From IMG/VR virus record IMGVR_UViG_3300044953_000572, positions 1 to 60,512 of that record: a DNA stretch of 60,512 nt; one strand, given 5' to 3'. Of this stretch, positions 1 to 60,512 are shown in pieces (within the stretch, counting starts at the first letter, position 1; every line of letters begins with the position of its first letter). The notes under the pieces are model-generated. The model had not been told where the DNA came from, ran no database searches, and saw only the letters and a program-made list of their open reading frames with translations. Made by a program: the position numbers and the translations under genes. Origin of the DNA: a virus (taxonomy: Duplodnaviria > Caudoviricetes).

Positions 1-1
1 T

Positions 2-340
2 TTTGCCTTTCTTTTTCTTGGTTGCTTTGGCCTTGGGCTTAGCGGTCGTTTTTGTTTTACCTTTGCTTGCTGCTTTGGCTGGTTTGCTTTTCTTTGTAGC
101 CTTAGCTTTAGCGGGCGCAGCTTTCTTCACGCTCTTTTTTGGAGCTTTCGCTTTACTCGCCACCTTCCCTTTTGAAGCAGATTTTTTAGCAGGTGATTTG
201 GCCACTTTTTTCTTAGGGATAACAGCCTTTTTAGCTTGCTTAGTTACAGCTTTAACGGCTTGCTTAGCCTTTTTTAAAACTGCCTTCGCTTCTTTCTTGA
301 CGGTCTTCATTACTTTCTTAACGGGTTTTGCTTTTGCCAT
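2..340 (-). CDS. Histone H1-like Lys/Ala-rich DNA-binding protein (3' end off window; missed by ORF track)
   Basis: Minus-strand ATG at 340 with GAGG RBS; MAKAKPVKKVMKTVKKEAKAVLKKAKQAVKAVTKQAKKAVIPKKKVAKSPAKKSASK..., open to window edge. Confidence 0.85.
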   Translation of the reverse strand, partial: MAKAKPVKKVMKTVKKEAKAVLKKAKQAVKAVTKQAKKAVIPKKKVAKSPAKKSASKGKVASKAKAPKKSVKKAAPAKAKATKKSKPAKAASKGKTKTTAKPKAKATKKKKGK

Positions 341-395
341 TGTTTCTATTCCTCAATTTATTGATAAAATTGAGTGTAACAATACTTTTTAAATT

Positions 396-2876
396 TTACC
401 ACCCCATACCCATATCCATCCCTCTATCCTGGCTGTTGTGCATCGCTAATTCCTGCGCTATCCGCTGGCTGGTTTGATAGCCTATAGCGTCCCGTTCGAT
501 TGCTTTGTAAATCTCTTGCTCTTTGACTATTTTATTCAAACGAGTGTCGTTAAAAATCTCATGCGCAACGCTTTGAGCTTTTTTCTCTACTTCTTGCCAT
601 TGGGCCTTTTCAGCTGGATTATCACTTATAGAATATTGTTCTAAACGTTCCTTCCGTATGGAAATATCTACGTATTCTCTCAATTCGGGTATATTTTCCA
701 ACGCTAAGTATTTGGTTCTCTTGCGCGTCATACATTCAAGAAAGTCATTGTGGCTACGGAACTCTTGCTTGCTATAAAAAACTGTAGTTTCTTCTTTGTG
801 CCTAGTCATAGCTGGATAAATAGAATTGCTGTCACAATTCCTTGTGGCGTATAAAAAACTCGTACTTTCGTTTATTCCTTGAGATTTGGCGATTGTAGTA
901 GCGTAGCCGTGGTCGAAATTCTTATACACCTCAGTATCAAAAATAACTTCTCTCTTATCCTGGTCAAGCTCAACAGTCATTATTCTTCCATCAATACTCT
1001 TTACGAACCCTGCGCTGCCATTACTTACCCCTAGAACCCTATCATTCTGTAAGAACAAAATTCTATCGTTAACCGCAAAATTGTGCTTTCCTTCCTCAGC
1101 AATCATCTCATGTTCTTCAATGCTTAAGTGGTCAGAGGTTTTGTAAATCGTTTTAAATTCCTTGCCTTTACCAAGCTCGCCATTTTCTTTTAGTAGGTTC
1201 CTCGCTGTTTCATTCAATAACTGTGCGTCTTCCCTTGTGTAGGTCAGCATTATTCTAGTTTCATCAGGGTAATATTTGCGGTTTTCCTGCCATTTTTTAA
1301 TCATTGCATCTATAGCCATCTCTTTAGTTTCAAACGCCAGAATACATCCATGTTCGTCATAACGTCTTAACGCATCAGCAGTATCACCTCGACCAAACGC
1401 CTTGGTGGCTTCCTGCTGCCAAATTTGTGTTTGTCTGCGAATTTCACTCAAGTTCATTGTGGAAAACCGCTCGGATATTGCCCTAAACGGACTACCAGCC
1501 TCAATGGCTTGTAATTGCTCAGTATCTCCAATAAACACTACCTTAGCCTCTGCTTGTTCAACTTCTTTCAATATCCTAGCCACTTGTCTTGAGCCTAACA
1601 TCCCCGCTTCATCAATTACTAGCACAGTGTCCTTGGTAAGTTTTTCCTCTCCCTTGTCCCAATAACTCATACGACTAGCGAGCGTTCTACTTTCAATACC
1701 GCTGCTCGCTTGTAATCCTGATGCTGCGATACCCGACAGCGTAACGCCTTCAACTCGATAGCCCGACTGCTCCCATACGTCACGAGCAGCACCCAATAAA
1801 TAGCTTTTACCACTTCCTGCGTAACCGATAACGCATTTCATGTCGCCTGTGTCGATGAGATGGTTTAATACTTCTCGCTGCTCATCTGAAAGCGGTCTAG
1901 TTACTTTGACCTCTTTAACAGTATGACCTTTTCGCATATCAAGCTCATTTGCTTTAGTTAGCATTTCAATTTCTAAATCAAGCATACGCTTGCTGGTGAA
2001 GCTGGCGTTTTTTCCAAAAATTTCTACCAGCTCTTTGCTATCTCGAATGGCTTCGTAGACGTCAAAATATTGTGTTTCATGGACTGAGTGGCGCTTAGCG
2101 AAAGCATGGATATCTTTTTCTGAAAATGTCGATTGATTCCGAGTGAGCGCTTTAATCGCTATGGACGGGTCAGCTAGAATGCGCTCGGCATTGTCTCTGG
2201 CTATCCTTTCGTGCTCGGCTTTTCTTCGGTCATTGAACTTGTAGTTCTCATTTCCTCGTCTGACCTGCGGTTCTAAAGCGATACCCTGCTCGGCTAAGCT
2301 CAGATGCGTGATTCTTTCACGATGTCCGTTAAGAGATAGAGCCTCGTTAGCGTAGCTAGCCCATTCAGCCCGCCAGTCTTGTAACAAGTCTTTTGAGTTC
2401 CAGGTGCGGTTCTTTAAGCCGAACCCTTGCTCGGAGACTTCCCTTAGAGTAAGAAGCACATGAACATGGGATAGAGCAGAGCCATCAGAAGTATACTTGG
2501 TATGGATAGCTAAATCAGCAACCATACCCTTAGCGACAAACATTTCCTTAACAAATTTTTCCGCAAGCTCGATGTTCTGTTGGGTGGTTAGCTCTTTGGG
2601 CAAATCAAAGTTAACGTCTCGGCATAGTTGGGCATCGGTTCGCTTCTCAAATTGCTCAACGTAGTTCCATAAAGCTTGCCTGTCCTTCATCCAACTTGGA
2701 GCGGATTCAGGCAGCATGATTGTCTTGTGGGTTACGTCATCCTTGTGACGAAAGTCATACCGCTTGCCCGTTCTGAAATCGATTAACTTTTCACCTGAAC
2801 GATAGGCGGCAGCAGCAACGGAACTGCGTCCCGCTGAACGCTTAACGATGTCTACGCTAAAGTGATAATTTGCCAT
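396..2876 (-). CDS. traA: Ti-type conjugative relaxase-helicase TraA (MobA/MobL, MOBQ family)
   Basis: N-terminal MANYH...AAAAYRSG (catalytic Tyr), AIH...HVH HUH motif; C-terminal RecD-like helicase GYAGSGKS, DEAGM, GDTEQL, HGYATTIAKSQG. Confidence 0.95.
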   Translation of the reverse strand: MANYHFSVDIVKRSAGRSSVAAAAYRSGEKLIDFRTGKRYDFRHKDDVTHKTIMLPESAPSWMKDRQALWNYVEQFEKRTDAQLCRDVNFDLPKELTTQQNIELAEKFVKEMFVAKGMVADLAIHTKYTSDGSALSHVHVLLTLREVSEQGFGLKNRTWNSKDLLQDWRAEWASYANEALSLNGHRERITHLSLAEQGIALEPQVRRGNENYKFNDRRKAEHERIARDNAERILADPSIAIKALTRNQSTFSEKDIHAFAKRHSVHETQYFDVYEAIRDSKELVEIFGKNASFTSKRMLDLEIEMLTKANELDMRKGHTVKEVKVTRPLSDEQREVLNHLIDTGDMKCVIGYAGSGKSYLLGAARDVWEQSGYRVEGVTLSGIAASGLQASSGIESRTLASRMSYWDKGEEKLTKDTVLVIDEAGMLGSRQVARILKEVEQAEAKVVFIGDTEQLQAIEAGSPFRAISERFSTMNLSEIRRQTQIWQQEATKAFGRGDTADALRRYDEHGCILAFETKEMAIDAMIKKWQENRKYYPDETRIMLTYTREDAQLLNETARNLLKENGELGKGKEFKTIYKTSDHLSIEEHEMIAEEGKHNFAVNDRILFLQNDRVLGVSNGSAGFVKSIDGRIMTVELDQDKREVIFDTEVYKNFDHGYATTIAKSQGINESTSFLYATRNCDSNSIYPAMTRHKEETTVFYSKQEFRSHNDFLECMTRKRTKYLALENIPELREYVDISIRKERLEQYSISDNPAEKAQWQEVEKKAQSVAHEIFNDTRLNKIVKEQEIYKAIERDAIGYQTSQRIAQELAMHNSQDRGMDMGMGW

Positions 2877-3261
2877 TCATCTTTCCTGGAATTAGTCGTA
2901 CGGCTGGGAATGCCTGGTTGTGGACGGCTCTGTGAGGCGCATGGAAAAACTGATGGACAAAGCCATTGATAAACTGTTTCTTTGCTTCGCAAAACAAACC
3001 AGCTTCCCAACAGTTTGACCACGAGCTTTACCACGCTCCGACCACAACGTTTGACAACAATTAACACAATGCGTCCCCGCTTGAGAGGGGCGGGGACGGG
3101 CTGCACTAACTTTGAATTGCGCAAATTCTTATCTCCCTGAGCCAACGATTTGTTGTTGGCAGTTGGCAGGAGCCAACGTGCCAATCCGCGACAAGGTCGC
3201 TACCAGTCCTTCCATCATGTCGGTCAACAGGAGTTAGACCCACAACGATGAAAGGACAATT

Positions 3262-3289
3262 AACGCGCTTATACATTGCTTCGCAACGT
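3262..3289 (-). promoter_or_regulatory. Putative MOBQ-type origin of transfer (oriT/nic)
   Basis: Minus strand ACGTTGC-GAA-GCAATGT inverted repeat directly followed by ATAAGCGCG, resembling the IR + TAAGTGCGCCC core of MOBQ oriTs; upstream of traA. Confidence 0.7.
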
Positions 3290-3409
3290 GGCGCTTTCTT
3301 GAATGTCGATGTAATACAGGATGCGTGTCAACAGCTTGAATAAAAATTATTAAAGACGTGAATGTGAATATGGAATTTAAGAAAGAAGGAATGTGATCTA
3401 GGAAATTGA

Positions 3410-3700
3410 CTAATTATTATCTAAATGCCCAGAAGCATATCGATGCAAAACGCTAGCTATCATAGTTTGATATGGCATCCCTTCATGAGCAGCCTTTTGC
3501 TTTATAAGGTCTAAATCGGTTTCTGAAATTCTAATATTAATTCTTTGCTTTTTAAGCAGATAATTGTTAGCGGCTTTTTTAGCCTTGGCTTGCTCTGCTT
3601 TTAAATTTTTAATGCTTCTCCATTCTCCCCGGTCGATGGAATCTGATATCGCCTGTTCTTCTTTATTAAGACTGAATGTCACCTGCCGTTTGTTATTCAT
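3410..3700 (-). CDS. CopG/BrnA-type RHH antitoxin
   Basis: INIRISETDLDLIKQKAAHEGMPYQTMIASVLH motif; overlaps the upstream toxin gene. Confidence 0.85.
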   Translation of the reverse strand: MNNKRQVTFSLNKEEQAISDSIDRGEWRSIKNLKAEQAKAKKAANNYLLKKQRINIRISETDLDLIKQKAAHEGMPYQTMIASVLHRYASGHLDNN

Positions 3701-3992
3701 CTACTGTCTCCTTTTCTTTAAGATACTTCTTAGTAAACTTTCTGTTGGGGAAAATGGTTTTAAGAAATATTTTGTTTTCTGATTCGACAAATGGAACTAA
3801 GTAAATATAATTATTTAGCTCGATCACATAAATTTTTTGATGCCCATATTTGTTACTGTTTGGATGCTCTAACACATCTAATGGGCCTTGCTTATCTAAA
3901 GCAGCTATAACCATTTCAAAGCTGACATGCCTAGTTTTAATAAGTTCCGCATTCTTATCTGGGTCAAAGCTATAAATAGGGTTACGCCTCAT
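3693..3992 (-). CDS. brnT: BrnT-family toxin
   Basis: FDPDKNAELIKTRHVSFE N-terminus and FLKTIFPNRKFTKKY C-terminus; toxin-first order. Confidence 0.8.
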   Translation of the reverse strand: MRRNPIYSFDPDKNAELIKTRHVSFEMVIAALDKQGPLDVLEHPNSNKYGHQKIYVIELNNYIYLVPFVESENKIFLKTIFPNRKFTKKYLKEKETVDE

Positions 3993-3996
3993 TAAG

Positions 3997-4173
3997 CTAA
4001 TGGTGGCGCATTATGTGCCTTTTGTCAACAAGCTTCTTTAGTAAATACCTTTCCCGGTCCCTAAAATATCGCTCAATAGCCTTACGTGCATAATAACTTT
4101 TGCTTTTCCCCGTTTGATTGGCCAAGGTTTGAAGTCTGTGCTCTAATTCTTTGGATAACCTGACCACCAGCAT
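3997..4173 (-). CDS. Small ribbon-helix-helix protein, RelB/CopG-like, 58 aa (missed by ORF track)
   Basis: MLVVRLSKELEHRLQTLANQTGKSKSYYARKAIERYF...; ATG abuts the virD4 stop. Confidence 0.75.
   Translation of the reverse strand: MLVVRLSKELEHRLQTLANQTGKSKSYYARKAIERYFRDRERYLLKKLVDKRHIMRHH
4000..4029 (-). promoter_or_regulatory. Putative TA promoter with operator palindrome
   Basis: Minus strand TTGACA followed by the imperfect palindrome GGCACATAATGCGCC, just upstream of the toxin ATG. Confidence 0.45.
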
Positions 4174-6129
4174 CTAACCGCCTCGATTCTCATGCAACGG
4201 ATTGCCATCCCACAGCCCCTTCCATTCCTTGCGCTCCCAGTAATTAATCCTATGGCAGATAATAGGATATTCACCACGCTTGAATGCCAGCGCGACCCTG
4301 TCGCCCAATCGTTCAATTTCATCTGGCATTAATAATTGTCTACCAGTTTCGGAAGTCGAATTGCCGCTTTGTACGGACTCTCCACCGCCTTTGAATTGTT
4401 TTTGAACACCTTCACTTTGACTGACCGAGCTAACTTCGATTGTTTGCTTGCCTAGTTTTTTCGCGATGAACTCGCTAGTCATTACCTCAGCTGCTCCAAA
4501 AAATATTGATAGCTGGCTTGAGAAAAAAGCTTCCCAGGTATGCGGATAAGTGTTTCTTAAGTCTTGTATTGTTTGAGCGGCCATCAACAGACTGACTCCA
4601 AATCCTCGTCCGTAGGTTCGTATATTGTCGATTTGTTTTAGATAACCCAAGGCTGGCATCTCATCAATGAGCATCAAAAGGTTGTGCTTTCCGATATTGC
4701 CTTTAGCGCGCATAATTTCAATGAACGTAACACCAATTAAAAGCCTTAATAATTGTTTTTGGTCGTCCAACTTTTCAGGTGGAATGCAAACAAAAAGGTC
4801 AAAGTTACCTTTCACCATTTCGGATAGTTCAAAATCAGATTCACTGGTAGCTTCTTGTATGGCCTGAGCCGCTGCAAATCGCATGGCTAAAACTGCGCTA
4901 CTCAGGATGCCTGAACGCTCTCGATGTTCAATACCTAAAAACTGATTAGCCAGATTAGCGGCCTCACCACCCGCTGCTGAATAGTCTTCCCCAACTTCTT
5001 TTAATAGCTCTAATAGTTCACCTAAAGGCTTTGAGAGAATTTTATACACACTATATAGATTGCGGTTTTGTTTTGGGAAAGTTCCAACCACATGTAAAAT
5101 AACAGTCTTAATTAGACTTGCCGCGTGAGACTGGAAATGGAACGCGGCCGCTCCGTCTTTGATATTTGCTGGGCATATTAATTCTACTAAGATTTGGGCG
5201 TCATCGACTAATTCCTTGCTACTAGCGTCTAAAAACTGCAATGGATTGATTCTAATTTTAGGCGCACCGGCAATCCCAAATGGGTCAAATGCAATAACCT
5301 CACGCCCTTTGGACTCTCTAGCTCTCCTAGTTACAGTATAGTTCTCGCCTTTGATATCGGTAACAAATACCGCACCTGGGTAGCTTAAAAGCGTTGGCAT
5401 GATTACCCCAACATTTTTACCTGAACCACTAGGAGCAACCAATATGGCATGGTCGGCTTTAATTCTAATCAGCTCGTCTCCGCCTTTCTTTTGAATGCTG
5501 GCCACCAGTTTATGAGCATCTGTAAAATCCTTCTCTTTAGGCATCGCTCCAACAACTATCCCCTCAGAATCGTTTAGCCGTTTAATTCCTTTGGCGTCTA
5601 AAAACTTAGCCGTACCAAAGTTCGTAGATTTAGGCTTAGCGGATGAAAAAGCTGAATCAAATTTAATAAGCGCTCTATTACGAACCAAACACCAGAATGC
5701 GGAAATAATGAGCATTAGCTGAACGGCGTCTATAATGAATACGCTCCAAAAGCCGTCCATGTCCATAATTAAAGACCATTGCTTGTACAGCGAGAATAAG
5801 TCGACACCTCTCTTAGTCAACAAATTAAAATAATGACCGCTCCACAGTGGGGCTATCTTGTACAAATACCAGGAATTAACCAGCATGCTTGAAACGACGG
5901 CTAACCCTTTGTCTATCTCCAGCTTGAACAACAGCATTGAGCCGAGTATTGTTAATGCTGGTACCAGATGCAATGAAGCGTACTGGACTAAAATTGGCGC
6001 GTCATTGTGATGACCTAAAAGAAAATAGTTTTTCCAAAACCAAAAATAGAAGACAGGGAATGGCAATACGCCAATCCATATCCATTTAAAACGCCACAAT
6101 AAAAATAAAATACTTTTTAATCTTGGCAT
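4174..6129 (-). CDS. virD4: Type IV coupling protein VirD4/TraG
   Basis: N-terminal TM segments, FGTAKF, Walker A APSGSGKN, TDIKGE, Walker B LIDEMPALG. Confidence 0.95.
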   Translation of the reverse strand: MPRLKSILFLLWRFKWIWIGVLPFPVFYFWFWKNYFLLGHHNDAPILVQYASLHLVPALTILGSMLLFKLEIDKGLAVVSSMLVNSWYLYKIAPLWSGHYFNLLTKRGVDLFSLYKQWSLIMDMDGFWSVFIIDAVQLMLIISAFWCLVRNRALIKFDSAFSSAKPKSTNFGTAKFLDAKGIKRLNDSEGIVVGAMPKEKDFTDAHKLVASIQKKGGDELIRIKADHAILVAPSGSGKNVGVIMPTLLSYPGAVFVTDIKGENYTVTRRARESKGREVIAFDPFGIAGAPKIRINPLQFLDASSKELVDDAQILVELICPANIKDGAAAFHFQSHAASLIKTVILHVVGTFPKQNRNLYSVYKILSKPLGELLELLKEVGEDYSAAGGEAANLANQFLGIEHRERSGILSSAVLAMRFAAAQAIQEATSESDFELSEMVKGNFDLFVCIPPEKLDDQKQLLRLLIGVTFIEIMRAKGNIGKHNLLMLIDEMPALGYLKQIDNIRTYGRGFGVSLLMAAQTIQDLRNTYPHTWEAFFSSQLSIFFGAAEVMTSEFIAKKLGKQTIEVSSVSQSEGVQKQFKGGGESVQSGNSTSETGRQLLMPDEIERLGDRVALAFKRGEYPIICHRINYWERKEWKGLWDGNPLHENRGG

Positions 6130-7082
6130 ATAAGGTCTCGTTTTCCAGTTTTAGGGTAATAAATTTCAGTAACCCGCCTCTTGCCGTTAAAATCCCTATG
6201 CAATTGCACAATCGCGTCCAATAGCCCATTTAAAAGCTGCTCTAGCTCAGATTTAGGAATATCCGTACCCGACATTAGGATGTTTTGCCGAATCGCGTCA
6301 ATAAGGGATTTAGGCGAATCGGCGTGAGCGGTGCATAAAAATCCCGCATGACCCGAGTTCAGCATCCGTAAAATTGGTAAAGCATTAGCCATGGATAGCT
6401 CACCGCACACAATCATATCTGGCCTGCTACGCATTAAATGGTCAATCATTTGCGGATATCCAATGGTAGGGTTACTTTCATTACGGCTTACCAAGTAATT
6501 AGATTTGTCATAGTGCTCAATGTTTAGTTCGTAGGTATCTTCTACGGAAAGGATGCGTCTATCTTTAGGAACATACTTTAGCAAGCAATTTAGAAAGGTT
6601 GTCTTACCGCTTGAAGTCCCGCCAGAAATAATAACGTTAGCGCCTTTCTCAATCATCGAAATCAGATTGTCTTTTTTCTCGTCCTTAAGTCCAAAGTCCT
6701 CAAGCGTTAGAGTGATTTCTCTTTTCAGCCGAATCGACACGGAAATCTTTTGTTTAACGGCATCGCCTACCATCGCCTCAAACCGATGCCCGCCTGGTAG
6801 TTCTACCGACACTCTAGGCTGTTTCTCAGGATGAAAGAAAGAGCCGTTGCCGTTAGCTAAGATGTAGCATAGATTAAGCCAATATCTAAAATCCAAATGC
6901 TTGGCATTAACGAACTTGACGCCTTCCGTAGCGGATTCTAGCCTTAGCTCTCCAGGTTTGTTAACGTTCACTTCCACTAAATTGCGAATAGTTAAATATT
7001 CAAATAGTGGCTTTAAGAACGCCAACAGCACTGGCCTGTCCTTTAATTGTTCTTCCAACTGTTGAATCAGTATTGTACCCAT
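6117..7082 (-). CDS. virB11: VirB11 traffic ATPase
   Basis: SGGTSSGKTT, VEDTYEL, RSRPDMIVCGE, NSGHAG...TAHA. Confidence 0.95.
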   Translation of the reverse strand: MGTILIQQLEEQLKDRPVLLAFLKPLFEYLTIRNLVEVNVNKPGELRLESATEGVKFVNAKHLDFRYWLNLCYILANGNGSFFHPEKQPRVSVELPGGHRFEAMVGDAVKQKISVSIRLKREITLTLEDFGLKDEKKDNLISMIEKGANVIISGGTSSGKTTFLNCLLKYVPKDRRILSVEDTYELNIEHYDKSNYLVSRNESNPTIGYPQMIDHLMRSRPDMIVCGELSMANALPILRMLNSGHAGFLCTAHADSPKSLIDAIRQNILMSGTDIPKSELEQLLNGLLDAIVQLHRDFNGKRRVTEIYYPKTGKRDLICQD

Positions 7083-9046
7083 GCGTCATACTCCGAATGT
7101 CCATCAGGATAACGAGTGGCGTTCCTGTAGTAATTGATAAAGTCTATTGTTTGGTACTCGATTGATTTAGTACACAAATTAGCCGAAGCAATAGGATTTC
7201 CTTCGCTCACTAACTTTTCATAAGTGGAACCATCTCCACGTTTGTAAGCGTTATACAGTTGCGTTCTAGTAATCTTATAGCAACCTTGATAGTGAAAGTT
7301 TTCCGTGGGCTTGGTCTGGTCAGCCAATTGCTCGTAAGCGACATTTTCGCCCGCTTTTTCCTTAATGGCGACCTTATTATCCTCGTCATCCACGTATACC
7401 GACAAAATAGGCTTAGAGATTAAATTTTTATCATCATTCGACCATTCCTTAATCTCGGTTTGATGGTCTAGATATTCCGCCGTCTTTTGGCATTCGCTCA
7501 CGTAATGCTTTTGGCCTTCATTCTCATAATAATATTGCGCCAGAGAATAACTTTTTCCATTCTCGAAATCATGCACGTACTGACCAGCGCAAGGCGTTCT
7601 GTCTTGTAGGAGCGCTATATTACTGGGTCTACACTCCCTCACCTCAATCGTTTTGTTGCCTTTTTTAATTACTAATCGAGCTTGTACGTGCCTGTTTCCA
7701 TTTATTTTTAGTTGAGAGCAACCATCGGCGGTTTCACTGACTTTGAATTTCTCCGACTTATCGGAAACACCACAACCAACTACAGGCAGAAATATCCCAA
7801 ATTTATTTAAATATCCTAGCCTAGAGGTTTTAATGGCGTATCCTTCCTCTGTCTCGATATCGAATGGACAGCCTCGTGACTCCTCGAAAATATTAAACGG
7901 GTGACCTTCATCTACTTTAATCCCTAAGTTATGTCGCTCGCCGTTTTTATCGAACCAATGCTCTTGATATCTAGCGAAAGCTTTCTTTGTACCTATATCC
8001 ACTTCATCAATACAATCATCACACAAATAATCTCGCTTAACGGGATAAGTTTCCAGCGTCTTCTCGCATACTCCTTCATCAACCACTTTCCCATTTTCTA
8101 TTTTCTTAGCTCTAGCAGTAATGATGACTCGCTCTTGCAATACGTCATGCTCTGGGTTACAGCCGTCTTCGGTAAGCTCTACATTAATATTAGGGCTATC
8201 AGTCTTCTTAGAATCATCATTTTTAGCAGAGCTGTCTTTTAAATTTATGTCCATATCCCCTTTAGATTTTCTCACTGAACCATCAGCCCCTTGAAATCCT
8301 GGCAGGTTAGCAGGGTTGTGCCCATCAGCGTTTAAATTTAGTTGCCCACTATCAGCACTAGCTTGCACGTCAGTTTTAGATTTCCTGGAATTATTAGAAT
8401 CATTAGGCAAGCCGTTTTCATCTAACCCCATTTCAGAAGCTTCTCCAGGCTCAATAGTGGCCGAACTCTTAACGTTATTGGCAACATTAACTCGTCTAGT
8501 CCCACCGTTATTTACCAACCAAGACGCATGTTCATCAGGTTTTCCATAAACCGCTTTAAACTTTCTTTTTCTTTTTAAATCCTCTAAATCTATCTTATCT
8601 TGCTCTAAATCATTAATTGCTCGAATTAAATCTTGTTCATCACCAAACGTTGGTAGCGGGATATTTTTAATATCCACACCATCTTTAAACATGAAAGAAG
8701 ACACGATAGGCTCTTTAAATCCCACCACTTTATCGGGAGAATCCATTCTTTGTACACCCAACCATTGAATATTAGCGATGTTGTAGCCCTTAAGCGATTT
8801 ATCCTTGCAAGGACTAACATAAACCTTTCCCTGTAATCGCATTTTGTCGGATTTGTTCTTATCTATATCTTTTAAAGAGCCATAAATTTTATAGACGTTC
8901 ATTTTATTCTCTATTTTTAAGTCTTCTTCAATAATTGCGCCGTGTTTAAGTTTGGGCGTTGTTTCTTCTTCTGAAACTTTTTGTTTTCCAGCAAATACGG
9001 ACATAGACAAACTTAAACATAAAACGCTAATCGCTAACTTTTTCAT
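7067..9046 (-). CDS. Secreted Cys-rich protein within T4SS operon (possibly TraN-like mating-pair stabiliser)
   Basis: Likely ATG at 9046 with GAGG RBS; signal peptide MKKLAISVLCLSLSMSVFA; low-complexity linker, then many spaced Cys. Confidence 0.5.
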   Translation of the reverse strand: MKKLAISVLCLSLSMSVFAGKQKVSEEETTPKLKHGAIIEEDLKIENKMNVYKIYGSLKDIDKNKSDKMRLQGKVYVSPCKDKSLKGYNIANIQWLGVQRMDSPDKVVGFKEPIVSSFMFKDGVDIKNIPLPTFGDEQDLIRAINDLEQDKIDLEDLKRKRKFKAVYGKPDEHASWLVNNGGTRRVNVANNVKSSATIEPGEASEMGLDENGLPNDSNNSRKSKTDVQASADSGQLNLNADGHNPANLPGFQGADGSVRKSKGDMDINLKDSSAKNDDSKKTDSPNINVELTEDGCNPEHDVLQERVIITARAKKIENGKVVDEGVCEKTLETYPVKRDYLCDDCIDEVDIGTKKAFARYQEHWFDKNGERHNLGIKVDEGHPFNIFEESRGCPFDIETEEGYAIKTSRLGYLNKFGIFLPVVGCGVSDKSEKFKVSETADGCSQLKINGNRHVQARLVIKKGNKTIEVRECRPSNIALLQDRTPCAGQYVHDFENGKSYSLAQYYYENEGQKHYVSECQKTAEYLDHQTEIKEWSNDDKNLISKPILSVYVDDEDNKVAIKEKAGENVAYEQLADQTKPTENFHYQGCYKITRTQLYNAYKRGDGSTYEKLVSEGNPIASANLCTKSIEYQTIDFINYYRNATRYPDGHSEYDAWVQY

Positions 9047-10013
9047 GCTGCGCCTCTTTCTTTGATTGAATAGGAATGGGTTCTTTAAAAACGATGTCAA
9101 CTCTCGGCCGGATTTGTAGTCTAGTGCCAGCCTTAATATAAATAACTGGTTTTAAACTGATATTCTTTTGAATAACATCTGCTGTCACTTGACCGATATT
9201 GTTTGAAAAGGTGGTCTGAGCATTCCCTCGCCAAGCAGGCGCATTGGGATTTACGCCACTTTGCGCTAAAGCGGATATGCCTGACATGATAAAAGCGCCC
9301 GCGTAAGTTTCAAACGTTCGGTTATCCACTTCACCCGTTAAACCCGTACGTCCCATCTGGTCAGCGACAATCGCATCCGTCAGTGAAACGCTGACTCCGT
9401 CTGGCCTAATCGCTCTGGTACAAGTCATGGGTAATCGGGTCTGTCCGTGCTGTTCAATGCCTTTATATTCACAAACAATCTTCGTGAACACCGGTAGCAA
9501 AATAAATTTATTATTTGGACTAAATACTGGCTTATCCACTATTGCTATCGCAACGCCTGGAATTTGAGAATTGATATCGTCATCCAACACAGCATTAATA
9601 CGCATATCTGTAGTAAGCGTTCTTGAGCGGTCAACTGGTAGTGTGGATAAATCTTGCGGAAGAGGGGAGTAATCTTTATCAGTGAGCTGGTATGTAACTG
9701 ATTCATTAGGTTTTTTACTATTTTCAAACAAAGCAACGTGCGCAGCCTTGCGCTCATCTCGCAATTGTGCCGAAATTTTAGATAGTACTATATCTTGGTT
9801 TTTCTTCTCGGCTTGCTGGCTCTCTTCCTCAGCTGGCACTTCTACTTCAATAATTTTAGGCTGTTCTACAACTTTCGGTTTCTCTTTATAACCAATCTCA
9901 GCGGGAAATGATATAGGCTCACGTTTAACGGGTTCTTTGGTCTCCGACTTATCCTCGCAACCCGTCAATAACAGTAATAACGATAATAATGGTAATAACG
10001 TTATCCTGGCCAT
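9027..10013 (-). CDS. virB10: VirB10/TrbI core complex protein with N-terminal lipobox
   Basis: INAVLDDDINSQIPG, DQMGRTGLTGEVDN, KPVIYIKAGTRL; N-terminus LLLLTGC. Confidence 0.9.
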   Translation of the reverse strand: MARITLLPLLSLLLLLTGCEDKSETKEPVKREPISFPAEIGYKEKPKVVEQPKIIEVEVPAEEESQQAEKKNQDIVLSKISAQLRDERKAAHVALFENSKKPNESVTYQLTDKDYSPLPQDLSTLPVDRSRTLTTDMRINAVLDDDINSQIPGVAIAIVDKPVFSPNNKFILLPVFTKIVCEYKGIEQHGQTRLPMTCTRAIRPDGVSVSLTDAIVADQMGRTGLTGEVDNRTFETYAGAFIMSGISALAQSGVNPNAPAWRGNAQTTFSNNIGQVTADVIQKNISLKPVIYIKAGTRLQIRPRVDIVFKEPIPIQSKKEAQHEKVSD

Positions 10014-10189
10014 TTTCCATCTCGTATTCTTAAAGTAATTAACATGCTCGCGTTAGCGATAAGCACCCAGGTAATAATTTCTAATATCCAAAAGAACACG
10101 TCTGGCAAATTAAAAGCATTTTGGACTTTAAAAATAATCAACAATAAAAACAGTTGAATAACCACCACATCAGCGGAACTCTTAATCAC
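10001..10189 (-). CDS. Small two-TM membrane protein
   Basis: Hydrophobic 62 aa ORF overlapping both neighbours in the operon. Confidence 0.55.
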   Translation of the reverse strand: MIKSSADVVVIQLFLLLIIFKVQNAFNLPDVFFWILEIITWVLIANASMLITLRIRDGKWPG

Positions 10190-11076
10190 GCGCGCCTCAC
10201 TCTGGTTTTAGTTGGATATACGCAAGTTATCTTATCACCACTTTTCAAAACGAAAGAACCAGCTCCATGCGCCACTAATCTATTACCATCCAATGTGACA
10301 TTAATAGCCTTTTGATAACCATCCACCACGCTAAAGAACGTTGGCAAATTACGCTCGTCTAAATTATCCCCATAATCAAACCAAGTTCTTACGCCATCGG
10401 AATACACTAAATCAGGGGCTATTTGCTCATCCCCAGACATTGAGAATTTAAAATCTAGTTTAGAAGAATCAAAATAAGCTTCCTCTAAATAGTCCTCTTT
10501 TTCTTGTTCTACTTTATGGGATTGTTTTGTTTGTTTTGATTGTGCTTGCTTAGCGTATGCGTACACGGGTTCTGGTACTTGCATACGAACTGTGATGTCA
10601 CTAATATTCTTGGAGTTGTGGCCTTCCACACGAACGTAAAAGCCATAAACATGCCCGCTCTCGCCAATTACAGTTATGCTGGTGTCTATCCCCACGTAAT
10701 TAGTCGGTCTAATCGTTAAAATATTGTCTTTAATCGTTCTGGTCTCGTAATTCCCCTCATCTCCAATAATCACTTCCTCGATTCGCTCCCATTGCGGAAA
10801 GACAATCGTAGTAGTCATATACTCACGCACAACTAATCTAACCGTATCCCTAGGGTCAAAGTTAACGATTCTTACGCCAGAGCCATACTCAGCGTGTTCC
10901 CAGGCTTTTTGCATAGACGCTAAAGGCACTGATGATTCACGCTGTAAAGCGGGATAATCGCCTTCAGCTTGCTGTGATACTTCCTTATGTGCGAGCGAGT
11001 CATCCACAGGCTGGTCAGCCATAGCGGAAACGCTTAAGCAGATAATCAACACTAAGCTTAAAATCTTTTTAATCAT
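10186..11076 (-). CDS. virB9: VirB9/TrbG core complex protein
   Basis: Signal peptide; TTIVFPQWERI, IAPDLVYSDGVRTWFDY, LPTFF. Confidence 0.9.
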   Translation of the reverse strand: MIKKILSLVLIICLSVSAMADQPVDDSLAHKEVSQQAEGDYPALQRESSVPLASMQKAWEHAEYGSGVRIVNFDPRDTVRLVVREYMTTTIVFPQWERIEEVIIGDEGNYETRTIKDNILTIRPTNYVGIDTSITVIGESGHVYGFYVRVEGHNSKNISDITVRMQVPEPVYAYAKQAQSKQTKQSHKVEQEKEDYLEEAYFDSSKLDFKFSMSGDEQIAPDLVYSDGVRTWFDYGDNLDERNLPTFFSVVDGYQKAINVTLDGNRLVAHGAGSFVLKSGDKITCVYPTKTRVRRA

Positions 11077-11725
11077 GCAATACCCTCATCTTATATTGAA
11101 TAACTGTAAACCCAATTGGGTTAATATCGTCCTCGCCAGCAAATAACTTACGCTCTCTCGCTTCCGCCGTAATTACCGAAACGCAGTTGATGAATCGCTG
11201 AGAGCCGTCCTTCTCAGTCTCAGCCAACATCCAGTTCACTTGCCACATGCTAGGGGCTGTTGGCGCAAGGCTAATCACCTGCTTAACGCTGACCGAACGA
11301 GTGACGTTATTTTCTTTTAATTTCTTAGCGTCCGAGTTTTGGTTCTCAACGTTTAAAAAGTTCTCCAAGTACTCAATTACGCTAGGGTCGTCGACCATCG
11401 TATATAACCGCTTTAATCTCACCGCTTCCGTCTGTCCATCGAAAGTATGCAAATCTACGATAAATTCACGGCATTTAATCTCAATAAGCTTTTTCATGCT
11501 CTCAGTATTAACCTCTAAAGGTTCCACCTTTACCACTTGAGAATCTTTGTTGTAAGCGCTTACCAAGAATGGCTTTAGCTCTTTTAACGGCATGAGATAA
11601 AGAAAAGCGGTGCACATTATTAGAAAAGCGCAGCTCATGATTAAAAACCCAAGCCCCAACATCCTAGACGCGAACCAAGAGGAGTAAAAAGGTTTGTTTA
11701 GGCGATCAATCTCGTTTTTATCCAT
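11069..11725 (-). CDS. virB8: VirB8 family protein
   Basis: Single TM followed by LMPLKELKPFLV; C-terminal NPIGFTVIQY. Confidence 0.85.
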   Translation of the reverse strand: MDKNEIDRLNKPFYSSWFASRMLGLGFLIMSCAFLIMCTAFLYLMPLKELKPFLVSAYNKDSQVVKVEPLEVNTESMKKLIEIKCREFIVDLHTFDGQTEAVRLKRLYTMVDDPSVIEYLENFLNVENQNSDAKKLKENNVTRSVSVKQVISLAPTAPSMWQVNWMLAETEKDGSQRFINCVSVITAEARERKLFAGEDDINPIGFTVIQYKMRVLHD

Positions 11726-11939
11726 TTGCAACCTTATAAATAATATAGAAATGACAACTTAATAGAAATAACGTGAATAGAATCCATTTTTTAATCTTTG
11801 CATTGCTCAAGACTTTTAATAACGCCGAAAAAAGACTTTGCTCTATTTCTAAAAGATGCTTACCAATATAAAATAACAAACAACAAAGATTTAAAGATAA
11901 AGCCAAAGCAAACGCCTTTATGAAAGCAGTCTCGCTCAT
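11718..11939 (-). CDS. Small membrane protein
   Basis: ATG at 11939 in a TAATG overlap; two hydrophobic segments. Confidence 0.5.
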   Translation of the reverse strand: MSETAFIKAFALALSLNLCCLLFYIGKHLLEIEQSLFSALLKVLSNAKIKKWILFTLFLLSCHFYIIYKVANG

Positions 11940-12088
11940 TAAACCCTCTTCCCATTCACATAAAACGGCGCTTTCTTGCACACCTCACACGGACTTTTCA
12001 CCAGCTCATCACCAGGCTTTTTAAATACCTTGGCACAACCTGTTAAAGAAGCGAACATCAAGAAAGTTAAACAAATTTTCACGCACAT
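11939..12088 (-). CDS. Small lipoprotein, VirB7-like or entry-exclusion candidate (internal start in ORF 11939-12304)
   Basis: AAGGTG RBS then MCVKICLTFLMFASLTGC lipobox, 49 aa, SPC motif, between virB6 and virB8. Confidence 0.55.
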   Translation of the reverse strand: MCVKICLTFLMFASLTGCAKVFKKPGDELVKSPCEVCKKAPFYVNGKRV

Positions 12089-12306
12089 ATTTTTCACCTT
12101 ATCTTTATAGACCTTTCTGGCGAACCTAAAGCAACCACGCATTGAATAGAAAAAAGCAAGCGAGCACGCCCACATAAAATAACAAAGCTCATAAACAATC
12201 GTGGCTAGACCAATCACAAAACCAAGTATAAAATGAGCCACCCTCAATATCAGGCATACGGCAAAAACGTCAAAAGCAATTCTAAAATAGTCAATTGATT
12301 CCATAA

Positions 12307-13314
12307 CTAATCCCCTCTAAATTTAGATAAGAAGCTACTTACCACCTTTGAAGTCGCTTTATATGCGGAAGACCCAGTCAGCTTCGCCACGTTCGCAAAC
12401 AGATTGCCACTTTTTTTCATGGTGAGACCAGCAAGACCCGCTATAGAAGCACCAGCGAGGCCAGAAATGAGTGAACTGCTTTGAGAGCCTGAAATGGCAA
12501 ACGCCATTTCTTGAGCAACCATTAAATAATAGATTGAAACCGCAGCGACTATAGATAACCCGCTAAATGCTTTAAAAACGTCAGCCTCGGTAATAGTGGC
12601 TACGTTCATGCTCGCTTCAAACTGGCACAATGAAAACATAATAAGCGACAAACAAAACGAGGAGATAACGATGGTTAGCGATGCGCCTAAAACGTTTCTT
12701 AATGCGCCAACCGCGTAACCTCTGGTCTGCTCAAAGGCAAAACAGACCATTAACAAAGGGGATAAAGCCCATAATACCGACAGCCTCAGCAAATAAGTTG
12801 AAACATGAAACGCGTATATCCCTTCACAAGCGATAAACGCCAGATATACGACAAAACCAAAAATCCCAGCTTCAACAAAAGCGGCAAATCCCGCTTTTTG
12901 TTTAATTTCCAAAGACATCTCTAAAAATCTACTACATTTATCCTCTATTTTGTCTAAAGCATCTTTAGAATTTGCTATACCACTAGAACCCTTATTGCCA
13001 ATAGATAATATTTTACAAACTATGGTGTCGGTGGTTTTTTTAATTGGCACACAAATAAAATTTTTAAAAACACCGCTACCCGTACTTATCATAAAACCCA
13101 CGACGGTAAAAAAAACCATCTTCTTCCCAAGTTCTATAAAATCAATATCGCCCTTAACCAATCCATCATAAATCTTATACGCAACCCAAATACTTACGAA
13201 GCAGCCAAAGATGGTCGAGGAAAAGCCACTTAAACTTCTCGCCCCAGTTTCCGCAAACTGCTCAATGACTTTTTCTATAGGATCTATTAAGAGCTTTCTT
13301 AAACTAATAATCAT
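12307..13314 (-). CDS. virB6: VirB6/TrbL polytopic membrane protein
   Basis: Multiple TMs, LSPLLMVCFAFEQTR motif, position after virB5. Confidence 0.85.
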   Translation of the reverse strand: MIISLRKLLIDPIEKVIEQFAETGARSLSGFSSTIFGCFVSIWVAYKIYDGLVKGDIDFIELGKKMVFFTVVGFMISTGSGVFKNFICVPIKKTTDTIVCKILSIGNKGSSGIANSKDALDKIEDKCSRFLEMSLEIKQKAGFAAFVEAGIFGFVVYLAFIACEGIYAFHVSTYLLRLSVLWALSPLLMVCFAFEQTRGYAVGALRNVLGASLTIVISSFCLSLIMFSLCQFEASMNVATITEADVFKAFSGLSIVAAVSIYYLMVAQEMAFAISGSQSSSLISGLAGASIAGLAGLTMKKSGNLFANVAKLTGSSAYKATSKVVSSFLSKFRGD

Positions 13315-14051
13315 TTAAAACCCCTGGCTTTTGATGGGTCGTTTATCCTTGAGGTTCCCTCAAAGCGGGCGAAAAATGATGACAACAACTCTAGCTGCTG
13401 TGCTTGCAACTCTCTTAGCTGAATCAATTCCGCCACGGCGATACTTAAGAGTTCGTTATGGGATTTCATGGCATCCGCCGAACTGGAAGCGGTTACCGCC
13501 TTAGTTGTTGCATCGCTTAGTTTCTTCTTCGCCCCAACGATATTCGCCTTGCTTTCGTTTGATACGACCACACTCGTAGCCATGGAATTACGAACCAACT
13601 CTTGTCGCCTATACTGCATTTGCGCTGGGTTTTTATCGTCCTCGAACATTTGGGTTTTCACGTCATCTAACGCTTTCTTTGAGTTAAATGAAGAGACGTA
13701 ACCGAAAGTATCAGAAGCGTAGTTCTCAGGGTGTAGCTTATCTACACCCAACCATTTAAACGCTGAAAAATGGTCTGGGTCGAGATCATCAATCTTGTCA
13801 TAATACGTTTGCCAATTGAGAAGCGAGTTAGTTAGACTTTGTTTGTCTTCTTTAAAAGAGCCCATAATGGCTTTAGCTTGGGAAAGTTCGTTATGAACCC
13901 GCTTTGTTTCTTCTATATGCTTCTTTGTTTCTTGCAGCATCTTGACTAACTCGGCATAACTTACGGGGTCGTGCACTGGTTGTCCACCACAAAAACCAAT
14001 GCTTGGAGTTAGTGCTATTGTTATAGTTAAAACTTTAATTATTCGTCTCAT
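13311..14051 (-). CDS. virB5: VirB5/TrbJ-like minor pilin
   Basis: Signal peptide followed by GGQPVHDP motif and a helical Gln-rich body. Confidence 0.7.
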   Translation of the reverse strand: MRRIIKVLTITIALTPSIGFCGGQPVHDPVSYAELVKMLQETKKHIEETKRVHNELSQAKAIMGSFKEDKQSLTNSLLNWQTYYDKIDDLDPDHFSAFKWLGVDKLHPENYASDTFGYVSSFNSKKALDDVKTQMFEDDKNPAQMQYRRQELVRNSMATSVVVSNESKANIVGAKKKLSDATTKAVTASSSADAMKSHNELLSIAVAELIQLRELQAQQLELLSSFFARFEGTSRINDPSKARGFK

Positions 14052-14060
14052 GTCGCATCC

Positions 14061-14753
14061 TTAAAAACCAAAAGTTAAGCCAAAATTAATAGAATGGTTG
14101 CGCAACCTGCTATTTAAGGCTTTCATCTCTTTAATCGTTCCAAAGAACCTATAATCAGCCGTTAAAGCTAACTGTCCAGTCAAATTAATTTTTGTTCCCG
14201 CAATTAATTGATAAGCGGGCAATGTTTGCTTCATGTTCGCTTTAAATACGGGTAACGGGGAATAAACGCCATTTACATAGCCATACATCCCTGAGTGATA
14301 GAACGTATTTTTAATTTTAGCCATGCCAATACCAGCGCCAACATAAGGCGTTATCGCTTCGTCAAAATTAAAATCATAATATCCATTCAAAAAATAATTA
14401 TTGCTGGTAATCTTCCCCTGAAAATTATCAGACGGAAAATAATGTCCACCAACCTGCGTAAATTTTTTATAATCCGCTTTTAATACGCCTACGGCCAATT
14501 CAGTCCTCACATCACCAAGCTGATAACCTATTGCGCCATTAATACTCTTGGAACTCTTCAAATCCAGCTTTATAGAATTAACGTCAGTCGTATAAATTCC
14601 AGGAGATTTCAATAACAAAGGAAAATCCCTATTTGAACTGATGGTTGGTATTTTTCCAACACCGCCGCTCACGCTAATATACATGTTATCCGCATAAACA
14701 CCGCCAGAACTCAGCAAAGACGCAACCACTAAACCTTTAACAACGTTTTTCAT
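14061..14753 (-). CDS. Outer-membrane beta-barrel protein (opacity/OmpA-like)
   Basis: Signal peptide, NGYYDF, TPYVGAGIG, AYQLIAG, C-terminal FGF. Confidence 0.85.
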   Translation of the reverse strand: MKNVVKGLVVASLLSSGGVYADNMYISVSGGVGKIPTISSNRDFPLLLKSPGIYTTDVNSIKLDLKSSKSINGAIGYQLGDVRTELAVGVLKADYKKFTQVGGHYFPSDNFQGKITSNNYFLNGYYDFNFDEAITPYVGAGIGMAKIKNTFYHSGMYGYVNGVYSPLPVFKANMKQTLPAYQLIAGTKINLTGQLALTADYRFFGTIKEMKALNSRLRNHSINFGLTFGF

Positions 14754-14771
14754 AACAATTGCTCCACTTAA

Positions 14772-17174
14772 TTATAAACTTAAATAATGTGACACCCAAT
14801 CTTTCATGCCCCATTGCTGTTGCAACTCTCTCACAATCTTCAATGGCTCTGAACCAGAGATATAAATCTCTAACAATTTCCCTAGACATGACATATCAAT
14901 ATTTAAAATAACGGACTCACCAGGCTTCTTAACCAACACCGAGCGCTTAAGCTCTCGTGATATACGGCTAAAGCCCTTGATGTAATCCCATTCGAAATCC
15001 GTGAGTTCAAACTTTGCGTACGCTTCCTTGCTAGCTGAAGCGTTAGGAAATAAGAATCGTGTTTGGCATTGCTCTAATATCACCGAATTAACCGCGTTAA
15101 CATCTTGAAAACAAACGCTAACGGAACCTCTTAACCTACGGTGTTCCTTCAAAAGTACTCCAACGTTTCTAGAAAATACGGCATCTTCCATCATCGGCTG
15201 CGTCTCATCGATAAATATCATATGTGAAAACGCTTCTTTGCTCACGGCTCTTATTCTATGCATCAAATACGTAGTAACCGCAGCAGCGACATCGGGACGT
15301 TCTTGTATTTTTGTCATCTCAAATGCGGTTAATCGACTAGCATTTAAATCTAATGCGTCAAAAGCTATTTTGTTATATTGAGCATCTAACACATTTCCAT
15401 TGAACCAACGAGATAGCGAAGCATCCGAAGCCCATTTACGCAAGCCGTTTGAAAACATGGAGTCCTTACGAGCGATATCCTGAAAGCAATTAGCAAGTAT
15501 TCTTTGTTCTTTGGGTGTCGCTAATATTTGTTCAACCGCTAAGGACGCTTCTTCAACACTTTGGTCATCTTCGCACTTGGCGAGCATCTGCAGAAACATT
15601 TGCAAAAACGCTCTGTTATCATCCGTACTTTCACAAAAGAACGGATTTAATGCAACTATACCATCACTAAAGTCTACATAATTGCCACTTACCGCTTGCG
15701 TGAATATCTTTGTGCCGTTCAATCGGTCAAATATAAACGTTCGCAAATTTTGATGCCTCAACGCGCCACCAACTAAATGCTCAAACAGAGTGGTTTTACC
15801 ACTGCCAGAAGGGGCTACTACGACCGAATGAGCTAACGCTCTTTTTTCTTCATTAATATGCAGCTGCAAAGCATAGGCTGAGCCAGACACAGTCTTAAAA
15901 TACCTTAACGCACCATTTCCCCAGTCGCATTTATCTAACCCAGTAGGTTCTGACTCAAAATTAATTAGATAAGCCAGATTCTTAGACATGGGGTTAGTTT
16001 TTCTAACCATCGCATCAGCTCCTGGAAACATGCACCGCCATACCCATTCCTTAGCGTCCGTTTCAACGATGGGCGTTTTCCCATACCCAATTAATATGCG
16101 CTTTATTTGGCCAATAGATTCTTCAACTTCTTCCTCGGTATTGCCAAGAGCCAGTATAGAAAGCTGATAACCATACAAGCTCGACTCGTTATTTTGCACG
16201 ATTTCCATAGCCGCTTGATATTCGCCTTCCACTTGCCCGTTGGGAATAGGAATTTGCTTTTGTCTTCTTTGATACTCGAGAGAAGCTAAGGACTTTACTT
16301 TTCCTGCGCTATTGAACATCTGCAAAATAATCATTCTAATAGGCAATGACTGTAGTTCCTTTAACATATGAGCACTAACGACATTGTTCCATTTGTTTAA
16401 AGAAATTATCTTTCCAAAAGACTTCTCGTACTTAATCAAATCCGACCCATGAACAAAACGAAGGTGCGTTCCTAAATATTGCGCCACGTCATGCGTCTGC
16501 GGTCTGAGGGTTATTTTTTCCTCGCTGGCGATTTCATGAAGAAGAGACATTAAGTCGCTCCACTCGTTCATGCTCGCCGTCTCGCCATTTTTAACGAGCT
16601 CTAAATTAAAGTCCACTAAAGTATCTTGGCATAGAGTCGCCAACTCTTTTAAAAGCCCAATATTAGCAATAGGAGCGTCTTTTTTAAGTATATTTTTATT
16701 CTTAGGATATACTGTTAAAACAAGATAATGCGTATTATGGTAAGTTTTCTTAAAGTCTTCCATCCAAGCGTTGTGAATATCTTTTAAAATCTCTGGCACA
16801 TCACCAGGTTCTAGGTTTTGTTGTTGTTCTCTTCTAATGGTGAGTATTTTAAAAGTTGCCCCATGCTCAGCCATCTTATCTAGCCAGAATTGTTTTTTAA
16901 CGATTAAAGCTTCTACCTCTTGCGAAGTCTTAGCGCCCGCATCGTGGCCATTAATCTTAAATATCTGAGAACATGCGCCATCCGTGCCTAGTATTATATT
17001 TTTGTAAATAGCGTGAAATGGCAGCACATCCCCTAAACAAGTGATTTGAGGGTCAGGAAACGCCCATTTAGTTATCTTCGAACATAACAACATACTACCC
17101 ACCCAACACAACAAGAATAACGTTGCCGAAGTCGCTAGCACCTTCGCTGCAAATAGCCACCAATTAACTTCCAT
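14772..17174 (-). CDS. virB4: VirB4 ATPase
   Basis: 800 aa; HSVVVAPSGSGKTT, LNPF, IFIDE, FPN motifs. Confidence 0.92.
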   Translation of the reverse strand: MEVNWWLFAAKVLATSATLFLLCWVGSMLLCSKITKWAFPDPQITCLGDVLPFHAIYKNIILGTDGACSQIFKINGHDAGAKTSQEVEALIVKKQFWLDKMAEHGATFKILTIRREQQQNLEPGDVPEILKDIHNAWMEDFKKTYHNTHYLVLTVYPKNKNILKKDAPIANIGLLKELATLCQDTLVDFNLELVKNGETASMNEWSDLMSLLHEIASEEKITLRPQTHDVAQYLGTHLRFVHGSDLIKYEKSFGKIISLNKWNNVVSAHMLKELQSLPIRMIILQMFNSAGKVKSLASLEYQRRQKQIPIPNGQVEGEYQAAMEIVQNNESSLYGYQLSILALGNTEEEVEESIGQIKRILIGYGKTPIVETDAKEWVWRCMFPGADAMVRKTNPMSKNLAYLINFESEPTGLDKCDWGNGALRYFKTVSGSAYALQLHINEEKRALAHSVVVAPSGSGKTTLFEHLVGGALRHQNLRTFIFDRLNGTKIFTQAVSGNYVDFSDGIVALNPFFCESTDDNRAFLQMFLQMLAKCEDDQSVEEASLAVEQILATPKEQRILANCFQDIARKDSMFSNGLRKWASDASLSRWFNGNVLDAQYNKIAFDALDLNASRLTAFEMTKIQERPDVAAAVTTYLMHRIRAVSKEAFSHMIFIDETQPMMEDAVFSRNVGVLLKEHRRLRGSVSVCFQDVNAVNSVILEQCQTRFLFPNASASKEAYAKFELTDFEWDYIKGFSRISRELKRSVLVKKPGESVILNIDMSCLGKLLEIYISGSEPLKIVRELQQQWGMKDWVSHYLSL

Positions 17175-17475
17175 ATACGTTGTCCTTAGTCTTAAATATG
17201 TTTTTAGTTTTGCGACATCTCAGCCTAGCCATAATTACGTTAATGAAATACGGGTCTTTATAAGTCTTAAAAGCCATCCATGCTTGGACTGGAAAAAACA
17301 CGAACACGCAAATCAAAAAATAAACTATCGCATCAGGGTCAAACGCTAGATAAGCGAATAGGGTAGCTAAAAGCCAAACCGCTATCGATATCATCGTGCC
17401 TTGGTATGAAGCACACAAGAAAACGGGTGGCGAACACACGTTAGCAAGCACGAATGATTTTGATTTATCGCTCAT
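17164..17475 (-). CDS. virB3: VirB3-like protein
   Basis: Two TMs, KDPYF motif, between pilin and virB4. Confidence 0.75.
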   Translation of the reverse strand: MSDKSKSFVLANVCSPPVFLCASYQGTMISIAVWLLATLFAYLAFDPDAIVYFLICVFVFFPVQAWMAFKTYKDPYFINVIMARLRCRKTKNIFKTKDNVYGS

Positions 17476-17843
17476 TAAAAAGACATCCCACCAAAGAACT
17501 TAACGAAACCGCCAAGCGCAGCCAGCATCGCGCCACCAACTATCAGAGAAACGCCCAATCTATAATTAGGCTCTCCTCTAGCGATAGTGATAATTAACCA
17601 AACCGCCCCGATACTCGCTACACATCCCGCTAACACCTTCAACAATTTAGCAATCGTCATTAATTTAGTCTTCAATTCATTTTGCAATCCTGTCAGCCCA
17701 TCGGCATAAACATCAGGTGCGACAAACCCAATCGCTATTCCCGCCAATGTCAGAACCAAATCAGGATTACGCTTAACGAAAGCGACAACCTTATTCTCTC
17801 GCTTTAAATTAAACATCATAAAAGCCTTTTTAGTCGCGAACAT
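17475..17843 (-). CDS. virB2: VirB2/TrbC pilin
   Basis: Long signal peptide ending PDVYA, then two hydrophobic helices; first gene of the virB block. Confidence 0.75.
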   Translation of the reverse strand: MFATKKAFMMFNLKRENKVVAFVKRNPDLVLTLAGIAIGFVAPDVYADGLTGLQNELKTKLMTIAKLLKVLAGCVASIGAVWLIITIARGEPNYRLGVSLIVGGAMLAALGGFVKFFGGMSF

Positions 17844-17852
17844 ACTTACACC

Positions 17853-18089
17853 TCATAAGTCAATAATTTCTACCACTTCGCTAATATCAGATAACCAGCG
17901 TTCTTGTTTTTTTAACTCATCAACTCTTTCTTTGGCGGCATCCAAACTCACATAAGTCACGCTCTCTTCCACACGACCTGGAAAGCTCCAATCTTCACCT
18001 AGATTTGGATTACTTCGTTGAATTGCGTAATTACCAGCTTTCACCTTAACTATTCTAAAAATATCGCCTGCTTTAATTTTTAAACCCAT
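17853..18089 (-). CDS. Hypothetical phage-like protein
   Basis: 78 aa ORF with GAGG RBS in the packed operon. Confidence 0.6.
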   Translation of the reverse strand: MGLKIKAGDIFRIVKVKAGNYAIQRSNPNLGEDWSFPGRVEESVTYVSLDAAKERVDELKKQERWLSDISEVVEIIDL

Positions 18090-18098
18090 AAAAAATCC

Positions 18099-18197
18099 TC
18101 AAAACCTAACCACAAACATCGTTACGACAGTGAACACCATCAAAGCCATAACGCCATACGCTAAAAACTCGTTGAACACTTTTTTAATCGCTAGCAT
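18099..18197 (-). CDS. Small single-TM protein, 32 aa (missed by ORF track)
   Basis: MLAIKKVFNEFLAYGVMALMVFTVVTMFVVRF, fills a gap in the operon. Confidence 0.4.
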   Translation of the reverse strand: MLAIKKVFNEFLAYGVMALMVFTVVTMFVVRF

Positions 18198-18381
18198 TTT
18201 CTTCTTCCTCTTCTTCCACTAGCAAATCCTTAAGCTTTTCAATTTCTTCCCATATCCCTTCTTGTTCAGCCTCTAACATCCCGATTTCAGAATAATATTC
18301 AGACACCTTCTCGCCAATCTCTTCGGATTTTTCCTCTAGTTCTTTTATTCTTTCTAGAATTTCTTCATTTTTGTTCATCAC
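18184..18381 (-). CDS. Very acidic coiled-coil protein
   Basis: 65 aa, Glu-rich heptads. Confidence 0.6.
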   Translation of the reverse strand: MMNKNEEILERIKELEEKSEEIGEKVSEYYSEIGMLEAEQEGIWEEIEKLKDLLVEEEEEENASD

Positions 18382-18554
18382 GCCACCTTCCTTTCCGCAT
18401 CTCGCATCACCAACATCGCCAGCCTCAAAAACTCAGCGGCCTCACCGATGTGAAACTGCCCAGATGTCTTCTTCTCGGTTCGCAATTCTTGATACACGCA
18501 CTCCAAATCCGCATGGATTTTTGATACCTTGCGTATTAAATTAGTCGTTAGCAT
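18378..18554 (-). CDS. Hypothetical protein, 58 aa (missed by ORF track)
   Basis: MLTTNLIRKVSKIHADLECVYQELRTEKK...; overlaps the upstream stop (TGATG) and the downstream start. Confidence 0.6.
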   Translation of the reverse strand: MLTTNLIRKVSKIHADLECVYQELRTEKKTSGQFHIGEAAEFLRLAMLVMRDAERKVA

Positions 18555-18832
18555 CACGCAACTCTCCTTCTTGCTATTATCTCCCTATAATTAATCTCAT
18601 AAACCACTTCATCAGTCTCGATATCCAATATTCGCAACCCGCCAATCAAATCTGGATTCAATCCATTTAACAAATCGCAATCCAAGAAGTTCAACGCATC
18701 AGTAGCGCTCGAAAACCTAGCCGTCTCTTGCCAATATCCCTCAAAGTCCTCATCATCATAAAAAAGCTCTACCAAATACTTATTCGTTAAGTTCTCTTTT
18801 TTAGCAAATTCATTCAATTTATCAAGCAACAT
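18554..18832 (-). CDS. Acidic hypothetical protein
   Basis: 92 aa, AAGGAG RBS, coupled to neighbours. Confidence 0.6.
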   Translation of the reverse strand: MLLDKLNEFAKKENLTNKYLVELFYDDEDFEGYWQETARFSSATDALNFLDCDLLNGLNPDLIGGLRILDIETDEVVYEINYREIIARRRVA

Positions 18833-19088
18833 CTCTCATCTCCTTATCGCATTCACCTTTAGCAACTCGTTCAGCCTTAAGCTGAATCGAATACAAATGA
18901 CTCCTCAAAGCATCTATCTTGTTCAGCATGTTCATCGCAAAGCCCATGCCTTGAACTCTATCGCCATCTTGTGCAATTTCAACGAACACATCACTACCAA
19001 GCCTTGAGGCCATGCCACATTCCAAGCTAATTGTGTCAAACACGTTGCGAATGAATTTAATCTCTGAAAGCATTTCTTGATTATGCAT
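18822..19088 (-). CDS. Hypothetical protein
   Basis: 88 aa, AAGGAG RBS, overlaps the Sak4 stop. Confidence 0.6.
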   Translation of the reverse strand: MHNQEMLSEIKFIRNVFDTISLECGMASRLGSDVFVEIAQDGDRVQGMGFAMNMLNKIDALRSHLYSIQLKAERVAKGECDKEMRDVA

Positions 19089-20115
19089 TGATTGCCACTC
19101 CTTCCGTTTGTTCTTGAATGTAAAACTCTCTCACCTTCATGAAATCCACCCAAGCTTGTTTAGCTTCAAAGTTATCCGCTTCCAGCTTGTCGATAATTCT
19201 CATAGCTTGTTCTTCGGTGAAATCATCGAACTTAGCAACACCAGCTTTAGCGAACCATTTGTTAACTACGTCTTGTGATATCTGGCATTGAGCAACCAAA
19301 AACTTAAGATGATTTCTGGTCTCTTCCTTTACCTTTGGCCCTTGCGGAATTGGATGAACCTGAGCAGCTTTTTGTAACGGGACTTGTTCTTCAGTTAAAA
19401 GCACAGGCTTAGGTGTGAAATGTGCCAATTCTTTCTCATACAACTTTTTAAACACCACGTAAGAAAAATCTATCTTCATGTTGGGCGCTAATGAACCAAT
19501 AGTAGATTTTGTTATGACGGCCTTGTACTTGTAAGTATTATCTTTCTCGTCTTTCTCTATCTTGGCTTCCATCACCACTTCTGAAAAATAATCAAACTTG
19601 TCATAAGCGTCGAAAGTCGTACCAGAAACGCTATCGTCATCCCACACATCTTTAGAATGCGCGGTGATAACGACATTCATATCTAACTGTCTCAGTAAAT
19701 CCACTAAACCCTTAAATTTAGCTTTCGCTTTTTGATAGTCCAAACCAAACGCTATTTTTTGGCCATTGTCAGGTTTGTTACCTAAAAGTTTAGCTCGGCA
19801 TTCCGCTATTGTTTTAGTGTAAATGGGAGTTATCGAATCAATGACTAAAGTTTGATAATCATGCTTGCATGACGCTAATACCTTAATTTCTTTCAACAAC
19901 TCATCAAAACTATCCGTTTGCCAGACTACAGACCCATTTTTATTCAAATGGTCTACGTACAGTTGACGTTTAATACGGCCTTCGCAGTCAATGTAATAAG
20001 CTTTAGGAAACTGCGTAGCGAAAAACGATTTACCACACCCACTCTTACTAAACAAAAATAATTTCAATCTTTGGTCGCATTCGCTCACTGGGCGTCCTCT
20101 TAATTGATTACTCAT
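19081..20115 (-). CDS. AAA_24/Sak4-like phage recombinase (copy 1, with C-terminal extension)
   Basis: LKLFLFSKSGCGKS Walker A, YIDCEG, LVIDSITPIY Walker B, VVITAH. Confidence 0.8.
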   Translation of the reverse strand: MSNQLRGRPVSECDQRLKLFLFSKSGCGKSFFATQFPKAYYIDCEGRIKRQLYVDHLNKNGSVVWQTDSFDELLKEIKVLASCKHDYQTLVIDSITPIYTKTIAECRAKLLGNKPDNGQKIAFGLDYQKAKAKFKGLVDLLRQLDMNVVITAHSKDVWDDDSVSGTTFDAYDKFDYFSEVVMEAKIEKDEKDNTYKYKAVITKSTIGSLAPNMKIDFSYVVFKKLYEKELAHFTPKPVLLTEEQVPLQKAAQVHPIPQGPKVKEETRNHLKFLVAQCQISQDVVNKWFAKAGVAKFDDFTEEQAMRIIDKLEADNFEAKQAWVDFMKVREFYIQEQTEGVAINA

Positions 20116-20345
20116 TGGCATGCTCCTTTGCTGATTAAGTCCAGGGTGTAATCATGCTTGCCAAAGCAAACTTGGCTTAGAAGAGAAATGGGCAAGTTAA
20201 AGGCAAAGCGGTCGCTGTAGTGTGGTCTATGGTTTTCTCGGGCTAACCTGGAAAGGTAAGCCTTGATAAACGCATTCTTGGTTAGTCGGTTGGTTTTGGG
20301 TTGGTCGATCACTTGAAGGTGATCTGATATGCTATCGATAGCCAT
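20112..20345 (-). CDS. Hypothetical first gene of the leftward operon
   Basis: GGAG RBS; stop overlaps the Sak4 start (ATGA). Confidence 0.55.
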   Translation of the reverse strand: MAIDSISDHLQVIDQPKTNRLTKNAFIKAYLSRLARENHRPHYSDRFAFNLPISLLSQVCFGKHDYTLDLISKGACQ

Positions 20346-20426
20346 TTTCTGAACTCCCCTTGTGAGTTTGGTTGTGGTTAGTGGTACCTGAGGTCGTTAC
20401 ACCTCTTGTACCACGGTATATTTATA

Positions 20427-20455
20427 ATATTATTTTAATTATAAATATTAGTCAA
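20427..20455 (-). promoter_or_regulatory. Sigma70-like promoter of the leftward early/tra operon
   Basis: TTGACT-17 nt-TAATAT on the minus strand; ATAATATTAT palindrome overlaps the -10. Confidence 0.55.
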
Positions 20456-20708
20456 TACTTTTTGGTCTCCCAACGATAATTTTTTTTGCCTTCTTTGAAT
20501 ACTCTATTAAAATTTTTTCATTAATGTTCGCAGCTATATCTAACGCAACACGAACAACCGCACTATCGTTTAAAACAACTCTTTTATCTAAACATTTTTC
20601 TTTAATAAGCTGAACATGATTTAAGTCTTCAGAGGTTAAAGCAAAAGCCTTAGCAATAGCTTTTTCTTTTTTGTGTGTTATACCACTGTCTTTTTTCAAG
20701 CTGTACAC
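20448..20708 (-). CDS. Putative RHH-like transcriptional regulator
   Basis: AKAFALTSEDLNHVQLIKEKC...NDSAVVRVAL strand-helix-helix pattern. Confidence 0.5.
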   Translation of the reverse strand: MYSLKKDSGITHKKEKAIAKAFALTSEDLNHVQLIKEKCLDKRVVLNDSAVVRVALDIAANINEKILIEYSKKAKKIIVGRPKSID

Positions 20709-20976
20709 TCCAAATTACCTCTTTAAAATATCACATTAAAAATTTGATCTATTTTTAATAATATTATAAAGTTTCAACTACGACAACATTGTTTTGGGAA
20801 ATATAGAAGGGTAAATCTATGAAGAATTATTAATTAACTGCTACTTAGAAAATTCAAGTACTAAACTACTAACCAAAAAATAACAACCTCAGAAATTGTA
20901 TTTTAGGTTAGTAGACAGGCGGTGTCAACTTTAAAAAAAGTTTGCGCACCACAACATAAAGTGTTTAGGAGAACAC

Positions 20977-22194
20977 ATGTCTACTAATTCCACAGCCCTA
21001 GCTTGCCAGCTAGAAGACTTTAAACAATTAGACAATCTGGCTTTCTACAAAAATCCCCATGGGTACGTAGAAGAAGTTTTAAAGACCCTGCCAGGTTACG
21101 TAGTCGCCACCTACTTTTATCTGCTAGAACAATCCATGAAGAATTATAAAAAGAGAGGGATAGTAGTGCAGTCAGCTGGCATGATAGGAAAAGCAATATT
21201 TAAAAGCGCAAGGACTGTAGAGAGGCATTTATCGCTTTTGAGAAAGGCTGGGTATATAAGAATCGTCCACGCCTACAACAGGCGATACAGAACGAACTAT
21301 ATCGAGGTCATTTGTCCTAAATCGGTTCTTGAAAACTTGCTAAGTGCTAAAAAACCAATCCGCAATTCTTTTGACATATTACCGACACGGACGGCGGGGT
21401 ACACCGACACAGACGGCGGACATAATAATAGAAATATAGATCAACCTAATATTAAAACTAATATTAGAGAAACAAGCTCAGCAGATAACTTGGAACAAGT
21501 GCCTGTAAGCTTTGCCCAGTGCACGCCCAGTGCACGCCCAGTGCGAAATGAAGTGAATGAGACTACCGACCCCTCTTATATTTTTTCTGACGTTCCATGT
21601 GAAACATTTGTGGGTGAGGGCGAGCCTGGGAATTTTAAACCCCTCGAATTCGAGGGAATTAAAAATCCAGCCGAGGTGGCTAGGTTCATTACCAAGGCTG
21701 AACGAACCGAGGTGGTCAAGAAGGTCAAGGCGATGAAGCGAGATGGCGAGATTCATCCCAACGTGCAGGCCAGCTATCAAGACATCATGGTTTTAGTTCA
21801 GCACGTGATAGTACACTGCGTATATCGAAACGTATTGCGCTACAAGAGCTTCAAACACGCCCTAAACGCAGCAGCCAAAGGTCTTCGCAACGGCACCTGG
21901 ACTACGCCTAAGCGAGTACTAGCTGCCGAAACGACTGAACGAGAGCGCCTGGCTAACGAGGCTAAGGAACGGGAACGGCGACAGTGCCTGGATTCCGGCG
22001 TAGGGCGCATGCTAGGCGAGGCTATGAGGCTCACTCATGGGCCGAGCGAGACGGATATTGCTAGACTTAAAGCGGATGTACTTGAGTGTGGCGTAAACTC
22101 GCTTGGACAAAATGCGTCTAGCGAGAACATTGCCAGGCTCAAGGAAATAATCCAAAAAACTGTCGAAGATAAGCAGAAGGGGCTAAAAAGATGA
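20977..22194 (+). CDS. Winged-HTH replication initiator (lambda O/Rep-like)
   Basis: SAGMIGKAIFKSARTVERHLSLLRKAGYI wHTH, RTNYIEV wing, internal iterons, next to parA. Confidence 0.7.
   Translation: MSTNSTALACQLEDFKQLDNLAFYKNPHGYVEEVLKTLPGYVVATYFYLLEQSMKNYKKRGIVVQSAGMIGKAIFKSARTVERHLSLLRKAGYIRIVHAYNRRYRTNYIEVICPKSVLENLLSAKKPIRNSFDILPTRTAGYTDTDGGHNNRNIDQPNIKTNIRETSSADNLEQVPVSFAQCTPSARPVRNEVNETTDPSYIFSDVPCETFVGEGEPGNFKPLEFEGIKNPAEVARFITKAERTEVVKKVKAMKRDGEIHPNVQASYQDIMVLVQHVIVHCVYRNVLRYKSFKHALNAAAKGLRNGTWTTPKRVLAAETTERERLANEAKERERRQCLDSGVGRMLGEAMRLTHGPSETDIARLKADVLECGVNSLGQNASSENIARLKEIIQKTVEDKQKGLKR
21381..21470 (+). repeat. Iteron pair plus AT-rich tract inside rep (candidate origin 1)
   Basis: ACCGACAC(G/A)GACGGCGG at 21381 and 21403 (22-bp period), then an AT-rich stretch. 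Confidence 0.6.
21514..21546 (+). repeat. 11-bp tandem repeat x3 (GCCCAGTGCAC)
   Basis: Directly visible; third copy degenerate; 33 bp keeps the reading frame. Confidence 0.85.
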
Positions 22195-22742
22195 GAGTAC
22201 AACTTACGCTAGAACTTTACGAAACTGCGTGTCAAATTAAAAAAGAGCTGGAAAGATTGTATCCTAACTGCTTTTTCCCAATTGGTTCTGAGAAACCACT
22301 CAAAGTTGGAATCATGGAAGACTTGCTAGATATTAGAGAAACACTAGACATTGACCCAATTCCAACGGAAGAAGGGCTAAAAGCCAGTATTCTAATTTAC
22401 ACTGGTTGCTTATCGTATAGAGTCAATCTTATACGAGAAGGCTCTATGAGAATTGATTTAGAAGGTAATGCGGTTGGCGTTGTTACAGATGATGAAAGGC
22501 TATTCGCTAAAACTAAGCCGTTATTTCCACAATGGAAACTTACACCAGAAGAACTAACTATTTTCCGAGAACAAAGGGAAATAGCTAATACGCTTCGTAG
22601 AGAGCGAAATTTGGCTAATGAGGAAAACTTAAAAGTATCCCAACAACTAAACGACCAGCTAAAGGTCGCATTTGAACAAAATGCCACGCCAGTGAACCCA
22701 AACGCCGATAAACCCAAGCTCAGTCTTAAGATACCAAAATAA
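22191..22742 (+). CDS. ProQ/FinO-domain RNA chaperone
   Basis: YPNCFF, KPLKVGIMEDL, YTGCLSY, RIDLEGNAVGVVT signature. Confidence 0.9.
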   Translation: MRVQLTLELYETACQIKKELERLYPNCFFPIGSEKPLKVGIMEDLLDIRETLDIDPIPTEEGLKASILIYTGCLSYRVNLIREGSMRIDLEGNAVGVVTDDERLFAKTKPLFPQWKLTPEELTIFREQREIANTLRRERNLANEENLKVSQQLNDQLKVAFEQNATPVNPNADKPKLSLKIPK

Positions 22743-22972
22743 TGAAGACATCCGAAATTAAATTCTTCCATGTGCTGTACTACTGTGCACATCGTTCATG
22801 GTCTGTGAAAATTGACGATTGTAGAGAGGCGACTTTCACCAGTCAAAGTAAGGATGAGTGCATAGTAGAAGCCAAGAGGTTGGCCCAGGAGTCTACTGCA
22901 CCTAGGCGTAGGGTGCTGGTGCGGGCGATAAGTGGCGGGATTGTGGAACAGGTGGATTATGGTAACCTGTAA
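22742..22972 (+). CDS. DUF2188-like protein
   Basis: WSVK...ATFTSQSKDECIVEAKRLA...GGIVEQVDYG pattern. Confidence 0.55.
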   Translation: MKTSEIKFFHVLYYCAHRSWSVKIDDCREATFTSQSKDECIVEAKRLAQESTAPRRRVLVRAISGGIVEQVDYGNL

Positions 22973-23000
22973 ACTTGTAAATACGGGAAGCTGTAAATAT
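22961..23000 (+). repeat. Degenerate 8-bp-period repeats upstream of parA (candidate centromere/operator)
   Basis: GGTAACCT GTAAACTT GTAAATAC GGGAAGCT GTAAATAT. Confidence 0.35.
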
Positions 23001-23655
23001 GGCAATAACAATAGGCCTAGTTAATCAAAAGGGTGGGGCGGGAAAGACCACTCTTTCAATATCGCTGGCATTTGAAGGCGCTCTCAGGGGCATTAAAACT
23101 TTGCTGGTGGATGCCGACCCTCAGCAATCCGTCATGGGGTGGCTTCAGGAGAGGGAAACGGAACTTCCGTCCGAAACTTTGGCGGTTACTTCAATGGCTA
23201 GTAAGACTTTACATCGAGATATAAAAAATATTTCAAAGGGTTGGGAGCTAGTCATTATAGACGCCCCGCCAAGGATTACGGATATTACACGGTCGATACT
23301 CTTGGCTTGCGACTTGGTGGTTATTCCATGCTCCCCTTCTGGTCTAGATTCTAAGGCCACATATAACACCTTGGAACTTATTAGAGAAGGCGCCTTATTT
23401 ACTCCTTCCCTTAAAACTGTATTTACAGTTAACCGCAAACCTGTAAATACGGCTATAGGGAAAAGTATTAGAGAGGTTATTTTAAGCTTTGGCGATGACG
23501 TTCGCCTCTTAAACTCCGATATTTCTATGAGGGTCGTATTTGCTGAGGCCTTATCCGCTGGATTATCGATACAAGAAATGGGGTTGGGTAATGAAAAAGC
23601 AAAAGCCGAAATATCTAGCGTATATGAAGAAATCATGAGGGAGTTAGAAACGTGA
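22999..23655 (+). CDS. parA: ParA partition ATPase (type Ib)
   Basis: NQKGGAGKTT, VDADPQQS, IIDAPP; short, no N-terminal HTH. Confidence 0.95.
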   Translation: MAITIGLVNQKGGAGKTTLSISLAFEGALRGIKTLLVDADPQQSVMGWLQERETELPSETLAVTSMASKTLHRDIKNISKGWELVIIDAPPRITDITRSILLACDLVVIPCSPSGLDSKATYNTLELIREGALFTPSLKTVFTVNRKPVNTAIGKSIREVILSFGDDVRLLNSDISMRVVFAEALSAGLSIQEMGLGNEKAKAEISSVYEEIMRELET

Positions 23656-23870
23656 AAAAAGGACAAATAAAACACACTATCAATAAAGCTCCCAAGAACG
23701 CTGAAGAGTGGGTGGGCATAAATAAAAAAGAATTGATTAAGTTAACTGTAGAAATTCCACCGGAGCTTCATAAAAAATTACTAGTTTCGATTGCGTCACA
23801 AACTACAAAGGAGAAACGAGTGTATATAAGAGATATAGTGATAGAAGCATTGGAAGAATATTTGGGGTGA
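23652..23870 (+). CDS. ParG-like RHH centromere-binding protein
   Basis: KLTVEIPPELHKKL...IRDIVIEALEEYL; coupled to parA. Confidence 0.75.
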   Translation: MKKGQIKHTINKAPKNAEEWVGINKKELIKLTVEIPPELHKKLLVSIASQTTKEKRVYIRDIVIEALEEYLG

Positions 23871-23979
23871 TAGGATGACTAAATTTAATCATTGCGCATT
23901 GAATAAAACTGGGAGCCAGGGTTGCGCAGTGCGTATTTTTTAGGTATCTTTTTCTTTCCTTAGATTGTGCTTATATTTT

Positions 23980-24034
23980 ACCCCGCATCCTATCGACTAT
24001 CTCCAACAGTCAACTTCTTGCGGGGTTGTTTTTT
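23980..24034 (+). terminator. Long hairpin plus U-tract (terminator of the rep-proQ-par operon, or a small RNA)
   Basis: ACCCCGCA...TGCGGGGT stem, inner GACT/AGTC stem, then TGTTTTTT. Confidence 0.55.
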
Positions 24035-24043
24035 AGGAATCGC

Positions 24044-24223
24044 ATGTTTACAAATCAAGTTGGCTTAGTCAAAAAAGAAAGTGCGGAACGTATTCGCATA
24101 CGCAGTCAGATTTATAAAACGCTGGATAGTGGATTCGGCCAACGGATAGCTAGTCAGATGTCTTCTAACATCGTTAATACTTTAGAGAATGCTAGAGCCA
24201 GGTTAAGCAAGTTTCAAGGATAG
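24044..24223 (+). CDS. Hypothetical protein
   Basis: AGGA RBS, ATG at 24044, 59 aa. Confidence 0.4.
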   Translation: MFTNQVGLVKKESAERIRIRSQIYKTLDSGFGQRIASQMSSNIVNTLENARARLSKFQG

Positions 24224-24474
24224 CTAAAGTCGTTCAACTACTCACAGCTTCTGTGGATGTATTACCAAACACCATCATTTCTCACATAAGCATTCGCCAT
24301 ATTCCTTCAATTCTGTGTGGTTCCAACATTTGTTGCAGAAGCCTAGGGATTTGAGGTCTTTTTTAATCCTTCTTATTCCTGTCCTTGAGTAAGACACCAT
24401 AATTTTATGATAGCCTAATTTTTGTTGTAGCATAGACAGAATTATTATGTGCCTGCTGGTTAGTGTCTTTGAGA

Positions 24475-24873
24475 TCAGATGTTTTTTTTCAAATCTTCAT
24501 GCCCTAGATGTTCGAGGATTTGGGATTTGAAGATGGTTAAAGCTTCACTCAACGAGTCTCCTTTGATGTGATGGTTTATGGACATCAAGTTTTTGTGGTT
24601 TTTCAACCTATGAAATTTGAATAGATCGAAGACCGAGCTTGCGGAACTAATCAATATTGGCAAGTTTTCGTGACAGTCCAAGATGTCGGCGCCAAAGTCT
24701 AGACCGCTTCCGTCTGGCAGTCCGATATCTAATATGAGAGCGTCAAATTCTTGCTGTTCGCATGCGCTCACCGCTTCTTTGCCATAAGCAAATATGAAAA
24801 GGTCATCTTCTTGCAAAAATGCCTTATATAAATTTTGAATTAATGGATGGTCTTCTAACACTAAAATCTTCAT
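24475..24873 (-). CDS. Response regulator receiver domain (REC); continues in the -1 frame to 24275
   Basis: MKILVLEDH, FDALILDIGLPDGSG, PILISS; AAGGAG RBS before ATG 24873; ends just after an A8 tract. Confidence 0.85.
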   Translation of the reverse strand: MKILVLEDHPLIQNLYKAFLQEDDLFIFAYGKEAVSACEQQEFDALILDIGLPDGSGLDFGADILDCHENLPILISSASSVFDLFKFHRLKNHKNLMSINHHIKGDSLSEALTIFKSQILEHLGHEDLKKNI

Positions 24874-24994
24874 CCGTATCTCCTTGTGATAAAAGTACTG
24901 TATAAAAACCTTGGCCACCGGTGAACCCGATTTATTTTCGCAAATCGGAGAAAACTACTATTTTCCCGATTGCAAAAAAGCTAGAATTTGATTT

Positions 24995-25029
24995 TGCCAG
25001 ATGCCAGATGCCAGATGCCAGATGCCAGA
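24995..25029 (+). repeat. Heptamer tandem repeat (TGCCAGA)x5 with degenerate tail
   Basis: Five perfect copies, then CGCAGATGCGACAG. Confidence 0.95.
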
Positions 25030-25356
25030 CGCAGATGCGACAGTTTTGCGATTTTTTTAGAGGTTTTGAGTATATGATGACTTAAAGATTTTTTGGTTTT
25101 TTTGCTCTTGGCTAAATCAAGAGCTGAAAATAGGAGCTTACTAATTTGCTTGCCGGCGGTTAGTAAGCCCCACCCGTTACCAACTACAGTAAGGAGTTCT
25201 CACGAACATGCTTATATTAGCAAGCCTGCCATCGTATAAAAATAGGTTTTGCCTTTTTTTCAAAAAAATATATTTCATCGAGATCCTTTTCGATACAGCT
25301 TTCCATTAACTTTGTGTCATTTAAATAACATTTAAGTTAACTGGGAGACTATTGAA

Positions 25357-25647
25357 ATGGCTACTTCTTTATCACGCATACCACCTATTTGGTACGCCTT
25401 CGGGTACAAGCCCGTCACCAACAAACCGCATAAGCCTCAAGCGACGCCTGACTATCACACGCTACCGAAAATGCGGGTCGTTCGAGTCGTTGACTTCTTA
25501 TCTTTCGAAAACGCCAGCGCCACCAAGAATCGCGCATTAACTCGAGTTAAGGATTTATCTACCCAAGAGACCTTTAACGTTTACGAGGGACAGCTTTGTT
25601 ATACGGAAGGTGGGGACGCTTATTTATTAAATTTTTTAGGAGAGTAA
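25357..25647 (+). CDS. Hypothetical phage protein
   Basis: GGAG RBS; first ORF of the rightward arm. Confidence 0.6.
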   Translation: MATSLSRIPPIWYAFGYKPVTNKPHKPQATPDYHTLPKMRVVRVVDFLSFENASATKNRALTRVKDLSTQETFNVYEGQLCYTEGGDAYLLNFLGE

Positions 25648-25651
25648 ACGC

Positions 25652-25942
25652 ATGAGTAACGCAACGATAAGTAAGACCATTTTGATTTCAGGGTTAAACA
25701 ATGAAATCGCCAGACGTCTTCTGATTTTGAAAAATAAAATTTTAAGTTGGAATGAACTATCGAGTAACGCTGAAGATGAGATGCAGTATGTTATATGCGT
25801 TTCTAAAGAGATTTTAGAGTTAATGCGCACCAAATCTCAACTGTTAGACAGCAAAGCATATATTTTTAATTTTTCGCTTAAAGATAGCGTTAGCAAAAAA
25901 GCCCCAGTTGAAAATACTAAGAAACCCAAAAGGAAGCGTTAA
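25652..25942 (+). CDS. Hypothetical phage protein
   Basis: AGGAG RBS; TAATG overlap with the next gene. Confidence 0.6.
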   Translation: MSNATISKTILISGLNNEIARRLLILKNKILSWNELSSNAEDEMQYVICVSKEILELMRTKSQLLDSKAYIFNFSLKDSVSKKAPVENTKKPKRKR

Positions 25943-26619
25943 TGCAATTAAGAGGTGTACCACCGAAGGAGACGAGAAGAGGTTTAAAGCTTTTCGTATA
26001 TTCCGAACCTGGCGTAGGAAAGAGTTATTTTTGTTCTCAGTTCAAAGAAGCCTATTACATCGATACTGAAGAAGGGGCCAAGATGTCTAAGTACGTGGAG
26101 AACATTAATAACAATAAAGGCGCCTTATTCTCAACGAGGAAGTTTAACGATTTGGCGCAAGAATTGGTGGCTTTGTCTAACGTAGAGCATCCATATGAAA
26201 CAGTAGTCATCGACTCCATCACTCCCATATATGACGACCTAGTAGAAGAAGAACGGGAACGAATTAAGAAAGAAGGAAGAAAATTCGCAATGTCAGAAGA
26301 ATATAAGGTTGCTAATTCCAGGTTTAAGAAGATGGTTTGGCTGCTACTTGATTTGCCGATGAACGTGGTTATTACCGCACACGCCAAGAAGGAGTATGGA
26401 GAAGCGATGAACGTCATAGGGACGACTTTCGATGGTTATAAAAAATTCGCCTTCATGTTTGATTTAGTCCTTGAAGCCACCGTAAGGAAAGGGAAACGTA
26501 TCGCCATCGTTAAGAAGTCCAGGCTTTTAGATTTAGAGCCAGACCAGGAGTTTGAATTTAGCTTTCAAGAGTTCTCGAAAATTTATAGTAAGGAAATTAG
26601 AAATGTTGAGCCAGCGTGA
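25942..26619 (+). CDS. AAA_24/Sak4-like phage recombinase (copy 2)
   Basis: LKLFVYSEPGVGKS, YIDTEEG, VVIDSITPIY, VVITAH. Confidence 0.85.
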   Translation: MQLRGVPPKETRRGLKLFVYSEPGVGKSYFCSQFKEAYYIDTEEGAKMSKYVENINNNKGALFSTRKFNDLAQELVALSNVEHPYETVVIDSITPIYDDLVEEERERIKKEGRKFAMSEEYKVANSRFKKMVWLLLDLPMNVVITAHAKKEYGEAMNVIGTTFDGYKKFAFMFDLVLEATVRKGKRIAIVKKSRLLDLEPDQEFEFSFQEFSKIYSKEIRNVEPA

Positions 26620-26857
26620 GTTAAAAGAAGAGCTTAGAAATATTAGCAGAACACTCTCAAGCATCGTTTTTGCGGTGGGTAATATTCAGGAAGAAATGGT
26701 TGAAATGGTTCAGGATGTTGTAGAAGAAAAATTAAAAGACGGTGGGATTTTAAAGTGGAAGCTTAGAGCACACGAAGACCAATTAGATATTGTTTTTAGC
26801 CATTATCGTGAACTGATAAGACTTAACTGGGAGAGAAAATTAGATGACCCTATTTGA
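26603..26857 (+). CDS. Hypothetical protein
   Basis: AAGGA RBS, ATG at 26603. Confidence 0.55.
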   Translation: MLSQRELKEELRNISRTLSSIVFAVGNIQEEMVEMVQDVVEEKLKDGGILKWKLRAHEDQLDIVFSHYRELIRLNWERKLDDPI

Positions 26858-27092
26858 GGAAGATAGGCTCAAAAGTTCCATAAATTGTAGGCAGAACCTG
26901 TTGAATTACTTCGAAGTATTTCTCAATGATAGTTATCAGCCGAGAAGCGCAGCTGTGATTTTAGAAGATAAAAAGTCGGTCGAGAATTATTTTGCTCTCA
27001 CAAGTTTAAGGCTAATCGGTATTAGAAATCATTTTATAACGGCGGGGACTAAATGGCAAAAGGAGCGATTATGCGTTGGATTAAGAAAGTAG
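26844..27092 (+). CDS. Hypothetical protein
   Basis: Coupled ORF with GGAG RBS. Confidence 0.5.
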   Translation: MTLFEEDRLKSSINCRQNLLNYFEVFLNDSYQPRSAAVILEDKKSVENYFALTSLRLIGIRNHFITAGTKWQKERLCVGLRK

Positions 27093-27193
27093 AAGCTAGC
27101 TTAAAGAAACAAAAGACCTCATTGCGGTTTGAGTTTTTTAAGGCGTTCGTTTATTTGGGTATTTTTTGGTTTGTTTTAAGTCTTTTAATTTAA
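27071..27193 (+). CDS. Small membrane protein, 40 aa (missed by ORF track)
   Basis: AAGGAG RBS; MRWIKKVEASLKKQKTSLRFEFFKAFVYLGIFWFVLSLLI. Confidence 0.45.
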   Translation: MRWIKKVEASLKKQKTSLRFEFFKAFVYLGIFWFVLSLLI

Positions 27194-27206
27194 GAGGAGA
27201 GTAAAA

Positions 27207-27647
27207 GTGGAACATCAATTGTTAGTTGAAGGCAAGGGCGAATTTGAAATTGATTCAATTTCCGATAGGGACGCTGAAGGAAATTATTATGTCTCAAAAG
27301 CTGGCAACAGAATGATTAAGGCGGTATTGCACGTTAGGGACGCTAATGGCGATTTCGCCGATATCTGGGTCAATATCGTACTTCAAGGGTTGTATAAGCT
27401 TAGAGCTTTGTGCGAAGCGGTGGGAATGCCAGAGGTATATAAGCAATACAAGGTTTATAAGGATGAAACCAAGGGCCAGCGAGCTTTAGAGGGGCTTATC
27501 GGGCAAGAAGGATATTGCGAGTTATTTATCAAGAAAGACGAGCAGTACGGCGATAGGATGGATATTAGGAAGTTTTTGCCCAAAAAACATGAGCCGAAGG
27601 AAGTTTTAGAGCAAATTAAAAAAGAACACGGAGACATCCCTTTTTAA
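27207..27647 (+). CDS. Phage single-stranded DNA-binding protein (DUF669-like)
   Basis: SKAGNRMIK motif, C-terminal DIPF tail, downstream of Sak4. Confidence 0.7.
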   Translation: MEHQLLVEGKGEFEIDSISDRDAEGNYYVSKAGNRMIKAVLHVRDANGDFADIWVNIVLQGLYKLRALCEAVGMPEVYKQYKVYKDETKGQRALEGLIGQEGYCELFIKKDEQYGDRMDIRKFLPKKHEPKEVLEQIKKEHGDIPF

Positions 27648-27659
27648 GGAGAAGTAATT

Positions 27660-30092
27660 ATGGGGTTTTTGCATGAGTTCGAACAAGCTATGCGCAATGA
27701 CGGAATATATCCGTCTTGCGCCTTGGAAGCTACTAGGGAAATAAAGCGTATCCAAGCCAAAGGCGATAAATCTTCTACCCGCAATATTGCTTATTGGTTC
27801 GTGGATGAAGGAAATTTGGCGTATGGTTGGTACCAGCATTGGGGTAAAACGGATGGTAAAGGATGGGTTTCTAGAAAATGGAATACGGTGAATTCACAAA
27901 AAAGAAAAGAAATACAGGAAAAATTTGAAGAAGCCAGAAAAGAAGAAAAAATCAAAAGGAAACAACAATATGAAGAATCGGCTATAGAAGCGCAAAAAAT
28001 ATGGAATAACGCCAACCCATACGAGAACCATCCAGCCTTATTAAATAAAGGATTTAGTTTAAACGATTCAGATAAGAGAATAGAAAAGGAATTAATGCGT
28101 CTAAAAATTAAGTCGGATGATAAAAGTGTATTAATACCGGTTTTTGATGAGGCGAATAAATTATGGACTTTGCAGCGATTATTAAGACGAACGGACGAAA
28201 AACCGAACAAGATGTTTTTGAAGGATGGGAAGAGCGGTGGTTGTTTTTACGTTATAGGTGGTAACTTTAATGAGTTGTCAGGACAAGTAGCTATAGCTGA
28301 AGGATTTACCACGGGTTTATCCGTGCACCTAGCTTTAGATATCCCCGTCATCGTCACTTTTTCGGCTGACAATCTGCTAAAAATATGTTCTTCGAAATTT
28401 ATGCTTGAAAAAGGACTACAGTTTATCATTTGTGGTGATGATGACAGGTTTGGAAAAGAAAATAAGGGGAGAGAAAAAGCTACTGAGGCTAGAAATAAGC
28501 TGGGGTGCAAATTAGTATTTCCAGTTTTTAAGAATTTAGAAAAAGAACCCAGTGATTGGAATGATTTACATTTGTTAGAAGGTTTGGAGACCGTTAGAGA
28601 ACAAATATTAAAAGCCATGTCGTCGCTTAACGTGGCTGAAGTTTCGGATATGCCATTAGGACATCTGAGCGAAAAGGAAAAACCCATCTATATCTCCAAA
28701 CTTATTATTTCTAAGATTGATACTTGCTTTAATGAATTATCAACCAAGAAGTCTTATTTGAAATTTAAAAATGAGAAAAGGTTTTATGAATGTGGTTCAA
28801 GCGAGTTTTTCGTAAGAATAGCGGGAGAGTACAGCGCTGTTTTCGGGGAGTCGACCAGTACTAATAAGGAAATTTCTAGATTGGTGGAACATTATTTAAA
28901 GTCTGAGGAAAACGGCGTGATTTGGATTGAAGCTAGCAAGCCAGTTTATTTAAAAGACGAAAAGGTGTTTTTCAAAACTGATTTAAAAGATTATCCCATA
29001 TACGAAATAGATAAGGATGGGTTTAGAGTTAGCGCTGAAAAAGACTACACCGCCTTTAAAAACTTCGTTAACAAAAAAGATAATGAGATTGTTTTCACTT
29101 TATCAAAGGAAAAAGCCACGTTGCCAGAGCTGGAAATGTTTTATACGGTCAAAGGGATGGATTTGATTAAAATATTAGCTTTTTGCATGTCTTCCATATT
29201 TTCCAAGGAAAAATATATATTGGGGATTTTTGGTCCGTTTGGCAGCGGAAAGGATTATGTCCAAACCAGAATACAAGAAACGTTATCGCCATTGGAGTTA
29301 TTTAACAGAATGATGCCAAGCACAAAACGAGATTTAATGGTAGTCTCCAGCCAAACGTTCGTTAATGGGTATAGCAATATTAGTTTTATATCAAAAGAGT
29401 ATCAAGATTATTTTTGCTTATTGGTTAGTGAAACGTCAGATCCAGCGAGGCAATTATTCTCGGATAATACCGTCGTTAATATTAAAGCCCAAACCCCTAT
29501 TGTTTTAAATGGTATTAATAACATCATTGAGCGAGAAGACTTGTTAAGTCGAATGATGATTATCAATCTTGAGCGCATGAGTAGCGACACTAGAATTATT
29601 TGTAAAAGCGGAATATTAAAAGAACTTCAAGGTAAAGCACAACACTTCATATTTAGTATGATTTCCTGGTTTTTAGTAAATATTGATGAAATAAATAAAG
29701 AAATGGCGTTAAAAAATAGAACCGAAAAATTGGCGTTATGGATGTATTATTGTTCAAGATACGCTGAGATGGATTTTACGATTAAAGATTTTCACGAAGA
29801 CCAAGAAAAAGAATTTATAGATAATATTATGTCAAACCCAATATTCATGGCTATAGAAAATTACTTTACGAAAAGTAACAAAACTACGCTTAGAGGTAGC
29901 GTTACGGAAGTGTGGGAAAGCGTAAAGAATTGGACTGACGTTGGTTACTTGAAAAATATGCTTCCACATCATTTTATGCGAGAAGTTAATAGGATAGATT
30001 TCAGTAAAACCCATATTAATTTTATTTCATCTGGGAAAAAATGGGTTAACGGCAGATGTCAAAATCAAATATGCTTTGAGGTTTCAGAATGA
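27660..30092 (+). CDS. Primase (TOPRIM)-helicase fusion
   Basis: IAEGFTTG, ICGDDD, SDWNDLH TOPRIM motifs; C-terminal P-loop GPFGSGKD, DLLSRM. Confidence 0.85.
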   Translation: MGFLHEFEQAMRNDGIYPSCALEATREIKRIQAKGDKSSTRNIAYWFVDEGNLAYGWYQHWGKTDGKGWVSRKWNTVNSQKRKEIQEKFEEARKEEKIKRKQQYEESAIEAQKIWNNANPYENHPALLNKGFSLNDSDKRIEKELMRLKIKSDDKSVLIPVFDEANKLWTLQRLLRRTDEKPNKMFLKDGKSGGCFYVIGGNFNELSGQVAIAEGFTTGLSVHLALDIPVIVTFSADNLLKICSSKFMLEKGLQFIICGDDDRFGKENKGREKATEARNKLGCKLVFPVFKNLEKEPSDWNDLHLLEGLETVREQILKAMSSLNVAEVSDMPLGHLSEKEKPIYISKLIISKIDTCFNELSTKKSYLKFKNEKRFYECGSSEFFVRIAGEYSAVFGESTSTNKEISRLVEHYLKSEENGVIWIEASKPVYLKDEKVFFKTDLKDYPIYEIDKDGFRVSAEKDYTAFKNFVNKKDNEIVFTLSKEKATLPELEMFYTVKGMDLIKILAFCMSSIFSKEKYILGIFGPFGSGKDYVQTRIQETLSPLELFNRMMPSTKRDLMVVSSQTFVNGYSNISFISKEYQDYFCLLVSETSDPARQLFSDNTVVNIKAQTPIVLNGINNIIEREDLLSRMMIINLERMSSDTRIICKSGILKELQGKAQHFIFSMISWFLVNIDEINKEMALKNRTEKLALWMYYCSRYAEMDFTIKDFHEDQEKEFIDNIMSNPIFMAIENYFTKSNKTTLRGSVTEVWESVKNWTDVGYLKNMLPHHFMREVNRIDFSKTHINFISSGKKWVNGRCQNQICFEVSE

Positions 30093-31750
30093 TTTTAAGG
30101 GAATACCAAGCCACGGCGGTTAATCGTAGTCTAGACTGTTTAAAAAGACTTAATAACACGTTATTGGTCGCTGCCACGGGTAGTGGCAAGACCATCTGCT
30201 TATCGGCTTTAATATCGGAATTCGTGAATCACAGCCAACGGGCGGTTAAGGTTCTCGTATTGCAGCACCGAAAAGAAATTATCTGGCAAAATATGCAAAA
30301 GTTTAATAGAGTAGATCCTTCCATCCATATTAGCCTTATTAATCAAGAATCAAAAGATAATAGTGGTACGGTCGTGTTCGCCATGATTCAGACCCTGCAT
30401 AGAAACCCTGATTTAATTCAACATTATGATTTAATCGTGATTGACGAAGCACACCATGTTGTCGCTGAAAGTTATTTGCAAATAATAAGAAAAATTAGAG
30501 TAATAAACCCAGAGGCTAAAGTATTCGGGGTAACCGCAACCCCATTAAGAGGCGATGGAAAAAGGCTAGCTGATGTCTTTAACAACGTTAGCTATGCGGT
30601 TGATATGGAAGATTTGATAGCCAGTGGTGTTTTGGTTAAGCCAAAAGCCTATGTCTTAGATATTGGGTTGAGTGAGGAAATAGAAAAAAGAACGAATGGA
30701 AAATATAATTTATCAAATCTTGAGTTTGACACGCTTTCAAGCGAAATTATACAAAATTTCTCCGTTGAACTTCATACCGCTTTTAAATATTGGCAAGAAC
30801 TGGCGGTTGATAGAAAAACCGTAGTATTCACGCCTACCAATAAAGATTCTATGCTTATTTCACATGTTTTTAACGAGTATGGAATAAAAACCGCCGTAGT
30901 TACCCATGACACGCCAAAAAGAGAACGTGAACGGATATTAAACGACTTTCAACATGGTGATATTCAAGTACTTTTTAATACCTCTATTCTTACAGAAGGA
31001 TGGGATTGCCCAATCGCATCTTGTATCGTGCTGTTTAAAAGTTCCAGCAATAAATCCACTTACATCCAGATGGTCGGACGTGGGCTTAGATCATATCCAG
31101 GCAAGCAAGATTGCGTATTAATAGATTTTGGCGTTTCAACTATGCGCCATGGCTCATTAGAGCAAAACTTTTTTAAAAGCGTTAAAGCAAAAGATTTAAT
31201 TGAAATTGAAGAGACAGCTTATAAAATTTGTCCTGGTTGTAAGTCTAAAATTCCATCCGCCCAGAAGGTTTGCTTTATATGTGGATTTGAATTTGAAGGA
31301 GAAGAAGCTAAGAAAAAATTAATAGAGGAGTTCAAATTAAAAGAAATAGAACTTATTAAGAATATAGAGGAAAAATGTAGCTATAAATTCGTAGATGTGA
31401 ATGAAAATGATAAACATTTTATCGCCGTGGTTGACTTTAAATCTTATATTGGAATATTTAAAAAAAATGATTATTGGTACGTTGTCGGCAATTTAGATAG
31501 TGGATATACCGAAATGTATAGCTCTTCAAAATCTAAAGCTCAATGCTATGAAATCGCTTACAAGAAATTGAGAAGTAGTTCGAACAAAGCTGATATTATG
31601 AAAAAAAATAAGGAATGGCTAAATTATCCGCCTACCGACAAACAATTAGCTTTACTTAAAACGAAAAAAATACCACAAACAAGATACGAAGTTACCTGTC
31701 ATTTGGCGTATCAATTCAATAGAAAATACATCAATAGACTGCTAAATTAA
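30089..31750 (+). CDS. SF2 DEAH-box helicase with Zn ribbon
   Basis: LREYQ, ATGSGKT, DEAHH, TATP, LTEGWD, QMVGRGLR, CPGC...CFIC. Confidence 0.95.
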   Translation: MILREYQATAVNRSLDCLKRLNNTLLVAATGSGKTICLSALISEFVNHSQRAVKVLVLQHRKEIIWQNMQKFNRVDPSIHISLINQESKDNSGTVVFAMIQTLHRNPDLIQHYDLIVIDEAHHVVAESYLQIIRKIRVINPEAKVFGVTATPLRGDGKRLADVFNNVSYAVDMEDLIASGVLVKPKAYVLDIGLSEEIEKRTNGKYNLSNLEFDTLSSEIIQNFSVELHTAFKYWQELAVDRKTVVFTPTNKDSMLISHVFNEYGIKTAVVTHDTPKRERERILNDFQHGDIQVLFNTSILTEGWDCPIASCIVLFKSSSNKSTYIQMVGRGLRSYPGKQDCVLIDFGVSTMRHGSLEQNFFKSVKAKDLIEIEETAYKICPGCKSKIPSAQKVCFICGFEFEGEEAKKKLIEEFKLKEIELIKNIEEKCSYKFVDVNENDKHFIAVVDFKSYIGIFKKNDYWYVVGNLDSGYTEMYSSSKSKAQCYEIAYKKLRSSSNKADIMKKNKEWLNYPPTDKQLALLKTKKIPQTRYEVTCHLAYQFNRKYINRLLN

Positions 31751-32172
31751 CCCGCCACCAACAGCATAGTTAGTCTGCTTTAGGGTGGCGGGTGGCGCAA
31801 AAAAATGGGCTCGCCAATGCTCCGCCACTCGCCACTGAAACATGCGGTGGCGTATCGTTTAAAACCCAACGAGAAAAACATTAAAATTTCACTAATCCTT
31901 GAAAATACCAGGTTTTTTGTATTTTTGATGTGATCCGCTGATCCGCTAATGATCCGCTAATGATCCGCTGAAAAATTTTTAAAAACATAAGAAAAAAACA
32001 GGTTTTTCTTCTATTTGATCCGCTGATCTTCTAATTTTTTTAATTATATATATTTATATATGGTGGCGGAGTGGCGAGGTGGCGTAAATCCGCCACTCTG
32101 CCACGGCGCCACTCGAAATATACATATAAGCTATAGGGCGATTTTTAGCGGAATTAGCGGATCAGCGGATCA
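31751..32172. repeat. Iteron-rich candidate phage replication origin (origin 2)
   Basis: TGATCCGC repeats at 31931, 31939, 31950, 31961, 32016 and inverted copies at about 32145-32172; CGCCAC/GTGGCG repeats in both orientations; AT-rich core at about 32030-32061. Confidence 0.7.
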
Positions 32173-32218
32173 AAAAATTTTCTTGGTATCCAGATCGACG
32201 TTTTATATAATTTGCGAT

Positions 32219-32401
32219 ATGAGACTGAATGAGCGTTCATTTGAAAGTTTTTTAAATACGATTAACGAAGAAGAGCGATGCGTTCGTTATGCCGTAAAAT
32301 TCGGCAACAACTGCGAGTGGTGTGGTAGAATTAGAAGAAGCAAGAAGTGCGAGTGTGAGATGAATAGAGAGGCGAGAATGGTGGCGAGGGGATTTAAATG
32401 A
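32219..32401 (+). CDS. Small Cys-rich hypothetical protein
   Basis: ATG at 32219; CEWC...CEC. Confidence 0.45.
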   Translation: MRLNERSFESFLNTINEEERCVRYAVKFGNNCEWCGRIRRSKKCECEMNREARMVARGFK

Positions 32402-32589
32402 ACATAAGTTTTTTTGATTCCGTTATTTTCGGGGCTGGCTTCGCTATTGGAAGCGTCATAGGATCAATTCCAATTGCCATATTGTTTGTTGGGTTGGGGT
32501 TTAAAAGTGATGCGGAGAAAAAACGTATAGCTTTAGAGAGTATAGCGGAAAATGTCGAGATTCTTATGAGAAGAGGAAGTGGGCGATGA
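32398..32589 (+). CDS. Small membrane protein
   Basis: Gly-rich TM, ATGA coupling. Confidence 0.55.
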   Translation: MNISFFDSVIFGAGFAIGSVIGSIPIAILFVGLGFKSDAEKKRIALESIAENVEILMRRGSGR

Positions 32590-32849
32590 ATAACGAAAGC
32601 AATGTTGTTGGTTTAAATAGAAACCAGACTGAAAAACCCATGGATTGGCTAGCGGAATTTTTGATAAGAGCGGAAAGCGAAAGAGACTTTGTTCCGTTTT
32701 CTAATATTGAAATTTTGAGATTAAAAAACTTTTGTATGCAGGTAGTAGAAGTTTGTGGTGGCCTGTTAGAAAGACGTATTGTGAATGCGGAACATTTTGA
32801 AGATAATAAATATTATCTAAGGCGTAAGAATGATTGCGAGAGGGTTTAA
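32586..32849 (+). CDS. Hypothetical protein
   Basis: ATGA coupling. Confidence 0.55.
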   Translation: MNNESNVVGLNRNQTEKPMDWLAEFLIRAESERDFVPFSNIEILRLKNFCMQVVEVCGGLLERRIVNAEHFEDNKYYLRRKNDCERV

Positions 32850-32850
32850 T

Positions 32851-33126
32851 ATGAATGACAAAGTAATTAAAAACACAGCGCCATTAGGAAGAGCTTTTAT
32901 AAAGGTTATTGCGTCTCTTTCAGATGCTGAGCTTGTGGCAAACGGAAAAATTTCTGTAAGTATCGGAAGTCTGGGAAAAGCGCTTGGTTTGTCTAAAATC
33001 TTTGATATAGGATTAACGGCTGAGGAAAAAGAGGCTTGGGAGAACCTTCTAAGAGAGGTTTCCTGGGATTGTTCTGTTGAAGATATTGAGGAACTTAGAA
33101 ATGCATTTCTTGTTAAATCTGAATGA
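32851..33126 (+). CDS. Hypothetical protein
   Basis: GAGG RBS, ATG at 32851. Confidence 0.55.
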   Translation: MNDKVIKNTAPLGRAFIKVIASLSDAELVANGKISVSIGSLGKALGLSKIFDIGLTAEEKEAWENLLREVSWDCSVEDIEELRNAFLVKSE

Positions 33127-33295
33127 AAACGAATCAGAAGCATTACTTTTTATGTGTAAATCTTTTTATGACGCTAGAGAATTTAACGATATTTTTTGTC
33201 GGAACGAGAATAACAAGGAACTTCTTGATAGAATTGATACTCTTTGTTTGAAGATTCTTACATTGGCTGGTTTGGAAGATTGCGTAGAGCATTAA
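33101..33295 (+). CDS. Hypothetical protein
   Basis: GAGG RBS, ATG at 33101. Confidence 0.45.
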   Translation: MHFLLNLNENESEALLFMCKSFYDAREFNDIFCRNENNKELLDRIDTLCLKILTLAGLEDCVEH

Positions 33296-33497
33296 AGATA
33301 AGGTGAGTGGGTAGATAAATGTTACATAAAATAGTTTCGCTTGCGATTCCTTTAGTGTTTTCCATTTTTTTTATTGCGTGTATAAGAAGAGTTATTTGTA
33401 AAAAGTGGTTTATTGATTTTGAAAGTGATTTTGTTTATTGTTTGTTAGGGATTTTGGTTTCGAAATATTTTTAAAAAACGAAGTGCGGAGAGTGCGA

Positions 33498-33710
33498 ATG
33501 AGTGGAAAGTTGGTAGAATATAGAACAGTAATAGTTGAGCATATTGTTGATTTGGATAGAGAAGTAAAATATTTCGTTAGGCATGGATTTGAACTGCATG
33601 GTGGGCCTTTTAGTTATGACAATGCTGTAGTTCAAGCTATGGTTAAATACGAAGACGTCGAAATTAAAGACCAAATTACTACTGAAAGCAGGAATGAATA
33701 TGAGAGTTAA
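33498..33710 (+). CDS. DUF1737-like protein
   Basis: EYRTV...GFELHGGP...VVQAMVK. Confidence 0.65.
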   Translation: MSGKLVEYRTVIVEHIVDLDREVKYFVRHGFELHGGPFSYDNAVVQAMVKYEDVEIKDQITTESRNEYES

Positions 33711-34056
33711 GTTTAGGTTATGGGACAAAATCGGTGGATTTTGGGTTTATGATTATGCGGTAGATTCCGAAGGGCTTTTGATTCATATTAGTGGTATAAC
33801 GAAATATTATTTTCCGCAGGATAGATGTGCGTTAATGCAATTCACAGGCCTATGTGACAAAAACAATAAAGAGATATACGAAGGCGACCTTATCAAACAT
33901 GAAAACGTTTCCGAGTCGCTAGAAGTCTATTGGTGTGAGGCTACGGGACAGTGGAAGCTGTGCAAAGGAGAACATCGGCATTATTATGGATGCTTGTATT
34001 CGTATCCTAATAATCTTTTGGAAGTGGTGGGGAATGTTTATGAGTCAGTCTCGTAA
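33694..34056 (+). CDS. YopX family protein
   Basis: KFRLWD, MQFTGLCDKNNKEIYEGDLI, EVVGNVYE. Confidence 0.9.
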   Translation: MNMRVKFRLWDKIGGFWVYDYAVDSEGLLIHISGITKYYFPQDRCALMQFTGLCDKNNKEIYEGDLIKHENVSESLEVYWCEATGQWKLCKGEHRHYYGCLYSYPNNLLEVVGNVYESVS

Positions 34057-34309
34057 AGCCTGCTTGGAAAATCTAGTAGGAACGAAATTTGGCAGGCTCA
34101 CCGTTACTGCTTTTGAGTGTGTTGCTAACAGTCAAATTATAGCGATGTGTAATTGCGATTGTGGTACGCCAAGAAAAGTTAACCTGATAAGCCTCAGAAG
34201 CGGAAACACGCAATCATGTGGATGTTTGGCGAAAGAGCTCCGAGCTTTGAACAGGAAAAAAATTTGTCGGTTTTTTAAGAGGAACAAAGGCAATGAAACA
34301 GAAAGATAA
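34040..34309 (+). CDS. Phage Zn-binding protein (N-terminal domain seen with HNH/AP2 proteins)
   Basis: LVGTKFGRLTV, CNCDCG, LRSGNTQSCGC. Confidence 0.7.
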   Translation: MSQSRKACLENLVGTKFGRLTVTAFECVANSQIIAMCNCDCGTPRKVNLISLRSGNTQSCGCLAKELRALNRKKICRFFKRNKGNETER

Positions 34310-34383
34310 CACCGTAAAGTCTCATCAACTGCTTTTTATTATTTCAGCTATAATAGTTTGTTTTTTAGTTATGGTTTATTTTT

Positions 34384-34761
34384 GTGAGATATAACTTCAA
34401 AACAAAGCGCAACAGCCCGGAATCAGATATCCAAGCCAGGTTTTTCGCTTGGCTGTTGAAGAATTATCCCGAGCTTCGACTCAATTGCTTCGCAATCGCT
34501 AACGGCGGTTCCCGTCATATACTAGAAGCTATTAATCTAAAGAAAACGGGGTTGACACCTGGAGTGCCTGACGTTTTTTGTTCTATTTCTCGTGGCTCTT
34601 GGCATGGTCTGTTCATAGAATTCAAAGCGGGTAGGAATAAACTGACTGACGCACAAAAGATGATGTTCGATAAATTCTCAAGCGCTGGGTATAAATGTGA
34701 GGTCTGCTATTCGTTCGAGGATGCGGTAAAGGTTTTTAAAAATTATGTGGGAGAAAATTAA
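34384..34761 (+). CDS. VRR-NUC domain nuclease
   Basis: ESDIQ, AIANGG, GVPDV, FIEFKA, LTDAQ. Confidence 0.9.
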   Translation: MRYNFKTKRNSPESDIQARFFAWLLKNYPELRLNCFAIANGGSRHILEAINLKKTGLTPGVPDVFCSISRGSWHGLFIEFKAGRNKLTDAQKMMFDKFSSAGYKCEVCYSFEDAVKVFKNYVGEN

Positions 34762-34762
34762 T

Positions 34763-35128
34763 ATGTTAGACGTTTCCTTTCGAAAATTATACCAAATCGC
34801 TAAAGTTGAAGGTGTGGGAAGGAATAAAACTACTCAATACAGAATTCAGGAAAACCAAAACTTTACCTATGAGGAATGTTTTTCAGAAGAATGGCTAGTT
34901 GAGCCTTCATGGGTTTTCGCTATAGAAGAAGTCTTTAATAATGAGTATGACGCTATTAAAAAAGCTTTATCGCTTTATGATAAGCGTATTCAAGAGAAGC
35001 TAGACGAATATAAAAAGATAAGAAATTCAACCGTCGTCGCCATTCTTGATTGGGATGATTTGTCTGATTTCGTTCATTCGGCGATAGACGCTATGGGTGG
35101 TAAGTGGCCAAAACCGCCTTTGAAATAG
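34763..35128 (+). CDS. Hypothetical protein
   Basis: GGAG RBS, ATG at 34763. Confidence 0.55.
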   Translation: MLDVSFRKLYQIAKVEGVGRNKTTQYRIQENQNFTYEECFSEEWLVEPSWVFAIEEVFNNEYDAIKKALSLYDKRIQEKLDEYKKIRNSTVVAILDWDDLSDFVHSAIDAMGGKWPKPPLK

Positions 35129-35137
35129 GAGTGTATT

Positions 35138-35416
35138 ATGAACCAAAATAAGCAAAAAGCGATTACTTTTCTAAAAGAGCTGGATTCCGAGGTTGAGCAA
35201 TTTTTTAACGATTCTGAGACCATTATCTTTTTAGCGGAACGCCTTTATAAGATGCTTAATGAATGGATAGAGCAAAACCCTGATATTTCTCGCTCTGAAG
35301 GGTTTAAAGGATTGGAGAAGGATATTAGGGCTTTATATCAAACCTGCAATTTCTTGGTAAAAGATTGTCTTGATATCAGACATTCCATTTCAGATTGCGG
35401 CGTAGAACTTAATTGA
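35138..35416 (+). CDS. Hypothetical protein
   Basis: AGGAG RBS. Confidence 0.55.
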   Translation: MNQNKQKAITFLKELDSEVEQFFNDSETIIFLAERLYKMLNEWIEQNPDISRSEGFKGLEKDIRALYQTCNFLVKDCLDIRHSISDCGVELN

Positions 35417-35444
35417 TGCCTTCTGACTGACTTTATATACCCCT

Positions 35445-35933
35445 ATGAGAGACAAAGAATTAAATAAATCTAAAAAAGCCAACAAAACCTCATTTAAGGC
35501 AGGGACTGCCCCAAACCCAAATGGTAACGGCGGCCAAAGGTCTAATGAGCCTGGCAGAAATCCATCTGGCAAAGGCGGTCAGCAACCTGGTGAGCCTAGT
35601 CGTAACTCCAAAAAAATAGAATATGACATTGAATTGAAGAAATTATGCAAAAAAAGAACCTTGAAATGGTTTAAATTGATGGATTTATTCATAACCAAAG
35701 GCGAGGACGAGAAAGGTGAGAAAATAACCAATGGCAGAGCGTCTCTTTTAATGAAAGGACTAGAAATTGGCAATGGGTATGTGAAACAGCATGATAAAGA
35801 GGATGGGGACACCAATTATAGGGAAATTGCCAACAATATGTCCGCGCAGCTGTATGAGGTTATGAAAGAAAATCAAGTTTTAAAAGAGGAAATCGAGGCG
35901 CTAAAATCGGGGCAGATGAGTGCTGAAAAATAA
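35445..35933 (+). CDS. Putative terminase small subunit
   Basis: FKAGTAPNPNG/GRNPSG motifs; directly upstream of and overlapping terL. Confidence 0.6.
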   Translation: MRDKELNKSKKANKTSFKAGTAPNPNGNGGQRSNEPGRNPSGKGGQQPGEPSRNSKKIEYDIELKKLCKKRTLKWFKLMDLFITKGEDEKGEKITNGRASLLMKGLEIGNGYVKQHDKEDGDTNYREIANNMSAQLYEVMKENQVLKEEIEALKSGQMSAEK

Positions 35934-37518
35934 GCGATTTTATAATATAGAAGAATTAGAGGCGTTTATTGAAGAGAACAAAAAAGAAAGAGAATTAACG
36001 CAGTCATTCCACGCCTTTGTTAAAGCTTGCTGGCATGTTATTGAAGGCAATAAGCCGTTTATCGATTCTTGGCATATTGGCGCTATCTGCGAGCATTTGG
36101 AAGCTTTGCATCGCTTGGAAATCAGAAAATTGATAATTAACGTTCCACCGAGGTCGTCCAAGAGCACGATATCAACCATTATGTGGCCCGTATGGACGTG
36201 GTTGCATGACCCCTCACTGCAATACTTTTGTCTTTCCCACAGCGATGATTTAGCGACTAGGCATGGAGTATTATCAAGAGATATTATTACCAGTCCTTGG
36301 TTTAAGTCTCGTTGGGGCGATTTATTTACGATTAAGCAAGACCAGAATAACAAGCATATGTACGTCAATAATAAAACAGGGTTCAGAGAGTCCTGCGGCA
36401 TATTAGCCAAAATCACTGGAAAAGGTGCCACGAGAGTGATAATTGACGATAGTAATGACGCTGAGGAATTTGAAAGCGTATCCATCAAGGTCAACGAGAA
36501 ATATAGTGGTGGGTTATCCACCCGCGTTAATAATCCAAATACTTCCACTTGGCTTTTAATTCAACAACGAACTCGTGAAAAAGATTTAACGGGGCATATT
36601 TTAGCGAATGAGAGTGATTGGGTTCACTTGTATTTGCCTATGGAATTTGAAGAAAAAAGGCGATGCGTCACGATTCCGCTGCCATCTGCGAACGGCAAGC
36701 CTTGGCGAGACCCACGCAAAAAAGAAGGTGAACTGTTGTGGCCCGATTTCTTTCCTGAAAAAGAAGTGGAGCAGCGAAAGAGATTGCTAGGGTCTTATCG
36801 TTATGCGGGTCAGTATCAACAACGACCCGCTCCATTGGAAGGCGGTCTCATCAAAAGAAAGCATTTCAATTTATGGAAGCATCCGCACTTTCCCAAATTC
36901 AAGCATGTCATCCAATCCTGGGATTTGGCTTTATCCGAGCAAGATTCATCCTGCTATTCAGCTTGCACTACTTGGGGTTTATATGAGGACAAAAATAAGT
37001 TCAGGAATCTAATGTTAATATCCGCTTGGCGCGGAAAAGTCGAATACGCTCACTTAAGAAGGGTGATTAAACGGCTTTACAATGACTATTTAGCTAAAAT
37101 CGATATAGACAACATTGAACGAGAACATACGCCATTTAGCGCTCCCGTTTCCGCTCATAGACGCATCCCTGACGTAGTTTTGATTGAGAATAAGGTCAGC
37201 GGAATTATCGCCATACAAGACTTAAGAAGAGCGGGCGTAAACGCTTTTAAGTTCAATCCCAACAAATACGGCAAGAAAGTCGAAAGACTTAAGATGGTCA
37301 GTCATTTGATTGAGGCGGGACATTTAACCTTGCAAGCTAAAGGTCCTGACTATGAAGATGTGAAGCCAGAATTCCAGGACTTTTTAAGCGAGTGTCTAGT
37401 GTTCCCTAATGGTGAGTATGACGATTACGTAGACACCATGACGCAAGTTTTGATTCGACTGTTCGAGGGTGGCTATTTGCAAAACGCTTTGGATGACACT
37501 TACGAAAAAGACGAATGA
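35920..37518 (+). CDS. terL: Terminase large subunit
   Basis: LIINVPPRSSKS, IIDD, GQYQQRP, QSWDLA, DDYVDTMTQ. Confidence 0.95.
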   Translation: MLKNKRFYNIEELEAFIEENKKERELTQSFHAFVKACWHVIEGNKPFIDSWHIGAICEHLEALHRLEIRKLIINVPPRSSKSTISTIMWPVWTWLHDPSLQYFCLSHSDDLATRHGVLSRDIITSPWFKSRWGDLFTIKQDQNNKHMYVNNKTGFRESCGILAKITGKGATRVIIDDSNDAEEFESVSIKVNEKYSGGLSTRVNNPNTSTWLLIQQRTREKDLTGHILANESDWVHLYLPMEFEEKRRCVTIPLPSANGKPWRDPRKKEGELLWPDFFPEKEVEQRKRLLGSYRYAGQYQQRPAPLEGGLIKRKHFNLWKHPHFPKFKHVIQSWDLALSEQDSSCYSACTTWGLYEDKNKFRNLMLISAWRGKVEYAHLRRVIKRLYNDYLAKIDIDNIEREHTPFSAPVSAHRRIPDVVLIENKVSGIIAIQDLRRAGVNAFKFNPNKYGKKVERLKMVSHLIEAGHLTLQAKGPDYEDVKPEFQDFLSECLVFPNGEYDDYVDTMTQVLIRLFEGGYLQNALDDTYEKDE

Positions 37519-37583
37519 TTTTATTTCATAAAAAATGAAAAAGATTTTTTTTGTTTTTAAGAAATAATATTTAAAATAGCCTT

Positions 37584-37832
37584 ATGCCTAAAGTAAATAA
37601 TCTTTCCAAGAATCCTATTTTTGAAAAATTAACTAAAGAATATGGTGGGGTGGTTAATCTTGCTTCTTTTCTTGGTGTTAGTGTTTCTTCTGTATCTGGC
37701 TGGTTGAGAGACCCAAAGGCAAAAGTCCCTATAAAACATGCTATAAATATAGAAATTTTAACAAAAGGAGCTGTCAAGGCTAGGAGTCTGCGGTCTGATG
37801 TTATGAAGAACTATGAATTGGTGGCGAGATAA
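37584..37832 (+). CDS. Cro/YdaS-like HTH regulator
   Basis: YGGVVNLASFLGVSVSSVSGW...AINIEILTKGAVKARSLRSD. Confidence 0.85.
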   Translation: MPKVNNLSKNPIFEKLTKEYGGVVNLASFLGVSVSSVSGWLRDPKAKVPIKHAINIEILTKGAVKARSLRSDVMKNYELVAR

Positions 37833-40117
37833 TGGCGGAAAATTACGAAGATTATAATAATTTCCTACCACTCGCTGAGGATAATCAAGACTTAGATTTT
37901 AACGTGAACTTGGCGACTCTCTTGGATGAAGGGCAAAGAGCCATTATAGCGACCGATTTATTGGAAGGAATAAAAAAAGATAAGGAATCCAGGGACAAAT
38001 GGGAGCAAGGCTACAAAAGCGCCATGGATTACCTGGGCATAGAGCAAAAGTTCGACACTCAAACCAAGACCGTTAATTATCAGATTTATGATTCTACGCT
38101 TTTAAACTGCGTGCTTAAATTTGTAGCGACCGCTCAATCCGAACTTTACCCAGCTAAAGGAGTCGCTGATTTCGAGGTGATAACGCCTGATGGAATGGAT
38201 AACGAAACGATAAAACGTTATGGAGAACAGCAAAAAAATAGTTTGAACAACTATTTAAAGTTGGGTGATAAATCTTTTTACAAAAACTCTCAAGCGATGC
38301 TAATGCCATTAGCTTTAAACGGCTGCGTGTTTAAGAAAGTTTATAACAATCCTATAGCCAACCAACCTATTAGCCGTTACATACGCCCGCAAGACATTAT
38401 CATCAACAATAGTTGCCTGGATTTGTTAGAATCCGAAAGAATCACTCATGTACTTTATTTGACTAAAAAAGATGTTGTTTTAAACGAGAACTCCGGTTTT
38501 TTCATTGGTGGCGATAATAAATTAACTTCCGAGCAAGAAAGCGATGACCAAGATAGCTCGGAAATAAACGCCAAAACCAGAAGAATAGATGGTATTTCAG
38601 ATGATGACGATATTGACGATAAGTTTATATTTAAGCACTACGAGTCTCACGTTAGCTTAGATTATCCGTTTTTGCTGGATTTAGAACCTAACAAACCTAA
38701 CTTTCCCGTTCCTTACGTCGTAACTCTTTGCAAGCAAACGCAAAAGGTGGTCGCTATTTATCGCAATTGGCTAGAAGAAGACAGCAGTTACTCTAGAGAT
38801 AACTGCTTTGTGCAGTTTAACTATTTTTCAGGCTTTGGCTTATATGGCTATGGCATGCTGCACTTACTAGGTAACAACGCTCAGGCTCTAACATTATTAC
38901 AAAGACAGTTGTTAACCGCTGGCAGTATGGCGAACTATCCCGCTTATTTCAAGGCCAAGGGATTGAAGGTTGAACATCCTAACGTTGATTTGCAGCCCGG
39001 CCAGTCAATTGATGTGGAAACTGGCGCGCTTCCCATAACCCAAGCGGTTATGCCATTGCCATTCAAAGGCGCTGACCCCGTACTCGCCGAACTAAAGCAA
39101 GCTTTAAAAGCGGATACCGAGCAAACGGGTTCAATCGCAGACACTAAACTCGCTGAAATCAATAGCAATGCCCCTGTTGGAACTACAGTCGCTTTATTAG
39201 AAACTCAACAAAAATTTCAATCATCAGTTATTCGTTCTTGCTATGATTCTCTCGCTCAAGAACTACAAATGATTTATAAGCAGTTAGTTCCATCACCCGC
39301 AAATCCAGAAGAATTGCAGCTCTATCACAGCATTAGGATTATTCCCGCTGCCGACCCTACGTTTTCGACCAACCTACAGCGTATTATGAAAGCGGACGCA
39401 ATATTAAGAACCGCTTCAAACGCTCCCCAGTTGCATAATATGCGAGAGGTGTTTAGTCGATTTTATACGACAATTGGCGTTGAGAATATCGAGCAAATTT
39501 TGCCGTTAGAGCCTAATCCAATGCCACTAGACCCTATTACTGAAAACATGAACATTTTAAATAACAAAGCCATTAGAGCGGAGATGTGGCAAGACCACAC
39601 CTCTCACATCATTTGCCATCAAGTTTTTGCTGAGCAAAATAAAAACCAAGACTTTTTACCTAATATATTGGCTCATATTCGAGAGCATTTGGCGTTTGAT
39701 TACCTTATTCAAATGCAAAAGGCTATGGGTATTCAATTGCCACCTATGGAAGCGCTGCAAAATCCGCAAATTCAAAACGCGGTAGCGATGAAAGCCGCTG
39801 AAGCGGCGCAAGCCCAAGGCATGGTGATGGACGCTGAAAAACCGCCTGAAATTACCGAAGTGGCGATGGCTGAAGTGGTTCAGAAAGATAAGGCATCCGA
39901 GCTTAAAGCGAGCGTTGATTTGCAAAAAATCGAGGGAGACTCTTATAAGGCTCAATTACAACATGAAACGGAAAAAATGAAAATTGAAGCTGAAAAAGAG
40001 ATGTTTGAGCAAAGAATGGATATGGAACTCAAGAAAATGGACACACAAAAGGAAATTGCCGAGGAGCATAACGAAGTCGAACGACAAAGAACTGACATTA
40101 TTAAACGTGAGGAGTAA
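37832..40117 (+). CDS. Portal protein
   Basis: 761 aa after terL; DKESRDKWE, FKKVY, GFGLYGYG, APVGTTVALLE; long helical C-terminus like a P22-type barrel. Confidence 0.9.
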   Translation: MAENYEDYNNFLPLAEDNQDLDFNVNLATLLDEGQRAIIATDLLEGIKKDKESRDKWEQGYKSAMDYLGIEQKFDTQTKTVNYQIYDSTLLNCVLKFVATAQSELYPAKGVADFEVITPDGMDNETIKRYGEQQKNSLNNYLKLGDKSFYKNSQAMLMPLALNGCVFKKVYNNPIANQPISRYIRPQDIIINNSCLDLLESERITHVLYLTKKDVVLNENSGFFIGGDNKLTSEQESDDQDSSEINAKTRRIDGISDDDDIDDKFIFKHYESHVSLDYPFLLDLEPNKPNFPVPYVVTLCKQTQKVVAIYRNWLEEDSSYSRDNCFVQFNYFSGFGLYGYGMLHLLGNNAQALTLLQRQLLTAGSMANYPAYFKAKGLKVEHPNVDLQPGQSIDVETGALPITQAVMPLPFKGADPVLAELKQALKADTEQTGSIADTKLAEINSNAPVGTTVALLETQQKFQSSVIRSCYDSLAQELQMIYKQLVPSPANPEELQLYHSIRIIPAADPTFSTNLQRIMKADAILRTASNAPQLHNMREVFSRFYTTIGVENIEQILPLEPNPMPLDPITENMNILNNKAIRAEMWQDHTSHIICHQVFAEQNKNQDFLPNILAHIREHLAFDYLIQMQKAMGIQLPPMEALQNPQIQNAVAMKAAEAAQAQGMVMDAEKPPEITEVAMAEVVQKDKASELKASVDLQKIEGDSYKAQLQHETEKMKIEAEKEMFEQRMDMELKKMDTQKEIAEEHNEVERQRTDIIKREE

Positions 40118-40122
40118 GTAAA

Positions 40123-40578
40123 ATGCGAAGAGACATATTAGAGCTAGCTCATAAACTTTGTATAGAAGGTATGACTAGAAAAGTCACAATTCCTTTTAAT
40201 GTTGATGAGGACAGTCTTTATGAGTGTTTGGAAAGTTTAACTAGCTTTTTTGTTTATTGTAGAGAGACATTAAAACAGTTTCCCACTGATTCCATGCCGC
40301 CTTATGATGAACATCACGTTTTAGATCCGAACAATCTTTACGACTTATGTTTCATTTTGATTAACCGTCTGAGCGCTTTTCTGCAAACGTATAGCTGCAA
40401 CTTTAGATATTACGTTGAACAAGAAAAAACTAAAGGTGCGTTAGATCCCAAAACAGGCTTAATTGAGATTGAGAAGAAATATCCATCCTATTCTGAAATA
40501 GTAACGCAACTTGCAGAAGACGCTGATTACTATAAAGAGCTTATTATGAATATGTACAAAACTATTGGAGGTAATTAA
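40123..40578 (+). CDS. Hypothetical protein
   Basis: GAGGAG RBS. Confidence 0.6.
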   Translation: MRRDILELAHKLCIEGMTRKVTIPFNVDEDSLYECLESLTSFFVYCRETLKQFPTDSMPPYDEHHVLDPNNLYDLCFILINRLSAFLQTYSCNFRYYVEQEKTKGALDPKTGLIEIEKKYPSYSEIVTQLAEDADYYKELIMNMYKTIGGN

Positions 40579-40674
40579 ATGCGTAAACAAAAACCCGTTA
40601 TAAAGCCAATTAAAGAAGTAACGACTAAAAAACCGTCTGCTAAAAAGCAACCCGTGAAAAAAGGTTGTAAATGA
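40579..40674 (+). CDS. Tiny Lys-rich protein, 31 aa (missed by ORF track)
   Basis: GGAGG RBS; MRKQKPVIKPIKEVTTKKPSAKKQPVKKGCK; ATGA overlap with the next gene. Confidence 0.55.
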   Translation: MRKQKPVIKPIKEVTTKKPSAKKQPVKKGCK

Positions 40675-40862
40675 TTTTTAAGCTATGCGATGAGGCGGTT
40701 AAGGAGATTGAAAAGCAAAAAAAGGATATTGCCGTACCTATTGTTTCAGGTGGATTAACCACTCTCGAAGCTTATAAATACGACTGTGGCAGAATTCAGG
40801 GGCTAAATATCGCGATTGCGGTTATAAAAGACTTTGTTAAAAAATTACACGAAGAGGATTGA
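40671..40862 (+). CDS. Small phage head-region protein
   Basis: YKYDCGRIQGL pattern, lies between portal and GroES-like gene. Confidence 0.6.
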   Translation: MIFKLCDEAVKEIEKQKKDIAVPIVSGGLTTLEAYKYDCGRIQGLNIAIAVIKDFVKKLHEED

Positions 40863-40864
40863 GA

Positions 40865-41278
40865 ATGGAACAACAAGAATACGTGCACGATAAGATAGAC
40901 AAGCAAATGTTAACGGAAATTATCGGTGGATTGCCAAAGAGAACACTAGGATTTTGGGTGTTATTAAAAGTTAGAGTGCCGCAAGAAGGCTGCTACAGAA
41001 ACAAGGAAGGCAATAGCACTGGCATTATTAGACCTGATTATTACGAAGAGCTGCAAAAATATCGGCAATGCGTAGGGCTTGTTATTGGGATTGGTGAACA
41101 GGCCTATAAAGGAGAGCGTTTTAACGATATGCCTTGGGTCAAGGAAGGACAGTGGGTGGTTTTCAATATCAATTCCACAGCGATTAGAATCGCTTACAAG
41201 GGTGTCCCAATGGTCATCGTTCCTGACGATTCACTTTATATGGAAGTAGAAGACCCAGACGACGTACAACCTTGGTAA
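40865..41278 (+). CDS. Phage co-chaperonin GroES-like protein
   Basis: VLLKV...TGIIRP...VGLVIGIGEQAY...WVKEGQWVVF...IVPDD. Confidence 0.8.
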   Translation: MEQQEYVHDKIDKQMLTEIIGGLPKRTLGFWVLLKVRVPQEGCYRNKEGNSTGIIRPDYYEELQKYRQCVGLVIGIGEQAYKGERFNDMPWVKEGQWVVFNINSTAIRIAYKGVPMVIVPDDSLYMEVEDPDDVQPW

Positions 41279-41292
41279 TTGGAGTGGTGGAC

Positions 41293-42276
41293 ATGAGTGA
41301 TATTATTGATTTTAGCAAAGAGGAAGACTTAGAAGCCTTGCATCCCAGCAGCGAGCAAGACGCCTTCGTGATTAGCTCTAAAGACAAGGAAAAGGAAGAG
41401 CCAAAAGCTGATGCTGAATCAGAAAAACCATTAGAACAGCCTGAGCAGCAAGAAGAGCCCATAGAAGATAAGAAAGAGCCAGAATTAGAAGAACAGCACG
41501 AAGATAAAAAAGACGAAAGAGCCTTACGACAGTTGAAAAAGTTGAAGAAAGACAAACAAGACTTAATGGCTCGAATTCAAGAATTAGAAGAACACAACCA
41601 GAAATTAAGTGACGGATTTAAAAGGGCCGATACCGCGGCTATGGAGCATTATGAAAAAAGCGTTAAGCTGCAACTAGAAGAAGCCAAACGTCTACAAGCC
41701 TCAGCGATTGAAGAAGGAGACGCGCAAAAACAAGCCGAAGCGATGGAGTTAATCGCTAAAGCAGCGGCGGATGCCAGAGCGATAGAAAATTATAAGAGAC
41801 AGCAGCCTGAAAAAGTGGAAAAAGAAGAAAAACAGCAACCCAACAATCAAAATTCACAGCCCTATAATCCAGACATTTCGAATTGGATTAGTCAAAACTC
41901 GTGGTTTAATGAAAATAGCGATGAATACGACGCTGAGATGGCGGAAGAGGTCAAGGCATACGATTTAGTTTTGTCGAGACAATATCAACGCATGGGTAAG
42001 GCGGACAAGATTGCGACCAAAGACTATTTCAAAGATATTGACAGATATGTGAGAGAGAAATTTTATATGGAAAAACCTGACGTAATAGAGCCACCCATAG
42101 AGAGGAAACCTTTTACCAAGGTCTCTCCCGTCACAAACAGGCCAACCACTCGTCACATTAGCGACATAAGATTGAGCGATGCTCAAAAAGAAATCGCGCA
42201 AAATTTAGGCATGAGCGAGGACGATTTTAAAAAGGCGGTCGCTAACCGAATCAGCAAAAATAGGGGAACGAGATGA
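41293..42276 (+). CDS. Capsid scaffolding protein
   Basis: Acidic N-terminus, coiled coil, WISQNSWF, C-terminal LSDAQKEIAQNLGMS. Confidence 0.75.
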   Translation: MSDIIDFSKEEDLEALHPSSEQDAFVISSKDKEKEEPKADAESEKPLEQPEQQEEPIEDKKEPELEEQHEDKKDERALRQLKKLKKDKQDLMARIQELEEHNQKLSDGFKRADTAAMEHYEKSVKLQLEEAKRLQASAIEEGDAQKQAEAMELIAKAAADARAIENYKRQQPEKVEKEEKQQPNNQNSQPYNPDISNWISQNSWFNENSDEYDAEMAEEVKAYDLVLSRQYQRMGKADKIATKDYFKDIDRYVREKFYMEKPDVIEPPIERKPFTKVSPVTNRPTTRHISDIRLSDAQKEIAQNLGMSEDDFKKAVANRISKNRGTR

Positions 42277-42779
42277 AATCAAAAAGACAACGTAGAGTCA
42301 GTGAATCTAGGCTGGCCGCTCAGGATATCGAGAATTTTAAAAGAAATATGTTTAATGCCGCGAACACGCCATTAACCGTGATAGGCGCGGACCCAGATTA
42401 CGACTATTATTGGTTTGCTGGGTTAGTCGCCAATCAAATCAATCCGGGTCGCTTGGAAGAAGCGGCGATGCGTAATTGGGTACCCGTCAGCGTCGATGAA
42501 ATGCCACAAATGGCTTTATCGATGCACTCTTTAACACGGGAAGCTAAAACACCCGCTGCTGATTTCATTTGCCGAGAAGGCCTTATTTTGCATAAAAGGC
42601 TTAAGGAGTGGAAGTTTCATGAAGACGAGATGCGAGTCAAGCTTAATAAAAACGTTGAGAAACAAATTAGTATCGCCGCGGGATTCGTAGGCGACTCTAG
42701 AGCAAAGGTTATTGAGAACACTAAAAGTAATGAAATGGTCTGGGGTGATGAGGACGATGAGGACAACGATATTATTTAA
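42273..42779 (+). CDS. Phage head-region protein
   Basis: PDYDYYW...WVPV...GLILHK pattern, between scaffold and capsid genes. Confidence 0.6.
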   Translation: MKSKRQRRVSESRLAAQDIENFKRNMFNAANTPLTVIGADPDYDYYWFAGLVANQINPGRLEEAAMRNWVPVSVDEMPQMALSMHSLTREAKTPAADFICREGLILHKRLKEWKFHEDEMRVKLNKNVEKQISIAAGFVGDSRAKVIENTKSNEMVWGDEDDEDNDII

Positions 42780-42864
42780 GAAAAAATTAAAAAGATTTTG
42801 TTTACTAATGAATCCGAACGTTGAATAATAAAAATATCGATGCTGTGGATGTAAAACATAGCGA

Positions 42865-43006
42865 GAGCGAAAGCTCGGTCTAACAACCAACCTCTGTGCC
42901 GTAGAGGCTTAAATTCGGCAAGAGAAGCAATTCTCGCGCAGTGCGCAACCTCGGTGCCGTAGAGGTCTCAATTCGGCAGGAGCGAAAGCTCGGGCCGTGC
43001 CCAACC
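42865..43006 (+). ncRNA. Tandem structured RNA element (about 58-nt unit x2.5: GNRA hairpin, hairpin, pseudoknot) in the capsid-operon leader
   Basis: CCTC..TGCCG.TA.GAGG..CGGCA twice; GAGC-GAAA-GCTC / GAGAA-GCAA-TTCTC / GAGC-GAAA-GCTC; compensatory changes between copies; candidate promoter TTTACT-17-AATAAT at about 42801-42829. Confidence 0.65.
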
Positions 43007-43045
43007 TTAACAAAATTAATCCATTTATTTTTTGGAGACAGTTCA

Positions 43046-43669
43046 ATGTCCGTCACTACCAATACGCCTTTTGGCTTTAGATATTATAAAAGCCTTTCTG
43101 CGGTTAATACCCAGGAAGTTTTAAACACGTATATCTGGGACAGTACCGCTGCAAGCGTCTATCAAGACATGCCAGTCGCTTTGGTTGCTACCAACGCGAA
43201 TCCACCTATTAATGGCTATACCAGAATTGCCACCGCCCCTGCAAACGGTGCAACGGTTGGTATAGTGGGAATCGCGAGAGGCGTTAAATACATAGACGCC
43301 CAAGGTAATCAACGATTCGCCAAATACTTTCTCGCCAATACGCCGATTAAAGCGGGAACCTGGGTAGAGGTTTTGGTCTCAGACGACCCCAAAACCATTT
43401 ATATGTGCCAAGCCAGCGCCGCGGTCGCTAATAACCGGATGTCTTACAACGCGCAAATTTTGAACCCAGGGGTAGGTGATAATACCACGGGAATATCGCA
43501 AGCGGTCTTAGACGCCGGCAATTTAAATACTACCGCAACGTTGCCTTTAAAAATCGTAGGCTACGTTCCACCTGAGAAGTTTCCAGGAAACGTGAATACC
43601 GCCGCTTTTCCCGTAATGCTCGTTAAGCTGAACAATCACGCTTATGGTTCAGCGCTGTTAGGATTTTAA
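43046..43669 (+). CDS. Capsid decoration/cement-like protein
   Basis: GGAG RBS, ATG at 43046; NTPFGFRY, VSDDP, LPLKIVG, VKLNNH; precedes the major capsid gene. Confidence 0.7.
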   Translation: MSVTTNTPFGFRYYKSLSAVNTQEVLNTYIWDSTAASVYQDMPVALVATNANPPINGYTRIATAPANGATVGIVGIARGVKYIDAQGNQRFAKYFLANTPIKAGTWVEVLVSDDPKTIYMCQASAAVANNRMSYNAQILNPGVGDNTTGISQAVLDAGNLNTTATLPLKIVGYVPPEKFPGNVNTAAFPVMLVKLNNHAYGSALLGF

Positions 43670-43684
43670 TAGGAGAAATAGAAA

Positions 43685-44584
43685 ATGCCATTAACTCGCG
43701 CGCAAATTGAATATGAATTATGGCCTGGCTTAGATGACGTGATGGGCGCTTATGAGACCTATCCCGATGAGTGGAAACAGATTTATAATGTTAAAGCTTC
43801 AAAAAAGGCTTATGAGAAAATATCGCAACCGAAATTATTAGGATACGCGCAACCCGTTGAGGAAGGGGCGCAAATTCCTACAGACGATGGAATGGGCGAC
43901 CAATACATCACCCAGTTTACCCATCGTAAATACGGGTTAAAATTCTCCATTACCGAGGAAGCCCAAGACGATAATCTTTATAAACAAGAATTTCCGCAAA
44001 ATACATTGGCTTTAAAACAATCGTTGAGCACCACCAAAAATACTTTGGCGGGTCTATATTTAACGAACGGGTTTGCGGGTGGAACTTCCATCGTGTCCGA
44101 TGGGTTAACTTTATTTAACGCGGCACATCCTTATGATGGTGGGGTAAACTCCAACGTAGTGAGCGGAGATTTATCTGAAGCCACATTAAATGCGGCACAA
44201 ATTCTGGCGGCGAACTTAAGATCACCTTCCGGTATTCCCATTGCGGGAACTTTAAGAAAATTAATCGCAGGCCCTGAAAATTGGTTCGCGGCTAAGAAAT
44301 TAACTGAGTCCCAATTTGAGCCTTCTAGCGCAAATAACGCGATTAACGCGGCTAAAGGGTTATTGTCTGAAGGATTTGTTATAAATCACTTTATCAGTTC
44401 CACACCTGGCAGTAGACCTTGGTTTATCCTGACTAATATGCCTGGTATGCGCTTATATCAGCGAATGAATGTGCTGTATAACATCGCGCAAGACCCAGAC
44501 AACTTTAATATTAAAGTCAGTTCTAGAGAACGCTATTCACTGGGTTGTTATGACTATCGTTCAATTATTGGATGTCAGGGATAA
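43685..44584 (+). CDS. Major capsid protein (Mu gpT-like)
   Basis: LWPGL, SKKAYE, FSITEEAQDDNLY, DGLTLFNAAHP, LSEATL, RERYSLG. Confidence 0.9.
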   Translation: MPLTRAQIEYELWPGLDDVMGAYETYPDEWKQIYNVKASKKAYEKISQPKLLGYAQPVEEGAQIPTDDGMGDQYITQFTHRKYGLKFSITEEAQDDNLYKQEFPQNTLALKQSLSTTKNTLAGLYLTNGFAGGTSIVSDGLTLFNAAHPYDGGVNSNVVSGDLSEATLNAAQILAANLRSPSGIPIAGTLRKLIAGPENWFAAKKLTESQFEPSSANNAINAAKGLLSEGFVINHFISSTPGSRPWFILTNMPGMRLYQRMNVLYNIAQDPDNFNIKVSSRERYSLGCYDYRSIIGCQG

Positions 44585-44600
44585 TTAAGAGGAGGTAACT

Positions 44601-45125
44601 ATGCAATTCAATGGTTATGAGACCACTAATTATCCGAATGGGATATCGACGACTCTGTCGGCTACTAATAATGGAAGTGGCGCGCCTTTTTCCGGGATTA
44701 ACGCTGGGGAGATAGGCCAATTTACGAGCGTTACTACTTTAACCGCGGCTCAAGTAAACGCTTTAAATGCGACGTCTATTCAATTATTGCCAGCGCCTGG
44801 TGCGAACCAAGTAATAGTGTTAAATCTGATTGTGTTAGAAACGTTGTTTAACACTACGGCTTACGCGAATGCTAATAACGCTGTTTTTCAGTTTCTTTTG
44901 AATGCAACCGTAGCGTCCGATATGACGCTCGCTCAAACTACGGCCGTATTAACGGCGGCCGCAAAGACTTTAGTGGTGGTAGATAGCCCTAACGTTAACG
45001 TTGCGGAATTATTGACGACTAACATAGTTAATCAGCCGTTGAATGTTAATTTATCTGCAGCATTAACGGCAGTTGGTAATTCTCCAATTAAGATAAGCAC
45101 TTTCTTTTCGGTATTGCCAGTATAG
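44601..45125 (+). CDS. Putative virion structural protein
   Basis: TTNYPNGIS N-terminus; Asn/Thr/Ala-rich; follows the major capsid gene. Confidence 0.6.
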   Translation: MQFNGYETTNYPNGISTTLSATNNGSGAPFSGINAGEIGQFTSVTTLTAAQVNALNATSIQLLPAPGANQVIVLNLIVLETLFNTTAYANANNAVFQFLLNATVASDMTLAQTTAVLTAAAKTLVVVDSPNVNVAELLTTNIVNQPLNVNLSAALTAVGNSPIKISTFFSVLPV

Positions 45126-45132
45126 GAGCGTT

Positions 45133-45816
45133 ATGCAATCGGCTGTTTACAATTGGATTGCCGCAACCCCAACGGCAATCTTTAATTCTAATAATATCCC
45201 GCCAGTACCGGGACAAAGAAGCTTTGTTTTAAATGGGAATTTGTTAAACTCTTTAGCTCCAAATTCGCCGATTAGTCTTGGTAAAATTGCCAGAGTGGTT
45301 TCCATTACAAGCGCTGGTAATGTCTCCGCAGTTAATTTCACCATTACTGGAACCTATAATGGTTTACCAGTTAGCCAAACCCTGGCTGGCCCAAACGCGA
45401 ATACGGTTTATACTACTCAGTTTTTTAATACGGTTGACAGCGTAACGTTTAATGCCAATGTCACTTCAGCTACTAATGTCGGCACTGGCAACGCGGGTGT
45501 GGCGCCCGCTGGAGCATGGGGTGTTACTAACTGGTTTACATATGATTTCTTTGTGCCTGATTCCGCCTTAACCATTCAAGCTAGAGTTAACGCTGTCACC
45601 GTTAATTATTCATTAGAGGTTACATTAGACGATGTGGTTGCCATCCCAGAGGCTTCTTTAACTTTGTTTAACCCAATCGCTGGCATGACAAACGCCACCA
45701 CTAATCAAATTGGCAATATTAGTTTCCCAATTCGCTACGCTCGGTTGAAGTTTAATAATGCGACTAATTCAGTGGGGAGTTTAACCGCAACATTTTTACA
45801 ACAAGGATTACAGTAA
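45133..45816 (+). CDS. Putative virion structural protein
   Basis: VSITSAGNVSAVNFTITGT...LAGPNANTV beta-rich pattern. Confidence 0.6.
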   Translation: MQSAVYNWIAATPTAIFNSNNIPPVPGQRSFVLNGNLLNSLAPNSPISLGKIARVVSITSAGNVSAVNFTITGTYNGLPVSQTLAGPNANTVYTTQFFNTVDSVTFNANVTSATNVGTGNAGVAPAGAWGVTNWFTYDFFVPDSALTIQARVNAVTVNYSLEVTLDDVVAIPEASLTLFNPIAGMTNATTNQIGNISFPIRYARLKFNNATNSVGSLTATFLQQGLQ

Positions 45817-46007
45817 TGAGTAAACATAAACATTGGATCCAAGACATGCATATGAGAAAGGGCGCATTGCATAAATCTTTGCATGTAGCTGAAGGTAAAA
45901 AGATACCCGCGTCAAAGCTAGAGAAAGCAGAACATTCAAAAAACCCAACGATTAGAAGAGAGGCGCATTTAGCCGAAACCTTTAAGAAAATGCACAAAGG
46001 TAAATAA
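45816..46007 (+). CDS. Small basic phage protein
   Basis: WIQ...KGALHKSL...GKKIP..KL...LAETFKKM. Confidence 0.7.
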   Translation: MSKHKHWIQDMHMRKGALHKSLHVAEGKKIPASKLEKAEHSKNPTIRREAHLAETFKKMHKGK

Positions 46008-46017
46008 GGATGGGTAA

Positions 46018-47073
46018 ATGTTCTCAGGAACTTATAATTTTAGCAAAACAAAGGTAGCGGATTTAGTCGATGATTCTTTTCAAAGAATAGAAATCTTGCC
46101 ATCCTTAATCACAGCCCAGCATATTAGCTCGGCGTTAAATTCTATCAATCTAATACTTTCTGAATGGATTAACCCCGGTTTAAATCTTTGGACAGTTGAT
46201 AAAAAGATAGTTTCCATTTTTGAAGGTAGAATTGCTTATGCTTTTGATATTCCTTTAATTGATTTTTTAGAGGTTTTAGTCAGAAATTCTTACCGAAACT
46301 TAAGCGGAACCGCTTTTTCTCAGCCTGGCACGGGCGGAGATGCTGCTAACGCATTTGATAACAATCCTGCTACGGCCTGTACGCAAACCGCACCGAATGG
46401 CTATATAGGCTATGATTTTGGCTATCCCTTTTATGTCAATATGCTGGGAATAACTTCTAACGCGGATAATCAGTACACACTTAACCTTGAATACTCCATT
46501 GATAACGTCAATTGGTTTTCAGTTCAGTCTTTCACTAAAGCGGATTACCCTCAAAACAATACGAGTTGGTTTAACTTGGATAATTCCTTATTTGCTCGTT
46601 ATTTTAGGATTCGTGAGATTGGCGGCGCCACTCTAAACGTTCAAGAGCTGTATTTTGAACGAGTGCAAAACGATATGCCCATTGCGCCTATTTCCAGGCA
46701 AGAATACATGATGATTACCAATAAGAATTCAAAAGCGAAACCCACTTGCTATATGGTCGACAGACAAACTTCAAATACCACTCTGTATTTATGGCCATCG
46801 CCGACATCTCAGTACAAGACTTTATTTTTCACGTATAAGAAAACTATTCAAGATGTAGGCAGTATGACTAATACTTTAGATATTCCGCAACGCTTTTATG
46901 AGGCTTTGTGTTCCAGGTTGGCGTTAATGAACGCCTATAATTTTAACCCTGAAAAAGTCGCTATTTTATTACCAAAAGCTCAGGAGTCATTTGAGCTAGC
47001 AAGTCAAGAGGATACGGAAAAGTACGTGCCTATTACCTTTAATTTTGACACTTCAATGTGGGGCAACAATTAA
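46018..47073 (+). CDS. Head-tail adaptor with inserted discoidin (F5/8 type C)-like domain
   Basis: SGTYNF, EWINPGLNLW, ISRQEY, LYLWPSP, IPQRFYEAL; insert AANAFDNNPAT...LEYSIDNVNW...ARYFRI. Confidence 0.7.
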   Translation: MFSGTYNFSKTKVADLVDDSFQRIEILPSLITAQHISSALNSINLILSEWINPGLNLWTVDKKIVSIFEGRIAYAFDIPLIDFLEVLVRNSYRNLSGTAFSQPGTGGDAANAFDNNPATACTQTAPNGYIGYDFGYPFYVNMLGITSNADNQYTLNLEYSIDNVNWFSVQSFTKADYPQNNTSWFNLDNSLFARYFRIREIGGATLNVQELYFERVQNDMPIAPISRQEYMMITNKNSKAKPTCYMVDRQTSNTTLYLWPSPTSQYKTLFFTYKKTIQDVGSMTNTLDIPQRFYEALCSRLALMNAYNFNPEKVAILLPKAQESFELASQEDTEKYVPITFNFDTSMWGNN

Positions 47074-47393
47074 TGGGTAACATAAAACAAGGATTGGGCA
47101 AAAAAGTTAGAGACAAAAAGAGCGGTGGTATTTCTTTTTGTGACAGAACGGACATGGCCTACAACTATGGGGATTTAGTTAAAGAGTATGAGTGGCGTGG
47201 CAATTCGTTGGTTTGGAACGGCCTAATGGTAGGAAAAGACGTAGTGGATGAGCCAAACGAGAGCGGAAGGCCGTTTAAATACAAAAAAGAAGGTCTATTG
47301 CCGCCAAACACTCGACCTGAACAACAAGAAGTTCCGGCGATGTCTAACCAAGAAACTTTAGAAGTTCTTAAAAATACGGTGTGGCAGTCATGA
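47073..47393 (+). CDS. Phage protein
   Basis: FCDRT...LVKEYEW...WNGLMV...DEPN pattern. Confidence 0.6.
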   Translation: MGNIKQGLGKKVRDKKSGGISFCDRTDMAYNYGDLVKEYEWRGNSLVWNGLMVGKDVVDEPNESGRPFKYKKEGLLPPNTRPEQQEVPAMSNQETLEVLKNTVWQS

Positions 47394-57950: not shown

Positions 57951-59125
57951 AACTAAACTTTGATTTCTCGCCTTGGATATCGCCTGTGACGGGGCACATG
58001 TTATTTCCACCTTTCCCATTGGAAAAAGATTATATTTGGGTAGGTGATAGAGACAATATTGCGCAACCTTCTCCAGCTTTAATTGACGTTAGATTAGATA
58101 TTGTTGATGTCAGGCATAGGATAGATGCTTTAAAAAAGCCAACCTATATTTTACAAACCCCAACCCCGTTATTTCCGAATGCCCAAGCTCTGAGTGATTT
58201 AGCTCCTGGTGGGCTATTAAAAAGTAATCAAGATGGAGTTATTAGTATTGCTTATCTCAATCAAGGTCAAGTATTTGTAGGAGACGCTAATAACCAACCG
58301 CAATCCGTTCAAACGATTTCCATTGATAATCTTCCCAACCTAACGTTCAAGAGAATTTGGCGAGGTAATATCTTAAGCCGTCCTTCCGAGTCAGATGATC
58401 TAACGGTACTTGAGACTACGGTAGAAGAAATCCAAACACAAATTAGCGAGTTAGAGTTAGAAATCACTGAGCTTCAAACGGCTGTTACTGAATTACAAAA
58501 CTGGCAAATTGCCGCAGAAGCACAAATTGAAGAAATGTTGCTTGAGATTGGGACGCTACAAACTGAAGTAGCTGCTCTGCAATCAGAAGTGGCCGCTATC
58601 CAAGCTGAGTTGGTTGTAATTAATGGTGAAATATTAGCCCTTCAAACAGAATTAGCGGCTTTAGGGGTAACTGTGGCTGAATTAGGGGCTGCTGTTGCAG
58701 GTTTAAGCGCAACGGTTACCGCTTTAGGATTTACTGTGGCGGGACTCGGTATTACTGTTGCATCTCACTCGTTCCAAATATCTAGCCTGCAATCATCAGT
58801 AAGCTCATTACAGCAACAAATCGATAATCTCTCGTTAGATAAATTGCCTTGTTATGGGGATGTATCCTTATCAGGACATAAACTTACTAACGTTGGCGAC
58901 CCAATATTGCCTACCGACGGCGCTAACAAACAATACGTAGATGGAAAGCTTATTACAGTCGTTGGAGCAGTCACGGGTATTGGCACGCTTGGTACTGCGG
59001 TAGCGACTGTATTCTCGCCAGACCCAGTGTTTACCGGAAAATCAATGGCAATGCCATCTGGTGATAGCTCACAAAGGCCTGCGACATTAATTCCAGGCAT
59101 GATTAGATTTAATACTTCACTTTAA
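57947..59125 (+). CDS. Coiled-coil tail fibre/needle protein
   Basis: About 20 heptads, DGANKQYVD fibre motif, C-terminal QRP...GMIRFNTSL. Confidence 0.7.
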   Translation: MKLNFDFSPWISPVTGHMLFPPFPLEKDYIWVGDRDNIAQPSPALIDVRLDIVDVRHRIDALKKPTYILQTPTPLFPNAQALSDLAPGGLLKSNQDGVISIAYLNQGQVFVGDANNQPQSVQTISIDNLPNLTFKRIWRGNILSRPSESDDLTVLETTVEEIQTQISELELEITELQTAVTELQNWQIAAEAQIEEMLLEIGTLQTEVAALQSEVAAIQAELVVINGEILALQTELAALGVTVAELGAAVAGLSATVTALGFTVAGLGITVASHSFQISSLQSSVSSLQQQIDNLSLDKLPCYGDVSLSGHKLTNVGDPILPTDGANKQYVDGKLITVVGAVTGIGTLGTAVATVFSPDPVFTGKSMAMPSGDSSQRPATLIPGMIRFNTSL

Positions 59126-59142
59126 CGATAGGAGAACTTGAA

Positions 59143-59868
59143 ATGGCCGCAAATTTGAAAGATGAAAAAGACGTTAACGGAAAACTACAAGCACCTCAAC
59201 CTTCATCGGTGGGGAAGCCTGAAGTTTCAGATGGTACGAGTTGGTTTACATTAGCGACTGAAAATTGGGTTTTAAACACCCTAGCCAATATCCCCGCTTG
59301 TTTGGTTGCGACTACAGCTAACTTGACAGCAAATTATGTCAATGGTGCTTCTGGGGTAGGGGCGACTCTAACAAACTCAGGAACTTTAGCGGCATTATCA
59401 ATTGATGGTGTTGCTTTAGCGGTAGGACAAAGAGTGTTGGTAAAAGACCAAACAACTGCCTTGCAAAATGGCATTTATACCGTAACCAACATCGGCTCAG
59501 GTAGCGTTGCCTGGATTTTAACACGGGCTACCGATTTTGATTCCGTATCACAAATGATTAGGGGTAATGTCGTTGAAGTCATTAGTGGTACAACAAACGG
59601 CGTTACAGCTTGGATGTTGACTTCTGTGATAACTACTGTGGGTACAGATTCAATTACTTTTGCTAGATTATCAAAAAGTGGTATTGACTCAGTGTTAGGA
59701 ACTACAAATCAAATCGTAGTGAACATTAGCAATAACGTTGCAACCGTCAGTATTGCTAGTAATCCTGTGTTGCCTGGAAATGCTTCTGTAACGATTCCTA
59801 CGGGAAGTACAGCGCAAAGACCTGGGTCGCCGACTGCTGGAATGTTAAGGTTTAACACCAGCTTATAA
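59143..59868 (+). CDS. Tail fibre-like protein
   Basis: IDGVALAVGQRVLVKDQTTALQNGIY, LTRATDFD, C-terminal QRP...GMLRFNTSL. Confidence 0.8.
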   Translation: MAANLKDEKDVNGKLQAPQPSSVGKPEVSDGTSWFTLATENWVLNTLANIPACLVATTANLTANYVNGASGVGATLTNSGTLAALSIDGVALAVGQRVLVKDQTTALQNGIYTVTNIGSGSVAWILTRATDFDSVSQMIRGNVVEVISGTTNGVTAWMLTSVITTVGTDSITFARLSKSGIDSVLGTTNQIVVNISNNVATVSIASNPVLPGNASVTIPTGSTAQRPGSPTAGMLRFNTSL

Positions 59869-59887
59869 ACTGCAAACGGATTAAATA

Positions 59888-60512
59888 GTGAAACTTGAGT
59901 TTTACGACGGTTCCAGTTGGGATAGTGTTGCTACTGAAAGTTTTGTTAATACTAAAGTATTTGATATTAACTCCAATACAAGTGGCAGCCTGAATGTCAA
60001 TCGCTTGCAAGGTTATCCGGGTTCAACAAACGCCTTTCTAAGGGGAGATGGTGCCTGGACATTACCTTACATTAATAATTTGTTAATCAATGGTAATGTA
60101 TCTTTAGCTAATTTTGGTCTATCGAATGTTTCAAGTTTAGGTGTAGGAAGTTTCACTCTATCAACTAATATCATGCAATCTAGCAGTAGTATTCTGCTTT
60201 CCGCTCCAACCGCAGGTTCTGGTATCACCTTTGCCTCAGATTCAGGCATAGCCTTAATTGCTAGCGGTAGTTCTTCACCTGGACAGGTTCGTATGGGAAA
60301 TGGTTCTGGGAATTATGTTGGTTTACAAGCCCCATCTTCTATCCCAAACACTATTACATGGGTTTTACCAAATGTAGACGGCTCTGCTGGATACCCATTA
60401 AAAACAGATGGGACGAAGAATTTAAGTTTTGGAACGATTGATATTAATTCAGCTACTTCGGGAAGTTTAAATATTTCAAGGTTAAGCGGCTACCCTGCAA
60501 ATAGTTCCGTAT
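59888..60512 (+). CDS. Tail fibre-like protein, 3' truncated (missed by ORF track)
   Basis: GTG at 59888: VKLEFYDGSSWDSVATESFV...AFLRGDGAW...; open to window end. Confidence 0.75.
   Translation, partial: MKLEFYDGSSWDSVATESFVNTKVFDINSNTSGSLNVNRLQGYPGSTNAFLRGDGAWTLPYINNLLINGNVSLANFGLSNVSSLGVGSFTLSTNIMQSSSSILLSAPTAGSGITFASDSGIALIASGSSSPGQVRMGNGSGNYVGLQAPSSIPNTITWVLPNVDGSAGYPLKTDGTKNLSFGTIDINSATSGSLNISRLSGYPANSSV

Follow-up and report, generated by a model that had tools for sequence, protein, structure and literature searches.

A lake-water contig with conjugation genes and short-tailed phage virion genes on a probable plasmid-type replicon

Gene content and organization

A lake-water contig of 60.5 kb, analyzed over its whole length and referred to here as the window, carries a conjugation system together with the virion genes of a short-tailed phage on what looks like a single plasmid-type replicon. 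Our favored reading, for which confidence is moderate, is that the window makes up the greater part of a single extrachromosomal replicon, namely a podovirus-lineage phage-plasmid equipped with a self-transmissible conjugation system. Transfer genes occupy the minus strand at 0.4-17.8 kb (Ti-type TraA/MOBQ relaxase, VirD4 and VirB2-B11, with an oriT core), replicon genes lie at 20.9-23.9 kb (a Rep-like gene, ProQ/FinO and ParA), and phage genes fill 25.9-60.5 kb, where replication genes are followed by a podovirus packaging and virion module (table 1). The gene list of the original prediction is real, most of its members being confirmed by Pfam, NCBIfam or PHROG profiles.

Table 1. Features of the window, with the matches or positions on which each assignment is based
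Feature	Coordinates	Strand	Evidence
TraA (Ti-type) MOBQ relaxase with SF1 helicase domain	396..2876	-	Pfam MobA_MobL 2.9e-65, AAA_30 1e-55
oriT-like core	3264..3289	+	Inverted relative to traA
BrnA/CopG-like antitoxin	3410-3700	-	Pfam CopG_antitoxin 30.4 bits (cut-off 28)
BrnT-like toxin	3693-3992	-	Pfam BrnT 21.4 bits, under 34.5 cut-off
VirD4 coupling protein	4174..6129	-	Pfam T4SS-DNA_transf 1.2e-76, TraG-D_C
VirB11 ATPase	6117..7082	-	Pfam T2SSE 9.4e-25
677-aa protein of unknown function in T4SS operon	7067..9100	-	
VirB10	9027-10013	-	Pfam TrbI 2.2e-38
VirB9	10186-11076	-	Pfam CagX 4.9e-27
VirB8	11069-11731	-	Pfam VirB8 2.5e-15
VirB7 candidate, small lipoprotein at C-terminal end of ORF	11939..12304	-	Position virB8/virB6, lipobox
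VirB6	12307-13314	-	Pfam TrbL 3.3e-13
VirB5/TrbJ-like protein	13311-14051	-	Weak TrbJ_Ti match, E 5e-6, far under cut-off
Outer-membrane beta-barrel protein in T4SS operon	14061..14753	-	Pfam OMP_b-brl, Surface_Ag_2, Opacity
VirB4	14772-17174	-	Pfam P-loop_TraG, CagE_TrbE_VirB and PF03135, over cut-off
VirB3	17164-17475	-	Pfam VirB3 21.7 bits, under 23.9 cut-off
VirB2 pilin candidate	17475-17843	-	Pfam TrbC 17.7 bits, under 27.9 cut-off
Sak4-like AAA_24 ATPase	19081..20121	-	Pfam AAA_24 6.3e-24, phrog_124
Rep-like winged-helix initiator candidate	20977..22194	+	phrog_428/phrog_8102 'replication initiation protein', E 1e-6 to 9e-6
ProQ/FinO-family RNA-binding protein	22191..22742	+	Pfam ProQ 2.8e-14
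ParA	22999-23655	+	Pfam AAA_31, CbiA, VirC1
Small ParA partner, ParG-like	23652-23870	+	Position only
Stand-alone response-regulator receiver domain	24475..24918	-	Pfam Response_reg 3.7e-12
7-nt tandem repeat, 6.4 copies	24995..25038		TRF; sole inter-module break in re-assemblies
Sak4, replication block	25942-26619	+	
Primase, replication block	27660-30092	+	
Helicase, replication block	30089-31750	+	
HNH endonuclease	33935-34309	+	phrog_374, phrog_824, phrog_5702 (with next gene)
Resolvase/endonuclease-like protein	34384-34761	+	As for preceding gene
TerS candidate, 162-aa ORF	35445-35933	+	Position only, no profile match
TerL	35920-37518	+	phrog_38 2.4e-77
Portal	37832..40117	+	phrog_1216 1.1e-15; 89-90% aa identity in L002 and L003
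GroES-like protein, start of head block	40859-41278	+	
334-aa then 168-aa protein	between GroES-like gene and scaffold candidate	+	
Scaffold candidate	42941-43669	+	Position only
Major capsid protein	43685-44584	+	Pfam Phage_capsid_4 42.1 bits (cut-off 27)
Discoidin/adaptor-like protein	46018-47073	+	
Adaptor	47381-48016	+	Pfam SU10_adaptor 89.6 bits, over cut-off
Nozzle	48013-49533	+	PDB nozzle chains 8zkm/8zkk, E 3e-12
Ejection/internal proteins (283, 365, 709, 452 aa)	50187..55601	+	50187-51038: phrog_4287 'DNA ejection protein'; other three: position and homologues in relatives
OMP beta-barrel in late region	56030-56713	+	Pfam OMP_b-brl
Patatin-like phospholipase in late region	56928-57950	+	Pfam Patatin 2.2e-24
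Fibre-like proteins, last ORF cut by contig end	57947..60511	+	PHROG tail-fibre and decoration families

With the NCBIfam equivalog models, the relaxase scores 729 bits for TraA_Ti, where the cut-off is 590, and 252 bits for MobQ, where it is 200. Pfam matches over the curated cut-offs were obtained for the relaxase, VirD4, VirB11, VirB10/TrbI, VirB9/CagX, VirB8, VirB6/TrbL and VirB4. The core of the predicted virB2-B11 set holds; VirB2, VirB3 and VirB5 fall below their cut-offs and VirB7, which matches no Pfam or NCBIfam family, is a positional candidate. VirB1 was not found in the window, and the 677-aa protein has no Pfam or NCBIfam match, its best Atlas score (0.84) being a lead only. The oriT core pattern occurs once in the window versus zero times in 100 shuffles and matches a core that is conserved upstream of traA in all three plasmids compared; unlike in those Ti-type TraA plasmids, it is inverted relative to traA. 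From the joint presence of T4SS, coupling protein, relaxase and oriT, we infer a genetically complete conjugation system (MPF-T VirB/D4).

Between the modules, a predicted Rep-ParA-ParG block stands for ParA and is weaker for its neighbors: Atlas neighbors of the Rep candidate (HTH_36/RepA_N/RP-C) are leads only, and the 72-aa ORF downstream of ParA, called ParG from its position, has no profile match. The Sak4-like ATPase at 19081..20121 is 40% identical to its paralogue in the phage replication block. The presence of ParA and the failure to find an integrase speak for a plasmid lifestyle.

Could the window instead be a piece of chromosome, with an integrative conjugative element and a prophage side by side in tandem? 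Both contig ends are open, and phage-ICE tandems are described in Streptococcus (PMC13651849). We nevertheless consider this unlikely, given a Rep-like gene and ParA between the modules and phage-module relatives that are circular plasmids. As predicted, neither an integrase nor host genes separate the modules: no integrase or recombinase was matched in the 60.5 kb (every ORF of at least 125 aa scanned), and the window contains no tRNA genes, no housekeeping genes and no long direct repeats resembling att sites.

In the phage arm, the replication block (25942..31750) matches phrog_124, phrog_2249 and phrog_16 and shares 84% nucleotide identity with L004, a contig from an unrelated metagenome; no DNA polymerase was matched in the window. 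The head block (40859..44584) matches phrog_3188. Profiles or homologues bear out the terminase, portal, capsid, adaptor, nozzle, ejection and fibre genes of the original prediction, its scaffold gene being assigned from position.

Linkage of the two modules

In re-assembled Logan contigs from all four runs (X1-X4), 16501-36500 is covered at matching depths, from about 1x to about 170x. Mean contig depths left and right of 25.17 kb, a coarse measure because each is a per-contig mean, are about 10.8 versus 10.7 in X1, 168 versus 178 in X2, 2.7 versus 2.8 in X3 (repeat bin excluded) and 0.9 versus 1.2 in X4. X1 and X2 are possibly the source samples, so that only X3 and X4 count as independent, and the X3 and X4 contigs are short and bridge nothing. 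X1 record 1 (14,223 nt, 0 differences) ties the T4SS, inside which it begins, to the sequence up to 25024.

An assembly chimera, in which a T4SS plasmid and a phage were joined through the 7-nt tandem repeat at about 25.0 kb or through some shared stretch, would account for several features of these assemblies. Contigs of all four runs start or end at 25000-25024, at the repeat. The repeat node near 25.0 kb shows additional depth and has foreign loose ends attached, and the joints and loose ends reflect other related elements in the same samples that share short patches with the window. A chimera is nonetheless very improbable, the least probable of the readings considered, in view of the depth, which is equal on the two sides in each of the four runs although it varies by about two orders of magnitude among them, and which nowhere doubles in the shared backbone. 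Moreover, L004 matches 23922-24229 and 25943-32402 and thus has homology to the left as well as to the right of the break. In tetranucleotide signature the T4SS and structural arms agree (r = 0.91), compared with 0.89 between the structural arm and its close relative L003 and 0.35-0.45 between either arm and Rickettsiales relatives. Both gene sets are uninterrupted and probably reside on one molecule.

Relatives of the phage and conjugation modules

Portal homologues in PLSDB are confined to three records, all of them circular plasmids, from Ca. Bealeia and Ca. Megaera. Relatives of this podovirus lineage occur in intracellular bacteria associated with protists, as circular plasmids of 57-64 kb. 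The phage-bearing endosymbiont relatives (pBealeia1, NZ_CP133271.1; Ca. Megaera polyxenophila CP113869.1, AP017967.1; Rickettsiales MAG contig G001:C62) have 13-15 late proteins in common with the window at 24-43% identity and keep its head gene order. A patatin gene adjoins the fibre genes in relatives too, and the fibre-like proteins of the window are 68-73% identical to those of Ca. Megaera plasmid genes. CP113869.1, CP113870.1 and G001:C62 each have a match to ParA, and none was seen in the examined part of pBealeia1.

Unlike the window, none of the four related plasmids has a VirB4 protein match, and G001:C62 matches no T4SS protein of the window. RebB R-body genes, present on pBealeia1, are lacking in the window. 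The VirB4 family PF03135 was absent from five long IMG/VR relatives searched at full length, and none of 79 IMG/VR loci matched the T4SS, relaxase, Rep or ParA. A second T4SS-bearing relative of the phage module was thus not found among the plasmids, G001:C62 or the IMG/VR records searched, and no plasmid or conjugation genes turned up in the sampled IMG/VR members of the phage family. Free podophages (Roseobacter phages CRP-901/902, pelagiphages HTVC023P/027P) have TerL proteins 28-35% identical to that of the window. Its tail recalls SU10-type tails, with an adaptor of the SU10 family and a nozzle resembling solved nozzle proteins.

The conjugation module has other kin. VirB4 is 41-42% identical to that of the vir-type T4SS on a Ca. 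Paracaedimonas acanthamoebae plasmid, and TraA is 41-48% identical to proteins of Ti-type TraA plasmids of Aquicella, Legionella and sphingomonads, with which the oriT core is shared. Such vir-type or Ti-type records are absent among the 25 of 100 TerL matches listed and from the three portal matches.

Completeness and integrity

The element had been described as apparently intact, which goes beyond the data: ORFs are truncated at both contig ends, the ends show no terminal overlap and no sign of closure into a circle was seen, and the record is linear according to IMG/VR and 46% complete according to CheckV. Among the scanned ORFs, none was recognized as an endolysin, holin, repressor or anti-repressor. 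The replicon itself is presumed to be circular.

Residence on a plasmid is no proof of a live phage, because related endosymbiont plasmids look decayed: TerL is broken into three pieces in pBealeia1, and IS elements and group II introns, neither of which occurs in the window, are present on the Megaera plasmids. These relatives, the low CheckV estimate, the lack of recognizable lysis or lysogeny-control genes and published cases in which gained conjugation functions are tied to lost phage genes (PMC10879196) lend some weight to a possible but doubtful alternative, that only one route works. The window would then be a conjugative plasmid with a phage-derived module that, through defects, recent stranding by size or domestication, has ceased to produce infectious particles with the plasmid inside. 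Against this, all virion genes align from end to end with L002/L003 and are free of stops, packaging and structural genes have dN/dS values of 0.03-0.16, the coding fraction is 0.96 in the late region (0.95 in T4SS and phage arms alike), and the total size, at least 60.5 kb, falls inside the 56.8-66.4 kb spanned by the family's four near-complete IMG/VR records that were searched. Across comparisons with L002-L005, dN/dS was 0.02-0.25 in 31 of 32 cases, the remaining one having saturated dS, and the stop codon seen in a single comparison lies in the relative. These values indicate strong purifying selection on the phage genes.

Implications for transmission

Rare conjugative phage-plasmids have already been published as large E. 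coli cointegrates, so that the novelty originally claimed was overstated, its literature background being otherwise broadly right. Conjugation elements are present in six of 222 phage-plasmids of E. coli (Ares-Arroyo et al., PMC10123127), and p1002-1, called a 'conjugative phage-plasmid', is described as a fusion (bioRxiv 10.1101/2025.03.14.643293). Like the window, these combine phage-plasmid and conjugation genes on one replicon; at about 175 kb they are roughly double the ordinary 90 kb or so, and their authors suspect cointegration or assembly artefacts. The window, by contrast, stays within the size range of its own phage family, has a single Rep-like/ParA set and comes from a podovirus lineage that is not related to theirs. 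P1-like phage-plasmids have likewise acquired conjugation-related functions, but gained mob/oriT only and lost phage genes (Pfeifer and Rocha 2024, PMC10879196), whereas the window keeps its virion genes alongside a whole mating apparatus.

Under the phage-plasmid reading, the conjugation system would occupy the place of the relatives' cargo. In the carrier state the plasmid would be maintained by the Rep-like initiator, ParA and the BrnT/BrnA-like pair; TraA would nick the oriT core, and VirD4 with VirB2-B11 would transfer one strand to a neighboring cell. On induction, the Sak4-primase-helicase block would replicate the DNA, which TerL, portal, capsid, adaptor-nozzle tail and ejection proteins would package, presumably as the whole replicon, and deliver. 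With a conjugation system and virion genes on one replicon, the element may spread by two routes; if both function, dual transmission would be as a virion and by mating, which is plausible.

Gene Content of the Conjugation and Phage Arms

The window divides into a conjugation arm, a plasmid-like backbone and a phage arm (table). Profile searches confirm the type IV secretion and relaxase genes predicted in the first of these. The relaxase (MobA_MobL and AAA_30), the coupling protein VirD4 (T4SS-DNA_transf, 258.9 bits), VirB4 (P-loop_TraG, 41.1 bits; CagE_TrbE_VirB, 27.1 bits; and the VirB4 family PF03135) and all five proteins of the channel and inner-membrane core (VirB6, B8, B9, B10 and B11) exceed their Pfam cut-offs. 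The relaxase, TraA, also clears two NCBIfam equivalogs, TraA_Ti (729 bits; cut-off 590) and MobQ (252 bits; cut-off 200). VirB3 (21.7 bits against 23.9) and the VirB2 pilin (TrbC, 17.7 bits against 27.9) fall below their cut-offs, the VirB5 candidate is a weak TrbJ match (26 bits, cut-off 100), VirB7 is a candidate from its position and a lipobox in the translation only, and VirB1 was not found in this arm. The best-supported reading of these sequence matches is that the element bears a complete MPF-T (VirB/D4) conjugation gene set. Three genes are embedded among them: a BrnT/BrnA-like pair, a 677-aa protein without assigned function and an outer-membrane beta-barrel protein.

The predicted oriT-like site was recovered beside the relaxase gene as a conserved core, found upstream of traA in all three plasmids compared (from Aquicella, Sphingobium and a Legionella sp.). 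The core occurs once in the window and in none of 100 shuffles. A candidate 8-nt nick motif was rejected, as its two matches in the window were equaled by 43 of 100 shuffles, which is chance level.

Main regions and features of the window
Feature	Position	Strand	Remark
Conjugation arm	0.4-17.8 kb	-	
Lys/Ala-rich, histone-H1-like ORF	2-340	-	cut by contig start
oriT-like core, 26 nt	3264-3289	inverted relative to traA	388 nt upstream of traA
Backbone	17.8-25.4 kb		
Sak4-like AAA_24 gene	19081-20121	-	paralogue of 25942-26619
Stand-alone response-regulator receiver domain	24475-24918	-	between partition genes and phage early genes
7-nt tandem repeat	24995-25038		sole inter-module break
Phage arm	25.4-60.5 kb	+	
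Second Sak4-like AAA_24 gene	25942-26619	+	
Iteron-like array	31928-32175		in 309-nt gap after helicase gene
151-aa ORF	40123-40578		between portal and GroES-like gene
Fibre-like ORF	59888-60511	+	cut by contig end

The phage arm carries replication genes (Sak4, primase, helicase, HNH and a resolvase-like protein) together with most of the virion genes named in the original prediction. TerL and the portal were matched, the capsid protein exceeds the Phage_capsid_4 cut-off, the tail adaptor belongs to the SU10 family PF24175 (89.6 bits), the nozzle matches solved nozzle chains (8zkm and 8zkk, E 3e-12), and the ejection and fibre-like proteins were also matched; the scaffold, like TerS, is assigned by position only. 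No long-tail family (tube, sheath or tape-measure) appeared in the PHROG scans, and the description as podovirus-like therefore stands. No endolysin, holin or repressor was recognized in any scanned ORF; genes for lysis and lysogeny control may be of a new type or sit outside the stretch captured in the contig.

Three other observations concern this arm. A patatin-like phospholipase gene, located after an outer-membrane beta-barrel gene (the two together at 56030-57950), adjoins the fibre genes in the late region and is kept at 35% identity in a Ca. Megaera plasmid (L008 1465-2553) and a Rickettsiales MAG contig (L028 653-1714). As no classical endolysin was found, its product may serve as an enzyme of the virion or of exit. 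The two outer-membrane protein genes were rejected as paralogues (E 4.5). The iteron-like array repeats an 8-11-nt unit four times in direct orientation (TRF period 11), has perfect inverted copies 200 nt away, and may serve as a lytic origin or as a cluster of operators. The 151-aa ORF has no family match and is missing from the related IMG/VR sequences L002 and L003, whose alignments jump from 40118 to 40585, over window positions 40119-40584; the ORF resembles a small inserted gene.

Backbone

Between the two arms lie genes for a Rep-like winged-helix protein, ProQ/FinO, ParA followed by a small ORF, and the receiver domain, which may feed into the decision whether the element stays in the carrier state, mates or lyses the cell. 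From the predicted Rep-ParA-ParG block, ParA is secure above its Pfam cut-off, and the Rep-like protein is weakly matched (PHROG E about 1e-6), its Atlas neighbors (HTH_36, RepA_N and RP-C) being leads only. The expectation that an integrase is absent was upheld by every scan of all ORFs of at least 125 aa; shorter ORFs are too small to encode one. Searches of the window for tRNAs and Rfam families returned none.

The two Sak4-like genes are 40% identical and inverted, flanking the Rep/ProQ/ParA block, whereas L004, a related 12.2-kb contig from another metagenome, has only one. The pair may be a relic of an ancient fusion or recombination event by which the secretion arm was imported. The backbone is also variable within one sequencing run, X2: a minor variant at 18187-18377 replaces 189 nt of a small acidic gene (depth 34 of about 170), and another at 22861-23868 skips 1006 nt including ParA (depth 11 of about 160). 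The X2 population is not uniform in this region.

A Probable Single Replicon and Its Ends

One rival reading is that the contig is an assembly chimera of a secretion-system plasmid and a phage. Logan contigs re-assembled from four runs (X1-X4) were mapped on 16501-36500. They cover every one of the 30 bins in X1, X2 and X3; in X4 they cover 24, and we read the six uncovered bins as low depth, not absence. Depth, taken as a per-contig mean, is even on the left and right of 25.17 kb in all four runs, at about 10.8 and 10.7 in X1, 168 and 178 in X2, 2.7 and 2.8 in X3 once the repeat bin is excluded, and 0.9 and 1.2 in X4. A backbone common to two replicons would double the depth and no doubling is seen, which favors a single replicon. 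X1 and X2 are possibly the source samples; X3 and X4, with short contigs, come from two other studies, possibly of one campaign. Runs containing the element are labeled as lake water metagenomes; the depth comparison draws on X1-X4, and six others (X5-X10) contain small shares of it.

In X1, one contig of 14,223 nt (record 1) follows the window from about 10.8 kb to 25024 with 0 differences, and another of 21,289 nt (record 6) extends from 31414 to beyond 36500. Joints in the re-assemblies (e.g., 24370 to 31972, side 21) are flanked by short sides, with ends left loose, and were treated as patches that the window has in common with other elements. L004 matches 23922-24229 and 25943-32402, and homology therefore flanks the tandem-repeat break on both sides; upstream, L004 carries a different ParA module. 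The tetranucleotide signatures of the secretion and structural arms correlate at 0.91. Set against the even depth, the homology on both sides of the break and this shared signature, a chimera is very improbable.

The window comprises the entire record, a single 60,512-base contig classed by IMG/VR as linear. An apparently intact conjugative phage-plasmid had been proposed; its gene content is borne out but its intactness is not, given that ORFs are cut at both ends, CheckV completeness is 46% and no terminal overlap was found in the contig. The related elements are circular plasmids. The ORF at the contig start is of low complexity, which may be why assembly stopped there.

Relatives and Probable Host

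Four relatives cover parts of the phage arm: L002 and L003 share 80-85% DNA identity with 35.3-50.7 kb, and L004 and L005 share 77-84% with 25.9-32.4 kb. A check on selection in the phage module gave usable dN/dS values, of 0.02-0.25, in 31 of 32 gene comparisons (dS is saturated in the other), all with full-length alignment of the window gene. Megablast found no match for 1-25000 among plasmids or for 35513-60512 among phages. Single-protein searches of IMG/VR with the primase, VirB4, relaxase, Rep and a 709-aa protein yielded no relatives, nor did the primase match any genome contig.

Portal homologues in PLSDB are confined to three records, namely pBealeia1 and two from Ca. Megaera polyxenophila; each is a circular plasmid from a protist endosymbiont. 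A portal alignment search of genome contigs matched nine, including those of Ca. Megaera venefica, Ca. Bandiella numerosa and a 62.7-kb Rickettsiales MAG contig. These endosymbiont plasmids and contigs have 13-15 late proteins in common with the window at 24-43% identity, and their fibre-like proteins, adjoined by the patatin gene, are 68-73% identical to those of the window. The 57.5-kb Holosporales plasmid pBealeia1 (L006, 2344-4635 and 30825-44877) encodes six RebB R-body proteins alongside the portal-to-nozzle module of this phage family and a fragmented TerL. This combination fits the long-standing association of R-bodies with phage-like elements (PMC11909080); the pBealeia1 RebB proteins have no match in the window.

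The secretion genes are not part of this shared complement. VirB4 has no protein match in any of four related plasmids and two matches in five genomes, on other contigs and at 24-27% identity, and the Rickettsiales MAG contig G001:C62 matches none of the window's secretion proteins. PF03135 is absent from all five long IMG/VR records, four of which are 96-100% complete at 56.8-66.4 kb, and the secretion, relaxase, Rep and ParA proteins are absent from all 79 IMG/VR loci searched (738,582 bases). Four records in a phage collection match VirB4, none covering 80% of it. The nearest VirB4 homologues instead lie on Ca. Paracaedimonas acanthamoebae plasmids (41-42%), and the nearest TraA homologues on plasmids of Aquicella, Legionella and sphingomonads (41-48%). 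The host is probably a protist-associated intracellular proteobacterium. On the best-supported interpretation, the element is a plasmid-type replicon from a lineage of podovirus phage-plasmids, with a full conjugation gene system at the site used for cargo in its relatives.

One Probable Replicon, Two Possible Routes of Transfer

Packaging of the whole replicon is conceivable because its size, at least 60.5 kb, lies within the 56.8-66.4 kb of the family. The earlier suggestion that the element could spread both as a virion and by mating holds insofar as both gene sets sit on what is probably a single replicon; that either route functions is a prediction from gene content. We tentatively propose, as a possible but not yet probable model, a natural dual-route mobile element under a size constraint: a single DNA of 61-66 kb would be both packaged in a podovirus capsid and moved by its own secretion system, the conjugation genes having replaced cargo within head capacity, and in hosts living inside protists mating and virions would reach different recipients. 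The missing contig ends, the lack of recognized lysis or control genes and the decay in related endosymbiont plasmids lend some weight to a rival, a conjugative plasmid on which the phage module is stranded, and we regard it as rather unlikely.

Phage and conjugation genes on one replicon are a rare but already known combination. The literature consulted, in which the sources cited elsewhere here are joined by PMC7969092, bioRxiv 10.64898/2025.12.20.690322, bioRxiv 10.1101/2025.11.07.687105 and PMC5751055, describes secretion system domains as sporadic in phage-plasmids. Conjugation elements occur in 6 of 222 E. coli phage-plasmids, of about 175 kb and possibly cointegrates or artefacts (PMC10123127), and p1002-1 is described as a fusion (bioRxiv 10.1101/2025.03.14.643293). 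P1-like phage-plasmids that gained mob or oriT have lost phage genes (PMC10879196). Our survey of the published literature, supplementary tables aside, found no compact phage-plasmid that combines intact virion genes with a secretion system, nor one in endosymbiont lineages.

Reviews present conjugation and viral transfer as plasmid strategies that exclude each other, being opposed in their costs, host ranges and limits on size (PMC12282955). The handful of elements in print that combine the two gene sets are double-sized cointegrates, in which the authors themselves suspect artefacts. Were both sets intact on a compact element, it could be tested directly whether one replicon can use both routes and how the choice is made, and whether capsid capacity limits the cargo of a conjugative plasmid. 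If the proposal is true, it would add a route of gene exchange among uncultured protist-associated bacteria.

Follow-up and report, generated by a model that had tools for sequence, protein, structure and literature searches.

A response regulator gene split between two reading frames at an A8 run on a phage-plasmid-like element: a conserved break, a conserved second domain and possible recoding

Recoding, be it by ribosomal frameshifting or by polymerase slippage, is well known from transposases, phage tail chaperones, dnaX and a few regulators such as mxiE. The dnaX site is flanked by a Shine-Dalgarno (SD)-like element upstream and a hairpin downstream, the frameshift motif of IS1 is A6C, and the run in mxiE is nine nucleotides long. 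Homopolymers also control phase variation at the DNA level and between cells, as described for the response regulator FlgR of Campylobacter jejuni. In ordinary response regulators the receiver (REC) and output domains are joined in the linker after α5, and regulators of the NarL/FixJ type usually comprise about 200 aa in a REC-linker-output layout. As far as the available text of the sources goes, the regulator gene mxiE gives an extended product by transcriptional slippage (PMC5009743; PMC1088944), and in insertion sequences an upstream DNA-binding ORF is fused to a downstream ORF by frameshifting (PMC5009743). The same texts state that in E. coli A_AAA_AAC shifts far less readily than A_AAA_AAG (PMC5009743) and that transcriptional slippage is usually selected against from nine A or T upwards, in some genomes already at shorter runs (PMC1088944). 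For programmed frameshifts, the text of the GeneTack survey uses at least five genes and a conserved frameshift position as criteria (PMC3711429).

The gene described here belongs to a freshwater phage-plasmid-like element, and the window, i.e. the whole stretch of DNA that was analysed, has a length of 60,512 nucleotides. Plasmid-type genes (relaxase, T4CP, VirB4, Rep, ProQ/FinO and ParA) are found on one side of the regulator and phage-type genes (primase, helicase, terminase, portal, head and tail) on the other, so that its position between a plasmid and a phage arm, proposed in an earlier sequence-only reading of this DNA, is borne out by the gene content. The same holds for the proposed lack of a cognate kinase in the window, since no histidine kinase domain was found in the record, although this record is only 46% complete according to CheckV. 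The features of the locus are as follows:

24880..24885, minus strand: Shine-Dalgarno sequence AAGGAG, 6 nt 5' of the REC start codon ATG (24871-24873), from direct reading
24475..24873, minus strand: REC ORF, 132 aa plus TGA, from the ORF list and translation
24482..24489 (with the following C, 24481..24489), minus strand: A8 run, the proposed slip site, from sequence reading and run count
24275..24496, minus strand: -1 ORF, open from stop to stop, R followed by F1 to K72 and TGA at 24275-24277, from frame translation
24347..24469, minus strand: HTH-like core from K9/T10 to S49, from AlphaFold, fold matches and conservation
24284..24337, minus strand: Cys4 motif C53-x2-C56...C68-x-C70 with W57, H59, G66 and E67 alongside, from the alignment
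24995..25038, no strand assigned: tandem heptamer (TGCCAGA) x 6.4 in the divergent intergenic region 5' of the REC gene

The REC ORF matched the Pfam family PF00072 (Response_reg) above its curated cut-off (47.3 bits against 30.2; E 2.7e-12), with residues 3-80 covering positions 1-80 of the 111 profile positions, and 46 receiver sequences of the PDB matched it at E<=0.001. An AlphaFold model (pLDDT 70) places β1 at residues 2-6, α1 at 10-20, β2 at 24-28, α2 at 31-40, β3 at 45-49, α3 at 56-67 and β4 at 73-76, followed by a weak α4 and β5 (pLDDT 54-63) and by α5 at 108-122, and residues 127-132 fall below 50. According to this model the ORF codes for a complete (βα)5 domain in which α5 ends near residue 122. 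The residues E7, D8, D49, S77 and K104 are invariant in all seven aligned sequences and, judged by their positions, would represent the acidic pair (E7 and D8), the phospho-acceptor (D49) and the residues S77 and K104 of a receiver. Assigned in this way by position, the acidic pocket, the Asp ending β3, the Ser/Thr past β4 and the Lys past β5 were all found.

The REC ORF ends with GAT TTG AAA AAA AAC ATC TGA. The A8 run of the coding strand, seen as T8 on the plus strand, is the sole such run in this area and contains the heptamer A AAA AAC (24487->24481) in the X XXY YYZ register of the REC frame, where it encodes K129, K130 and N131 in the linker past α5; the REC stop follows one codon later. 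In the AlphaFold model the frame break thus falls inside a disordered linker just 3' of α5. The -1 frame is open from four codons 5' of the run, the preceding -1 stop being TGA at 24497-24499, and stays open for 73 codons, giving a peptide of 72 aa. Minus-strand reading, translation and run mapping therefore confirm the split between REC ORF and -1 frame that had been noticed from the sequence, and the -1 peptide quoted at that time, including its CxxC...CxC, was exactly reproduced down to 24275. The first ATG, GTG or TTG of the -1 frame is M21 (24433), with none between the upstream stop and M21, and direct reading revealed no SD-like purine motif 5' of its ATG (24431-24433), unlike the AAGGAG of the REC gene. 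An alternative genetic code with TGA as a sense codon was rejected: it would add only five residues up to the TAA that is used by relatives of 137 aa and would leave the domains unjoined, and translation of the window with table 11 leaves its long ORFs intact.

An in-register heptamer, a downstream ORF in the -1 frame and a short overlap, i.e. the geometry of a -1 frameshift site, are thus present. A stimulator in the form of a downstream RNA structure or an upstream SD-like element was not found: folding of the region 3' of the site gave no significant structure (MFE -15.5 kcal/mol, z -0.80, 34 out of 200 shuffles folding equally well), and the relevance of a weak AGGG 14 nt 5' of the heptamer is speculative. 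The run is one short of the nine-run slippage length of many genomes, and the slippage threshold depends on the host. A/T runs of at least eight occur seven times in the window against 21 +/- 5 expected from first-order Markov simulations and runs of at least nine are absent, consistent with selection acting against them in this genome. Other A8 runs of this genome are at 13108, 31460 and 31601. The probability of finding a run inside the 30-nt frame-switch stretch is about 0.002-0.004, a post hoc value for a site that was chosen for its run. The bare heptamer AAAAAAC is frequent (35 in the window), and the helicase gene contains two more in-frame A8 runs which also encode K-K-N and show neither a frame transition nor a second frame. 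For these reasons the run by itself is no signal, and the two helicase sites show that A8 is tolerated here as ordinary coding sequence.

For the -1 peptide AlphaFold (pLDDT 65) predicts helices at residues 13-23, 27-34, 37-49 and 54-58, which suggests a three-helix HTH-like core and a Cys4 knuckle. Structure matches reached VIA Z scores of 4.0-5.2 and were mostly HTH or wHTH DNA-binding domains, at a level (Z <8) where the tool itself warns that no more than a common arrangement may be meant. LuxR-type C-domains (Z 3.8-5.0) were not separated from the ArsR type, with ArsR, MarR and AsnC wHTH domains at an equal level, and the top match in Foldseek, the DosR C-domain 1zlj, is not significant (E 5.2). 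A LuxR/GerE sequence match (PF00196) was not obtained: in a Pfam hmmscan of the 72 residues at E<=1 the only hit was Trp_repressor (E 0.11; 13 bits, with the cut-off at 27), and two of the relatives described below (P0010 and P0012) matched no family. Nothing significant was found for the peptide in PHROGs and NCBIfam, an ESM Atlas search gave no usable match, and a PDB sequence-profile search with the alignment of the -1 peptides (A3) returned nothing below E 0.15. The cysteines follow the pattern CxxC-x11-CxC, and C53, C56, C68 and C70 together with W57, H59, G66 and E67 are invariant in all four aligned sequences; from this pattern the Cys4 motif is presumed to be a zinc knuckle. From the proposal of a LuxR/GerE-type HTH/Cys output domain the HTH-like three-helix core and the four cysteines have remained, and the LuxR/GerE assignment is not supported (no Pfam match at E<=1; fold matches at Z 4-5 that leave LuxR and ArsR types unseparated).

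Only three relatives of the -1 peptide were present in the databases. P0010 shows 72% identity (E 3.9e-19) and was called as a protein of 58 aa, and P0012 (E 3.9e-09) and P0021 show 43% identity and are proteins of 64 aa with a Met of their own at the position of K9, from which it follows that a 64-aa protein consisting of the second domain alone is possible. The alignment has 19 invariant columns including the four Cys, and the peptide is therefore under purifying selection and represents a genuine conserved domain. Its conservation starts at T10/L11 and thus 5' of the first canonical start M21: compared with P0012, 5 of 12 residues are identical in the stretch 9-20 and 22 of 52 in the stretch 21-72. 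Since helix 1 is predicted to comprise residues 13-23, a start at M21 would truncate it. A protein search by word index with the bare 72-aa peptide gave no candidate, a search with the alignment A3 found P0012 and P0010 only, and an entry identical to the window's own -1 ORF was not encountered in these protein searches.

The REC half is better represented, with 12 full-length relatives (71-100% identity) from about 16 metagenome contigs in ENA and JGI. All 12 carry the same L-K-K-N-[I/T] end, followed immediately by the stop in two of them and five residues later in the other ten; K129, K130 and N131 are invariant throughout, and adjacent positions vary. In this amino-acid comparison the position of the frame break is thus conserved at the protein level in 12 of 12. 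Unlike the REC body, the REC-frame tails past N131 are highly variable (SPQRH, LFHTF, SSQKH, SSQRY, CYQRH and SSQRH). Back-translated by minimum change onto the window DNA they give -1 peptides of the form HL[I/T/L]S[K/H/Y][T/I]LT, an indirect result that is biased to the window's own sequence. Fused forms were sought by a representative search free of length limits and in the six REC clusters, whose 13 members were all listed. REC fused to the second domain was found in none of the 12 full-length relatives and nowhere among 5.8 billion clusters or 1.84 billion representatives. At the contig level the REC query retrieved no related loci from viral contigs, only generic receivers with at most 39% identity from genome contigs, and generic REC patterns from metagenome contigs, with 43% as best identity among the matches listed. 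The alignment A3 found no related loci in genome and viral contigs, ParA as bait reached at most 37% identity in viral contigs, a blastn search of phages and plasmids with the stretch 23900-25300 was negative, and tblastn of the -1 peptide, P0010, P0012 and P0021 against 229 loci recovered only the window itself.

Compared with the described systems, the gene resembles mxiE from Shigella flexneri, where a regulator lies in two overlapping frames joined at a homopolymer and the longer, active product needs slippage. However, MxiE is an AraC-type protein and not a response regulator, and according to the available text mxiE is grouped with 9A/9T slippage sites (PMC1088944), whereas the site here is an A8 which is also a ribosomal heptamer and is known from sequence alone. 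With IS1 and the OrfA-OrfAB pairs of the IS3 family it would share a short upstream product acting alone and a minor trans-frame fusion that adds a second domain, and it does share the short overlap and an A-rich motif (PMC5009743). In these elements the DNA-binding part is encoded upstream and the catalytic part downstream, whereas here the sensor is upstream and the predicted DNA-binding part downstream, and the split regulator has neither a transposase nor a demonstrated stimulator. Like dnaX of E. coli (tau/gamma, A AAA AAG), it is a cellular-type gene with an A-rich heptamer suited to tandem slippage, and two products would result from it. In contrast to dnaX, the A-site codon is AAC and not AAG, which the source describes as far more shift-prone in E. 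coli (PMC5009743), no RNA structure was found, and the shifted product would be the longer one, whereas that of dnaX is the shorter one. The predicted fusion with REC, linker and a small C-terminal helical domain in about 200 aa is similar to NarL/FixJ regulators (LuxR/GerE-type; NarL, RcsB, DegU, ChrA and DosR), and weak fold matches occur at the matching place of the chain (4yn8 with Z 5.0, 5o8y with 4.5, 7x1k with 4.3, 1a04/1je8 with 4.0 and 1fse with 3.9). Unlike in this family, there is no GerE Pfam match, an ArsR-type wHTH fits equally well or better (1y0u, Z 5.2), and the split regulator has an extra invariant Cys4 knuckle and a two-frame gene. As in FlgR, the frame of a response regulator depends on a homopolymeric tract, but all 12 variants here are in one and the same split state.

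We tentatively propose that a single two-domain response-regulator gene, encoding REC and then a new HTH-like and Cys4 DNA-binding domain, is deliberately held in two frames. Standard decoding would give a stand-alone receiver of 132 aa that ends two codons past the A8, and in a minority of decoding events a shift to the -1 frame would occur on the run, either because the ribosome undergoes tandem slippage on A AAA AAC or because RNA polymerase inserts an extra A and gives an A9 mRNA. Both routes would lead to a REC-linker-HTH-Cys4 protein of 199 aa. The short form might serve as a phosphate sink or compete with the long form for dimerisation, and the slip efficiency would then set the ratio of sensor-only to DNA-binding protein. 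The anatomy of the locus, the conserved break and the conserved -1 domain, including its part before the first start codon, are observations. That slippage occurs, of which kind and how efficiently, what the two products do and which DNA is bound is what we infer here; that recoding at A8/A-AAA-AAC yields REC alone and the minor fusion seems to us quite possible, if somewhat short of probable. In its favour we counted the break in the linker, the equal ends in 12 of 12 relatives, the variable tails, selection on the -1 frame, the conservation before M21, the missing SD, the short overlap with its in-register heptamer, the A8 in an independent contig of another study and the published precedents of the IS elements and mxiE. 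Against it we counted the missing RNA structure, AAC in the A-site, the run of only eight, the A8 K-K-N sites of the helicase gene, the Met of P0012 and P0021, the missing fused homologue, the small number of three -1 relatives and the modest AlphaFold confidence (pLDDT 65 and 70).

A different use of the same two frames would be the synthesis of two polypeptides from one mRNA, a stand-alone receiver and a small HTH-Cys4 protein of 52-64 aa acting in trans, the latter being translated by termination-reinitiation or coupling from M21 or from a near-cognate codon (CTG, ATC, ATA or ATT; 24479-24437), and the A8 would be a mere remnant of a Lys-Lys-Asn linker. The 64-aa proteins P0012 and P0021 with their Met exactly where the conserved domain starts and the 58-aa P0010 argue for such an arrangement, as do the fused form being absent from all clusters and representatives searched, the stimulatory RNA structure that was not found and the A8 K-K-N sites in ordinary genes. 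We nevertheless consider it somewhat unlikely, with the -1 frame offering no ATG, GTG or TTG before M21 and M21 having no SD, and with a start at M21 losing 8 of the 11 residues of the predicted helix 1 together with a stretch that is conserved like the rest of the domain. Two separate genes would also leave unexplained why one of the rare A8 runs (7 in 60.5 kb) lies in a 30-nt frame overlap and why K-K-N is invariant in all 12 relatives. DNA phase variation, which the sequence-only reading had also suggested, would mean that replication slippage switches subpopulations between an OFF state with A8, in which only the receiver is made, and an ON state with A9 that gives the full regulator. A8 runs are described as hotspots of replication slippage in the available text of two studies (PMC1088944; PMC3711429), and an A9 tract would indeed restore a single frame. 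However, none of the 12 full-length relatives (about 16 contigs) is in the ON frame, the contigs of the two sequencing runs covering the tract (X1 and X4) both show A8 and no indel, minority variants being invisible in contigs, and the window has no A/T run of at least nine. With neither a difference in tract length nor both frames seen among the 12 variants and the X1 and X4 contigs, phase variation appears improbable.

Homopolymers are the commonest sites of frameshift mutations and miscounts in them are a common artefact, and a decaying gene or an error in the sequence therefore also had to be weighed. In the case of decay an ancestral fused regulator would have lost one A (A9 to A8), with the receiver or nothing still functional and the downstream frame simply not yet degraded, and the intact fused state is indeed found in no relative. 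Yet the break is common to lineages down to 71% REC identity, and the downstream domain is still open and conserved to a similar degree (72% in P0010), has retained all its Cys and can be recognised in P0012 at 43%. A dead 3' part should have gathered stops and indels over such divergence, and decay is therefore disfavoured and hardly likely. In the case of an error the true tract would be A9 in an ordinary gene. The stretch is present in 24 sequencing runs, none of them RNA among those listed, and the four that were examined (X1, X3, X4 and X5) show nothing but the identical sequence. The tract itself is covered in X1 (record 1) and X4, both with A8 as read from assembled Logan contigs, in which minority variants are hidden. 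Since X4 (record 8) comes from another study and shows 0 differences, the A8 is not an assembly error, and with the equal frame break in 11 other independently assembled protein variants an error is close to refuted. That the contig is a chimera with its junction in the heptamer repeat is disfavoured as well, with a GC content of 0.409 and 0.399 in the two arms, a tetranucleotide correlation of 0.975 and a similar depth in X1 (10.6 and 9.5). Every Logan contig breaks within the (TGCCAGA) array, which may represent an operator or an element of variable length, with a putative link to the regulator.

The lack of fused homologues had been named beforehand as grounds for giving up the sequence-only reading, and formally this is the situation; yet with a conserved break and an intact downstream domain, an obligatorily split or recoded gene is suggested more than an error or a dead gene. 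A frameshift-tuned regulator is the best reading of the locus, although unproven. In its full form, i.e. an always-split regulator on a phage/plasmid element that by programmed slippage at the A8/A-AAA-AAC of its linker makes much of a receiver-only decoy and little of a DNA-binding receiver-HTH-Cys4 form, it is possible, though less likely than not. Our literature search, within the portions of text available, did not find a response regulator made by frameshifting or slippage, and the main text of the GeneTack survey has 0 mentions of 'response regulator', its supplementary cluster tables being a place that could hold such a case (PMC3711429). Within this literature the gene would be, if the frameshift-tuned reading is true, the first recoded two-component regulator.

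Should the halves turn out to be separate proteins, the second one still represents a new small HTH-Cys4 family for which Pfam, PHROG and NCBIfam have no model, and the locus is an example for annotation of a regulator output domain that is mostly missed by gene callers. If the frameshift-tuned reading is true, the output domain would be previously undescribed and probably zinc-binding. A programmed split would add a new layer of control to two-component systems, in which one gene supplies decoy receiver and active regulator in a fixed ratio. How strongly the signal of a host kinase is converted into DNA binding would then be determined by slip efficiency and not by transcription, and this binding would take place at the divergent promoter region between maintenance and phage replication genes. 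The earlier idea of a lifestyle switch read by a host kinase is speculation, but if the split is programmed, a regulator on this phage-plasmid-like element could couple host signals to maintenance or lytic replication.

The split gene lies on the minus strand, and every detail that the sequence-only reading had observed of it was borne out; the translated -1 frame is exactly the peptide which it had quoted:

24873 to 24475-24477, minus strand, receiver (REC) ORF of 132 aa, from ATG to TGA
24482-24489, minus strand, run of eight adenines (A8), reading A AAA AAC with the next C in the REC register

The REC ATG follows AAGGAG at a spacer of 6 nt, read directly on the minus strand, and the final codons are TTG AAA AAA AAC ATC TGA. 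In the -1 frame a TGA at 24497-24499 is followed by 73 open codons, closed by TGA at 24275-24277; with the peptide numbered F1 to K72, the first ATG, GTG or TTG is M21 at 24433. The A AAA AAC site thus shows both the heptamer and the frame overlap of a programmed frameshift site. A or T runs of at least eight are rare in the record (7 observed vs 21 +/- 5 expected); the bare heptamer AAAAAAC is frequent (35 copies). Two further A8 runs, both in frame as K-K-N, lie inside the helicase gene at 30089-31750:

31460-31467, plus strand, A8 run
31601-31608, plus strand, A8 run

Neither has an open alternative frame, and the two could provide an internal baseline for rates of homopolymer error or slippage.

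The REC ORF belongs to the receiver family, as it matches Pfam Response_reg with 47.3 bits (cut-off 30.2), and the profile of its family matches 46 PDB receiver sequences. An AlphaFold model from a seven-sequence alignment (pLDDT 70) shows the full beta-alpha pattern, in which alpha5 stops around residue 122 and the end of the chain (127-132) is disordered. E7, D8, D49, S77 and K104 are invariant in the alignment and by position would represent the acidic pocket, the phospho-acceptor and the Ser/Thr and Lys positions of a receiver. As the receiver is complete and alpha5 ends near residue 122, the A8 run encodes part of the post-receiver linker, the site at which an output domain is attached in ordinary regulators.

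In order to be an ordinary gene with nine adenines, as the sequence-only reading had considered, the run would have to be miscounted. Logan contigs, which derive from an independent assembly method, show neither a difference nor an indel over the stretch, both in sequencing run X1, possibly the source sample, and in run X4 from another study, whose record 8 covers 24411-24586. A word-index protein search found six close REC clusters (71-90% identity) with 13 members in all: besides the window's own protein these are a fragment of 61 aa and 11 further full-length variants encoded on ENA and JGI metagenome contigs. All 12 full-length sequences have the terminus L-K-K-N-[I/T], followed directly by the stop in the window's protein (P0001) and one relative (P0006) and five residues later in the other ten, and none of the 12 continues into a second domain. 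Within this terminus K129, K130 and N131 never vary, unlike residues 125-127 and everything beyond 131. A one-off homopolymer miscount cannot explain a break which the Logan contigs confirm and all 12 sequences share; the A8 frame break is no artefact, and a sequencing error is all but excluded.

Relatives that are otherwise 71-90% identical carry very different residues after N131. For each tail we derived the DNA nearest to that of the window which could encode it and translated this in the -1 frame, giving HL[I/T/L]S[K/H/Y][T/I]LT; the changes behind the tails SSQKH and SSQRH are silent in this frame, and the shared second stop (TAA) lies inside its conserved Leu-Thr codons. The tails therefore fit selection on the -1 frame from the A8 run onward, in a procedure that is biased towards the window's sequence.

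A HMMER search of the 72-aa -1 peptide against 1.84 billion representatives gave five matches at E<=0.001. P0010 (58 aa, 72% identity, E 3.9e-19) and P0012 (64 aa, 43% identity, E 3.9e-09, with the near-identical cluster mate P0021) are clear relatives. The others, P0011 (2841 aa), P0013 (4907 aa) and P0014 (567 aa), are giant or repetitive K/E-rich metagenomic proteins matching through 6-25 weak repeats; by pairwise BLASTP residues 36-72 (24275-24388, minus strand) resemble the P0014 repeat unit (E 8e-07), and in these units of about 66 aa the four Cys are replaced. A four-sequence alignment has 19 invariant columns including C53, C56, W57, H59, G66, E67, C68 and C70. The AlphaFold model (pLDDT 65) has helices at 13-23, 27-34, 37-49 and 54-58 and then a Cys-rich end. 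Foldseek found no significant match for it, the top row being the DosR C-terminal domain (E 5.2), and searches of Pfam, PHROGs, NCBIfam, PDB sequences and the ESM Atlas gave nothing. An exhaustive VIA fold search reached Z 4-5 only, a level that by VIA's own caveat may mean a mere common helical arrangement; its rows are nearly all HTH or winged-HTH DNA-binding domains. The proposed LuxR/GerE label fails by sequence, with no Pfam match, and is at most possible at the fold level (ChrA Z 5.0, RcsB 4.5, DegU 4.3, NarL 4.0, all response-regulator C-terminal domains, and GerE 3.9), where the ArsR-type 1y0u scores Z 5.2. Given these weak Z values and the lack of a sequence-family match we keep to the description of a real, HTH-like domain with a presumed zinc knuckle, which is a new output domain.

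Where this domain begins bears on how it is made:

24467-24469, minus strand, codon K9 (AAG) of the -1 frame, the initiator Met position in P0012 and P0021

In P0012, M-T-L-S-A-R-Q-Q-T-I-L-A-L-L aligns with K-T-L-T-S-R-H-I-I-I-L-S-M-L of the window, and identity is as high over residues 9-20 (5/12) as over 21-72 (22/52). As helix 1 (13-23) is also predicted to begin upstream of M21, the conserved domain begins about 12 codons before this Met, which has no SD on direct reading of the minus strand. Upstream of K9 only 10 codons of the -1 frame are open, the A8 run among them.

Recoding at the A8 run is the most likely reading, if a tentative one, and a plausible mechanism. Ribosomes would slip in tandem to the -1 frame on A AAA AAC, or RNA polymerase would insert an extra A, and in both cases the cell would make a 199-aa receiver-linker-HTH-Cys4 protein in addition to the 132-aa receiver. 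Recoding is weakened by the lack of any RNA structure found downstream of the slip site that could act as a stimulator (z -0.80), by the A-site codon AAC, which slips poorly in E. coli (PMC5009743), by a run of eight where selection against slippage is usually evident from nine A's (PMC1088944), and by the P0012 lineage, whose second domain is a separate protein. The main rival, two separate, translationally coupled proteins, is somewhat less likely and leaves both the start codon problem of the second domain and the position of the A8 run unexplained. ATG in place of the K9 AAG would also put a new TGA into the receiver frame, with an ATGA overlap as the result, so one substitution may, judged from the family's proteins, toggle it between recoding and the coupled translation of two genes.

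DNA phase variation at the run, one of two options that the sequence-only reading had named, is improbable, as 0/12 variants have the ON frame. Just as improbable is a pseudogene in decay, the downstream frame being undamaged and, over the family, conserved to about the same degree as the receiver.

The placement of the regulator gene between plasmid-type and phage-type genes was confirmed:

left: MobA/MobL relaxase, type IV coupling protein, VirB4, Rep-like protein, ProQ/FinO, ParA
right: Sak4-like ATPase, primase, helicase, HNH, resolvase, terminase, portal, head and tail genes
24995-25038, tandem heptamer (TGCCAGA) x 6.4, intergenic between regulator gene and phage replication operon
19081-20121 (minus) and 25942-26619 (plus), paralogous Sak4-like AAA_24 ATPase genes (Pfam E 6e-24 and 1e-24; PHROG 124)
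37584-37832, plus strand, small repressor/regulator-like ORF (phrog_35 E 8.5e-10, phrog_409 E 8.2e-09)

The two Sak4-like genes lie on either side of the Rep/ProQ/ParA/regulator block and point in opposite directions, and the repressor-like ORF has an unusual place between the terminase and portal genes. The regulator gene is divergent from the phage replication block across 480 nt, and all Logan contigs of four runs end within the (TGCCAGA) array. In X4 the array has a depth of 128 and GC-rich foreign flanks, and thus that sample contains other organisms with the repeat, which could serve as an array of operator sites or as a promoter element of variable length, or could simply break assemblies. 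The arms meeting near it, 1-24990 (plasmid-type) and 25040-60512 (phage-type), are similar in GC (0.409 vs 0.399), tetranucleotides (correlation 0.975) and X1 contig depth (10.6 vs 9.5), so that this phage-plasmid-like mosaic is probably one molecule and no chimera. The best plasmid relatives of the coupling protein, from Candidatus Paracaedimonas, are only 33-35% identical, and the runs holding the sequence are labelled lake-water metagenomes. In agreement with the reported lack of a cognate kinase no HATPase_c or HisKA domain was found in this IMG/VR contig, which is rated 46% complete. Its position makes control of a lifestyle switch by the regulator a reasonable guess.

Titles and abstract starts of the literature gave nothing pertinent on response regulators that depend on frameshifting or slippage for their synthesis, and the GeneTack paper does not mention response regulators in its main text. 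The predicted 199-aa fusion shares the layout of a NarL/FixJ regulator. The gene would resemble mxiE, where slippage completes a regulator, and OrfA/OrfAB of IS elements, where a short product acts autonomously and the fusion is rare. The gene architecture is real, conserved and unusual and includes a new output domain, with recoding as a plausible candidate mechanism.

What the first reader, a model, noticed from the sequence alone, without database searches (positions are those of the whole stretch)
42836..43045. Tandem pseudoknot/GNRA RNA repeat in the leader of the capsid operon
Seen: an about 58-nt unit repeated 2.5 times. Each unit has hairpin A with a GNRA loop (GAGC-GAAA-GCTC, GAGAA-GCAA-TTCTC, GAGC-GAAA-GCTC) and hairpin B (GGT..ACC, GCGC-AGT-GCGC, GGGC-CGT-GCCC). 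The two full units then have AACCTC-n-GTGCCGTAGAGG-n8-CGGCA, where CCTC/GAGG and TGCCG/CGGCA cross as an H-type pseudoknot. Stems change sequence between copies but keep pairing. GAGG can also pair with the next unit's CCT(C/T), giving two registers. Inference: an undescribed cis-regulatory RNA, tandem aptamer, ribozyme or ToxI-like decoy (type III antitoxin RNAs are tandem pseudoknots) in front of the head genes.
Basis: partly seen in the sequence, partly recalled or inferred. Interest (0 to 1): 0.85.

Follow-up and report, generated by a model that had tools for sequence, protein, structure and literature searches.

The report
Structured repeat leader of phage capsid operon
A lake-water phage carries a conserved, folded, non-coding RNA leader made of 2.5 repeated 58-base modules in front of its two main capsid genes; it matches no catalogued RNA family, related phages hold other repeated hairpins at the same spot, and its function is still untested.

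Summary
Window 42864-43011 contains 2.5 copies of a 57-58-nt unit. Each unit has a GNRA hairpin, then a short hairpin, then AACCUC-N-GUGCCGUAGAGG-N8-CGGCA. The repeat and the GNRA hairpins are far beyond shuffles.

The element lies in the only large gap of the structural module. It sits behind a promoter-like site and ahead of a capsid-auxiliary-like gene and the major capsid gene of an HTVC023P/Pag-Yong1-like phage.

- Conservation: against its closest relative the leader is 93-100% identical, while the flanking genes are 72-86% identical.
- Substitutions: five of the twelve differences fall in the short hairpins. All five keep or restore pairing (two double compensatory changes, one repair).
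- Pseudoknot: geometrically and energetically plausible, and its stems never vary. It therefore has no covariation support.
- Databases: no Rfam match, no toxin partner, no RNA-seq data.

The new context is that sister clades carry, at the same position, a terminator, a strong promoter and 2-4 tandem hairpins (YCGAY, a 5-bp covarying stem, a UYACGUAY loop). I found these in at least 54 distinct leaders.

Best reading (about 0.5): a cis-acting 5' leader that sets the stability or translation of the capsid mRNA, possibly as a protein-binding platform. Decoy, riboswitch and ribozyme readings remain unproven.

The parts
42801..42829 (+). Promoter-like site: TTTACT (42801-06), 17-nt spacer, AATAAT (42824-29). 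It predicts a transcript start near 42836.
   Evidence: 9 of 12 matches; such sites are not above chance in this genome. Neither hexamer differs in L004, while 5 spacer or flank positions do (42800, 42810, 42814, 42815, 42820, 42830). Sister clades have a strong TTGACA-17-TAnnnT promoter at the same place. The transcript start is not mapped.
42836..42862 (+). 5' end of the leader: AUCGAU followed by hairpin H0 (GCUGUG, 9-nt loop, CAUAGC; 42842-62; one G.U pair).
   Evidence: -7.6 kcal/mol, z = -2.95, 1 of 200 shuffles as good. Invariant in L004 and L003. The YCGAY-plus-hairpin design is shared with the sister-clade leaders.
42864..42920 (+). Unit 1: HpA GAGC-GAAA-GCUC; HpB GGUC-UAAC-(A)ACC; AACCUC linker; possible pseudoknot S1 42891-94/42904-07 and S2 42897-901/42916-20.
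   Evidence: 42885 A>G in L004/L003 and in run X6 turns the C.A mismatch of HpB1 into C-G.
42921..42978 (+). Unit 2: HpA GAGAA-GCAA-UUCUC; HpB GCGC-AGU-GCGC; AACCUC linker; possible pseudoknot S1 42949-52/42962-65 and S2 42955-59/42974-78.
   Evidence: 42937 C>G with 42945 G>C is compensatory in L004/L003 and in X6. 42944 C>U in X6 gives G.U.
42979..43011 (+). Partial unit 3: HpA GAGC-GAAA-GCUC; HpB GGGC-CGU-GCCC; then AACCUUAAC.
   Evidence: 42992 G>A with 43002 C>U is compensatory in L004/L003, but the same pair is A.A in L201 and X6. CAACCTTAAC resembles CAACCTTTAAC, which follows the last hairpin of sister leaders.
43012..43048 (+). A/U-rich unstructured spacer, Shine-Dalgarno GGAG (43034-37) and start codon ATG (43046-48).
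   Evidence: 35 of 35 positions (43011-43045) are identical to L004. Only a weak 4-bp UCCA/UGGA hairpin is predicted. The N-terminus aligns with the ~198-aa homologues.
43046..43669 (+). 207-aa gene, a likely capsid auxiliary (decoration/cement-like) protein. It is the first gene of the transcription unit.
   Evidence: phrog_37556, function unknown. AlphaFold2 pLDDT 79, all-beta. Best sensible Foldseek rows are capsid chains: 9ocb_J prob 0.77, 8hdt_G 0.54, 7kmx_a 0.25; none reaches E <= 0.001. The gene is syntenic across the family.
43685..44584 (+). Major capsid protein gene (299 aa).
   Evidence: PF25209, E = 1.6e-10. tblastn gives 33-37% identity to the capsid proteins of Pag-Yong1, MinM2 and HTVC023P.

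Best explanation
The element is the 5' untranslated leader of the transcription unit that makes the two most abundant head proteins (a capsid-auxiliary protein and the major capsid protein) of an HTVC023P/Pag-Yong1-like phage.

**Proposed working.**
- An internal promoter about 10 nt upstream starts an RNA whose first ~175 nt fold into a row of short, compact helices: H0, then 2.5 modules of GNRA hairpin, short hairpin and a probable H-type pseudoknot.
- An open, A/U-rich ribosome-binding region follows.
- The folded array acts in cis on the fate of this mRNA. It shields the 5' end and the long untranslated stretch from 5'-end-dependent RNases and from Rho.
- Because the pseudoknot parts are conserved in sequence and repeated, they probably also serve as repeated docking sites for a protein that tunes translation or decay.

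**What is shown and what is inferred.**
- Shown: the position, the strong purifying selection, the + strand helices with compensatory changes, and analogous arrays at the same place in relatives.
- Inferred: the transcript start, the pseudoknot, and the effect on stability or translation.
For: - **Position.** It is the only gap over 100 nt in the tightly packed structural module 35.4-59.9 kb. It lies directly before the 207-aa gene and the capsid gene.
- **Promoter.** The promoter hexamers are unchanged in L004, while the spacer varies.
- **Selection.** Leader 42836-43010 is 163/175 (93.1%) identical to L004, and 43011-43045 is 35/35. The flanking genes are 71.9-85.8% identical, with third codon positions at 48-71%.
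- **Structure.** Of the 12 differences, 5 lie in proposed stems, all in HpB, and all keep or create pairs. The other 7 lie in loops or linkers. 97 of 98 cells are paired, against 32-45% when the 3' partners are slid.
- **Third haplotype.** Run X6 repeats the HpB2 compensatory pair and adds a G.U pair.
- **Strand.** The G.U pairs and the GNRA loops fit the + strand only.
- **Family context.** The synteny ~320 aa - ~155 aa - gap - ~200 aa - capsid gene was measured in 51 loci, and 18 have a gap over 100 nt.
- **Sister leaders.** They show terminator, TTGACA-type promoter, then 2-4 hairpins starting a few nt after the -10 element, then the RBS. 74 of 125 loci have clusters of 2-3 such hairpins. 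In 50 distinct loop-anchored 23-mers from 54 leaders, the four inner stem pairs are canonical in 45-50 of 50, with several pair types each.
- **Shared pieces.** The window shares the AUCGAU start, the UGCCG/CGGCA hairpin with its AACCU linker, and the CAACCUU(U)AAC tail with those leaders.
- **Bounded unit.** In sister clades a GC-rich hairpin follows the capsid gene, which bounds a short, presumably abundant mRNA.
Against: - No transcript data exist: no RNA run holds the stretch.
- The promoter-like site is weak (9 of 12), and such sites are not enriched in this genome (33 found against 43 expected).
- A plain 5' stabiliser needs one terminal hairpin. It does not need 2.5 elaborate, sequence-conserved modules.
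- 33 of 51 related loci manage with a gap of 94 nt or less, so the array is not essential to the operon.
- Nested-fold energies of the units are no better than shuffles.
- No binding protein is identified.
- Only two full haplotypes and one partial haplotype exist, so the covariation rests on three base pairs.
Confidence: 0.5

Rival explanations
1. Trans-acting decoy RNA. The repeated pseudoknot modules are released from the abundant late transcript and soak up a host factor. One candidate is the endoribonuclease toxin of a type III toxin-antitoxin or abortive-infection system, as with pseudo-ToxI of phage PhiTE.
For: Tandem repeats of a pseudoknot-capable unit in a phage intergenic region have a precedent. 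PhiTE carries 1.5 ToxI-like repeats, and its escape mutants expand them to 4.5-5.5 copies (PMC3475682, passages read). The pseudoknot part is the most conserved part between units and between genomes. Each related clade has a different hairpin type at this site, as an arms race might produce.
Against: - There is no ToxN-like gene here: no Pfam or PADLOC hit for the flanking proteins.
- The unit is 57-58 nt and the two units differ strongly in HpA and HpB, unlike the near-identical 36-nt ToxI repeats.
- A scan of 185,579 species genomes for the core pattern gave only single hits. None of the fetched rows had the CCTC context of the unit, but the scan stopped at 120 rows.
- The arrays are always tied to the same operon and its promoter in 54 or more leaders.
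Confidence: 0.12
2. Tandem riboswitch. Each module is an aptamer for a small molecule, and ligand binding adjusts capsid gene expression.
For: A compact multi-helix unit with a GNRA loop and a pseudoknot, conserved unpaired nucleotides and a tandem arrangement all resemble aptamers. It lies in a 5' leader.
Against: - No match to any Rfam riboswitch, even at E up to 10.
- No expression platform. No terminator-like site lies on the + strand in the leader, and the SD lies in an open A/U-rich stretch with only a weak 4-bp alternative.
- Sister clades put quite different simple hairpins at the same place.
- The motif was found in only 2 other IMG/VR contigs and 1 further metagenome contig, not across bacteria.
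Confidence: 0.1
3. Processive antitermination RNA of the HK022 put kind. Promoter-proximal hairpins bind RNA polymerase and let it read through the ~17-kb late operon.
For: Tandem hairpins lie directly behind a promoter, at the head of a long one-strand operon running from 43046 to about 59868. The put architecture itself is recalled, not checked in any call.
Against: No convincing intrinsic terminator lies in an intergenic position downstream on the + strand. The gaps there are 38 nt or less. In sister clades a GC-rich hairpin right after the capsid gene suggests that the unit is meant to end there.
Confidence: 0.1
4. Self-cleaving ribozyme repeats, or processing sites that cut the leader.
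For: Small pseudoknotted units are typical of small ribozymes, and many of those occur in phages (recalled).
Against: No hit to hammerhead, twister, pistol, hatchet, HDV-like or any other Rfam ribozyme model at E up to 10. ARAGORN finds no tRNA-like gene. Nothing in the calls points to a cleavage site.
Confidence: 0.03
5. A DNA-level element, such as protein-binding inverted repeats, an origin or a packaging site, rather than an RNA.
For: The repeats and inverted repeats exist in the DNA as well.
Against: - Compensatory changes keep the pairing, not the sequence.
- G.U pairs and GNRA loops are strand-specific.
- The + strand folds better than the - strand.
- The promoter and RBS frame the element.
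- A separate iteron cluster elsewhere in the window is a better origin candidate.
Confidence: 0.03

Closest known systems
Tandem YCGAY / 5-bp stem / UYACGUAY-loop hairpin leader of sister clades
   Same: It has the same genomic position, before the ~200-aa gene and the capsid gene and behind a promoter. It is also a tandem array at the 5' end of the transcript. It shares the AUCGAU start, the UGCCG/CGGCA hairpin preceded by AACCU, and the CAACCUU(U)AAC tail.
   Different: The window has no UYACGUAY loop. Its UGCCG/CGGCA hairpin has a 14-nt loop with GAGG that can pair with the upstream CCUC. It also has three added GNRA-hairpin plus short-hairpin pairs, arranged as 58-nt repeats. One sister leader (L499) begins with a GGAGC-GAAA-GUUCC hairpin and may be intermediate.
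ToxI / pseudo-ToxI (type III antitoxin RNAs; PMC3475682, passages read)
   Same: Tandem direct repeats of a unit that can form a pseudoknot, in a phage intergenic region, in 2.5 copies.
   Different: The unit is 57-58 nt rather than 36 nt. The copies have diverged in two of their helices. There is no ToxN-family gene next to it. No cleavage site is known.
Autoregulatory pseudoknot leader of T4 gene 32 (as described in PMC10690425, passages read)
   Same: A pseudoknot-containing 5' leader directly upstream of a highly expressed phage gene. It would be a model for protein binding to the leader to set translation.
   Different: The T4 leader has a single pseudoknot rather than a repeat. The binding protein is known there and unknown here. 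No sequence or Rfam relation was found.
5'-terminal stabiliser hairpins of bacterial and phage mRNAs (for example the ompA leader; recalled, not checked in any call)
   Same: Stable helices within a few nt of the predicted 5' end of a very abundant mRNA, followed by an open ribosome-binding region.
   Different: Known stabilisers are single hairpins without conserved loops. This element has repeated multi-helix modules under sequence constraint.
Tandem exoribonuclease-resistant pseudoknot RNAs of flaviviruses (recalled, not checked in any call)
   Same: Duplicated compact pseudoknotted modules in a viral untranslated region that could block a 5'-3' nuclease.
   Different: Those lie in 3' UTRs of eukaryotic RNA viruses. 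No structural or sequence relation was tested here.

Membership tests
Type III antitoxin RNA (ToxI/CptI/TenpI-like) | It lies directly upstream of a ToxN/AbiQ/CptN/TenpN-family endoribonuclease gene. | tested here: not met
   The downstream 207-aa and upstream 168-aa proteins have no Pfam hit at E <= 0.01 and no PADLOC hit at E <= 1. The 207-aa protein is all-beta, and its best sensible fold matches are capsid auxiliary chains.
Type III antitoxin RNA (ToxI/CptI/TenpI-like) | Near-identical short tandem repeats (36 nt in ToxI). | tested here: not met
   The units are 57-58 nt. The 37-nt pseudoknot part is 86% identical between copies. HpA and HpB differ in sequence and length. The ToxI repeat length is taken from PMC3475682.
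Type III antitoxin RNA (ToxI/CptI/TenpI-like) | Each unit folds into a pseudoknot that binds, and is cut out by, the toxin. | not testable with these tools
   Pseudoknot pairing is possible, but no toxin is known and no RNA data exist.
Known riboswitch or ribozyme classes (Rfam 15) | A match to the family covariance model. | tested here: not met
   0 matches at gathering score in the 60,512-nt window. The 3 matches at E up to 10 in 42600-43200 are unrelated.
Riboswitch (generic) | An expression platform: a terminator or an SD-sequestering helix that alternates with the aptamer. | tested here: inconclusive
   No + strand terminator-like site in the leader. Only a 4-bp UCCA/UGGA helix touches the SD. 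By eye, a 5-bp GUCUC (42965-69) / GAGAC (43035-39) pairing is possible but has no support.
Tandem UYACGUAY hairpin leader of sister clades | Position between the ~155-aa gene and the ~200-aa/capsid genes, behind a promoter. | tested here: met
Tandem UYACGUAY hairpin leader of sister clades | A 5-bp stem with the 8-nt loop U[CUA]ACGUA[UC], preceded by YCGAY, in 2-4 copies. | tested here: not met
   The window has AUCGAU plus one hairpin with a different 9-nt loop, and UGCCG/CGGCA stems with 14-nt loops. No UYACGUAY loop is present in 42836-43045 (compared with the sister-leader loops).
5'-terminal stabiliser hairpin | A stable hairpin within a few nt of the mapped 5' end. | tested here: inconclusive
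   H0 starts 6 nt after the predicted start. The start is predicted only, and no RNA run exists.
put-like processive antitermination RNA | Terminators downstream that must be read through. | tested here: not met
   No intergenic + strand terminator-like site downstream. The gaps are 38 nt or less.

The most novel reading that the evidence does not exclude
The window's 58-nt modules and the widespread UYACGUAY triple hairpins would be lineage-specific versions of one undescribed regulatory system of capsid operons in HTVC023P-like phages. In it, repeated RNA modules at the 5' end of the decoration/capsid mRNA are docking sites for a multimeric protein. The most attractive candidate is unassembled capsid-auxiliary or capsid protein made from the same mRNA. 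Head-protein synthesis would then be tuned to assembly (autogenous control, as with T4 gp32). Alternatively, the modules could be compact nuclease-blocking knots, a bacterial counterpart of viral exonuclease-resistant RNAs.
Probability: 0.2. Interest if true: 0.75.

Novelty: new member of a known kind. Interest (0 to 1): 0.5.

Why it matters
[quoted passage not shown] Their freshwater and cyanobacterial relatives share this head module. How such phages set the very high output of capsid proteins is unknown.

This finding gives:
- a conserved structured leader that is absent from Rfam;
- a much larger sister motif with clear covariation at the same position;
- a natural series of variants (no leader, simple hairpin arrays, 58-nt modules) that makes the question testable with reporters and probing.

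If the modules bind a protein or block nucleases, they would be compact, portable parts for controlling mRNA fate.

Tried and rejected
- **RNA-seq.** The look-up of sequencing runs listed 24 holders, none on record as RNA. No RNA holder is listed, so expression could not be examined.
- **Read laying on runs X3-X6.** Only contigs were laid. X3, X4 and X5 gave window-identical pieces or short unrelated pieces. Only record 10 of X6 was informative.
- **Covariance model of the single unit.** Abandoned. MAFFT put HpA and HpB of U1 and U2 out of register, so no consistent consensus structure could be written. No model was built.
- **Loose pattern scans.** GCCGTAGAGG-N6-10-CGGC in viral contigs gave 117+ rows. 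GTGCCGTAGAGG-N6-10-CGGCA in species genomes gave 120+ rows. Of the rows fetched from the two scans, only 6 loci had CCTC within 10 nt upstream, and all 6 lie in unrelated GC-rich sequence. Absence from bacteria is therefore not shown.
- **More specific scans.** They found only L003 and L004.
- **blastn against phage records.** The 3.3-kb region gave no match.
- **Literature.** String searches for the sister loop sequence gave only unrelated papers. 'Mu-gpT-DE' gave one unrelated methods paper. PMC10690425 lists 8,495 IMG/VR candidate RNAs, including five upstream of a capsid domain. Its supplementary alignments were not open to me, so the sister motif or this one may already be catalogued there.
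- **Shuffle control of the count of structure pairs.** It is uninformative with 2 distinct rows: 121 of 500 shuffles reached the observed value.
Full report
**1. What is there**

The window is a 60.5-kb IMG/VR virus record of 40% G+C. Genes on the + strand from about 35.4 kb to 59.9 kb form a tightly packed structural module:
- large terminase, 35920-37518;
- portal, 37832-40117;
- a GroES-like gene;
- a 334-aa protein with a weak hit to the Mu-like prophage protein I family, 41272-42276;
- a 168-aa protein, 42273-42779;
- a 266-nt gap;
- a 207-aa protein, 43046-43669;
- the major capsid protein, 43685-44584 (PF25209, E = 1.6e-10).

This gap is the only one over 100 nt in the module.

By tblastn the capsid protein is 33-37% identical to those of Planktothrix phage Pag-Yong1, Synechococcus phage MinM2, Pelagibacter phages HTVC023P and HTVC027P, and Roseobacter phages CRP-901 and CRP-902. 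Pag-Yong1 and HTVC023P show the same gene order.

The 207-aa protein folds as an all-beta protein (pLDDT 79). Its only sensible Foldseek rows are capsid auxiliary chains: Sf11 9ocb_J prob 0.77, cyanophage Pam3 8hdt_G 0.54, XM1 7kmx_a 0.25. None reaches E <= 0.001.

**2. The observation**

The gap contains:
- a promoter-like site, TTTACT-17-AATAAT, at 42801-42829;
- AUCGAU plus hairpin H0, 42836-42862;
- two full units (42864-42920 and 42921-42978) and one partial unit (42979-43011);
- an A/U-rich spacer with GGAG (43034-37) and ATG (43046).

Each unit has a GNRA hairpin (HpA) abutting a 4-bp hairpin (HpB). The full units continue with AACCUC-N-GUGCCGUAGAGG-N8-CGGCA.

| Test | Observed | Control |
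|---|---|---|
| Best 37-nt direct repeat | 32 of 37 matches | shuffle maximum 24; 0 of 1000 reach 32 |
| 4-bp GNRA hairpins | 3 | shuffle mean 0.15; 1 of 2000 with 3 or more |
| Watson-Crick H-type arrangement (S1 >= 4, S2 >= 5) | present in both units | 14/3000 and 6/3000 shuffles; 80/12096 genomic 37-mers |

The repeat finder finds the 58-nt register. TRF does not.

S1 alone evaluates to -3.5 and -4.8 kcal/mol, and S2 alone to -6.2. The best nested fold of the same segments is -6.4 and -6.2. Forming both stems would therefore be favourable, but ViennaRNA cannot score a pseudoknot.

Nested folding of single units is no better than shuffles (z = -0.83, -0.46, -1.33). H0 is better (z = -2.95).

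**3. Conservation and covariation**

Only a narrow clade has this element:
- IMG/VR contigs L004 (the same contig as L002 and L202) and L003;
- the metagenome contig L201, which starts inside unit 2;
- a variant contig in run X6.

The L003 and L004 leaders are identical to each other.

| Region (window vs L004) | Identity |
|---|---|
| Leader 42836-43010 | 163/175 (93.1%) |
| Spacer 43011-43045 | 35/35 |
| 168-aa gene | 82.5% |
| 207-aa gene | 71.9% |
| Capsid gene | 83.8% |
| Third codon positions of the flanking genes | 48-71% |

The non-coding leader is therefore the best conserved stretch of the region.

The 12 differences are placed as follows:
- 42885: repairs the C.A mismatch of HpB1 to C-G.
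- 42937 + 42945: C-G becomes G-C in HpB2.
- 42992 + 43002: G-C becomes A-U in HpB3.
- 42996: loop of HpB3.
- 42863, 42890, 42948, 42953, 42979 and 43007: linkers, junctions and pseudoknot loop L1.

None lies in HpA, S1, S2 or the 8-nt L3 loops.

X6 repeats the HpB2 double change, adds 42944 C>U (G-C becomes G.U), and repeats 42885. Against the trend, X6 and L201 have A.A at the outer pair of HpB3.

Formally, 97 of 98 cells pair, against 32-45% when the 3' partners are slid. Two pairs change on both sides. With two distinct rows the shuffle control says nothing.

Between the two paralogous units, the five differences in the 37-nt pseudoknot segment all fall outside S1 and S2.

Conclusions from this section:
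- HpB is supported by compensation.
- HpA is supported by different stems in U1/U3 and U2.
- S2 is supported by homology with a covarying hairpin of sister clades (section 5).
- S1, and hence the pseudoknot, is supported only by invariance and geometry.

**4. What it is not**

- **Rfam.** No family matches. ARAGORN finds no tRNA or tmRNA.
- **Other copies.** There is no second copy in the window.
- **Terminator.** There is none on the + strand inside the leader.
- **ToxN-like neighbour.** There is none.
- **Bacterial genomes.** A pattern scan gave only single, unrelated-looking hits among the 120 rows returned.
- **RNA runs.** None holds the region.

**5. Family context (the main new point)**

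In 51 distant relatives (capsid protein 28-39% identical) the order ~320 aa - ~155 aa - gap - ~200 aa - capsid gene is kept. 33 have a gap of 94 nt or less, and 18 have more than 100 nt.

Several long gaps hold a terminator, a strong TTGACA-17-TAnnnT promoter and then tandem hairpins of the form YCGAY - 5-bp stem - U[CUA]ACGUA[UC] - stem.

- 74 of the 125 loci examined have clusters of 2-3 such hairpins. Some contigs are represented twice.
- In nearly all of the leaders printed the last hairpin lies within about 60 nt of the ~198-aa gene's start codon (where the printed distance is ~650 nt, my ORF finder missed that gene and gave the distance to the capsid gene).
- Collected by loop alone, 54 distinct leaders give 50 distinct 23-mers.
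- Their inner four stem pairs are canonical in 45, 48, 50 and 50 of 50, with several pair types each. For example, pair 3 is UA 18, CG 18, GC 6, AU 4.
- Within four such contigs the motif occurs only in this leader.
- It has no Rfam match.

AT-rich relatives (L205, L206, L209) carry yet another repeated hairpin.

The window's leader shares several pieces with the UYACGUAY leaders:
- the AUCGAU start;
- a UGCCG/CGGCA hairpin preceded by AACCU;
- the tail CAACCUU(U)AAC before the RBS.

One sister leader (L499) starts with a GGAGC-GAAA-GUUCC hairpin like HpA. In sister clades a GC-rich hairpin follows the capsid gene.

The window's element therefore looks like a derived, expanded version of an older hairpin-array leader of a short, heavily used decoration/capsid transcription unit.

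**6. Mechanism**

Shown:
- the position;
- purifying selection stronger than on the neighbouring genes;
- + strand helices;
- the recurrence of arrays at the 5' end of this operon.

Inferred:
- transcription from about 42836;
- folding of the modules, with the pseudoknot;
- a cis effect on mRNA stability or translation;
- possibly, repeated protein docking.

I put this reading at about 0.5. The rivals are a trans-acting decoy (0.12; precedent pseudo-ToxI, PMC3475682), a tandem riboswitch (0.10), put-like antitermination (0.10), a ribozyme (0.03) and a DNA-level element (0.03).

**7. Novelty**

I found neither motif in Rfam 15 or in the papers I could search. A catalogue of 8,495 IMG/VR candidate RNAs exists (PMC10690425), but I could not see its supplements.

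I rate the element a new member of a known kind (a structured phage mRNA leader) with an unusual modular build.

Noticed in passing
L128:3269-3345, L143:2618-2704, L404:4634-4712 and at least 54 distinct leaders among L121-L511: A widespread tandem hairpin motif: YCGAY, a 5-bp covarying stem and an 8-nt loop U[CUA]ACGUA[UC], in 2-4 copies about 26-31 nt apart. It lies directly behind a terminator and a strong sigma-70-type promoter, and 30-57 nt before the ~198-aa gene that precedes the capsid gene. It has no Rfam match. Both ACGU in the loop and UCGA in the flank are self-complementary.
   Followed up: partly
L205:2865-3198, L206:2827-3076, L209:2805-3063: AT-rich relatives with a different gene order have another repeated leader hairpin before the gene that precedes the capsid gene. 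An example is U(G/A)CGA, an A-rich loop, then UCG(C/U)A, in L205 and L206.
   Followed up: no
window 31932-32024 (+) and 32156-32171 (-): There are seven exact copies of GATCCGCT: four nearly contiguous, one 48 nt further on, and two inverted. 0 of 100 shuffles reach 7. They lie in and just after the 309-nt gap behind the primase and helicase genes. This looks like an iteron cluster, possibly a replication origin or operator.
   Followed up: partly
L128:4916-4937, L131:4914-4935, L203:4920-4950, L123:4920-4950: A GC-rich hairpin lies directly after the capsid gene in sister clades. It is a terminator proper in L123. The window has only 16 nt there and no hairpin.
   Followed up: partly
L430:5746-5817, L475:2725-2796: The stretch UUAACUUCA lies a few nt before the SD of the ~198-aa gene. 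It resembles, from memory only, the translational enhancer in the T7 gene 10 leader. The window has CUUAACAAAAUUAAUCC at the same place.
   Followed up: no
window 42747-42764: A perfect tandem GATGAGGAC x2 lies inside the 3' end of the 168-aa gene and encodes an acidic tail. It is coding sequence and not part of the leader.
   Followed up: no
window 42965-42969 and 43035-43039: GUCUC in loop L3 of unit 2 is complementary to GAGAC, which overlaps the Shine-Dalgarno sequence. Both are invariant in the relatives. This is a possible but unsupported long-range SD-masking pair.
   Followed up: no
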